Source: Candidatus Saccharimonadota bacterium (GTDB taxonomy: Bacteria > Patescibacteriota > Saccharimonadia > Saccharimonadales > VXPC01). Taken from it: 34,866 nt of DNA. The stretch spans positions 1-34,866 of the forward strand of contig JAPOWB010000004.1 in assembly GCA_026707815.1 (NCBI GenBank), written 5' to 3'. Of the stretch, positions 1-34,866 are shown one piece after another (the first letter of the stretch is position 1; each line of letters starts with the position of its first letter). Both the position numbers and the translations under genes were made by a program. The notes beneath the pieces are model-generated. The model had not been told where the DNA came from. It ran no database searches and worked only from the letters and a program-made list of their open reading frames with translations.

Positions 1-31
1 AGTTACCAGCTAAGTCAATTATTTAAACTAG

Positions 32-253
32 CTAGTTAGTTTCGAGATTCGCGTTATACCACTCTAAATTACCATCAGTATCATAGCGTTCTGTTTTAAT
101 CTCATTACCATTGGCATCATATTCTAATCTGTCATACCCCTCTAAATTACCATCTACATCATAGAGTCCTGCTTTAATCAAATTACCATTAGCATCATAT
201 TGTTTTTCTATATTATCTTTAGGAGATTGAATAGTATTTTTATTTTTTATCAT
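32..253 (-). CDS. Small YD/RHS-like repeat protein
   Basis: Repeats YDANGNLIK / YDVDGNLE / YDANGNEIK. ATG at 253 (MIKNKN) preferred over 292 because TGGTATAAT lies just upstream on the minus strand. Confidence 0.65.
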   Translation of the reverse strand: MIKNKNTIQSPKDNIEKQYDANGNLIKAGLYDVDGNLEGYDRLEYDANGNEIKTERYDTDGNLEWYNANLETN

Positions 254-296
254 AGTGGTAGCAATTATACCATTTTTACAGATAAAAATCAATCCT

Positions 297-324
297 ACTT
301 AATGTAATTCTGTTTATGTTAAGG
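297..324 (+). other. dif-like (XerC/XerD-type) 28-bp site 1
   Basis: ACTTAATGTAA-TTCTGT-TTATGTTAAGG; 11-6-11 layout; right arm matches the XerD arm TTATGTTAAAT at 9/11. Confidence 0.6.
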
Positions 325-370
325 GGGGGGCTTGTTTTTTGGTAATTGATATGAGATATACTTATATTCA

Positions 371-1012
371 ATGAATAAAAAGCTAATCATTATTCTTACC
401 AGCATCATTGTCTTACTGCTCGTAATTGGCATAACCATCTATGCTTTAACCAGTGATGATGAAGTAAAAATAGTAAAATCTGATGATATCACAAACAATA
501 CGCCAGATACAGATAAAGAAGCTCAAGCTAGTGAGCCAGTTGATAAAGCTCTAGCTGACAATAATTTAGTTGAAACTATCCCACTTAAAGAAGTAAAAGA
601 TGAAGTAAAGCCAGTTGATACCCCCAAAGATGAAACAGAATGTCCTAAAGATACAGATACTAGAAAATATATTTGTGATGCTGATGGTAATGTGATTAAA
701 AGGGAAGACTATGGTGCTGATGGTAATTTAAGGGGATATAATAAGTCTGAATACAATGCTGATGGTAATAGGATTAAAAGAGAACGCTATAATGCTAATG
801 ATAGGTTGATTGGTGCTGAATGGTATGATGCAGATGGTAATGTGATTAAATACGAAGAATATTATGCAGATGGTAATTCACAGGGGTATGTTCAGTATGA
901 ATACAATGCTGATGGTAATTTGATTAAAGCAGAATACTATAGTGGTGGTATTTTGATTGGTACTGAACACTATGATGCTGATGGTGATTTAGTAAATACC
1001 CAGTCTTACTAA
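371..1012 (+). CDS. Membrane-anchored YD/RHS-like repeat protein
   Basis: N-terminal hydrophobic helix, acidic/Pro-rich stalk, then tandem YDADGNxIK repeats. Confidence 0.85.
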   Translation: MNKKLIIILTSIIVLLLVIGITIYALTSDDEVKIVKSDDITNNTPDTDKEAQASEPVDKALADNNLVETIPLKEVKDEVKPVDTPKDETECPKDTDTRKYICDADGNVIKREDYGADGNLRGYNKSEYNADGNRIKRERYNANDRLIGAEWYDADGNVIKYEEYYADGNSQGYVQYEYNADGNLIKAEYYSGGILIGTEHYDADGDLVNTQSY

Positions 1013-1097
1013 TTGATTTTTATAAGGCTTTAGCAATTCAGCTTTAGTAAAAGGCTTTACTCTTTGCGACATAGCTTGATTACCCCCTTAAAATCCT

Positions 1098-1125
1098 ACT
1101 TAATGTAATTACAATTATGTTAAGT
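1098..1125 (+). other. dif-like (XerC/XerD-type) 28-bp site 2
   Basis: ACTTAATGTAA-TTACAA-TTATGTTAAGT; left arm identical to site 1, different 6-bp spacer, right arm 10/11 to TTATGTTAAAT. Confidence 0.6.
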
Positions 1126-1293
1126 AGGGGTTATATAACATTGACACCGTTTCATTGGCTTGACACTTATTTTTAACTAGTAGAATAAAGCAAATATTTT
1201 AAAGATTTTAATCTAATATATTTTTTAAATTAAGATGCTTAAAATAATGATTATCATTGTGTAAGAGGTAAAAGAGTTTGAAATGTAATTGGA

Positions 1294-1674
1294 TCACCGT
1301 CTATGTAGTGTACTGATTAACTCACCATCAGCATCAAAGTGTTCTTGTTTAATTAAATTGCCGTAAGCGTCAAGATGTTTTCGTTTAATTAGATTACCAG
1401 CCTCATCATATTCATGCTCGGTATATCCCCTTGAATGACAGATGGTGCAAATATTGCCCTCAGCATTATAAATTTCTATTTGAGCCAATTTACCCTCAGT
1501 CTTATGCTCATATCTCTGGATTGTATATAAACTACCATCAGTGTTATAGTATTCTTTTTTAACCAAAAAACCATCAGCATCATATTCTCTGATTGTCTTT
1601 GTGTCATCAGTATTATGACATTCCAAGAATTTGTTTTTATTCATAGTCCAGCATATTAATGGAGCAAAAATCAA
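1294..1674 (-). CDS. YD/RHS-like repeat protein (start possibly 1644)
   Basis: EYDADGFLVKKEYY, YDEAGNLIK, FDADGELI repeats; no signal peptide. Confidence 0.75.
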   Translation of the reverse strand: MIFAPLICWTMNKNKFLECHNTDDTKTIREYDADGFLVKKEYYNTDGSLYTIQRYEHKTEGKLAQIEIYNAEGNICTICHSRGYTEHEYDEAGNLIKRKHLDAYGNLIKQEHFDADGELISTLHRR

Positions 1675-2163
1675 TTAGTGAATAAATAGGTAAATCTTCT
1701 TTGATTGACCATCAGCATCAAAGTCTTCTATTTTATGATTGCCATCAGCATCAATGCCAAAGCGAGTATAATCCCTTAATTGACCATCAGCACCATATTT
1801 ATAACAAACACGTTCTAGTGCGTGACTATCGGTATCATATTGTTCTTTCTCAAGCAATTTACCATCAGTATCATATCTGTATTTTTCAATGGCTTTTGAT
1901 ACCCCATCAGCATCAAAGTAGAATTGCTCTACTGTTTTACCATCAGTATCATATTGGTATTGAGAATAGCTTGTTAAATTCCGGTCAGCATCGTAGTATT
2001 CTGTTTCAAGCAATTTACCATCAGTATCATATTCAAGTTGGATACAATTCTCGAATTGACCATTAGCATTATATTTTTCTATTTTCCAATTCCCGTCAGC
2101 ATCACGCCACACTCTTTCGGTGGGAGTATTAGCTTTATTGTCTAATCTATTCATAATCAGCAT
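1675..2163 (-). CDS. YD/RHS-like repeat protein
   Basis: YDTDGKLLE repeated, plus FDADG units; no signal peptide. Confidence 0.8.
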   Translation of the reverse strand: MLIMNRLDNKANTPTERVWRDADGNWKIEKYNANGQFENCIQLEYDTDGKLLETEYYDADRNLTSYSQYQYDTDGKTVEQFYFDADGVSKAIEKYRYDTDGKLLEKEQYDTDSHALERVCYKYGADGQLRDYTRFGIDADGNHKIEDFDADGQSKKIYLFIH

Positions 2164-2222
2164 ATTATATCATACAATTGATTATAAGCAAATAAAGAGA
2201 GGTTTAGTTTTGATTTAAATGG

Positions 2223-2624
2223 CTATGTTCCAGCATCTAATGTATCTATCTTTTCTGGAGAATCCAAAATCTGTTTATCAGCAGTAATAAGCTTACTATG
2301 TGTAATTAATGCAGTGACAATAATAATTCTATCTGCAGGGTCATTATTGCCATATTTTAAAGCAACTGATTTAATGCCTATTAATCCATCAACAGATATT
2401 TCTAAGAGACCTTGTTTAAGTAATTCTTGTCGCCACCAAGAAATGCTTTTTTTAAAATTAATTTTGCCTTTTTTAGATAATAATTCCATTTCCCAAAAAG
2501 TAATAGAGGATACATATAATTGGTTTTTACGTAAAGCTTGATCTATAATTTCAGAAATATTACTTTTTAATTTATTGCTAGCTAAGATATACCAGATTAA
2601 AATATGGGTATCTAGTAAAATCAT
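2223..2624 (-). CDS. vapC: VapC-family PIN-domain toxin
   Basis: MILLDTHILIW...SSITFWE...DPADRII...LITAD PIN motifs; overlaps upstream antitoxin by 1 nt. Confidence 0.92.
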   Translation of the reverse strand: MILLDTHILIWYILASNKLKSNISEIIDQALRKNQLYVSSITFWEMELLSKKGKINFKKSISWWRQELLKQGLLEISVDGLIGIKSVALKYGNNDPADRIIIVTALITHSKLITADKQILDSPEKIDTLDAGT

Positions 2625-2881
2625 TATAAATTTTTAAATCTTCTATCTGTTTGTGAATCCCAATCAATATCAAGTGGAGAGATAATATCACCTGTGATTT
2701 TACCTTGATTTTTTGCTATACCAAGTAAACTATTAGTTTTCTTGATGTAAGGTGTTAATTTAGCTACTGGTTTCTGATTCTTAGTAATAATCAATTCTTG
2801 ACCACTATCAGCCACATCATCCATTAATTTAAGACATTTAGCTTTGAATTCAGATGCCTTGATGGTTTGAGTCTGCTTCAT
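2624..2881 (-). CDS. Phd/YefM-family antitoxin
   Basis: IKASEFKAKCLKLMDDV...IITKNQKPVAKL Phd signature. Confidence 0.92.
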   Translation of the reverse strand: MKQTQTIKASEFKAKCLKLMDDVADSGQELIITKNQKPVAKLTPYIKKTNSLLGIAKNQGKITGDIISPLDIDWDSQTDRRFKNL

Positions 2882-2991
2882 TATAATATAAGAATACCAT
2901 GGTCATGATTATAGTCAAACATTACTCCCTAGATTAATCGAAGATTTCTTTTAATTTTATGCAACAGTCTTCATTTACATACATATTCAAA

Positions 2992-3020
2992 TTGACAATA
3001 ATATATACATAACATATAGT
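2992..3020 (+). promoter_or_regulatory. Sigma70 promoter of second TA operon (likely leaderless)
   Basis: TTGACA(2992)-17 bp-TATAGT(3015); ATG at 3027. Confidence 0.7.
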
Positions 3021-3026
3021 ATAGGC

Positions 3027-3284
3027 ATGAAGAAATTACAGTATACTATAAGAAATATCCCCCCAGATGTCGATCAGATTATTAGAAAGCGAGCTCAACG
3101 AACTGGCAAATCGTTCAATACTACAGTCATTGAAGCTTTGACAATTCAAACACTGGGTAGTACAGATATCAAAAAGGCAAAGAAGAATATCTTCACCCGA
3201 TTACAAGGAATTAATAGTCTTGATGATAACTTTGATCAGGCAATCAAAGAGCAATCCGAAATAGACGACAAATTATGGCTCTAA
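3027..3284 (+). CDS. FitA-like ribbon-helix-helix antitoxin
   Basis: QYTIRNIPPDVDQIIRKRAQRTGKSFN; overlaps downstream PIN gene. Confidence 0.8.
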   Translation: MKKLQYTIRNIPPDVDQIIRKRAQRTGKSFNTTVIEALTIQTLGSTDIKKAKKNIFTRLQGINSLDDNFDQAIKEQSEIDDKLWL

Positions 3285-3679
3285 AATATGTTTTAGATAC
3301 CAGTGCCTATTCGGCTTTTAATCGCAACCAACATAATTTGGGAAGATTTATAAATCCAAACAATGAAATTTTCATTCCCTTAATCGTCATTGCCGAGCTA
3401 CGAGCTGGATTTAAAACTGGCAGCCGAGAGCAATTCAATGAATTGTTATTATCTAATTTGTTAGATGCTCCGAATATCACCATACTCCAACCAAGCGAGA
3501 AAACAACCAAAAGTTATGCTCAGATTTACAGTCAACTTCACAGAATAGGCAAACCAATTAGCACTAACGACATTTGGATTGCAGCCCTATGTCTCGAACA
3601 TGAACTGCCTATACTAACACTTGATACAGATTTCAGGCATATAAAAAACCTTGTTTGCATTGATGTATTAAAATCTTAA
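3275..3679 (+). CDS. vapC: VapC-family PIN-domain toxin
   Basis: YVLDTSAY...VIAEL...GKPISTNDIWIAA...LTLDTDF. Confidence 0.92.
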   Translation: MALKYVLDTSAYSAFNRNQHNLGRFINPNNEIFIPLIVIAELRAGFKTGSREQFNELLLSNLLDAPNITILQPSEKTTKSYAQIYSQLHRIGKPISTNDIWIAALCLEHELPILTLDTDFRHIKNLVCIDVLKS

Positions 3680-3789
3680 GCTCACTAACACAACTCAACA
3701 ATATTATTCAATTAAGAAAACAGGAGTAAAACAGGATTAACCTTGCTTCACTCCGAGCTCAAATCAGCAAGTCCAACTTCCTCAGAATT

Positions 3790-3948
3790 CTTTCCAGCTC
3801 TTGGGTTAAATTATTGAAATACCTACCTCTTAGAGAAGAAATATCTTAAGAGTCCATTAGTATTTTCATTATAGCCTCTTTGCCATGAATGATAAGGTGT
3901 ACTATGATAAACCTTCCGTTTTAACGAATTCTCAATAACTTCATTTAT
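3790..3948 (-). pseudogene. IS30-family transposase relic
   Basis: Manual translation VYHSTPYHSWQRGYNENTNGLLRYFFSKR* resembles the IS30 motif PYxSWQRGxNENxNGLLR; not in the ORF track; bounds approximate. Confidence 0.8.
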
Positions 3949-4199
3949 GGTGCTTGTTTTAAACGCCCACGATTAATAGTAAACTGAGGTGAATCTGCAT
4001 AGAGAATAATTAATTCAACTAGTGCATCATAAGTTAAAACAATCTCTTCTTTTTCGTCATCGACTTGACCATTACAAATCGTTCTAAACATTTTGATATT
4101 TTCTTCTTGATCAGCTCTATGATGTTTACCAACATATTCAGCTATCCAATGTCGTTGACCATCAGCCTCAAGGTAGTACCAACTACATATATTGTGCAA
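3945..4199 (-). CDS. Hypothetical protein (possibly a fragment)
   Basis: 84-codon ORF with no recognisable motif. Confidence 0.35.
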   Translation of the reverse strand: MHNICSWYYLEADGQRHWIAEYVGKHHRADQEENIKMFRTICNGQVDDEKEEIVLTYDALVELIILYADSPQFTINRGRLKQAP

Positions 4200-4289
4200 T
4201 GTAGTTTTTATTTAGGGTTTTTTAATAACGGATAGATTAACTACAAACTCTATTGATTTTGGTTTGTTTTTTAGGCAATTTACTGTCTA

Positions 4290-4445
4290 CTATTTTTTGG
4301 ATTGTTTTTCAGCTTTAGCTAGTTTTTTATTAGCACTCTTAAGAGTCTTTTCCTGTAACTGTGTTGAAAGCTTAACCACTTTCATGAGAGCCTTTTCATT
4401 AATCTGATTGTCTTTGGTAATAATTGATATCGGTTTAATTTTCAT
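4290..4445 (-). CDS. Small basic protein (51 aa) downstream of zeta-toxin-like gene
   Basis: Manual translation MKIKPISIITKDNQINEKALMKVVKLSTQLQEKTLKSANKKLAKAEKQSKK*. Confidence 0.45.
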   Translation of the reverse strand: MKIKPISIITKDNQINEKALMKVVKLSTQLQEKTLKSANKKLAKAEKQSKK

Positions 4446-4478
4446 AGCTTTATTGATTGTATTCAAAGATTATATTAT

Positions 4479-5118
4479 TTAGTAAGATTTTTTCAACATA
4501 CCTTCGATCAATTCGGCATCATTAATAGTTGTTAGGCGTCGATTGGACGGCTTATCCACTAAGATAAACAAAAACTTGGAATTGTCCTTGTAAGTTTGAA
4601 AAATATCTAATAAATTAGGTTTAATTTTCTGGCAAGTCGCTTTAAATCCTCCCTTATCTATTGGTCTGCCAGTTTCTACTTCCCTTTTGACGGTGAAATC
4701 CCAAGCTTTATCTTTTGATTGTAGAATATAAACGACTATTACCAAATAATCTTTATTTAGAGTTCTTTTAATATGTTTAATTGACTCTTTATTTGATAAA
4801 GTCCCATCTAAGATAAAAGACAGTTGTTTCTTAAAACAAGTATTCAGCAATTTAGTCACTAAGATATTACCAAATTGACAATAATCATAATAATGTTTGG
4901 GTTGATATTGAGGAAGATAGCTTAATAATTGATCATGCTCTATAAGAACAATGTCTTTTCGTTTGATAAATTGTACAAATTGGTTTTACCAGCTCCGGGA
5001 ATGCCAGCCACAAAAAATGCTCTCTTAGAATTTGACTAATATCTCTAATAGCACTATTTATAATCTTGTCTCGTTGAACTTTGTCTTTAACGAACTGCTC
5101 GATTTGACTGACATTCAT
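4479..5118 (-). pseudogene. Zeta-toxin-family P-loop protein with two frameshifts
   Basis: Joining three frames gives MNVSQIEQFVK.../AFFVAGIPGAGKT (Walker A)/FVQFIKRKDIVLIEHDQLLSYLPQY...SFILDGTLS...AWDFTVKREVETGRPI. Confidence 0.75.
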
Positions 5119-5287
5119 GCTTTTACTGTATCTCAAAAAACGCAGTTAAGATAAGTTATAGTTGGATAAATAGCAAAAACAATTAGATCATTAATATATT
5201 TTTAGAAGATAAATTAACTAGAAGAGAAGCCCTATAACAAGAGTCAAACTGATTACAACTAACCTGAATGTATTTTTTACAACCAAT

Positions 5288-5299
5288 CCCCCCCCCCCC
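5288..5299. repeat. Poly-C12 tract upstream of secreted-protein gene
   Basis: C12 run in AT-rich intergenic DNA, ending 51 bp before ATG 5351. Confidence 0.85.
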
Positions 5300-5350
5300 G
5301 AATTTGTTACAATAGGTTCACAATTATAAAAATAAAAAACTACAAAACAA

Positions 5351-6280
5351 ATGAGGTTTATAACAAAACTACATAATAATAAACTTTATTGTCTATTAAT
5401 CTTACCAGTTCTGCTATTATTAGTGGTTGGCTTAATCCGTGCAAGCCATAATGATATAGAGGCTTCAACCACTCTGACTAATTTACAGCTAATTGGTTTT
5501 AAGCAAACAGCAGGCGACAAACAACTCTTTGTAGAAAGCTGTTATGCGAAGCAAAATCAACATGAAGATTTACTAGACTACAATACATCATCAGATACTC
5601 ATAAACATATTGAGGCAGATGCTCTCTTATTATGTACTATAAACCTCACCAATAGTGGTAATGCCCTTACTGTTAATATGAAATCAGTAAGTATTGATTA
5701 TGGTAATAATATGTTTGCTAGTCGGGGTGGCTTAACAAGATTAAATACCAAAAAACAAGCAGATTTTCTAGTCCATATAAAAGATGCTTTTAGCGGAACT
5801 ATAATCAGAAGTCTAAAGAACTGCTATGTTGGAGATGGTATTGAAGGAGATGTGCCAGTCAATCACGATAATCTTGGAGATTTTGCTAGGCTGCAGTGTT
5901 ATAACTTGGGTAATGTAAAAAGAGATGAAGGTAATAGTGTTCGGCAGTTTTTAACTATCCAAACTCCACTTTACTATGACAGAATGAAGCCAGCAGGGGC
6001 ATCAGTTCATCTTAATCTAACCCTAAAGAATAAGAAGCAATATACTTGGGAAGTTATTTTACCAGAGATTACTACAGCTCACTACAATTCATCACATCAC
6101 ACTAAAGAGAAAATCCAAACTAAAAAAGATGAAGCTAAAGTTAAAGCTTGTGAGAAGCTAGAAAACCCTTACACAGCTATTGAGTATCGTCTGTTGGGCT
6201 GTCATCAAAGCCGATTAAATGAAGCAGAAGCTATCCTATATGAAGCAGTCTTGGATATTCCGTGGCAAGAGCAAGAATAA
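5351..6280 (+). CDS. Hypothetical secreted or membrane-anchored protein
   Basis: 309 aa, N-terminal hydrophobic segment, several Cys. Confidence 0.75.
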   Translation: MRFITKLHNNKLYCLLILPVLLLLVVGLIRASHNDIEASTTLTNLQLIGFKQTAGDKQLFVESCYAKQNQHEDLLDYNTSSDTHKHIEADALLLCTINLTNSGNALTVNMKSVSIDYGNNMFASRGGLTRLNTKKQADFLVHIKDAFSGTIIRSLKNCYVGDGIEGDVPVNHDNLGDFARLQCYNLGNVKRDEGNSVRQFLTIQTPLYYDRMKPAGASVHLNLTLKNKKQYTWEVILPEITTAHYNSSHHTKEKIQTKKDEAKVKACEKLENPYTAIEYRLLGCHQSRLNEAEAILYEAVLDIPWQEQE

Positions 6281-6284
6281 ATAT

Positions 6285-6338
6285 ATTAATCCCTATGGGA
6301 TGATTGTAATAACTCAAATCAAAATAAATGATATCCTT
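6285..6338 (-). pseudogene. 54-bp relic of a VirD4-like coupling-protein gene
   Basis: 43/54 nt identical by manual alignment to 21692-21745; KDIIYFDLSYYNHPIGIN vs KDVIYFNPSDYNHPIGIN. Confidence 0.75.
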
Positions 6339-6537
6339 GCGGCAGAAATTTCGTTTTTACAAGAAGTCGTTTATAAGAAGGTCAGTGAATAATTACTGAA
6401 TGATACTCATCTCTTTCTCATATGAAAGGTATTGTTGAGTGATTTATCCATGGCAGAAGCAACCACAATGATCTCCAATTTTCGAAAAATATACTATAAT
6501 AGGTGTAACTAATATAAGTAGGTATCACTAGCGGATT

Positions 6538-7149
6538 ATGAGTCTTACGAAAACTAAAGAAAAACAGATACTATTTTGGATATTAATTGGTTTAGTTGCT
6601 TGGATTGCGATTGTTGTGACTGTGTTAGTTTTTATTTACGATAACGAAACAGAAAATCAATCTAGCAATGATATTCCAAATAAGGTGGAATCTAACAGTA
6701 TGGAGACTTATGTACTTCTGGATAAAGAAACTGCCAAGAGTTATTCACTTCTAGATGAATACATTGCAGAGAATTACCAGCGATGTGATGATTTTGAGCC
6801 GATCACAACCAAGGGGTTTGGTATTTTTGGTGAATCACGTTATTGTCAGAGGCAACTCAAGGGTCAAGCTAACTATGATTTGCAAATAACCCGTTTCAAT
6901 GCTGAGCGTGACTACTTGTTGACAATATTGCGTAAAAACGAAGATAGATGTCTCGAAAAGAATTACTACCTTGCTTCTGTCGGACATGGCTTCGGTATAT
7001 CAGTTTGGTTATATTATGAAGATGGAATATCAGAACCTAAATTTTATAGCACAGAGTATACAGAAAAATTAAATCAGCGAACTAAAGAAGAGCATCAACT
7101 GTTAGAGGAAGCTGGTCTAGAAGTAGATCTTGTCAATGTCTGTAAGTAG
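6538..7149 (+). CDS. Hypothetical membrane-anchored protein
   Basis: Single N-terminal TM helix; 203 aa; four Cys. Confidence 0.75.
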   Translation: MSLTKTKEKQILFWILIGLVAWIAIVVTVLVFIYDNETENQSSNDIPNKVESNSMETYVLLDKETAKSYSLLDEYIAENYQRCDDFEPITTKGFGIFGESRYCQRQLKGQANYDLQITRFNAERDYLLTILRKNEDRCLEKNYYLASVGHGFGISVWLYYEDGISEPKFYSTEYTEKLNQRTKEEHQLLEEAGLEVDLVNVCK

Positions 7150-7265
7150 CGTGAGCAAGATAGAAGTTGTTTTATAACAACTCATTTTTGTGGTGGTACA
7201 CTTTTTTACAAACTACTAACGTATACAAATTGGTCGGTGAAAAACTTGGAATTTCGATTGCGACC

Positions 7266-7491
7266 ACCCGAATTACGAAATTAAGTCTAACCTCTTAGAC
7301 ATCTAATAACCTAGTAGAACTCTAAAATAATGGACTAAATAACCTCGAATACTCCTAGGATAAGAAGTCACCAACGAGAACTTTTGCTTAAGAATGCCAA
7401 AGACAGCTTCGATTTTAGAACGCTCTCTTAAAAGCTGTCTATCTTCTAAGGTCGTTAAGCTTAGTCTTTTGGCTGAAATGAGCTGAAGCAA
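7266..7491 (-). mobile_element. Truncated IS982-family element (terminal IR plus transposase C-terminus)
   Basis: ACCCGAATTACG at 7266 (IS982 IRs start ACCC); peptide RSKIEAVFGILK...PRSIRGYLVHYFRVLLGY. Confidence 0.7.
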
Positions 7492-7582
7492 TAATTTTTA
7501 GACCCTACTTTTTAACAATGGTTCGAGTTAGCAGCGCTTTTGTGCTAGTATATGGCTAAAATAGCTGGAGAGGAATCAGACC

Positions 7583-7903
7583 ATGACTAAAAGAGAAATC
7601 AAGATGCTCGGGGACTTGCTTGAGTACGAAATCTTCCATCTGGAAGGCGTTGTCAATGCTTTCAATTCTAAAGAAAGCAATAAGAGTCTGCGTGATCTGA
7701 AATCAATCCGCAAAGTTTTGCAAAAGCCTGATGTCCGAATCGGTGGCTCTCTGAACAAAGACCAGAAAGAGATTCTACTCAACCTGATCAAGCAAGCCCA
7801 ACTGGAAGCTCAACGCATCTTGGACAAACAAGAGAAGATTAGAAAGATCCAGCAGGATTCGAGCATCTTAAACAGACTAGAAAAATCCCTGCACGCCGCC
7901 TAG
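7583..7903 (+). CDS. Hypothetical helical/coiled-coil protein
   Basis: 106 aa, GGAGAGG-type RBS, co-oriented and 9 bp upstream of the DUF3800-like gene. Confidence 0.7.
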   Translation: MTKREIKMLGDLLEYEIFHLEGVVNAFNSKESNKSLRDLKSIRKVLQKPDVRIGGSLNKDQKEILLNLIKQAQLEAQRILDKQEKIRKIQQDSSILNRLEKSLHAA

Positions 7904-7912
7904 GAGCAGTCA

Positions 7913-8656
7913 ATGTTCCTAGTTATCGATGAGAGCAAGAGTGGGAGTAGCACGACTGTCGGTTGCCTGTGTCTGCCTGATTCAGACTTCGCCAAAGCCG
8001 AAGCTATGGTTTTGGATGCCAGAATCCGCGAAAGGTGCTGGGGTGAGATTAAATGGCAGGATGCCCGGGGCGATTATGCCTCCAAATATACTAGGATCCT
8101 TGCCGATTATTTCAATTGCTCAGACAGGGTAACTTTTCATTCGCTGACTTATAAAAAACTGGGCTCGCAAGCTAAATCTCGGCTCAAGCGTTTGTTTCCG
8201 GACAGATCGTGGGACGAAGAGAGGGTTCTAGACCGCCGGACTTACCAGCTGATTCGCACCGTCATTTGGAAGTGCAGGCAAGCCGGGTATGATTCCAACT
8301 ATTACATCATCGGCGACCGGCGTGGCAGTGATGACAACTCGGTCTACCGGACAATCGGCGACTTATTGGCCAAAGACAGCAAAGTTAGGATTAAGCCGCA
8401 GTTTTGCTCAACAGGCACCTCAGCCGTACTGGGATCACTGCAAATTGCTGACCTGTGCGCCGGAGCTATCGCCTCCTGTTATGAAGCCAGCTATCACCAA
8501 CTCGACACGCAGCAGATTAAAGCAAAGTTAATCGAGATAAACAAGAATGTAGAACTCACTTATTCTCCATCTCGGCTACCCAAGTTACATGACCACCGCC
8601 TGCACCATTGGCTATTCGACGAAACCAGAAGCAGATTTTACGGACTAATCAAATAG
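7913..8656 (+). CDS. DUF3800-like (RNase H-like fold) protein
   Basis: N-terminal FLVIDES, GEIKW, and C-terminal LQIADLCAG motifs. Confidence 0.75.
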   Translation: MFLVIDESKSGSSTTVGCLCLPDSDFAKAEAMVLDARIRERCWGEIKWQDARGDYASKYTRILADYFNCSDRVTFHSLTYKKLGSQAKSRLKRLFPDRSWDEERVLDRRTYQLIRTVIWKCRQAGYDSNYYIIGDRRGSDDNSVYRTIGDLLAKDSKVRIKPQFCSTGTSAVLGSLQIADLCAGAIASCYEASYHQLDTQQIKAKLIEINKNVELTYSPSRLPKLHDHRLHHWLFDETRSRFYGLIK

Positions 8657-8658
8657 CC

Positions 8659-10182
8659 TTAGCCCTCTGAGGTAACACTTGGAGTCACCAGATAATCTAT
8701 AATTCTGGTCATAATCTCCTCAAAAGACTCTTCGTGTTCAGTCTTCAGATTCCCCAACTTATCAAAACAACCCCTAGGTCCGTCTCTTTTACACTTGCAA
8801 TCACACTTTTTGTCGCATTTGGAGCATCTGTTCTTGTCTCTGATGTCTTCGGTAGGCAACTGAAAGAATCTAAATCCCTCTTTTCTTAGAAACTTTTTCC
8901 GAGCTTTCGCTATAGCCTCCGATTCGCTAGCGCCACCGTCATATAATGCTGCCACCCTCCCTATTCTCAAATCTTTAGCCATCGCCAGAAGTTTCTCTAT
9001 CTTTTGGAAACCACCCGCACCATACCCGAATATATTGAGGGTTATACCTCCTCGGTTTTTAGCCAACCATTTTCGTATTAGCCCGACATCTTCCTGACCC
9101 TCTACAAAGAGAATGCTATTGGCAAACATTATTTCTTTGGCCACCGTATCCATGAGTTGTGGTTTCATCCACTCTTCTTTAATCAGCGAGGGGGTATATT
9201 TGGCAGGCTTTTTGAGTTCCGAAATCACGCATCTCCCATCATCGATCTTATTAAGCCTGACGAATTTTGCACCATTCTTATAATCATTCCAGTTCACGAA
9301 ATAAGGGGAATGGGTGCAGACTATTATTTGTTTGTTTGCCGATGACTCCGAGATCAGTCTGGCCAATCCGGACTGGGCTACTGGATGCAAAGACAGTTCA
9401 GGTTCATCTATGATTAGCACGGGAACTTCATCGGGCTTATCATCCATGAGGTGTAGGCAAATTCGGAAAAGCGACAATGTGCCGTCACCGAGCAAATCAG
9501 CCCTATGTGCGCCCTTACTGGTTACATATTCCAAATAATCTTGGTTGTCTGACCCGGTGTCTATATCCCAATCCGTGAAACCTGGGATTAAGGTTTTTAG
9601 CATATCGTCCAGTCTTTGCTTTTTATCTTTATCGTCACGTATACTACCCAGCTTTCTGAATGTCAGACTATCGCCCGTGGCTTGACGCAGTTTCATGTAG
9701 TTCGTAACCTGATTCCCGTATTCCGGGAAATCCCGAGTTCCATACCGCGATAAGTCATCGACAATAGACCAGTGTCTCCTTGAGGCAACAGCCTCCAAGT
9801 TCGGTGCTGGAATGTTAGCAATCTCGCCATTGTCATTGTAAATTGTATAGTCTCGGTATGACCCCTTGCCCTGATTGGTAATCGCTACCCTGTATCTACC
9901 ATGAGAAGAATTTTCAAAGCATATATTTATCTTTGGTTTATTGTTCTCGTGTCTATCTGGCTGTCTAAATTTTTGTAAGTTATCTTGCCGCATTTGCAAC
10001 AGCGCCTCTAGTACTGATGTCTTACCAGCATTGTTCGGACCCACGACTAAGGTTAGTCCACTCCCTGGCTTGCCGGCAGGTATTCCGAAGTTAAACGATT
10101 GCTCGTCAAAGAAACCCCTGTAGTGTTCGATTTTAAGTTTTGTCAGTCGTTGTTTTTCAGAATCTTGCATAAAGAGTACCAC
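8659..10182 (-). CDS. OLD-family ATP-dependent nuclease (ABC ATPase + TOPRIM)
   Basis: Walker A GPNNAGKTS, LGDG, IIDEPELSLHP, CTHS, TOPRIM FVEGQED; Cys-rich tail CSKCDKKCDCKC. Confidence 0.85.
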   Translation of the reverse strand: MVLFMQDSEKQRLTKLKIEHYRGFFDEQSFNFGIPAGKPGSGLTLVVGPNNAGKTSVLEALLQMRQDNLQKFRQPDRHENNKPKINICFENSSHGRYRVAITNQGKGSYRDYTIYNDNGEIANIPAPNLEAVASRRHWSIVDDLSRYGTRDFPEYGNQVTNYMKLRQATGDSLTFRKLGSIRDDKDKKQRLDDMLKTLIPGFTDWDIDTGSDNQDYLEYVTSKGAHRADLLGDGTLSLFRICLHLMDDKPDEVPVLIIDEPELSLHPVAQSGLARLISESSANKQIIVCTHSPYFVNWNDYKNGAKFVRLNKIDDGRCVISELKKPAKYTPSLIKEEWMKPQLMDTVAKEIMFANSILFVEGQEDVGLIRKWLAKNRGGITLNIFGYGAGGFQKIEKLLAMAKDLRIGRVAALYDGGASESEAIAKARKKFLRKEGFRFFQLPTEDIRDKNRCSKCDKKCDCKCKRDGPRGCFDKLGNLKTEHEESFEEIMTRIIDYLVTPSVTSEG

Positions 10183-10199
10183 CTAGTATTCTACCATAG

Positions 10200-10610
10200 T
10201 TGAACAACTCAAAGATAAGCCGACAAATCAGCACCAAAGAAGCTCAACTTGTAAAAGCCGTTGAACTCAGACTCAATGATGAAATAGATGAAAGTGAGCT
10301 TAAAACTATTAGAATTAAAAACAAAGACAGCCTAGACAAACTTCAATCACAGCTTGATTCTATCAATAAACTTTTAAGCCAAGAATCTAATCAAGTCTTA
10401 GATTTGGCTTCAATTATAAATGAATGCATTCACCTCTATAAATTAGCCAACAAACAAGAAAAAGGTTCGATACTTAAAATTGTCTGTTCGAACCTCTTTT
10501 TTGACGGCAAAAATATTAATTTACATCTGTCAAATCCCTTCAATTTGCTACAAGAATGTCATACTAGTTCACTATGGCGACTCCAAGTGAATCTATTTCG
10601 AACACTCTGA
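10200..10610 (+). pseudogene. C-terminal relic of a large serine recombinase
   Basis: Coiled coil then YKLANKQEKGSILKIVCSNLFFDGK...PFNLL...W..FRT, typical of serine-integrase tails; no catalytic domain. Confidence 0.7.
10575..10589 (+). other. Putative left attachment junction
   Basis: TGGCGACTCCA vs TGGTGACCCCA (32973, tRNA 3' end antisense): 9/11, same orientation. Confidence 0.55.
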
Positions 10611-10709
10611 CTCATTATATTGAATTATTCAATGATTTAGAAAAGAAATGTAATTTTGAATTAAACAAGAACCAAGAATTAACTTGTTTTATTTGCGAAA
10701 GGGGTTGCA

Positions 10710-11174
10710 ATGTTTAGTTTCTTACATAATCCGTCTCCTCAGCAACAACTATTATCTTCTAAGCTTTATAGTGAGGCAAACTTTTATAAAGCTTTTATCA
10801 AAGATTTAAAACAAGCCAAAAGAAACATTATCATTGACAGCTCTTATCTGACAGAGACAAGGGTCAAATATTTAGCTCCCTTACTTCAAAAATTAACCAA
10901 ACGCAAAATCAAAGTCAGAATCAATACACGAGATTTTGACCATCACAACCATGCTATGAGGCTTCAAGCCTGCAAGGCTCTCCAAATTCTCAAAACAACC
11001 GGAGTCAATGTCTATGCTTACAAAGACAGACGGCATTTTAAATTAGCCATCATAGACAAAGCTATTCTTTGGGAAGGTAGCCTCAATATTTTGTCTCACT
11101 CCAACAGCCGAGAAGTCATGCGTCGCAGTCAATCATCCAAACTGTGTCACCGGATGATTAAATTTATTAACTAA
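10710..11174 (+). CDS. Single-domain PLD-like (Nuc-type) nuclease
   Basis: HKD motif HFKLAIID followed by WEGSLN. Confidence 0.85.
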   Translation: MFSFLHNPSPQQQLLSSKLYSEANFYKAFIKDLKQAKRNIIIDSSYLTETRVKYLAPLLQKLTKRKIKVRINTRDFDHHNHAMRLQACKALQILKTTGVNVYAYKDRRHFKLAIIDKAILWEGSLNILSHSNSREVMRRSQSSKLCHRMIKFIN

Positions 11175-11192
11175 CTAAGATATACTAAAATT

Positions 11193-11408
11193 ATGAATGG
11201 CTATAAGATTACGGAAAAAGACATCCAAACTGTCATCAATTTTTTAAAGCGAGAAGATCCGAATAACGCCAACCGCCAGTATGCCCTCGAAGTGCTAGAA
11301 ATCCTTCATGCTACCATTAAAACCGCCGTTTCAAACGACCCCGACTTTGCCGAAGAACTATACAAAGCCCTCAAGCAAAAGCAGGGCTCAGACAAACAAA
11401 AAGACTAA
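11193..11408 (+). CDS. Small hypothetical protein
   Basis: 71-aa helical ORF co-oriented with the PLD gene. Confidence 0.7.
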   Translation: MNGYKITEKDIQTVINFLKREDPNNANRQYALEVLEILHATIKTAVSNDPDFAEELYKALKQKQGSDKQKD

Positions 11409-11620
11409 AAAGGCAGAATATCTGAAGCCTGAACTTTCAAAGCTTTGACCAATAAACCAAGCGTAAATATATTAGGAGTTGTCTCCCCTCTCTCAATTCG
11501 AGCATAATGACTAACATTAAGCCCCGTCTTTTCAGCCAACTCCAACTGAGTCAAACCTTTACTGAGCCTAACTTTCCTTAAATTCTTACCGATTGTTCTA
11601 ACTAGCTTATCCTGATTCAT
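11405..11620 (-). CDS. XRE-family helix-turn-helix regulator
   Basis: IGKNLRKVRLSKGLTQLELAEKTGL...ARIERGETTP. Confidence 0.92.
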   Translation of the reverse strand: MNQDKLVRTIGKNLRKVRLSKGLTQLELAEKTGLNVSHYARIERGETTPNIFTLGLLVKALKVQASDILPF

Positions 11621-11806
11621 ACTAAGACCCAGTATATCTTAAAAGACCAAGACCCACCAACAAACAAAACAAACCAAACTTTAAATACAAAGAGAACTCG
11701 TTATTACCCACTCATTCTATACATAATCCCCCAAAAAGCAAATAAATCTCACCCAACAGATATAAACACTCCAAAACCCAACCACTGCAAACCGAAAAAC
11801 AACCTA

Positions 11807-11911
11807 AAATAACAAAATATAGCTAAATTAGAACAAAAAATGCCACTTCTAGAACAAATTAGACCTGCTTTGGAACAAAAATAATCAGATTTAGGACATA
11901 AACCCAAATTT
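11807..11911 (+). repeat. 21-bp-period iteron-like array (4-5 units, core TTAGAACAAA)
   Basis: Cores at 11828 TTAGAACAAA, 11849 CTAGAACAAA, 11870 TTGGAACAAA, 11891 TTAGGACATA; partial at 11807 AAATAACAAA. Confidence 0.6.
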
Positions 11912-12054
11912 ATTGAGATCTAATTTAGGTTTGAATTGAATTATTAGCCCACCTAACAACTATATTTATGTTAGACTTCGATTAGGCTTGGTGTTATTTT
12001 GCCTGAATCGCAATAACGCTAAATCAATGTTCAGGCTGTCTAATAAATAATGAT

Positions 12055-14289
12055 ATGAAACTAAATAAAATACAGTACATAAACTTTGCCAGTTTTAAGG
12101 ATTTTGAATGTAGCAAAGACACTAAAGAATTCAGAAATATAAATATCATTTTGGGATGGAACGGCTCGGGTAAGACAACTCTATCTAAGGTTTTACGTTC
12201 CCTAGAATTAGAATTGCCCGAGGAAGGTATGAGCTTCCAATTAAAAATAGATTCAAGAAGATACACCGAATCTAACATGCCCCCGAATTCAACAAGCAAG
12301 ATAAGAGTGTTCAATAATGATTATGTGAAAAAGGTATTAGCATCTAATTCAGCAATCCCCTATGTATTTTACATCGGAGAAGAGGGTGTTGATTATGCCG
12401 AAAAAGAGCAAGAGTTACAAAGTAAGCAAGATAACTTAGACGGGCTGAAGTGTGATGCTGATAATCATGACCGTATAGCGACGGACACAGCTGGAAGAAT
12501 AAGAGATGTCGCAGGAATTAATATAATTCCTCGACCTCTTTCCGATGGTAAATATGGCGATTATGACAAAAGGGATTTTATATACCGCATTAAGTTTTTC
12601 GAGAATGAATTTGAAAAAGAAGGGTCGAAAATGCTCCCGGCGCAATACATAGAGAAAACCTATTTATTAACAGAGGATGAAGTAAAGAATTTCAGGAAGC
12701 AAATAAACAATTCTGAGCAGTTTAACAAAGTTGAACAGAAAACTAAGGAGATAATCGGCTGGATTAAAGATAATGAAGAACCCCTAAATTCCCTTTTGCA
12801 AAAGACCCCCGAACGGAGATCATCACAACGCATTGAAGATATGGATGCGGCGGAACAAGAATGGGTGCAATTAGGTGTAGGCATTCATTTCCCTGATAAT
12901 GACAACGATCCCAGGACAAAATGCTTGTTTTGTGCTTCGGATATTAAAAACGAAGAGGAGCTTCGTCTACACTTTTCTAAAGAAGTACTTGAGTTATCAG
13001 GCAGGTTGGAGGGCTTCGAAAAACAGATTGCCGAACATCAACAAACGCTAAATAATTTATCCGTTATAGATGCCGACCAGAAGACAACCATTAAAACTTT
13101 GAATGACCATCTTGATTCAGTACTTGAAAAAGTAAAAGAAAAAAGTGAACAAATTCCTGCTGCTTTAGACCCCTTGGAGCCATTCAATCCTAAACACCTT
13201 ACAAAGACCAATATTCCCGAAACAAGAACAGCGAACAGAGAACAATTTTGGGCTCAAAAGATTGAGTGTCATTATGTCGCGAAAGTAGTCGGGAAATATT
13301 TAGACGAAAAACAGCAATACGAAAAATGTGAAGAAGAACGCGGGGAATTATCACAAGAGATAGAAAAGTTAAACGAAGAGGTAGCTGAACTTAGGCTTAA
13401 AGCTCAGAATAAGCATGAAGCAGCGCAAAAGTTGAGTGATACATTTAAAGCTATTTTCCCATACGGACAAATAACAATACAGGATAATGATGAAAATACA
13501 GGGTACAAGCTCACAAGGGGTGGTGTTCCTTGCGATTTATCCAGTTTAAGCGAAGGAGAACACAATTTGCTGGCTCTGATGTATTTCTTAATTGCATTGA
13601 ACGATGAGAATCGTAAATTAGATGATAATGCCCTAATCGTCATTGACGACCCTATATCCAGCCTAGATAAGAACTCCATCTACCAAATTTTCTCTCTCAT
13701 AGTAGATGAAATTGAGAAGAATAAAGATAGCCGACAATACATTCTAATGACACATAGCTTAGATTTTCTGGGACATCTGCTTGAGCATTACAGAAAGAAA
13801 ATCAACGAACAGGAAGAAGAAAAGCAGACTGTCTGCCTCTACAACGTATCTTTATCTTCCGAGGGCTCGGAGATTACAAATATGAACAGTTTGTTACAGA
13901 AATATAAGTCTGATTACTATTATTTGTTTGACATCTTAAGGCGGAAGTTAAAAGGTTGTCCACCCGAAGAGAACTACTTAATAGCTAATCTTTTGAGAAG
14001 ATGGCTGGAAACTTTTCTCAACTTCAAATTTTCGTCTGACGGGAATTTCCAAGGTCTTTTAAGTAAAGCTCATAAAACAAGCGGGCTAGATCAAGACTCC
14101 AACTATCAGATAACAGCGTTGCGCAGATTCCTTGATTCTGGCTCCCATGGACTACCAGACACAGAAACATCAAACAACAGTCTCTTTGAGGATGATGTGA
14201 CCTCAATGATAAAGATGGCTTTTAAGCTGGTTGAAAAGACAGACAAGGATCACTTCTCTAAATTAAAGAAGGTGCTAGGTGAAACTTGA
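12055..14289 (+). CDS. AAA_13 / RloC-like ABC ATPase with zinc hook and C-terminal nuclease-like domain
   Basis: GWNGSGKTT, coiled coil with CLFC, LSEGE, IVIDDPISSLD, MTH; C-terminal RRWLE...RFLDSGSH. Confidence 0.8.
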   Translation: MKLNKIQYINFASFKDFECSKDTKEFRNINIILGWNGSGKTTLSKVLRSLELELPEEGMSFQLKIDSRRYTESNMPPNSTSKIRVFNNDYVKKVLASNSAIPYVFYIGEEGVDYAEKEQELQSKQDNLDGLKCDADNHDRIATDTAGRIRDVAGINIIPRPLSDGKYGDYDKRDFIYRIKFFENEFEKEGSKMLPAQYIEKTYLLTEDEVKNFRKQINNSEQFNKVEQKTKEIIGWIKDNEEPLNSLLQKTPERRSSQRIEDMDAAEQEWVQLGVGIHFPDNDNDPRTKCLFCASDIKNEEELRLHFSKEVLELSGRLEGFEKQIAEHQQTLNNLSVIDADQKTTIKTLNDHLDSVLEKVKEKSEQIPAALDPLEPFNPKHLTKTNIPETRTANREQFWAQKIECHYVAKVVGKYLDEKQQYEKCEEERGELSQEIEKLNEEVAELRLKAQNKHEAAQKLSDTFKAIFPYGQITIQDNDENTGYKLTRGGVPCDLSSLSEGEHNLLALMYFLIALNDENRKLDDNALIVIDDPISSLDKNSIYQIFSLIVDEIEKNKDSRQYILMTHSLDFLGHLLEHYRKKINEQEEEKQTVCLYNVSLSSEGSEITNMNSLLQKYKSDYYYLFDILRRKLKGCPPEENYLIANLLRRWLETFLNFKFSSDGNFQGLLSKAHKTSGLDQDSNYQITALRRFLDSGSHGLPDTETSNNSLFEDDVTSMIKMAFKLVEKTDKDHFSKLKKVLGET

Positions 14290-14390
14290 CAGTTATACAT
14301 TCAGTTCAAAATAAGCTTCAGCCCATGATGAAATTTTCACATCAACCAGCTATCTCTCAAATAAAGAGTTAAACCTCATCACTGATTGAT

Positions 14391-14996
14391 GTGTATAATA
14401 ACAGTTACTTGTTGCATTTAAGCAATTTAATGGATTACAATTTGGTCATAACTATCACGATTAGCCTTTTCTCTGTCCTTGTGACAATCATAGTCACTGA
14501 ATATATCAGATATATCTTAAATAAAGAATATAATGGAATAGTCTTAGCCAACTTTGTCAACAGCTGTATTGAAATCAGTGATGGATTAGAAAAAGCTATT
14601 AAAAAAGGAGAGCCAGAAAAAATGCTCTCAGTAATTAAAATGTTTAGCAAATTGAAACATGAATATCTTAAAAATATTAGAACAGACTTAATTACGAGAT
14701 ATTTTTTTGAACAGAGAATATTTAAAAAAATGAGGGTCAAAACATTAACTAAGAAGGATTTAGAGTTTAATAAAAAATCCTTATTCGAATCTGCCCAGAC
14801 GATTAAATTATCTATTTTAGATATGAGTCAAATTAAGAATATTAAAGAATTGAAACTTGAAAAAGGCGAAGGAAATTCATGGCGGATAATGATAAAGAAT
14901 AAGTACGGGTTTCCTTGCAAGTTTTCCGGTAGTTATTCCTCCAAAAAGAAAGCTAAACAGGTCTTAAAGAGAATTAAAAAGCATCAGGTTGATTAA
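14391..14996 (+). CDS. Hypothetical membrane-anchored basic protein
   Basis: One TM helix near the N-terminus; start uncertain. Confidence 0.6.
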   Translation: MYNNSYLLHLSNLMDYNLVITITISLFSVLVTIIVTEYIRYILNKEYNGIVLANFVNSCIEISDGLEKAIKKGEPEKMLSVIKMFSKLKHEYLKNIRTDLITRYFFEQRIFKKMRVKTLTKKDLEFNKKSLFESAQTIKLSILDMSQIKNIKELKLEKGEGNSWRIMIKNKYGFPCKFSGSYSSKKKAKQVLKRIKKHQVD

Positions 14997-15057
14997 TACC
15001 TAGCTCTGTCAAAACACGTGATAGGTTGAAGATTTTTGTTTTTTGTTATATTAGCAT

Positions 15058-17910
15058 CTAATTTAAAAACTCTGTTGTCTCAAGGTCTGGAGTATCTACC
15101 ATAAAAACATCTATTAAATTCATAACTTCCTTTTTAACCCTTTCAATGATTGGTCGCCTCTTAAGAATTCGTGGCTTATTATTTAATATATTGGCAATTT
15201 CCTCATTAAGGGGTTCACGACCATGAAACATGAAGTTTGCAATAATTTCTTCTAGTTTCTGTCTGTCAATATTTTCACTTTCGCAAAATTGATTAAAAGC
15301 TAACTGCTTCTCTTCTTCCCAATAATCAACGAATTTTTCTAAAACTTGTTCTGGGTCTTCAATTATTGGCAAACTATTGTCTATGAATTTTTTAATCAAT
15401 CCTTGCTTGCTTCTTAAAACTACTTCGCTAGATATAAGTGTTAATATTTGTTCTTTTTGCCGTTGAATTTCTAGTTCAGATTTCATTTTATTCATCTTAG
15501 ATATGAGTTTAAGGATATAAGCTACGTTAATGTTATCTCTATGGATTAACTCAACTTCAAAATCAACATCTTCAAGAATAGATGCCTGCTCTTTCTGAGT
15601 GTCTGTCCTGACTTTATCCCATATGTCCAGATATTTACTTTTGTAATCCTCAAACTGTTGTTCGGCAATATTCAGATCAGAAAATTTAAAATCAGAAAAT
15701 CCAATCAAATCGTTCATAAATCTCAATAAATTTCTAAAAGCTTGGACAAACCGCATTTCATCGTCTTCCGATGGTAATTTATTCACGCTTTCAACGGTTG
15801 GGGTGATTGAATATAAAATTTCAATAGCTTCATTAAATTTATCAACATAGTAACTATATGGTTCTGTAAAAATAATTTCAGGGGCATCTTTATTAGAATA
15901 TAAAGCTATAGCATCATCTGTGTTCTTTTTTAAATTTCTAAAGCAAACAATATTGCCATGGGATTTCCTTTCATTAAGAATGCGATTAGTTCTAGAAAAA
16001 GCTTGAATTAAACCGTGATAGCGTAAGTTTTTATCTACATATAAGGTATTTAAATGAGGGCTATCGAAACCAGTTAGAAACATATTGACCACTAACAAAA
16101 TATCAATTTCCTGATTTCTTACTCTTTTGGCAATATTTTGATAATAATCGTAATAAAGCTTTCCATCTTTAGTCGAATAGGCAGTATCAAACATCTTATT
16201 ATAGTCATCAATAAATTCGTCTAATTTTTCGCGAAAATGAGTATTAATCTTTTTGCTTTCAATAACAGACAAAACATCATCTTCTAGCAACTCGTTATCC
16301 TCTTCACTTTCCTGATTAGCTCCATAAGAGAATATAGTAGCTACTTTTAAATCATGCTTACCTTCACTCTTCTTGGTTTGAAAAAGCTCATAATATTTAA
16401 TCAGGACATCGATTGAATTGACGCATAAAATGGCTGTAAAAACTTTGCTATGAGTTTTACGATCATGATTGACTAAAATATAATCGATAATTTTTTCAAT
16501 CCTCTTTCTTGACTCCATTAATTCTTTGGTATCTATAGCCTCAACTTCAATATCTATTTCATTATTGCTAGAAATTTGCCTATATCTGCCGACGTATTCA
16601 TTAGAAAATCTAAGCACGTTTTCGTCCTTTATGGCATCGGTAATCGTATAACGATGCAGTTGTTTATCAAATAAATCCTTGGTGGTTTTCTTGCTGATGG
16701 CATTTTCCGCTAGGATAGGTGTTCCAGTAAAACCGAACATTTGTGATTTTAAGAAATGGTTTTTAATTTTGGCGTGAGTTTCACCGAATTGGCTGCGATG
16801 ACATTCATCAAAAATAAGAACGACCCTTTTATTTTTTAGTTTTTCCATAATATTTTGATGACGACTATAAGAAACAGCATTGTTCAATTTTTGTATAGTA
16901 GTAACAATTAATTTAGTGTTGTCTGTTAATTGTTTGACTAAGGCTTTTGTATTGTCTGTGGCATCAGCAGAATTGGCTTTGTAAGCATTAAATTCCTGAA
17001 TTGTCTGATAATCCAAATCTTTGCGATCAACTACAAAAATAATCTTTTTTATTTCAGGCAAAGCAGATAATAGTTGGCTGGCTTTAAAGGAGGTTAAAGT
17101 TTTCCCCGAACCAGTAGTATGCCAAATATAGCCGTTTTTATCTGAGTTTAATACTCTATCAATAATTGATTCTACTGCGTAATATTGATAAGGTCGCAAA
17201 ACCATCAATTTTCTCTCAGTTTCATTTAAGACTGTATATTGAGCGATCATTTTTGACATATGGCAGGGTTCTAAGAAAATATCTGTAAACTCACTTAATT
17301 GAGTGACGGAAACATTATCTTTATCTGACCAGTAAAAAGTCTGTTTAAAAAACCGCCTTTTATTATTAGCATAATATTTGGTGTTAACTCCATTACTAAT
17401 TACAAAAAATTGAATGTATTGGAATAAGCCATAACCAGCACTATAAGAGTGTTGTTGGTAGCGTTTAGTTTGCTTAAAAGCCTCCTTGAGTTCTAAGCCC
17501 CGCCTCTTCAACTCTATTTGCACCAACGGTAAGCCATTCACTAATAGAGTAACGTCATATCTGTTTTTATACCTTCCCTCCATCTCTATTTGTTGGGCAA
17601 CTTGAAAAATATTTTTGCACCATTTATCTATGTCAAAAAATTCAATCCATTCTAAATCACCATTGTCGCGAGTAAGTTGCATCTTGTCTCGCAAAATCTT
17701 CGATCTCTCAAAAATATTGCCTTTATTTAAATGATTTAAAATATAACTGAACTCCTTATCGCTAAAAACAGTTTGATTATGTTTGCTAAGCTGGATTCTC
17801 AAATTAGCTACAATGTCAGCTTCATCTTTAATTTCAATTTTGCCGTAACCCAAATCAACTAATTGATTAATCAGTTTCCTTTCTAGTATTGCCTCTGACT
17901 CCCTGTTCAT
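15058..17910 (-). CDS. hsdR: Type I restriction endonuclease subunit R
   Basis: LPLVQIELK, HTTGSGKT, DECHR, FLTGFD, QAFSRTNR; ATG 17910 overlaps the hsdS stop (ATGA). Confidence 0.95.
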   Translation of the reverse strand: MNRESEAILERKLINQLVDLGYGKIEIKDEADIVANLRIQLSKHNQTVFSDKEFSYILNHLNKGNIFERSKILRDKMQLTRDNGDLEWIEFFDIDKWCKNIFQVAQQIEMEGRYKNRYDVTLLVNGLPLVQIELKRRGLELKEAFKQTKRYQQHSYSAGYGLFQYIQFFVISNGVNTKYYANNKRRFFKQTFYWSDKDNVSVTQLSEFTDIFLEPCHMSKMIAQYTVLNETERKLMVLRPYQYYAVESIIDRVLNSDKNGYIWHTTGSGKTLTSFKASQLLSALPEIKKIIFVVDRKDLDYQTIQEFNAYKANSADATDNTKALVKQLTDNTKLIVTTIQKLNNAVSYSRHQNIMEKLKNKRVVLIFDECHRSQFGETHAKIKNHFLKSQMFGFTGTPILAENAISKKTTKDLFDKQLHRYTITDAIKDENVLRFSNEYVGRYRQISSNNEIDIEVEAIDTKELMESRKRIEKIIDYILVNHDRKTHSKVFTAILCVNSIDVLIKYYELFQTKKSEGKHDLKVATIFSYGANQESEEDNELLEDDVLSVIESKKINTHFREKLDEFIDDYNKMFDTAYSTKDGKLYYDYYQNIAKRVRNQEIDILLVVNMFLTGFDSPHLNTLYVDKNLRYHGLIQAFSRTNRILNERKSHGNIVCFRNLKKNTDDAIALYSNKDAPEIIFTEPYSYYVDKFNEAIEILYSITPTVESVNKLPSEDDEMRFVQAFRNLLRFMNDLIGFSDFKFSDLNIAEQQFEDYKSKYLDIWDKVRTDTQKEQASILEDVDFEVELIHRDNINVAYILKLISKMNKMKSELEIQRQKEQILTLISSEVVLRSKQGLIKKFIDNSLPIIEDPEQVLEKFVDYWEEEKQLAFNQFCESENIDRQKLEEIIANFMFHGREPLNEEIANILNNKPRILKRRPIIERVKKEVMNLIDVFMVDTPDLETTEFLN

Positions 17911-19076
17911 TGTATAAATAGTCTTTGCATTAACCCTTTTTTGTATAGCTTCCAATATATGATATTGGTCTTTGCAATTGATGCTATTTTGTCCAAAATA
18001 TTTAACACTTGCTCTATTCTTTCTTGCTCTTTAATTGCTGGTATTGAAATCTGCAAATATTGGTATTCTGAAATCCAATGTCTTTTATGTCCTCGTGGTT
18101 TGTATTGTATTTGAGTTAGTAGCTCGTATATAACCTTAGGTCGAATGTTTTTATTAAATTTTAAAATTTTCATAGCAGAGGATTTAACCTTGAATTCAAA
18201 ATTTACAAATTGTTTAGATGTGGTAAAGTCATCAAATATTACAACCGGTAGCTTTGTAAATCTGTTGTCAGATTCATTAGTATAGCCTAGTATGAAAGTT
18301 TTGCCAGCAGTTAGAATCGGCATAGAACCCTTCTCACAATATTGCTTACAAGTGGTGATATATCTAGTTGGTTGTTCATAAGTTAATAACTCTTTTAATC
18401 TATAGGTTTGCCAGTTGGGGTAGTTATACCCCCCCCCGTCCTTGAATCTAATCTTTTTATTAAAGATTTGTTGCATTAACCCTTTTTTATATTGCTCAAA
18501 CTGATATTTTTGTTGCTCTAAGAGATTAAGCTTGTTATTCACAGTATCAAAAAAATCAGCTATCTTCTCTTGCTCTTCAATACAGGGTATTTTTAGTTTA
18601 AAATCTGCTAGGGTACTAAAATCAAGAGAATCCCTCACTGATCCTAAAGTGCCAGTTTTTATTAAATGCTGAAAATAATGAGTTTTTAAAATATGTTTTA
18701 AAAAATTTTCATTTAAATTATTACTACATCTAAATACGATATACATAGGACTAATAATTCCAATATCAAATTCTGTTAGATTGGCAATAGAACCCACATT
18801 GATTCTCGATGGATTGTAAGCGAAATCACCCCTCTCAACAATTTTATAATTCAAGGTATCTCTACTTGCAATTCTGTGATTATTAAAATATTCAGATTGT
18901 TCTATAAATCCATGTAAATTGCTAACAGTTAATAGCCTATTTATTTCGCCGTTTTTGTTGCGAATAGATTTATGAGTAATGAGTTCTCCCAGTCTAATTT
19001 TTTCCCATTCAGGGTAATCCTTACCATTCTTGTCCTTAAATCTTAAATGAGGAATATATTCAGAAGATATTTTCAA
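17907..19076 (-). CDS. hsdS: Type I R-M specificity subunit
   Basis: Two TRDs with conserved PCIEEQEKIA / PAIKEQERI and KKGLMQ repeats. Confidence 0.93.
   Translation of the reverse strand: MKISSEYIPHLRFKDKNGKDYPEWEKIRLGELITHKSIRNKNGEINRLLTVSNLHGFIEQSEYFNNHRIASRDTLNYKIVERGDFAYNPSRINVGSIANLTEFDIGIISPMYIVFRCSNNLNENFLKHILKTHYFQHLIKTGTLGSVRDSLDFSTLADFKLKIPCIEEQEKIADFFDTVNNKLNLLEQQKYQFEQYKKGLMQQIFNKKIRFKDGGGYNYPNWQTYRLKELLTYEQPTRYITTCKQYCEKGSMPILTAGKTFILGYTNESDNRFTKLPVVIFDDFTTSKQFVNFEFKVKSSAMKILKFNKNIRPKVIYELLTQIQYKPRGHKRHWISEYQYLQISIPAIKEQERIEQVLNILDKIASIAKTNIIYWKLYKKGLMQRLFIQ
18429..18437 (-). repeat. In-frame poly-G9 in the hsdS central region
   Basis: GAC GGG GGG GGG TAT (D-G-G-G-Y) between TRD1 and TRD2. 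Confidence 0.85.
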
Positions 19077-20614
19077 TTCCTAACTCCTTTGTATATTGAT
19101 TAATTTGAGCCTGAATCTTAATTCTTTCTTTTTCTAAATCTCTAATATTGTCAGATATTTCATCAATATCAATAAATTTCTCTTCTTCAAATGTATCTAC
19201 ATAAATGGGAATATTTAGCATATAATTATTTCTTTCAATATCGTCTAATTTGACAAGATGGCTAAACATTTTTATTTCAGATCTTAATCTATATGTTTGA
19301 ATAATTTTATCTATATGTCTAACCAACAATTTATTTTTCTTTTTAGTTTTTTCAAATTCTTTAGAAGCATCAATAAATATTATATTGTCATCGGTTTCAC
19401 GACATTTTTTAAAAATCAAAATACAAGCAGAAATATTTGTTCCATAGAAAAGATTAGGAGGTAAACCAATCACAGCATCTAGATAATTTTTTGTTTCAAT
19501 TAAATATCTTCGTATATGTGCTTCGCCCCCCCCCCCGAGACAAAGCACCATGAGACATAATAGTTGCCATAACTCCATTTTCATCTAAGGAATGTATCAT
19601 GTGTTGTATAAAAGCATAATCTGCATATTTTTTGGAAGCCAATCTACCATATTGTGAAAATCTATCATCACTTTTAAAAAGTGGGTTAGCTGACCAATCT
19701 GCTGAAAATGGAGGATTTGCTACCACCGCTTCAAATTTTCTATCTTTGTGCATGGGTCTTTCTAGGGTATCAGCTTGTTTAATATCAAACTGATTATAAT
19801 GAATATCATGAAGAATCATATTCATTCTAGCTAAGTTATAAGTTGTCAGCACTTTCTCTTGACCAACGTATTCACCCACCTCCTTAACTTCCTTAGCTAC
19901 ACGCAATAATAATGATCCTGAACCGCAAGTTGGATCATAAACGTTTTTTAATTTGTTTTTACCAGTTGTTACAATTTTTGCCAATACTTTTGAAACTTCT
20001 TGTGGGGTATAAAATTCTCCAGCTTTCTTGCCTGCTCCAGCAGCAAACTGACTAATTAAATATTCATATGCATCTCCTAAGATGTCGATACTGGAGTTTT
20101 CAAGTTTAAAGTCGATGTCATCTAAATGAAGCAGTATTTTAACAATTAAGTTATTTTTCTCATTTTCAGTTTTACCTAATTTAGGAGAAGATAAATTTAA
20201 TCCTTCAAATAAATTATCAAAATCATCTTCACTATTTGTCCCCATGGTGCTTGATTCGATGTTTTTGAGGATTTTTTGTAAATCTTCTAAGATAAAATTA
20301 TCCTTTCCTTTTTCAGCAATGGCATGAAAAAGTTCGGATGGTTTCAAAAAATATCCCAAAGAATCAAGAGTCTCGATTTTAATTTCTTCCAATATATTCT
20401 TGCCTTGCTCAGCATTTTCATCTACATCTTCGTAATTGCAATTATCTTGTTGGAGTAATTCATTAGCTTTGATATGTAATTTTTCAGATAGGTACTTATA
20501 AAAGATAAAACCAAGAATATAATCACGAAATTCATCTGCATTCATCTGACCCCTGAGAGTGTTAGCTATATTCCAAAGTTGTTTTTCTAGCTGGTGTTTT
20601 TGATCTTCAGACAT
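19060..20614 (-). CDS. hsdM: Type I R-M methyltransferase, frameshifted at poly-G11
   Basis: GEFYTP, DPTCGSGSLL, ANPPFS; ORFs 19496-20614 and 19060-19584 join into 517 aa if one G is removed (HGALSRGGGEAHIRRYLIE). Confidence 0.92.
19526..19536 (-). repeat. Poly-G11 tract at the hsdM frameshift
   Basis: C11 on the plus strand; G10 restores the frame. Confidence 0.9.
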
Positions 20615-20716
20615 TAATTATGTTTATTTTTTTAAATATTGTCGTCTTATTACAGTTATACCTAAAATCAAATATTTTATCAATATGACAACTGCTAAGC
20701 AGATATGCCTCTTTTA

Positions 20717-22999
20717 TCATTTTGATTTGTCAACAAACTTTCTTCTCGAGGATTGAATAACTGCCTGTCTTCTCTGTTTATAAGGAGGAGTTGGAGTTAA
20801 TTTAGTTATACCAGAGATTGGTTCTTTAGGTGTAATAGCAGACAACTTAGCATAGAAATTATATGCTGGCAGATTAAGAAATTCAGGCAGAGAGATATAT
20901 GGCTCGAATAGGGGCAGTATTAATCTGGCATCCATAGGTGAGCCAGACCTAAAAGCAATGATGTTGCCGACATTAGCTAGTATGACTTCGGTTAGTTTTT
21001 GGCTGTCTTGTTGCTGGGTCGATTGTTCGGCAAGTATAAGGTTAAGCTTGTATTTTCTGGATTCAGACAACATTTCAATGAAGCCTTTGGTGATGAAGTT
21101 TTGAAATTCATCGACATAGAGATAAAAAGGAATTCGCTTGTTTTCGCTCATGTTAGCCTGCTCTAAGATTGCCAGCTGTATTTTAGCGAGTATCGTTGCT
21201 CCAAACAGTCTGGAAGTATCTTCTCCCAGCAGTCCTTTAGAAAAATTACAAATTAGGATTTTACTAGAGTTAATGACTTCTTTGAAATTCAGACAGTTAT
21301 CTGTTTTCTCAAAAACGCTTCTGGTAGCTTGAGAGAACAAGAATCGACCCATCTTGGCAGTTACTCCGGCTTGCATCTTGACCCTTTGGTATTCCCCGGC
21401 TTTATGGATTTCATTAAGCCAGAAGTTCTTTAAATTCTCATCTTTTAAAACGCTGTGGACAATCTTCTTGTTATAACTGTTATCATTTAAGAGCTTAAAT
21501 ATCGTAAAGAAAGTGGCGTCTTCAATGCAAAGAGCGGTATGAACGGTATTTCTTAAGACGTATTCTATCCGGTGTCCGCCTTTGTTTTCCTCAGTGAAGA
21601 CTTTCCTGAAAATTGAGACGACCGTTTCAGCTACCAAGTCTTTAGCTCTTAATAATTCCTTGTCTTTTAACTTGGGCGGAATCTCCAATAAATTAATTCC
21701 TATGGGGTGATTATAGTCGCTCGGATTAAAATAAATAACATCCTTTATTCTGTTTTTGGGGATGTATCCCAACAACTCAGTTGACAGATCTCCGTGAGGA
21801 TCGACTACTGCTACTCCTCTATCTGATTCAATATCTTGAATGATTTTGTATTTTAGGAGAGTAGTCTTGCCAGATCCTGTGCCGCCAATGATATAAACAT
21901 GGCGACTTCTCTCTAAGGCACTTAGGCTAATTGGTGTTCTTCTGTTTTGATGGACATTCTCTCCAATGATTACTCCATCTTCTTTAGATTGATTCGTCTT
22001 GGGATGAGCCGGCAGAGTCTTGCTTAAAGTCGTATCTAAATTCTCAAAGGATACTGATCTTAAATCAGGCAGATGATACAAGCTTGCCAATTGTTCGGCA
22101 TTCAAATAAAGACCGCTCTTCAAAGGCTCTATTAGTCTTAACCTAAAGCAAGCCAAATTAAATTTGCCAGTTTTATAACTCACTTTGAATTTAGCCAGCA
22201 AATCCAAGGCTGACCTCAAGCTTTGAGTATATTGGTTTAAGACTCGCTGACTAGAAGCTTGAATCAGGCATCTTAAATTGATTTGAAATAATTCATCAGG
22301 CTTGCTGGTCGGCTTACTAGTTGATATCTTTGCGACCTCAACTCCTTGGATAGGATGAATGATATTGGTCAGCAAACTGAGTGGCATCTGCCCTAGCTTA
22401 GATAGCAACGAACTGAATAAACCGGCAGCTCCAGCCTTTATCGGCTTATAAACAATCTGATACACAATTTGATCACCATCTTCAAGCTGAACCATGCCAC
22501 TAAGCAGATAGCTCAAAGAATCATGATTCTCCCGATCTTTGAAGGTTTTAACATCCGCTTGTTTGGAAGCAGACTTAAAATTTAGCAACCTTATGAATTT
22601 AGTTTCCAACCACTGGTAATCGGAAACTTGGCTAACTCTGATTGTCCAATCATAGGAAGCAATCAGTCTCATGACTGTTTGTTTTTGATGCCGAGGCACT
22701 ATCAACAAGAAACAGATACCCTCGGATTTGTTGGCGACTATTTCTAAACTGTAAAATGATCGCTTGGCTAAAAACTGCGTCTTATTAGCAAAGCTTAGAT
22801 GATGCAGGGCTTGAAACAATGTCTTCATATTGTTCAAGGTACTGATCTCAGCATTAGAATTGGGCTTAATTTCCAAAACGATTCTGGGAGTCAGCCTTCT
22901 TTTCGCCCAAGCCAACTTTATTTTTTGCCAGTTAAAAATCAGTATCATACTCAATACCAGACTCAGTATTGAGCAGCCAACTATAATCGACAAGTTCAC
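20717..22999 (-). CDS. VirD4/TraG-like type IV coupling ATPase
   Basis: N-terminal TM, RHVYIIGGTGSGKTT, DPHGD, LYVDEFQNF, SESRKY. Confidence 0.88.
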   Translation of the reverse strand: MNLSIIVGCSILSLVLSMILIFNWQKIKLAWAKRRLTPRIVLEIKPNSNAEISTLNNMKTLFQALHHLSFANKTQFLAKRSFYSLEIVANKSEGICFLLIVPRHQKQTVMRLIASYDWTIRVSQVSDYQWLETKFIRLLNFKSASKQADVKTFKDRENHDSLSYLLSGMVQLEDGDQIVYQIVYKPIKAGAAGLFSSLLSKLGQMPLSLLTNIIHPIQGVEVAKISTSKPTSKPDELFQINLRCLIQASSQRVLNQYTQSLRSALDLLAKFKVSYKTGKFNLACFRLRLIEPLKSGLYLNAEQLASLYHLPDLRSVSFENLDTTLSKTLPAHPKTNQSKEDGVIIGENVHQNRRTPISLSALERSRHVYIIGGTGSGKTTLLKYKIIQDIESDRGVAVVDPHGDLSTELLGYIPKNRIKDVIYFNPSDYNHPIGINLLEIPPKLKDKELLRAKDLVAETVVSIFRKVFTEENKGGHRIEYVLRNTVHTALCIEDATFFTIFKLLNDNSYNKKIVHSVLKDENLKNFWLNEIHKAGEYQRVKMQAGVTAKMGRFLFSQATRSVFEKTDNCLNFKEVINSSKILICNFSKGLLGEDTSRLFGATILAKIQLAILEQANMSENKRIPFYLYVDEFQNFITKGFIEMLSESRKYKLNLILAEQSTQQQDSQKLTEVILANVGNIIAFRSGSPMDARLILPLFEPYISLPEFLNLPAYNFYAKLSAITPKEPISGITKLTPTPPYKQRRQAVIQSSRRKFVDKSK

Positions 23000-23585
23000 C
23001 TCCTTTTAAAAACAAATACGGATCAACATTAATATCTGAGACCTTAATCATCAGATAAAAATGAGGATTGCTAAAACCCAAAGTCTCACCTAAATAACCT
23101 ACGATTTCACCAGCTTCAACTATTCGGTCTATTTCAAGTTCCTCATTAATTTCGCTCAAAAAACAATAAAAGGCTTTCAAGCTCTCAGTTTGAATAACCA
23201 CTGATCTGCCGCAATCCTTATCTGTCTTGTTATCATTAATAGCTATGATTCGCCCATCAAATACAGCTTCCACTCCCAAATCATAGAAGTCATACTTTTG
23301 AGCAATGATCAGCCCTTGCTTTAGATGGGGCTGAATTGCTTGATTGTATCTTAAAACCAGTTGTTCTCTGTTTAAGAAACTGTCATTCTTAGGCAGAGTC
23401 GTTACTATTTGTCCGTTAACATCCAGCAGCTCAACGTATGTTTCTTGGTCTTTAACTAAGGCTTGTTCAACTTCAGCTATTGATTGATGACTAACAATGA
23501 TCAAAAAGACAATCGGCAAAAGCAAGATGCTAACCAAGATCAAGCCCAGCAAGACATAGATTTGGATAACCGTAGATCTAAGCAT
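22932..23585 (-). CDS. Membrane-anchored M23-peptidase-like protein with degenerate active site
   Basis: AVFDGRI...GRSVVI...VEAGEIVGYLGET...NPH fold motifs; ATG 23585 overlaps the virB4-like stop. Confidence 0.7.
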   Translation of the reverse strand: MLRSTVIQIYVLLGLILVSILLLPIVFLIIVSHQSIAEVEQALVKDQETYVELLDVNGQIVTTLPKNDSFLNREQLVLRYNQAIQPHLKQGLIIAQKYDFYDLGVEAVFDGRIIAINDNKTDKDCGRSVVIQTESLKAFYCFLSEINEELEIDRIVEAGEIVGYLGETLGFSNPHFYLMIKVSDINVDPYLFLKGGELVDYSWLLNTESGIEYDTDF

Positions 23586-25767
23586 GGCTCTCCCCGTCTT
23601 GAGGCTTTGTCGTAATGACGGGATGTTCCTGATTGGAGGCAATAATCTTAACGGTCGCATGTTGCTGATCAGCAATGATTAAGGCTTGCCCGACGGAACA
23701 AGTCAACAAGAAGTGCTTCTCATACTCGCTTAGATAAAACTGATCCGTTACTTCATCAATCGTAATCGCATCCTGTTTGAGTAAAATCTTAAGGCTGCTC
23801 TGGGCAATCAGAGCCTGACCATAGTTTGAATTTAAAAAATCCGAAGCTTGCTGAGAGATTAAACAAACTCCCAAATAATACTTCCTTGCTCTTCTCACCA
23901 AACTATTAATCGATTGACCGCACAAATCATCGGCTACCAGCGACCAAGCCTCATCGATAACCAGCAGTCTTTTCTGCAAATTATATTTAATCTGATTGCT
24001 AATGAAATAAGTTAGTATCAGCATTAGTGATGGTTTTAGCTCAACTGATATATTTTGTAAATTAAAGCTGATTAGACGATTATTCGTCGCCAACTTGGTT
24101 GAGACATTAAAGATTGAAGCCAGCGAGCCGGTCGTAAAACGCTTCAGCCTTAAACTCAACCCGGAACTTTTACTTTTAACCAACTTATATAAATCAATCA
24201 ATAGCGGTTGATCATTATCTTCATACAGTTTTAGCAAAGCCTCGTCTAAAACAGCTTTGTCATCTTTTTCTAAACCTTCCAGCATAACGCTCAGAATCTG
24301 AATTACTTGGGCAATATGTTCGCTTAAATCCAGTCCCTGATTAAGCGATATATCCAAGAAATTGATGGCGACTTGGTCGCTTTTGGTAATATCCAAGGAT
24401 CTACCCCTTAAGGCTGTAACTAAAAACCGATATTCGTTTTCAGGATCTAAGATGAAGATTTGCACCCCATGGTTGAATTGCCTCAGTATCTCAACTTTCA
24501 TGCAGTAACTCTTGCCGGCTCCCGACTGAGCCAAGATAACGCTGTTGGCATTGGGCAGGCTGAAACGATCAACGATAACCAAAGAATGATGATTCTGATT
24601 GATACCGTACAAAATCCCGTCTGGATGAATAATTTCTGTGTTCGCAAACGGGAAAGTCAGTGCCAGCGACGAACTATCCAGATTCCTAGTTACTTTTAGC
24701 TCATCCCTTTGATAAGGCAAACAAGCCTGCCAAGCTGGCAGTTGTTGGTAAGAATTAACTTGTCCGGCAAACAGATTGGTTCTTAAAATATTTTGCACCG
24801 TTGCCGTTACTTGATCGAGTTCTGCTTCGGAATCAGCGTAAATACTGATATATAAGGCTAACTCAAGCAGTGACTCTTGTCTCTTTTGGAGTTTTGATCT
24901 CAAACTTAAGGCTGAATCAAGCGGACTGGTTAAGGTTTCATCGATTAGCCGTCCGCTTTTGAGCTGGATTCTTTTAGAACTTTCCATCTCGGTAATTTTC
25001 CGAGTCAGCCTATATAAAGCCAGCTGACTATCCAAAGGCTGAATCTGATAACTCAAATCTAAATTCAAATTGGCTTGAATCAGGCTGTTTAAACAGTTTG
25101 CCGTTAGCTTGGCGGGGTAATCGGCGATGCTCAACGTCCTCACGTAGCCGCCATTGAGCCTGAGATGATGAATATTCTCTTCTAATGCCTTATAACCGAT
25201 GAAAGACAGCAACTTGTTAAAGGACTGGTCAGCCCTGATCTTTAAGAACTGAGATAGAGTGGTTTTGCGAGGGGCATGATAGCTGTCAAAAAGCAAATGC
25301 AAGACTTCGTCGGTATCCAGGATTTGGCTGACCAAATTCAGATTAGACAGCCCCTTGGTCAGCAGATTCACTTGGAGATGCAGCTGATTTATAGTTTCTA
25401 CTTCTGTAACCGAAGCAGTTTTGGGCTGAGAGAGAATAATATAAAAGTTGCGACTAAAAATCTGCCAATCCTTAAGCAGACTGGGTAGGTTATCAGCATT
25501 CTTTAAAGACTGAAAACCATTCTTTTGGTCAAGCTCTCTGATTTGAATCAGTATCTGAATCTTATTAGTTAGTCCCGTTAGCCATTTCTGATACAAGCTC
25601 AGCAAAACATCCTGTCTGGCAAAAGAAAACAGTTCGAAGTTGAGAGGCTGGATTCTTAAGATTAGCAAATAATCGTCCTTAGTTTCCAAAACACCATGTT
25701 TAATTGATCTGATGGGAATTTGCCGAAAGCTACTGACTAATTTATCTCTTTTGGTTAACATCCACAT
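23578..25767 (-). CDS. VirB4-like conjugative ATPase
   Basis: GILYGIN, NANSVILAQSGAGKS, LDPENEY, LVIDEAW, RRARKY. Confidence 0.9.
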   Translation of the reverse strand: MWMLTKRDKLVSSFRQIPIRSIKHGVLETKDDYLLILRIQPLNFELFSFARQDVLLSLYQKWLTGLTNKIQILIQIRELDQKNGFQSLKNADNLPSLLKDWQIFSRNFYIILSQPKTASVTEVETINQLHLQVNLLTKGLSNLNLVSQILDTDEVLHLLFDSYHAPRKTTLSQFLKIRADQSFNKLLSFIGYKALEENIHHLRLNGGYVRTLSIADYPAKLTANCLNSLIQANLNLDLSYQIQPLDSQLALYRLTRKITEMESSKRIQLKSGRLIDETLTSPLDSALSLRSKLQKRQESLLELALYISIYADSEAELDQVTATVQNILRTNLFAGQVNSYQQLPAWQACLPYQRDELKVTRNLDSSSLALTFPFANTEIIHPDGILYGINQNHHSLVIVDRFSLPNANSVILAQSGAGKSYCMKVEILRQFNHGVQIFILDPENEYRFLVTALRGRSLDITKSDQVAINFLDISLNQGLDLSEHIAQVIQILSVMLEGLEKDDKAVLDEALLKLYEDNDQPLLIDLYKLVKSKSSGLSLRLKRFTTGSLASIFNVSTKLATNNRLISFNLQNISVELKPSLMLILTYFISNQIKYNLQKRLLVIDEAWSLVADDLCGQSINSLVRRARKYYLGVCLISQQASDFLNSNYGQALIAQSSLKILLKQDAITIDEVTDQFYLSEYEKHFLLTCSVGQALIIADQQHATVKIIASNQEHPVITTKPQDGESHA

Positions 25768-25772
25768 ATCCC

Positions 25773-26060
25773 CTATTTCCTAATATATTGTTTCGGACGA
25801 CGATAGAATTTAAACATGATGACCAACCACTGATAAAGCAGTCTCTTCTGAATCCTTATGGCTAACAGGCAACAAATAAAACCTAATTCAAAGACAATTA
25901 AACTCTTATAGGCATGCCAACTAAAAGTGGGTGGCAAAAAGATCAGCAATAACCCGACAATAACCGGCAGAATTAGCAGTCCAGCTTGTTTGGGAGAGAT
26001 AAAGCCAACGATTCGATCTTCCTTGTTTAAAACTTCAGCCGGTATATCTTGATCTCTCAT
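25773..26060 (-). CDS. PrgI/VirB3-like membrane protein
   Basis: IPAEVLNKEDRIVGFISPKQ, two TMs, RPKQY; immediately upstream of the virB4-like gene. Confidence 0.8.
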   Translation of the reverse strand: MRDQDIPAEVLNKEDRIVGFISPKQAGLLILPVIVGLLLIFLPPTFSWHAYKSLIVFELGFICCLLAIRIQKRLLYQWLVIMFKFYRRPKQYIRK

Positions 26061-27334
26061 GCTACTTGCCTGCCTTTAATCTTTTCTTCTTCCTTGGCTC
26101 TTTGCTTTTTAACTTCTTCAATCGTTTTGCTGATATGACTGACTCCGCTAATAAAATGACCGCCGATTCTCTTTAAAGCCTTAGGAGTCACGCTGGCATA
26201 ATGCAGTTGATTAAGCAGTCCTTGAGTCTTTAAGACCGCCACCAAAGTGGCGATTCCTAAAACCAAGCTCATCAGCGTCGCTCCCCCGCTACTGGTTTGT
26301 ATGCCCGCCAGCAAACTGCCACTTAAGATAAACAGGATGGTATGAACGAACAAGACGAAGATATGGCTTAGGTATGTCTTAAAACTAATGAAGGCAAAAT
26401 CCCTAAAGGCTGGTAGCAAACCTAACAAAACAACCAGTGGCGACAGAATCGCTCCGACATACAAAGTAATCAGCCTCATAACGTAATAAACCATCAGAAT
26501 AAAAGCCAAAACCACAAACAGCAAAGAGATGATCAGCAGAGCTATGCTCAAAGTTCCACTATTGCCAAAGAGCTGATTCAAGCTAACCCAGAAGGACTCA
26601 AAATCAAAACTGAGTTTTAAGGCTTCAATCATGCCGTTGGAGAGATTGATTAAAACGTCTATGATAAACAGTGAGGCGTTCATTAGCAAAAAGACGGCTC
26701 CGATTTTAGGTAGCAGTTGCTTGAAGCTTAATTCCTCAAAACCTAGGACGGAAGCCGTCATCATCTGAAAGCCGAGCAGAGTTACTATCAAAATAAGCAA
26801 GCCGTTAGCAATGCCAAGTACTGCCAGCCACATCTTCAAAACGACTCCGTTATCACTCATAAAGGGCGTGCTTTGAGACAAGTACTCCAAAGCCTGCATG
26901 AAGGGACTGAAAATGCTGCTTAAGATATTTTGCAAGAATCCGACCACGGTTTGGGTAATTAAATCCAGCAAACTGCCACTGCTGGGATTTACTTCTACTT
27001 CACTGATGTTTGGCAGATAAGATTGATCGACGTATTCGGCTCCGCCGTAAGAAGTGGTCAGCAAATGAACCAAGACACCTGCCCCTATAACCAGCACCAG
27101 TCCCAACAGAGCATTCTTCAAAGTTCGTTTGGCAGTTTCGAGCTGGTCAACTTTGCCAGCCGAGATCATATATAAGATACCCGACCATGAGACAAAAAAG
27201 ACGGAGACTAATCCGGCTATGCCGATTAAAGCATAAAGCAGGGGTGCTAAGTAATGATCTAAAAAGTGGCTGTTAATAACCGCCACTGAAACTGTTGCCT
27301 CTGCATTGCTTAAAAGAGAGGCAACCAATTCCAT
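26057..27334 (-). CDS. VirB6/TrbL-like polytopic membrane protein with pilin-like N-terminus
   Basis: Many TM helices; N-terminal GILYMISAG...AKRTLKNALLGLVLVIGA mirrors the adjacent pilin. Confidence 0.75.
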   Translation of the reverse strand: MELVASLLSNAEATVSVAVINSHFLDHYLAPLLYALIGIAGLVSVFFVSWSGILYMISAGKVDQLETAKRTLKNALLGLVLVIGAGVLVHLLTTSYGGAEYVDQSYLPNISEVEVNPSSGSLLDLITQTVVGFLQNILSSIFSPFMQALEYLSQSTPFMSDNGVVLKMWLAVLGIANGLLILIVTLLGFQMMTASVLGFEELSFKQLLPKIGAVFLLMNASLFIIDVLINLSNGMIEALKLSFDFESFWVSLNQLFGNSGTLSIALLIISLLFVVLAFILMVYYVMRLITLYVGAILSPLVVLLGLLPAFRDFAFISFKTYLSHIFVLFVHTILFILSGSLLAGIQTSSGGATLMSLVLGIATLVAVLKTQGLLNQLHYASVTPKALKRIGGHFISGVSHISKTIEEVKKQRAKEEEKIKGRQVA

Positions 27335-27340
27335 GAATAT

Positions 27341-27679
27341 TTAACTCCCGAAAGTTTCTACGGCTAAATCATTAATAATCCCGGACAAAGCGAAAGCTCC
27401 AATGACTATTACCAAGCCCAAACTGGCAAAGACCAAAGTCTTCTTGGCTTTTTCCAGTGCCACCGGATTGCCGCTGCTAGTAATGAAGCTCAGTCCGCCA
27501 AGCACGAAAAAACCGGTCGCAATCAGACCGGCTATTCCTGCTACTATCTTAATTAGATTTTCTATGAAATTATTGACTTGTTCGACCCCTTGAGATGTTT
27601 GAGCCAAAACTTCAGGCGATGAAAGAAACCAACTGCTAAGCGTAATTCCGACAATCAAGCTGATAATTAATCTTTTCAT
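27341..27679 (-). CDS. VirB2/TrbC-like pilin
   Basis: Signal peptide then GGLSFITSSGNPVALEKAKKTLVFASLGLVIVIGA. Confidence 0.8.
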   Translation of the reverse strand: MKRLIISLIVGITLSSWFLSSPEVLAQTSQGVEQVNNFIENLIKIVAGIAGLIATGFFVLGGLSFITSSGNPVALEKAKKTLVFASLGLVIVIGAFALSGIINDLAVETFGS

Positions 27680-27839
27680 AATTTAACTCAAACTTAAATT
27701 GTCTAAACTATACCAGAATATTTTATTAAATGCAAATTAGTTGTATACTTAAGAAGTTTGGATTAAATATCACAGTAGTTTACAGCAAGTCATAATTTAG
27801 ATATATTTAAGAATAGGAAGGTATCAAAAAATATAAATT

Positions 27840-27986
27840 ATGCCCAATATATCAAAAAGAGATGAGTTGCATGTTCCCCTATTGAAAGTCATGCAACAGT
27901 TAGGAGGTAGGGTTAAAACCAAGAACGCTGTTGAAGAAGTAGCAAATTTTTGGCAACTTCGGATTTTAGAATTTAACATTTTTTAA
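27840..27986 (+). pseudogene. Possible Mrr N-terminal (winged-helix) fragment
   Basis: Manual translation MPNISKRDELHVPLLKVMQQLGGRVKTKNAVEEVANFW...* (48 aa). Confidence 0.45.
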
Positions 27987-28045
27987 TGTTTAATTTCTTG
28001 TTAACATAAATATAATAAATTCCGAAAACACAAGTTTAAATAGTA

Positions 28046-29179
28046 ATGCAAGATTCCATCCAAACAAAGTATCATAAGCAAGGTGTCTCATCTGTGAATC
28101 ATATTATTCTTGATGAAACACCTACAACTCGTCTAATCTTTTATCCCAAAGTACACGATAGCGGCGTGAGAGGAGATATAGTGCGCCAAAAAATCGGTTC
28201 TGATGGGCAATGGAAAGACAGAAACGACATTGATTTCAGATCATTAGAGGCAGACAAGGGTGTCAAAATTCCAATTAGCACCAAGGCGACTGATTTATTA
28301 TTTAACAAGCTTAGATCTTTATATGAAATTGTTAAAAAAGGAGCGCCTCGCTCTAACAAAGAACTTATAGTTACAGAATCAGATAAAGCTTTGACTATAG
28401 ATGACAGAAATAAACAAAGAATTCTTCAGCAAATTATAAATCAAAATTATTCTGAGTCATTTTGGGAGGAATTATCAAAAACAAGTCCTAAGCTTGCGAC
28501 GCAATTCTCTATAGATCGAATCCAATTAGATAGACAAGAAGTAATTAAAGAGTTCAAAACATCATTAATTCAGCATGCTAATGAAGAAAAATATTGGCAA
28601 AAATTTTTTGAGGATAATCCTTGGATGCTACAAGTAGCATTTGGGGCTTCTATATTTATGTTGGCGGGGGAAACATATTTAGGTGGTAAATCAACTAAAG
28701 GCAAGCAGGGGCGTGGTGGCGTCTCAACTGATTTTCTTTTCGCTGATGAAAGTACTAAAAGCTTTGCAGTTATGGAAATCAAAAAACCAAAATCTAGTTT
28801 AATGTTAAAATCTGCATATCGAGGCAAACTAGGCTCTAATCTCAAAAATGAAATTTATAGTTTAGGTTCTGAGCTTTCAGGAGCCATTGTTCAGGCACAA
28901 AGCCAATTAACAGTGGCAATCGAAAATTTTCAATCTTTATTAGGAGATAATGCTGAATTTTCTTACAAGATTAATCTTATAGATCCTAAAGCTATTCTAG
29001 TTATTGGCATGTCAGGTGAATTACAGCAACAAAGACAAAAAGATTCGTTTAATCAATTTCGTTCAGGGCTTCATAGCCCAATAATAGTTACTTTTGATGA
29101 ACTATATCATAGGTTAAGTCAAATATATGGAATCAGTTCTCAGGATGAAGATATAGACTCAAATGATATGCCCTTTTAA
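28046..29179 (+). CDS. sduA: Shedu anti-phage nuclease (DUF4263)
   Basis: EKYWQKFFEDNPWML, TDFL, MEIKKP, ELSGAIVQ, ILVIG, IVTFDEL. Confidence 0.88.
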   Translation: MQDSIQTKYHKQGVSSVNHIILDETPTTRLIFYPKVHDSGVRGDIVRQKIGSDGQWKDRNDIDFRSLEADKGVKIPISTKATDLLFNKLRSLYEIVKKGAPRSNKELIVTESDKALTIDDRNKQRILQQIINQNYSESFWEELSKTSPKLATQFSIDRIQLDRQEVIKEFKTSLIQHANEEKYWQKFFEDNPWMLQVAFGASIFMLAGETYLGGKSTKGKQGRGGVSTDFLFADESTKSFAVMEIKKPKSSLMLKSAYRGKLGSNLKNEIYSLGSELSGAIVQAQSQLTVAIENFQSLLGDNAEFSYKINLIDPKAILVIGMSGELQQQRQKDSFNQFRSGLHSPIIVTFDELYHRLSQIYGISSQDEDIDSNDMPF

Positions 29180-29193
29180 TTATAATCATTGAT

Positions 29194-29502
29194 ATGGCTA
29201 GAAGATACAATAAACGAAGCAATTATCATAGAATCAAGAAGAATTATAAACGACATAGAAACAGTAGGCAAAAGGATAATTTAGAAGACTTTCTATCTAA
29301 TAAAGATGTTTTAGTATTCATATCTAAAATTATAATTACTATACTTCTCATTATTACTGTAGTCGGGGGTGTTTTGTTCGCTGTTTATAAAATTTGGCAT
29401 CAAGCCGAATGGCTTAAATTAACAAAGATTATCTTAACGGCAGTTACTGTGCTGGCTGGTGCTAGCATTTTATACGGAGCATACCATTTTTTGATTAGTT
29501 GA
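29194..29502 (+). CDS. Small two-TM protein with basic N-terminus
   Basis: 14 bp downstream of sduA; two hydrophobic helices. Confidence 0.6.
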   Translation: MARRYNKRSNYHRIKKNYKRHRNSRQKDNLEDFLSNKDVLVFISKIIITILLIITVVGGVLFAVYKIWHQAEWLKLTKIILTAVTVLAGASILYGAYHFLIS

Positions 29503-29580
29503 TTAATATAATGATTTGTTAACATATCATGCTAGTTTAATGCTTCAGAAATTTATTAATTTGCTAGAATATTAAGTGTA

Positions 29581-30168
29581 ATGAAAATAGAAAAGTATAC
29601 AGTTAATCTAGATGGCAATGATTTAGTCATTAAAGTTGCTCATCTAGATCAGAGTGATGGTCAAATCTTTAAAGAATTATTTGATTTATGGAAGAAGCTC
29701 AACGACGGACTTAAGCAATATGGTCGGATGGCGACCTTGCCAGAAGTCATCTCGGAAGGTATGTTTTGTGTTTTCACAGGTTCAGCGAGATATCAGGAAA
29801 GAGTTAGTGGCAAGAGTTCTGTATCTTTTGATGCTATTAATACGCAGAACAATCGTAAAGAACAAATTAAAGCTTCCAGCGTTGAAGAAGATCTAACTTC
29901 TTTCAGCCCGAATTCTAGCTGGGATGATTTGTATTTTATGGATTTTTATAACGGTGGTAAATTAGATGGTTCATTTAATTTATACCAAATCCCTGATCAA
30001 TATATTCGATCTATGAAAGTTAGTCAACAGCAAACTTTTAGAGACCAACAAGCTCAAGGCAGAAGACCAAGATTTAGTATTACCAAAGATATTATTAAGA
30101 AGTATGACTTGCAACCAATTGCAACTGACGTACGGGTTTGGCATTCTGATAATCAAAAGCCTGGGTAA
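29581..30168 (+). CDS. Type II restriction endonuclease, Bsp6I-like
   Basis: LPEVISE, QIKASS, DLTSF, QQAQGRRPRFSI; convergent with a C5 MTase. Confidence 0.8.
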   Translation: MKIEKYTVNLDGNDLVIKVAHLDQSDGQIFKELFDLWKKLNDGLKQYGRMATLPEVISEGMFCVFTGSARYQERVSGKSSVSFDAINTQNNRKEQIKASSVEEDLTSFSPNSSWDDLYFMDFYNGGKLDGSFNLYQIPDQYIRSMKVSQQQTFRDQQAQGRRPRFSITKDIIKKYDLQPIATDVRVWHSDNQKPG

Positions 30169-31093
30169 TTTGTCTAGCAACAGCCTGAATAACCGGCACA
30201 CTGACACTGTTACCAATCTTGTGATAAAGAACAGTATTACTTAATTCTTCAGGCAAAAGATAGCTATCATCAAAGCCTTGTAATCTAGCACATTCTCTAG
30301 GGGTTAATTTTCTTAGACCTCGTCCATCTTGAACAAGAGGGACATTATGTCCACCCGTTCCCATATTAGCTGTTAAAGTTGGACAAACACCTTTTTGGTT
30401 CTTTCTAATATATTTTCTCCGCCACTGGTAAACTTGTCCTTGCTTGAAAGGATAATCTTTTAAAGATTCAAATAAAGGCTTATCATTGTAATAGTATTTA
30501 TCATCAATATCTTGGGGGTCATCTAACATATCTTGAATGGTTTGAATTAGTGCAATTGGATTAGGAAAGATAAAATTATCGCAAAGCTTTGGATCCTTAA
30601 AACCAACTATGTAAATTCGCTCTCTATTTTGAGGCAGATTACCATACTCCATAGTATTCATCACTTGAGCTTGAAAATGATAGCCGACATCTCTTAAGGC
30701 TTGACTCATAATCCTAAAAGTTCTACCGCCATCATGACTTCTCATATTCTTCACATTTTCTAATAAAAACCCTAGAGGTTTTTTAACTTTTAAAATCTTA
30801 ATAATATTAAAAAATTGATTACCTCTCTCATCCTCTAAACCCTTCTGATAACCAGCAATGGAAAAAGCCTGGCAAGGAAAACCAGCTAATAAAAAATCAA
30901 AATCTGGTAAAGAGTGAGTCTTAATAGCTCCTATATCTCGTGTATCAAGTTGAGCTTCACTAAAATTAGCATCATAAATTAATTTACATCTTACATCGCA
31001 ATCATTAGCAAAGACTGTTTTAAAACCCAGTTGACTAAAACCTAATCTAATACCACCCATACCAGCGTATAAATCAATTGATTTTAAATCCAT
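30095..31093 (-). CDS. DNA (cytosine-5) methyltransferase
   Basis: DLYAGMGG, GFPCQAFS, ENVK, QNRERIY, LQGF, GNSV. Confidence 0.95.
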   Translation of the reverse strand: MDLKSIDLYAGMGGIRLGFSQLGFKTVFANDCDVRCKLIYDANFSEAQLDTRDIGAIKTHSLPDFDFLLAGFPCQAFSIAGYQKGLEDERGNQFFNIIKILKVKKPLGFLLENVKNMRSHDGGRTFRIMSQALRDVGYHFQAQVMNTMEYGNLPQNRERIYIVGFKDPKLCDNFIFPNPIALIQTIQDMLDDPQDIDDKYYYNDKPLFESLKDYPFKQGQVYQWRRKYIRKNQKGVCPTLTANMGTGGHNVPLVQDGRGLRKLTPRECARLQGFDDSYLLPEELSNTVLYHKIGNSVSVPVIQAVARQITQAFDYQNAKPVRQLQLVASHTS

Positions 31094-31159
31094 CGTAATC
31101 CCCTTAAATTACATTTCTATTTCAATTGTATCATTAATTTCATATTAGACATAAAACTA

Positions 31160-31189
31160 TTGACATTGTCCTTATAGGTATAGTAAAAT
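31160..31189 (+). promoter_or_regulatory. Candidate sigma70 promoter for the recombinase
   Basis: TTGACA(31160)-18 bp-TAAAAT(31184). Confidence 0.45.
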
Positions 31190-31321
31190 GTACTTAAAAG
31201 CATAGTTAACAAGGGTTTCGTGGGATGGTCAATAAAAGTAATCAAACTATCAATTTATCTCTAGAAGATAGATTAACTATCTTGGCTGAACTGTTCCTAG
31301 AAATTATTTTAGAGGAAGGTA

Positions 31322-33013
31322 ATGATAGCGACTGAATCAACTGCTAAAACTATTAATGCCGTCGGAGCTATCAGAGTTTCCAGCGTTAAACAGGGCTTGA
31401 AAGGTGATTCTCCCGAAGCTCAGAAAGAACAAATTGAACAATTTGCCCAAAACAAGGGTTTCAACATTAAGAAATTCTTTGTTTTCATGGAATCGGCATC
31501 TAAGGAGCAACAACCAATGCAGGAAGCTATAGATTATTGCAAAGATCCCAACAATCAAATTAGTCATTTTATTATTAAATCTATCGATAGATTTACTAGG
31601 GGTGGTTCACTGCCTTACGACTTGCTTAAAAACCAGCTAGAAGCTTCCAAAGTTAAACTAATAGATATCTACGGTATCATTGGCTCAAACCAAGTTAACA
31701 CATTGGAACATTTAGGAGTTGAATATGGGTGGAGTGTTTATTCTCCTTCCAAGAAATCTGAGATCTTAGAGGCTGAAAGATCGAAGGACGAGCTGCGAGA
31801 TATTATGACTCGCATGGTCGGAGCTGAAGTCCGTTATACTAGGCTTGGTTATTGGATGAGAAGACCGCCATATGGCTATGCCAGTCAAAAAAATCACACT
31901 GATCATGGCAAAAGAACTATCTTAGTTCCACATCCTAATGAATCCAAGTTTATTATTGAAATATTCCGACTTCGTTCTTTGGGTCAATACAGCGATAAGG
32001 AAATAGCCAACAAAATTAACGAAATGGGTTATTTAGGACGCATTAACCCATCTAACACTTTAAAACATACTTCCTTGAACGCTTCTAAAGTATGGCGAAT
32101 AGTCAGAAAACCTATTTACACCGGCATTAATAATGAAAAATGGACTAACAACCAACCGGTTAAATGCGTTTTTAAAGGATTAGTGTCTATTGAAACTTTC
32201 AATAAAGCTAATAAGGGCAGAAGAATTATCAGGGAATGCAATGGGGAAATTATAATCAAAGACACAAAAGCTGAGCGTTATTCAACTAGGCAAGGCACTA
32301 GAAGTCAGGATTTCCCTTACAAGCAATTTGTTATGTGTCCCAAATGTGAATTACCCCTTTCTGGTAGCTATTCAAGGGGTAAAAGTGGCAAGCGTTATCC
32401 CGCTTATCACTGCAATCGCCAAGGGCATTATTTCAGAGTCAGAAAAGAAAAATTGGAAGACAAAGTTCATCAACTCATCCTCTCGCTTCAACTATCTCCC
32501 AAACATGTAGATAAGCTAACTCACAGCCTAGAATCAGTTTTCAAGGTTATTGAACAGCAACATCAAGCTAAATTATCTAGCTTAGATGCACGAATCAGTT
32601 CAGTGGAAAATGAAATCAAAGCCATAGTCAATAAATTCAAAATTCTTACCAACCAATTTGCTATCAAACATTTGGAAAATGATTTGGAAGAATTGGAACA
32701 ACGATTGACTCTGCTAAAGAGTAAGAAGCTTGAGCTTGCCAAACAAAAACCCTTCAATTTAGGAGATTTTGCCACTAAGCTTAAACACGTTTTCGAACAC
32801 CTAGACAAGAGCTTCGTCCAACAGATGTCAGAGGCTAAGAAAGCCAAACTTTTCAGCTTGCTTTTCAACAAATTGCCGACTTACGACAAATTAGAGTTTC
32901 GAACACCCAAAGATCCAATTTTTACAGATGTAAATCCGTTATTTTCAATTAAAAATTCTAATTTATTACGTTTGGTGACCCCAGGGGGAATCGAACCCCC
33001 GTTTCCAGGATGA
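31322..33013 (+). CDS. Large serine recombinase (integrase)
   Basis: IRVSSVKQ catalytic Ser, IDRFTR, PPYGY, zinc ribbon CPKC...YHC, coiled coil; the last 13 codons are tRNA antisense. Confidence 0.93.
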   Translation: MIATESTAKTINAVGAIRVSSVKQGLKGDSPEAQKEQIEQFAQNKGFNIKKFFVFMESASKEQQPMQEAIDYCKDPNNQISHFIIKSIDRFTRGGSLPYDLLKNQLEASKVKLIDIYGIIGSNQVNTLEHLGVEYGWSVYSPSKKSEILEAERSKDELRDIMTRMVGAEVRYTRLGYWMRRPPYGYASQKNHTDHGKRTILVPHPNESKFIIEIFRLRSLGQYSDKEIANKINEMGYLGRINPSNTLKHTSLNASKVWRIVRKPIYTGINNEKWTNNQPVKCVFKGLVSIETFNKANKGRRIIRECNGEIIIKDTKAERYSTRQGTRSQDFPYKQFVMCPKCELPLSGSYSRGKSGKRYPAYHCNRQGHYFRVRKEKLEDKVHQLILSLQLSPKHVDKLTHSLESVFKVIEQQHQAKLSSLDARISSVENEIKAIVNKFKILTNQFAIKHLENDLEELEQRLTLLKSKKLELAKQKPFNLGDFATKLKHVFEHLDKSFVQQMSEAKKAKLFSLLFNKLPTYDKLEFRTPKDPIFTDVNPLFSIKNSNLLRLVTPGGIEPPFPG

Positions 33014-33047
33014 AAACCTGATGTCCTAACCACTAGACGATGGGGTC
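32973..33047 (-). tRNA. tRNA-Glu (TTC)
   Basis: GACCCCATCGTCTAGTGGTTAGGACATCAGGTTTTCATCCTGGAAACGGGGGTTCGATTCCCCCTGGGGTCACCA; cloverleaf, TTC anticodon, encoded CCA. Confidence 0.97.
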
Positions 33048-33106
33048 AAAAGTAGACTCAAATCAACTTTTTCATTTTATAAGAATAATTAGTCTCTGAC
33101 AAATGC

Positions 33107-33140
33107 AAAAAGCACTCCCTTTTTATTAGGAGTGCTTTTT
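33107..33140. terminator. Intrinsic terminator, potentially bidirectional
   Basis: AAAAAGCACTCC-loop-GGAGTGCTTTTT, downstream of gene 33224-34024. Confidence 0.75.
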
Positions 33141-33223
33141 GACTTATGGTAACACTTAAGCTATATCAGATTATTCAATCTTAATATTGCTCTTTCTCTG
33201 TAATTATTGAATAACAATTTCTC

Positions 33224-34024
33224 TTACTGAGAGTGACGATGAGCCATCGCTAACTGGCGATGAGCAATTGTCGCTACAGTAATCGTACCAATGATAAGTA
33301 AAGCTAGTGTTAAAGCTTGGCTTTGAGAACCAGTTTCAGTTAGTTCTGGAGGCATCTCTACCTCCTGCTCCTCTGCTTGTTCAATGACACTAACAGTCAA
33401 TTGAACATTGATGCGAGCTCGGTATTGCCAACAGCCGGGAACTATGCCCTCAGCTTCATCTGACTGATAACCTAACAAAGCACCATTTAAGATATTAGAA
33501 GCATCAAAGTTGAAATTACCAAGCGTTTTCAAAGCCGGAGCTTTGTGTCCAAAATCACTAACAGTCTTGTAAGCTACTTTAATTTGCTTACCTTCCTGAT
33601 TACAGGTAATGGTTACACCATCAGTAATCGGACTAGTTTGATCAGAATCAATACTGGCAACCACTGAATGCGATTGACCAACAGCACTTTCATCTATATC
33701 AAGAGCAATCTTGGTATTAGTTGCCACTCCAGGACCACTAAAGTCACTGTAGTTGGCTTCTTCAGAAGTTGAGTTATGAACATAAAGCCACAAATCAACA
33801 ACTTGACCGTCTTTACAGACTTCAATTTCGTTGCCTAGTTCACCCCGAGTTCCTAAACGCAAAAAATCCTGTTCAGATCCAACGCCATAATGAAGCTGAA
33901 CTGTTTCATAGGCATTAAAAATAGCAGTAGTTTTAGGATTGATTGCATTAACACCCGTAGCAATAGCTACAGATAATATTAAACCGGCGACAACTAAGCC
34001 ACTTAACTTAATTATCTTATTCAT
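33224..34024 (-). CDS. Secreted surface protein with LPxTG-like sorting signal
   Basis: Signal peptide; C-terminal LTETG followed by a TM helix and a basic tail. Confidence 0.75.
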   Translation of the reverse strand: MNKIIKLSGLVVAGLILSVAIATGVNAINPKTTAIFNAYETVQLHYGVGSEQDFLRLGTRGELGNEIEVCKDGQVVDLWLYVHNSTSEEANYSDFSGPGVATNTKIALDIDESAVGQSHSVVASIDSDQTSPITDGVTITCNQEGKQIKVAYKTVSDFGHKAPALKTLGNFNFDASNILNGALLGYQSDEAEGIVPGCWQYRARINVQLTVSVIEQAEEQEVEMPPELTETGSQSQALTLALLIIGTITVATIAHRQLAMAHRHSQ

Positions 34025-34413
34025 AGTAAAAATCTCCTTTCATTAAACTTTAATACATTAGTTTATCAGGTTTGAGCTTAAAAATACAATATAAGCATTT
34101 TCTAATTAGTCAATCATTAGATAACATTTTAGATGAGACTCATATTAAGATATATAGAGCATTCAAAAATTCTTGAATTAAACCTTCTAAATTTTAGGTA
34201 AATGTATTTTACAAACGTATATACAGCTTATCTAAAAGATACGATTTTAATTTTCTATAAAAGAAAATTGTCATCCAAATTGTAAAAATACATCGTTATT
34301 CATTATGAGTAAAATAATAAACAAGTTTTTAAGTCTTAATATTTTGCTTTTATTTTCAAAGGTGTAACTTCAATGTGTTACAGAAAATTTTTTCCAAAGA
34401 AAAAGAGTTTGAA

Positions 34414-34463
34414 GGTTGTTACCTCCCCCTCTCCGCCAATGGCGGAGAGGGGGGGCAACAACC
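34414..34463 (-). terminator. Strong GC-rich hairpin after the last gene
   Basis: CCCCCTCTCCGCC-AAT-GGCGGAGAGGGGG, extended by GGTTGTT/AACAACC. Confidence 0.65.
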
Positions 34464-34490
34464 CCGGATCCTCTGAGGAGGCTTTCTTCC

Positions 34491-34865
34491 TTAGAAGTCT
34501 GCCCCCGGATCCTCTGACTTGCAGTTGCCGAAGGGATCGGATGTCCCAGATGAACAGCCCCCAGACCCATCATCAGACGGACCTGGATCGATGGCTGGAC
34601 GCCCATCATCATCTTCATCGCCGTCAAGCGAATCAGGATTAATGGCTGGACGCCCATCATCATCACCAGATACTGGATCAGAATCCTGACCAGTTGGGTT
34701 GTCTCCACCACCACCGGTGGTGGATTCTTGCCCTACATCTGTAGATGTGTCTCTGGACTTGCAGTTGCCGAAGGGATCGACAACCGTCCCATCTGGGCAT
34801 TCTTCCGTTGGCTCGACAGGCTGGGCTTCAGTAGCAGGTTCGGGAGTGACCTCCATCTCCGGCTC
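34491..34865 (-). CDS. Partial acidic low-complexity repeat protein (5' end beyond the window)
   Basis: Frame open to the window edge; DPFGNCKS x2 (DNA repeat 34516/34756) and DDDGRPAI x2 (34591/34642). Confidence 0.65.
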   Translation of the reverse strand, partial: EPEMEVTPEPATEAQPVEPTEECPDGTVVDPFGNCKSRDTSTDVGQESTTGGGGDNPTGQDSDPVSGDDDGRPAINPDSLDGDEDDDGRPAIDPGPSDDGSGGCSSGTSDPFGNCKSEDPGADF

Positions 34866-34866
34866 A

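Follow-up and report, generated by a model that had tools for sequence, protein, structure and literature searches.

Can the DNA state of a mobile island decide which form of its own recombinase is made? The island in the window (the whole stretch of 34,866 nucleotides that was analysed) raises this question, because the 11-nt core of its att site forms codons 552-554 of the gene of its large serine recombinase (LSR). We think it likely that the island inserted itself at tRNA-Glu, and that joining of its ends provides the recombinase with a module of 43 residues and couples it to a gene of the PLD family. The value of serine integrases lies in their one-way recombination, which only a separate protein can reverse. 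How reversal is achieved in elements without a recognisable directionality factor is an open question, and an exchange of tails is a testable proposal for a built-in control of direction. The following features are referred to throughout:

10200-10574, plus strand: C-terminal remnant (~125 aa) left by an older LSR from a second subfamily, adjoining the displaced tRNA end
10575-10585: attL core (TGGCGACTCCA), displaced 3' end of an earlier tRNA
10586-32983: island, 22,398 bp, with limits set by the empty-site contig of run X5
10586-10717, plus strand: tail-coding segment, 43 codons and stop, continuing the LSR reading frame past the att core
10598-10603: TCGAAC motif of the P' arm; the copy in the tRNA T-loop (32991-32996) lies 5 bp closer to the core
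10710-11174, plus strand: PLD-family protein (single HKD, Nuc-like), 154 aa, first gene of the island (Pfam PLDc_2, 4.4e-11)
11193-11408, plus strand: conserved 71-aa ORF 3' of the PLD gene, with tblastn matches in 26 of 34 PLD loci
31322-33013, plus strand: LSR, integrated isoform, 563 aa (ORF, translation, Pfam)
32973-32983: attR core, 11 nt in register with 10575-10585 (9 of 11 identical), where the crossover takes place
32973-33047, minus strand: tRNA-Glu (anticodon UUC), the integration target (ARAGORN)

The att site within the recombinase gene

The insertion point is the 3' end of tRNA-Glu(UUC), present as a single copy in a genome of 692 kb with 38 tRNAs, and the element rebuilds this 3' end. 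The limits of the island are given by a contig with the empty site from run X5, a sponge metagenome of an independent study in which the strain is 95-99% alike. At a depth of 47 this contig follows positions 10475-10585 and passes from there straight into 23 nt that match 32984-33006 of the tRNA exactly, which places the crossover within the 11 nt shared by 10575-10585 and 32973-32983, inside the recombinase ORF and in frame. In the same run the left end of the island is found at a depth of 12 with other DNA upstream, where the same frame is still open. The attL/attR pairs of relatives also place the crossover at the core. A reading of the sequence alone had already proposed an in-frame att site inside the recombinase gene, to be given up if the island edge lay away from 10575, and it has withstood this comparison. 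It had also suggested searching for the empty site, which is the X5 contig, and for the circle junction, which was seen in none of the contigs. Those of the probable source sample (X1, X2, and X3) contain the integrated form only, and contigs miss rare variants.

The repeat at the island ends is short (10 of the first 13 nt in common), is not above chance on its own, and was not matched by blastn-short. The clean direct repeats in three relatives extend just 15-21 nt into the tRNA, and thus the LSR stop codon lies beyond the crossover. The natural proteins P0003 and P0004 have the same sequence up to ...FPLV and different tails thereafter, which favours the first 6-7 nt of the core for the crossover. 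No central dinucleotide was identified in the core. Since these 11 nt both close the tRNA gene and belong to the coding sequence, the state of the DNA would decide which protein forms.

In the integrated form 41 nt of the LSR ORF lie antisense to the tRNA gene, and the ORF terminates with ...LRLVTPGGIEPPFPG, its stop codon being located in the anticodon loop. The sequence-only reading had described this run into the tRNA with coordinates that all hold, and a tRNA-derived tail of 13 residues. Residues 1-554 are encoded by the element up to the core, and the nine residues past the core (GGIEPPFPG) are dictated by the tRNA. Eleven relatives of the LSR with a called tRNA also read antisense into it (nine tRNA-Glu, one tRNA-Lys, and one tRNA-Phe), and two further relatives, cut by contig ends, have tRNA-like tails. 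The LSRs of two other subfamilies likewise run into tRNA-Asn, Asp, Met, and Glu, overlapping them by 41-44 nt, so that all three recombinase subfamilies found here read into tRNA genes. The annotated lengths of the recombinases vary (569 versus 588-600 aa) because what lies beyond the att site differs.

The enzyme is a serine recombinase, and thus no tyrosine recombinase chemistry is involved. The Pfam domains Resolvase (7.8e-9, 36.2 bits versus a cut-off of 23.3) and Recombinase (DBD1; 1.5e-7) are both found above their cut-offs, and Zn_ribbon_recom (DBD2) stays below it (0.0068, 17.2 bits versus 25.3). The ORF is intact and its translation contains the catalytic motif AIRVSSVKQ, presumably the site of the serine nucleophile. 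None of the solved integrases matched the sequence at E <= 0.001. The AF2 model of a relative with 53% identity, in turn, matches the structures of the SPbeta, phiC31, Bxb1, and LI integrases in Foldseek (E 1.8e-17 to 1.4e-9), and aligns to the full-length SPbeta, phiC31, and Bxb1 integrases over ~560 columns with a probability of 1.00. This model contains long helices at 400-446 and 451-480 and a coiled-coil of ~80 residues. The features of large serine recombinases are therefore met, namely a resolvase-type domain followed by DBD1 and by DBD2 with an inserted coiled-coil, as seen in the model of the relative.

The DNA just left of 10574 was considered as plain chromosome, which is ruled out by the remnant of the older LSR. 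The remnant matches the C-termini of LSR frames of 483-535 aa in 16 other genomes (best E 5.8e-16), and these LSRs read into tRNA-Asn or tRNA-Asp. The remnant abuts the displaced tRNA end and is a sign of tandem accretion at tRNA-Glu. At least four decayed LSR remnants are located at or near other tRNAs of the genome.

The tail-coding segment and the genes behind it

At the left end of the island position 10574 reads ATG GCG ACT CCA, and the frame stays open for 47 codons up to a TAG at 10715-10717, which overlaps the PLD start at 10710, all as the sequence-only reading had it. By our own estimate an open frame of this length in DNA of 35% GC has p ~0.04. Among 34 related PLD loci from genomes of the order, 33 have a frame whose stop overlaps the PLD ATG (consensus ATGnTTAR) and which extends over 33 to 605 open codons. 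In the other two frames the open stretch at these loci measures 0-25 codons, with L072 (43 codons) as the one exception. The tails of 28 of the 34 loci align to a single motif, LV..G..(W/S)NTL..L..L..KL..LG (alignment A2), at a constant distance of seven residues from the core, and the same tail is found in many of 80 metagenome loci. The 47-residue peptide of the window fits this motif with the same spacing (V, seven residues, NTL) and the same NV in front of the stop, although with 3-25% identity to the others in A2 it is among the most divergent. The similarity of homologues to the 47-residue tail, on which the sequence-only reading had staked its proposal, is thus present; the CxxC that it had noted exists as well but is peculiar to the window and not conserved. 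Together with the X5 empty site and the frame open in 33 of 34 loci, this fit puts the pattern in the window beyond chance. Judged by these alignments, the frame 10586-10717 is a conserved coding segment. The codon-position differences (0.354, 0.256, and 0.372 in 19 pairs) are only a weak test. For a natural long form AF2 predicts a disordered stretch at 554-568, a helix at 570-579, and strands at 582-585 and 588-591 (pLDDT 72-78). No sigma-70-like site was found on the plus strand between 10586 and 10710, which is weak evidence. In the integrated state the tail frame opens with the ATG at 10574, and therefore its separate translation cannot be excluded.

Fused forms exist in nature. At five of the 34 loci a full or contig-cut LSR is continuous through the tail to the PLD start, without a tRNA in between. 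The three with readable context (G122, G392, and G048:C33) are inner junctions of tandem elements and not circles. The protein of G057:C25 has 600 residues and ends with ...LVTSPGMERNTL..., and the LSR P0024 of the third subfamily bears the tail of P0003. Relatives hence carry the tail that had been predicted for joined ends, fused to full-length recombinases and with the stop overlapping the PLD start, and homologues such as G057:C25 have the xxPxxxxSNTL-like ending that had been looked for. The idea that the recombinase-PLD operon occurs only in the excised form has to be abandoned, because it is also present at the inner junctions of tandem elements.

In the P' arms of nine relatives T[CG]GAAC occupies positions 24-29, in two others positions 25-30, and the TCGAAC of the tRNA arm is at 19-24. 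LSR systems have a DBD2 motif shifted by 5 bp between attB and attP, and half-sites reaching ~25 bp outward from the centre, according to the part of the source available to us (PMC11722253). The arms of the att site thus comply with the rule of an outer motif shifted by ~5 bp. The NTL of the tail motif falls on this conserved DNA motif in the P' arm.

H109, K111, and D116 of the PLD protein are invariant across 32 sequences. With one HKD per chain and its small size it satisfies the criteria for Nuc-like single-HKD proteins, the match to NCBIfam NucT is weak (6.2e-5), and a nuclease activity is only inferred. The 71-aa ORF has no Pfam or NCBIfam match. The PLD gene, located at the left end of the island, occurs in 106 of the 401 genomes from the order, and a relative of it is encoded on at least 554 metagenome stretches, so that the arrangement extends beyond one contig. 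Further cargo recognised by Pfam includes an AAA_13 ATPase, a type I R-M system, Shedu, and a Bsp6I-like endonuclease with a C5 methylase. The type IV secretion genes encode VirD4-like and VirB4-like ATPases, an M23 peptidase, PrgI, and two T4SS pilins. A relaxase family was matched by none of the 20 island ORFs scanned, and Pfam recognised no repressor next to the att site. The hsdM gene is split into two ORFs, and thus at least one cargo gene is damaged in this copy.

Exchange of tails and competing explanations

Our preferred reading is that the island's own LSR would have inserted the 22.4-kb element into the 3' end of tRNA-Glu. Once integrated, the ORF would continue into the antisense strand of the tRNA and end after nine tRNA-dictated residues (563 aa). 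When the ends are joined, either as an excised circle or by a second element next door, it would continue into the other end of the island and gain the 43-residue module, a predicted flexible linker, helix, and beta-hairpin, resulting in 597 aa. This ORF would stop on the PLD start codon, and the LSR, the PLD gene, and the 71-aa ORF would become one translationally coupled unit. That joining of the ends swaps a nine-residue tRNA-encoded tail for the 43-residue module follows from the boundaries, the in-frame geometry, the conservation of the tail as coding sequence, and the natural fused proteins, which like the stop/start overlap have all been observed. What changes in the recombinase with the DNA state is its C-terminus, where a conserved module linked to a nuclease-like gene is swapped. 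Circle formation in this organism and the role of the long isoform as the integrating form are inferred. It is likewise an inference that the exchange, together with the loss of PLD coupling, serves to control how much recombination occurs or in which direction, with no separate directionality factor involved. A more specific version, in which the topology itself is the directionality factor, remains speculative and is rather less likely than not to be correct: the long isoform would be the integrase while the ends are joined, the short tRNA-tailed one would be competent for excision or silenced, and expression of the PLD and 71-aa genes would be confined to joined ends. The helix-hairpin would then act in cis on the coiled-coil hinge, where the separate factors act in phiC31- and SPbeta-type systems. 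If true, this would be a self-contained two-state serine integrase, without an accessory protein and widespread in bacteria with small genomes.

It could also be that the frame ahead of PLD is an independent small gene or leader, with the ATG, TTG, or GTG of the tRNA end as its start and with translational coupling to PLD, and that its continuity with the LSR is a by-product of the att site. The window has an ATG at 10574 and relatives have TTG GTG at the equivalent place, and the stop/start overlap as such demonstrates coupling to PLD and not to the LSR. However, the DNA 5' of attL is foreign and different at every locus, so that no conserved ribosome-binding site or promoter is possible there, and none is visible in the window. 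In addition, the frame runs on from LSRs of two subfamilies at natural junctions, and its motif keeps the fixed spacing to the core. We therefore regard a separate gene as improbable. Hardly more credit can be given to the island being a fixed fossil, in which the exchange is a mere relic of how compact the att site was and no longer plays a role. Two of the 11 core positions differ between attL and attR, and the split hsdM, the decayed remnants at other tRNAs, and the integrated-only contigs of the source sample would all agree with decay. It is hard to reconcile with the X5 strain, in which the empty site is the major form and the island end is in another context, and with the intact LSR ORF and its catalytic motif. 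Moreover, among the 40 listed of 91 differences to X5, none falls into 10575-10740 and 13 fall into the PLD gene.

Finally, the frame might be preserved merely because the DNA is constrained as attP arm and as ribosome-binding site of PLD, with any long protein being neutral. The best conserved residues, W/S-N-T-L, indeed coincide with T[CG]GAAC, the codon-position signal is weak, and the NTL part may be kept for DNA binding and not for the protein. For the whole tail we consider this very improbable, because the frame is open for ~130 nt, AF2 gives the tail an ordered helix-hairpin, and L..L..KL..LG lies outside the LSR half-site as described in the accessible part of PMC11722253.

Comparison with known systems

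The exchange of tails has its closest precedent in IntP/IntX of myxophage Mx8, which reportedly targets tRNA-Asp, with IntP as the phage and IntX as the prophage form. The attP of Mx8 lies within the gene for its integrase, insertion at a tRNA gene gives that gene a different 3' end, and the resulting protein is still active with changed properties, as far as the portion of the report at hand tells (PMC6070905). The LSR of the island is alike in this one respect, the crossover inside the recombinase ORF that alters its 3' end, and is not a member of the Mx8 type. Mx8 has a tyrosine recombinase whose prophage form loses a long C-terminal part, whereas the enzyme here is an LSR, the part exchanged is a small module added at its end, and a downstream operon becomes coupled or uncoupled at the same time. 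The sequence-only reading had pointed to mycobacteriophage BPs, which is apt for an att site within a gene and an altered C-terminus but is a more distant case than Mx8. In BPs and its relatives, the excerpts available of PMC4557955 describe an attP in a regulatory gene whose product changes its C-terminus upon integration, so that the phenotype depends on the DNA state. That gene is a repressor accompanied by a tyrosine integrase, while here att spans the recombinase itself, and there is no evidence for a degradation tag of the BPs type.

With the phiC31, Bxb1, SPbeta, and LI/A118 integrases the LSR shares the fold, the domain order, and the 5-bp shift of the outer motif. In those systems attP is outside the integrase ORF and direction is controlled by a separate protein, and the target here is instead a tRNA 3' end. 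Fusions of directionality factors to integrases are functional, to the extent covered by the accessible text of PMC11722253 and PMC5737554, which makes a cis-acting C-terminal module mechanistically plausible. In the open-access literature we found no paper on a serine integrase whose attP lies within the integrase gene. The island is no more than a possible ICE: VirB4-like and VirD4-like proteins, PrgI, pilins, M23 peptidase, the LSR, and an empty site in another sample were found, but no relaxase match among the 20 ORFs scanned. Islander-type islands rebuild the tRNA 3' end, leave a displaced fragment at the far boundary, and form tandem arrays (PMC4383910, from the sections available). The island resembles them in all of these points and in its insertion at a tRNA 3' end, but they typically have tyrosine integrases and longer identity blocks, compared to a serine recombinase and a core of at most 11-21 nt here.

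Ends of the island and position of the crossover

The window is the entire contig C5 of a 692-kb genome (9 contigs, 36% G+C, 38 tRNA genes), and the genomes of the relatives have sizes of 0.5-1.8 Mb. We infer that the genome is one of the small-genome Patescibacteria/CPR group. The sequence-only reading had placed an att site inside the ORF of the large serine recombinase (LSR), so that excision would exchange the C-terminus of the enzyme and couple its gene to that of a PLD-family protein. All of its coordinates were found to be correct when the window sequence, the ORFs and the tRNA call were rechecked.

Features of the island and its ends
10575-10585: attL core
10586-10717, plus strand: frame of the tail, whose stop overlaps the start of the PLD gene
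10710-11174, plus strand: PLD-family (PLDc_2) gene
31322-33013, plus strand: LSR, 563 aa, Pfam Resolvase and Recombinase above the cut-offs, zinc ribbon below
32973-32983: attR core
32973-33047, minus strand: tRNA-Glu(ttc)
Cargo: AAA_13 ATPase
Cargo: type I restriction system with hsdM in two ORFs
Cargo: VirD4-like and VirB4-like ATPases, M23 peptidase, PrgI and two pilins
Cargo: Shedu
Cargo: Bsp6I-like endonuclease and C5 methylase

The final 41 nt of the LSR ORF are the antisense of the tRNA 3' half, and the stop codon is located in the anticodon loop. At the far end, the frame from 10574 (ATG GCG ACT CCA) has 47 open codons and ends with TAG at 10715-10717, and the PLDc_2 gene starts at 10710. 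The NCBIfam search yielded only a weak CcrB match, a PDB sequence search with the LSR as query gave 0 matches, and no relaxase was recognised with Pfam between the island ends. The hsdM gene consists of two overlapping minus-strand ORFs (19496-20614 and 19060-19584, region 19060-20614), reflecting a frameshift or a phase-variable break.

The ends were determined from metagenome assemblies, all of which (runs X1-X5) are Logan contigs and not raw reads. X5 belongs to a separate sponge-metagenome study and contains a strain 95-99% alike. The empty site is represented by one X5 contig (depth 47), in which 10475-10585 is followed by 23 nt that match 32984-33006 without a difference. A second X5 contig (depth 12) covers 10575-11966 and is preceded by 198 nt of other DNA, the last 30 letters of which are open in the frame of the sequence-only reading. 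It follows from these contigs that the island comprises 10586-32983 (22,398 bp), plus or minus the shared core, and that the crossover occurs within 10575-10585 = 32973-32983. The empty-site contig thus places the att core inside the recombinase ORF and in frame, as had been proposed. Because this contig carries two unlisted differences, core positions 4 and 8 cannot be assigned to attL or attR. Within the core, sequence comparison favours a crossover in the first 6-7 nt, given that the database proteins P0003 and P0004 are identical through ...FPLV and divergent after, and that TGGTGA hardly varies among the cores of relatives. Any crossover point in the 11-nt core keeps the frame and results in the same protein of 597 aa (versus 563), made up of residues 1-554 and the product of the 43 codons at 10586-10714. 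X1-X4 are the probable source sample, and in the contigs of X1-X3, which were examined for junctions, neither joints nor loose ends were seen; contigs cannot reveal rare forms. In the related genome G059, contig C11 spans the whole element and its ends represent the integrated form. Beyond 11966, a short way ahead of the AAA_13 gene, the island in X5 no longer follows the window; this is a cargo swap behind a conserved module of tail, PLD and small ORF.

LSR matches were found in 33 of 60 relatives (including the unpublished genome G037), or 34 of 61 if the window's own genome is counted. The geometry was read at 14 loci with near-full-length matches (41-60% identity). Eleven of these run antisense into a called tRNA (nine Glu, one Lys, one Phe), two are cut by contig ends with the tRNA-like tail still visible, and one is broken. 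The overlaps between LSR and tRNA comprise 41-44 nt. A third LSR subfamily likewise reads antisense into tRNAs, at tRNA-Met and tRNA-Glu. Clean direct repeats of the tRNA end were identified at the far end in three relatives of other subfamilies, with lengths of 15, 18 and 21 nt (G026, G046 and G033; E 0.002 to 3e-5). Since the repeats are only 15-21 nt long, the stop codon lies beyond the crossover and the att site inside the ORF in all three subfamilies. The carried-over frame in these three genomes has 16-22 codons and is not conserved.

Two other positions of the exchange were considered. A crossover in the anticodon loop is suggested by the position of the stop codon and by perfect copies of the tRNA-Glu 5' half in the related genome G003, but was rejected for these recombinases because the clean repeats extend over only 15-21 nt and the empty-site contig switches by position 11. 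A 1-nt gap in the G-run between attL and the tRNA would lead to a 10-aa tail, and was rejected because natural fusions of recombinase and tail keep the spacing of V, seven residues and NTL of the originally proposed frame. With the tRNA as query, blastn-short detected a copy neither at 10575 of the window nor in the related genomes G003 and G011, because the cores are too short or mismatched; they were found only via the PLD tail.

The frame upstream of the PLD gene and its fusions to recombinases

The PLD gene marks the left end of the element family. It directly follows an LSR stump in G003, is located 23.6 kb upstream of the LSR in G011, and lies 22-26 kb from it on the same contig in G030, G059 and G019. 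It is present in 106 of the 401 genomes of the order (including the unpublished G037 and G280), and at least 554 metagenome stretches encode a PLD relative. From 35 unique genome loci examined, one (L082) had no usable start codon, leaving 34 for analysis. At 33 of them, the frame with a stop codon overlapping the PLD ATG (in most cases ATGnTTAG or ATGnTTAA) has 33-605 open codons upstream, and the remaining two frames have 0-25. At the exception, L072, another overlapping frame is open for 43 codons. Judged by this comparison, the far-end frame is a conserved coding segment. A codon-position test on the tails gave a weak result. The 71-aa ORF after PLD is kept at 26 of the 34 loci.

Twenty-eight of the 34 tail peptides could be aligned on the pattern LV..G..(W/S)NTL(Y)..L..L..KL..LG, after which (I/L)VE.DG...Y...E...NV and the stop often come. 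The other six (L072, L077, L091, L099, L100 and L111) were omitted from the alignment as divergent, and three of these (L077, L099 and L100) have a tail of a second type, W(L/Q).I...YRTLIG, seen again among the metagenome loci. The window's tail fits the first type in its spacing of V, seven residues and NTL and in ending with NV before the stop, so that homologous tails with the NTL motif exist as anticipated; it is among the most divergent, with 3-25% identity in the alignment. The CxxC, to which attention had been drawn, is present in the window's tail and did not prove common to the aligned tails. Searches with the tail gave nothing below E 0.03 in Pfam and nothing below 0.027 in PHROGs, with single members only. 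The second tail type is also found in the metagenome loci L133, L138, L142, L150, L165 and L187, and lies in the frame of those recombinases in which TGG serves as a codon (ends of the tRNA-Asn type).

At five of the 34 loci (G122, G392, G102, G057:C25 and G048:C33) an LSR, whole or truncated by a contig end, continues across the tail as far as the PLD start, without a tRNA. The fusions in G122, which is a one-contig genome, G392 and G048:C33 are the inner junction of a tandem array (LSR_A - tail - PLD_B ... LSR_B - tRNA-Glu), and contig ends truncate the context of those in G102 and G057:C25. Among the close relatives of the G057 protein in the protein database, most have 569 aa and end with ...LVTPRGIEPLLPG, and three have 588-595 aa and other tails. 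One LSR of the third subfamily bears the G057 tail. This distribution implies that the tail travels with the PLD end and that the core is the exact point of the swap. Each of the two DNA states encodes an isoform of its own, and in the joined state LSR, PLD and the 71-aa ORF are coupled.

The attL and attR sequences agree to position 17 in G011 (two mismatches), to 16 in G030 (one mismatch), to 8 and partly further in G059, and to 13 in the window (three mismatches). Past the shared stretch, the P' arm resembles the tRNA arm with about five extra nt ahead of T[CG]GAAC, which is found at 24-29 in nine relatives and at 25-30 in two, versus 19-24 for the tRNA T-loop copy (TCGAAC in the window: P' arm 10598-10603, tRNA 32991-32996). 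This offset equals the shift between attP and attB arms of serine integrases described in PMC11722253. Because of this motif, the NTL residues of the tail may be held partly by the DNA site.

Possible function of the exchanged tail

After excision, we infer, the recombinase promoter would drive the long isoform and, via the stop/start overlap, PLD. After integration the recombinase would end in the tRNA, and the unit of tail and PLD would lose the recombinase promoter. A promoter scan, which is weak evidence, found no sigma-70-like site between 10586 and 10710. An AF2 model of the natural long form P0003 (33 alignment rows, mean pLDDT 71.7) matches the SPbeta, phiC31, Bxb1 and LI integrases (Foldseek E 1.8e-17 to 1.4e-9). 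The att-encoded residues 554-568 are disordered in this model, and the tail is predicted as a helix (570-579) and a hairpin (582-585/588-591) with pLDDT 72-78, whose docking on the body is not readable. The complex prediction of two PLD chains and the tail scored 0.01 against a mark of 0.32 and provides no evidence either way.

According to PMC11722253, a small protein sets the direction in phiC31- and SPbeta-type systems. One of its helices is packed in the space separating DBD2 from the coiled-coil hinge, and integrases to which this protein is fused are functional. By analogy with this helix and the working fusions, it is plausible that a C-terminal helix-hairpin present in one state only acts as a built-in control of direction or activity. 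We consider it probable that the tails are really exchanged and that the long isoform is produced. Control of the direction by the exchange is a tentative idea and rather unlikely.

An attP in a recombinase gene is known from Mx8, where, according to PMC6070905, it is located inside int, which receives a new 3' end upon integration. However, the Mx8 integrase is a tyrosine integrase, whereas the island's enzyme is a serine recombinase. In BPs, attP is within the repressor gene, according to the abstract. A search of the open-access literature brought up no paper on a serine integrase whose own ORF contains attP.

Remnants of older elements

The ORF at 10200-10610 has no Pfam match, and matches the C-terminal 120 residues of LSR open frames of 483-535 aa in 16 of the 60 related genomes (best E 5.8e-16). 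These LSRs belong to a second subfamily and run into tRNA-Asn or tRNA-Asp. The matches to recombinases reading into tRNAs identify 10200-10574 as what is left of an earlier element, the recombinase of which likewise abutted the tRNA end. The present island was inserted behind this older second-subfamily recombinase stump. In the frame of the stump, a normal tRNA-Glu end would read TGG TGA (W, stop); in the window the T is a C, and the frame continues to 10610.

Further LSR stumps of the present subfamily adjoin tRNA-Arg, tRNA-Ile and tRNA-Gln in the window's genome. At G000:C4 108205-109285, in the same genome, a PLD remnant (69% identity over residues 102-152) lies just upstream of a decayed recombinase abutting tRNA-Ile. 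Together they represent a collapsed member of the island's own element family. The copies of the tRNA half in G003 are located on contig C4 (40713-41121, L029/L030) to the right of tRNA-Glu. There are two of them, each a perfect 30-31-nt match to the 5' half (from the anticodon stem); their flanks are repeated, and the anticodon stem is surrounded by a short palindrome. They resemble remnants of a different element type, one whose target is the anticodon loop and which brings the 5' half with it. In G036, the second-subfamily recombinase L050 (C7, 56863-58413) ends with ...SQNQSWL and 18 other residues without a tRNA nearby, and its close relative in G057:C16 ends in tRNA-Asn; L050 is probably another joined or tandem junction. 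G026:C5 contains a mini tandem at about 148.8-149.9 kb, composed of a first tRNA-end repeat, about 900 nt, a 38-nt stump of a recombinase 3' end, a 17-nt tRNA fragment and the current element.

Positions 1-10200 of the window are island-like themselves and contain RHS and MORN repeat ORFs, two PIN-domain ORFs, a zeta-toxin fragment, DUF3800 and an OLD-family nuclease (8659-10182, minus strand). A block at about 7500-10000 is G+C-rich, with 0.44-0.48 versus about 0.32.

Follow-up and report, generated by a model that had tools for sequence, protein, structure and literature searches.

A type IC-like restriction-modification operon with candidate slippage switches in hsdM and hsdS from a sponge-associated Saccharibacteria bacterium

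According to the available text of a REBASE survey (PMC7383803), in which a mononucleotide repeat of at least nine within coding sequence counts as an SSR, repeats occur in 7.9% of the hsdS genes and in 2% of the hsdM genes. In hsdS they are always found between the TRDs, and hsdM repeats, such as the CGAGA repeat of H. influenzae and the ACAGC repeat of Mannheimia haemolytica, give ON/OFF switching and are predicted to turn the whole system on and off. The same text describes hsdM and hsdS repeats in separate systems only, and reports two unlinked hsdS genes in Salmonella enterica Sen5604, each with a G12 tract between the TRDs. In NgoAV of N. gonorrhoeae, as set out in the accessible part of PMC9577141, a poly-G tract determines whether a 208-aa HsdS recognizes GCAN8TGC or a fused HsdS recognizes GCAN7STCA. 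The available portion of PMC3936762, citing Abadjieva 1993 and MacWilliams & Bickle 1996, holds that one TRD and the conserved region next to it are enough to give a palindromic site, and gives RTAYN5RTAY as the palindromic site of the single-TRD HsdS JHP0785.

Our literature searches turned up no report of homopolymer phase variation in Saccharibacteria, and the names Saccharibacteria, TM7, Saccharimonas and Patescibacteria gave 0 matches in seven supplementary files of the PMC7383803 survey. Here we describe a type IC-like hsdM-hsdS-hsdR operon for which the reading that we narrowly favour is a pair of slipped-strand switches, one setting hsdM on or off and the other setting HsdS to full or half length. 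It is credible that the two tracts are slippage switches of types already described, the NgoAV type in hsdS and the H. influenzae type in hsdM; that two such switches in one operon, and in Saccharibacteria, are new is credible as well.

The hsdM-hsdS-hsdR operon and its tracts

The operon lies in a window (the whole stretch of DNA analysed, 34,866 nucleotides) from a sponge-associated Saccharibacteria bacterium with a 692-kb genome. On the minus strand hsdM (19060..20614), hsdS (17907..19076) and hsdR (15058..17910) are adjacent and in that order, each with the domains of its family: the methyltransferase subunit has Pfam HsdM_N and N6_Mtase, the latter on both of its pieces, the 389-aa specificity subunit has Methylase_S, and the restriction subunit has HSDR_N, SWI2_SNF2, a T1R_D3-like domain and EcoR124_C (E 1.6e-58). 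HsdR is 950 aa from an ATG at 17910, within an ORF of 15058..17955; the start codon shares bases with the stop of hsdS in the sequence ATGA, and the 950-aa form is also annotated in another assembly (P0128). Among PDB entries, HsdR matches EcoR124I/II HsdR over residues 4-742 (E 1.5e-173), and the best match of HsdS is EcoR124II HsdS, with TRD2 aligning to its residues 21-172 at E 7e-35. Because of these Pfam domains and EcoR124 matches, together with matches of the operon products to TIGR00497 (hsdM) and TIGR00348 (hsdR), the operon is predicted from its genes to be a type IC-like restriction-modification system of the EcoR124 family. A promoter and terminator scan of 14300-21000 found 29 promoter-like sites where shuffled sequence has 33.5, and is therefore uninformative.

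The original prediction had set the system on a mobile element. The ends of the contig overlap chromosomal contigs and an identical HsdS is encoded on a 166-kb contig of another assembly; the locus is chromosomal, and a mobile element is therefore unsupported. A plasmid or circular element was rejected likewise, as the contig is without terminal overlap and its ends match other contigs. In a plasmid collection searched for near-identical copies only short hsdR matches were found, covering at most 2% of the query.

The hsdM tract, the proposed ON/OFF switch, is a run of 11 G (19526..19536, minus strand; C11 on the plus strand) at about codon 360 of 517. It separates an N-terminal ORF (19496..20614, minus strand, 372 aa), with HsdM_N and positions 2-194 of the 311 of N6_Mtase, from a C-terminal ORF in another frame (19060..19584, minus strand, 174 aa) with N6_Mtase positions 190-310; against TIGR00497 the two pieces cover positions 1-381 and 374-507 of 515. 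That G11 shifts the frame of hsdM and that G10 would give 517 aa had been predicted, and a scripted scan of tract length agrees, G10 giving a product of 517 aa, G13 one of 518 aa, and G8, G9, G11 and G12 products of 370-372 aa. At G10 the tract reads CGG GGG GGG GGC, the R-G-G-G of a conserved L-[FS]-R-G-[GA]-A-E motif. Homologues that align to hsdM are 521-523 aa long and read LFRG[GA][AS]E at this place with mixed codons. Like the hsdM repeats of H. influenzae and M. haemolytica the G11 tract lies in coding sequence with a predicted system-wide on/off effect; unlike those pentanucleotides, which in the available survey text lie mostly in the 5' region, it is a mononucleotide G run about 70% of the way along the gene and within a conserved motif. 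M. haemolytica also differs in carrying its hsdM and hsdS repeats in different systems (PMC7383803, available text), whereas here they share one operon.

The hsdS gene starts at a TTG with AAGGAG upstream (19084-19089) and encodes TRD1, a central helix (166-205), a linker, TRD2 and a C-terminal helix (348-387). An AlphaFold monomer model (pLDDT 88) has beta-rich domains between the two helices. The hsdS tract (18429..18437, minus strand; C9 on the plus strand), the proposed switch between full-length and half-HsdS, is in frame as GGG GGG GGG and encodes Gly214-216 of the linker, which the model places in a loop after the central helix and ahead of the first TRD2 strand at 223. As a mononucleotide run of at least nine in coding sequence it is, like the G11 of hsdM, an SSR by the survey's definition, and it lies between the TRDs, past the coiled-coil region. 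Homologues read RFKDxxGxxYPxWE here, with mixed codons. The in-frame position between the TRDs had been predicted, as had a pair of related segments, RFKDKNG at the N-terminus and RFKDGGG in the centre, and both segments are present. Scripted variation also reproduces the expected single-TRD products: 389 aa at G9, 217 aa at G10, ending in GGGV and then a stop, and 226 aa at G8. The short off-frame tails that follow the hsdS tracts were considered as a sign of design and rejected; 68% of such tails in the genome are at most 10 codons long, which makes them common genome-wide and therefore no argument for design.

This layout resembles that of NgoAV, where a G run likewise lies between TRD1 with the central helix and TRD2, and where a one-base slippage separates a half HsdS of about 210 aa from a full HsdS of about 400 aa. 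The NgoAV system belongs to N. gonorrhoeae, whereas the present one comes from an uncultured Saccharibacteria bacterium and its hsdS switching is a prediction. EcoR124I and EcoDXXI belong to the same type IC family as the window system (HsdR E 1.5e-173); their truncated HsdS subunits reportedly arose by laboratory deletions or insertions and not through a reversible natural tract. The accessible part of PMC9577141 describes no hsdM tract for NgoAV, whereas the window operon has one as well.

Long G/C tracts in the genome and at a second type I locus

The genome is small and A+T-rich, and it holds 24 G/C runs of at least 9 nt, where base composition predicts 0.23 and ten 3rd-order Markov simulations gave 0-4. 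A/T runs of at least 9 are depleted (5 against 33.5 expected) and none is longer than 9. The G/C run lengths are bimodal, with counts of 58, 4, 3, 15, 4, 3 and 2 at lengths 6 to 12 and a second peak at 9-12 nt. Two type I loci have four of the 24 long runs in their hsdM and hsdS genes (5,445 bp), where 0.19 would be expected (Poisson P 4.6e-5). The tracts in hsdM and hsdS are not there by chance. For Gly they use GGG (12%) and for Arg CGG (7.7%), in each case the rarest of the codons. Besides the two hsdM and two hsdS genes, tracts lie in or beside genes for a small N6-MTase, GmrSD, an HSDR_N_2 protein, WhiB, a Calx-beta giant protein and RHS-like proteins; it is in restriction-modification, surface and regulatory genes that the excess of long G/C homopolymers is concentrated.

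Campylobacter jejuni, Helicobacter pylori and Neisseria, whose poly-G/C loci are contingency loci, offer a close likeness: there too A+T-rich, small genomes carry G/C runs of 9-12 nt in restriction-modification, surface and regulator genes, although this genome differs in phylum, belonging to the candidate phyla radiation. These three are, to our knowledge, without mismatch repair. MutS_V and MutL (DNA_mis_repair) domains had no match in the present genome, which is 93% complete, the controls being positive in 11 of 14 genomes.

The second type I locus lies on another contig of the same genome (C8) and is divergent from the first, with no DNA match between them stronger than a 170-base stretch at 71% identity, yet it too has one tract in hsdM and one in hsdS. 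Its hsdM is broken at G9 and would be 524 aa at G10, with the tract at about codon 152 of 524. The hsdM tract of the first locus lies near codon 360 of 517, and the two, being at different codons, have separate origins. Its hsdS carries an in-frame G9 six residues past the central helix motif, and one G more or less would leave 192-197 aa. The pair recalls Sen5604, which also has two type I systems whose hsdS genes each carry a G tract between their TRDs; in the available text, however, Sen5604 has nearly duplicate operons and a TRD2 common to both hsdS genes, whereas here the systems are divergent and each has an hsdM tract besides.

It could be that the hsdM tract is the sole working switch and that in hsdS there is just a slippery Gly linker, whose frameshift is a second route to OFF, a reading that we consider unlikely. 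It would fit with the window hsdS, for which no cut-down allele was seen in two assemblies, and no near-identical form of 217 or 226 aa among the best 120 protein matches (213-681 aa). It would fit also with the JHP1422 half-subunit of H. pylori, which in the available part of PMC3936762 gave no palindromic site, so that a half-HsdS is not always active. Both hsdS genes, however, have their tract at the same structural point, right after a complete central helix, which is the place of all surveyed hsdS SSRs and of the NgoAV switch (PMC7383803 and PMC9577141, as far as their available text goes). A shortened allele of the C8 hsdS, moreover, is present in a public assembly (P0126), and the system is type IC, the type in which the truncation work cited as refs 51 and 52 in the accessible part of PMC3936762 was done.

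Tract lengths in relatives, assemblies and reads

Near-identical copies were absent from the best 80 of 230 relatives among genome contigs and from the best 80 of 268 among metagenome contigs, both of which held homologues at 52-76% identity only; a DNA search of 40 relatives gave weak matches only, in 2 genomes. It had been asked whether homologues keep the G runs: for hsdM they do not, as, of 160 loci, 0 carry G/C runs of at least 7 at the motif. In three relatives with G9 runs (G002, G014 and G015) hsdM is intact, and the sole G/C run of at least 7 in their hsd loci is a C7 on a contig of G002 (C28, 58% G+C); relatives G008 and G012 had no N6_Mtase match. The tracts in hsdM and hsdS are derived and lineage-specific.

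The window hsdM tract is G11 here and G12 on the 166-kb contig of another assembly (P0122); the products, 372 aa here and 371 aa there, are otherwise identical, the latter ending as predicted for G12. No in-frame allele was seen among these two, nor any near-identical form of about 517 aa among the best 120 protein matches, and the C8 hsdM appeared in split forms only among its best 120, with N-terminal parts of 174 and 156 aa in public assemblies. No allele of either hsdM gene found in public assemblies or among the best 120 matches is ON; all are OFF. The window hsdS is G9 in both of two assemblies, and the C8 hsdS occurs as G9 (381 aa) and as G8 (196 aa, P0126), the shorter form ending exactly as predicted for G8.

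Read-level data came from Logan contigs of four runs (X1-X4) of one sample, at a depth of 3-9 and with rare variants dropped. No indel was seen at either tract in the 32 pieces listed (261 more matched), minor variants not being retained in such contigs. One listed contig each from X1 and X2 crosses the hsdS tract without gaps at G9, and none of the 32 listed crosses the hsdM tract; among the matches listed for X1, contigs stop at 19507 and resume at 19526. With G9 in two of two assemblies and two bridging contigs, switching of the window hsdS is therefore unseen.

The lengths seen could reflect sequencing or assembly error in homopolymers, with hsdM truly stable at G10, hsdS stable at G9 and no switching. 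The depth of 3-9 is low, the Logan contigs are interrupted at the G11 tract and at a C12 tract, long G runs are error-prone in Illumina reads, and, as differing assemblies may share a sample or reads, the difference between G11 and G12 might come from assemblers disagreeing over noisy homopolymers. We nonetheless regard error as improbable, the least probable of the alternatives: the tracts themselves and the bimodal length spectrum cannot come from error, A/T runs show no excess, the other assembly is off frame in the opposite direction (G12), and the paralogous C8 locus has both G8 and G9 alleles.

Decay is a further candidate, in which slippage has silenced both hsdM genes and pseudogenes are forming in a reduced symbiont genome without adaptive switching. 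All hsdM alleles found in public assemblies and among the best 120 matches are out of frame, including that of a relative at 83% identity whose C-terminal part starts from the same internal Met (P0249). We rate decay as a long shot, though less so than error. The hsdM, hsdS and hsdR genes of both operons are undamaged except at the tracts, where one slippage event would restore them; the tracts have been built against codon bias and through Ala/Xaa-to-Gly changes; and the two out-of-frame lengths, G11 and G12, argue for continuing length change rather than a fixed lesion.

A model of switching and what it would mean

HsdM is required for methylation and for restriction, and the frame of hsdM would thus set the whole system on or off. 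In the two-switch model that we favour, gain or loss of G in the hsdM tract would bring the methylase into or out of frame, with G10 or G13 on and the observed G11 off. In the hsdS tract, a change by one G would end translation just past the central coiled-coil helix and leave a half-HsdS of TRD1 and helix, two copies of which may pair so that a symmetric site replaces the asymmetric two-TRD site, by analogy with NgoAV, EcoR124I and EcoDXXI. We infer that such switching may be frequent and reversible in cells; by the same analogy the half-HsdS would be active and each system would have three states.

We put forward only tentatively the wider possibility that restriction-modification in this CPR episymbiont is a stochastic switchboard of two type IC systems, each with hsdM and hsdS tracts and three states, to which the tract-bearing small N6-methyltransferase and the tract-preceded GmrSD and HSDR_N-like genes would be added. 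If so, methylome and restriction together could take up to nine states, and these would be the first phasevarion-type systems of the candidate phyla radiation. The methylases are apparently mostly off in the sampled populations, which might suit a lifestyle dependent on the uptake of foreign DNA. Phase-variable type I systems have been described in pathogens, and here the two-switch design appears twice in a 692-kb genome. Should the model hold, it would offer a natural three-state type I system in which to study how cells survive a change of restriction specificity, and minimal episymbionts too would invest in mutational bet-hedging of their defence and methylome.

Tracts and reading frames of the hsd operon

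The genes of the type I restriction-modification operon lie on the minus strand and were assigned by Pfam and NCBIfam as hsdM (20614..19060), hsdS (19076..17907) and hsdR (17910..15058). The hsdS gene starts at a TTG with AAGGAG upstream and overlaps the hsdM stop by 17 nt, and its own stop and the hsdR ATG overlap as ATGA. The system is type IC-like: HsdR contains an EcoR124_C domain and matches EcoR124I/II HsdR with an E value of 1.5e-173, and among solved structures HsdS is closest to the EcoR124II specificity protein.

Direct reading of the sequence places a plus-strand C11 (G11 in the coding sense) in hsdM at 19526-19536 and a C9 (coding G9) in hsdS at 18429-18437. Tract length sets the reading frame: the computed hsdM product is 517 aa at G10, 518 aa at G13 and 370-372 aa at G8, G9, G11 and G12, and that of hsdS drops from 389 aa at G9 to 217 aa at G10 or 226 aa at G8. 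These recomputed products and the tract positions agree with all the sequence statements of the original prediction. In an AlphaFold model of HsdS (pLDDT 88) the tract-encoded Gly214-216 occupy a loop past the central helix (166-205) and before the first TRD2 strand (223), from which the short HsdS is predicted to retain TRD1 and the entire helix. The end of the short HsdS resembles the natural C-terminus (helix 348-387 plus two residues). That the hsdS tract serves only as a second route to the off state we consider unlikely.

The best reading, to which we give slightly better than even credence, is of two slipped-strand switches, one turning hsdM on or off and one alternating hsdS between full and half length. 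An out-of-frame hsdM tract would remove methylation and restriction together, and slippage in hsdS would replace the two-TRD subunit with a half-subunit. By analogy with NgoAV, where half-HsdS dimerises and reads a symmetric site (PMC9577141), and with type IC truncations, where a half-subunit is held to suffice for such a site (cited in PMC3936762), the half-HsdS would form a dimer that recognises a symmetric site. The frequency and reversibility of switching, and the activity of the half-subunit, we infer. Among HsdS homologues from the protein search (P0009, P0010, P0012, P0071, P0082 and P0089), some carry the TRD1 of the window in their second half and some have the TRD order swapped, which fits TRD-plus-helix halves as exchangeable modules.

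Origin of the tracts and a second operon

The G/C tracts of hsdM and hsdS are not chance, and they are derived. The genome holds 24 G/C runs of at least 9 nt, where composition predicts 0.23 and ten Markov simulations yielded 0-4, with a bimodal length spectrum (58 runs of 6, 4 of 7, 3 of 8, 15 of 9, 4 of 10, 3 of 11 and 2 of 12), and its longest A/T runs are at most 9 nt. Four of the 24 fall in the hsdM and hsdS genes of two loci, 5,445 bp in total (P = 4.6e-5), the second locus being a divergent type I operon (L010, on contig C8) flanked by ordinary chromosomal genes, whose best DNA match to the window locus is 170 bases at 71% identity. In L010 a G9 at about codon 152 disrupts hsdM, which would be 524 aa at G10. 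The L010 hsdS, of 381 aa, also carries a G9, which is in frame and lies six residues past the motif of the central helix; that helix contains LEAELEAELEA, and one G gained or lost leaves 192-197 aa. The hsdM tracts lie at different gene positions in the two operons and the hsdS tracts at the same structural position. A 163-aa ORF at 4940-5431, between hsdM and hsdS of L010, has no family assignment in Pfam, NCBIfam or PADLOC.

The hsdM tract would read CGG GGG GGG GGC, and CGG (7.7%) and GGG (12%) are the rarest Arg and Gly codons of the genome. Across 160 homologue loci (52-76% identity) the motif is LFRG[GA][AS]E with mixed codons, and the closest HsdM proteins (72-76%) read L[FS]RGGAE. None of the 160 (the best 80 of 230 and best 80 of 268 relatives) has a G/C run of at least 7 at the motif. 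At the hsdS junction the window gene reads RFKDGGG versus RFKDxxGxxYPxWE in homologues. G9 runs are absent from 32 of 40 relatives. In three relatives with such runs (G002, G014 and G015) hsdM is intact, and the stretches examined contain a single G/C run of at least 7, a C7 on a G002 contig of 58% G+C. G002, of the same family, also has G runs tens of nucleotides long (C2:9265-9317 and C18:32547-32591), which seem more likely to be sequencing artefacts than biological, and its high G9 count should not be taken for a phasome. A domain search of the 93% complete genome found no MutS_V or MutL domain, with controls positive in 11 of 14 genomes.

Other genes of the genome bear tracts. A small N6-adenine methyltransferase (204 aa; C3:75589-76203), its third tract-bearing methylase, encodes the GGG of the SAM-binding motif DPCVGGGN by an in-frame G9. 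A C9 run lies 23 nt upstream of a GmrSD-type restriction enzyme gene (C2:9975-11754), and an HSDR_N_2-domain gene (C9:541-1260) is preceded at 22 nt by a G9 run.

Tract lengths in other assemblies and in Logan contigs

Variant alleles were sought by exact-sequence look-up of proteins. The HsdM N-part, 372 aa in the window, is 371 aa in another assembly (contig of 166,228 bp), where it differs only in its tail, which matches the predicted G12 product exactly; HsdS is unchanged at 389 aa on both contigs holding it. The paralogous L010 HsdS occurs as 381 aa on three contigs and, on a Logan contig (assembled from a public run), as a 196-aa form whose end is precisely the one expected at G8, and the paralogous HsdM N-part is 174 aa, or 156 aa in a slightly different strain. 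Protein searches gave no in-frame allele of either hsdM among the best 120 matches each, and in a relative at 83% identity the HsdM C-part begins at the same internal Met. Decay of both systems we regard as unlikely.

One sponge-metagenome sample supplied four sequencing runs, whose Logan contigs served as read-level data. Contigs break at the hsdM tract (between 19507 and 19526), those of two runs bridge the hsdS tract gap-free, and the contig matches listed for the four runs show no indel at either tract; at a depth of 3-9, and as contigs only, these data are uninformative on length mixtures. Homopolymer error we judge to be improbable.

Genomic setting and novelty

The genome (692 kb, nine contigs, 93% complete, 36% G+C) includes the window as the entire contig C5, and a 383-aa piece of RpoB shares 64-66% identity with two Saccharibacteria-labelled genomes versus 53-55% with Paceibacterota, Gracilibacteria and Peribacteria. 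The original prediction had put the system on a mobile element; the final 39 nt of the window coincide with the start of C4 and its initial 55 nt with that of C8, and the locus also lies on the 166-kb contig, so the window is chromosomal and not a plasmid. It is a defence island adjoining type IV secretion genes, with two PIN toxins, a zeta-toxin fragment and a PLD nuclease (within 2223-14289), an OLD/Gabija/AriA-like ATPase (8659-10182), a PDC-S06/AAA_13 protein adjoining hsdR (12055-14289), Shedu SduA (28046-29179), a Bsp6I-like endonuclease with a C5 methylase (within 28046-33013) and a large serine recombinase (31322-33013).

Positions 1-1012 are part of an RHS/DUF2963-like gene family whose multiple copies sit at or near most of the genome's contig ends, and appear in Logan contigs in many alternative forms, with skips and higher depth; ORF 371-1012 is preceded at 41 nt by a G8 run (323-330). 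ORF 5351-6280, which encodes 309 aa and matches neither a Pfam nor a PADLOC family, has a C12 run (5288-5299) 52 nt upstream, and Logan contigs of three sequencing runs end at or just short of that C12 (5287, 5267 and 5280). A G7 run (34449-34455) falls within overlapping small ORFs, 34370-34714 and 34491-34856 (minus strand), with no family match.

Each switch, the hsdM repeat and the hsdS repeat, is of an already known kind, the two being described in separate systems in the sections of PMC7383803 consulted. What is new here is the pairing of candidate hsdM and hsdS switches in one operon, the occurrence of two such operons in a single genome, and the lineage that carries them.
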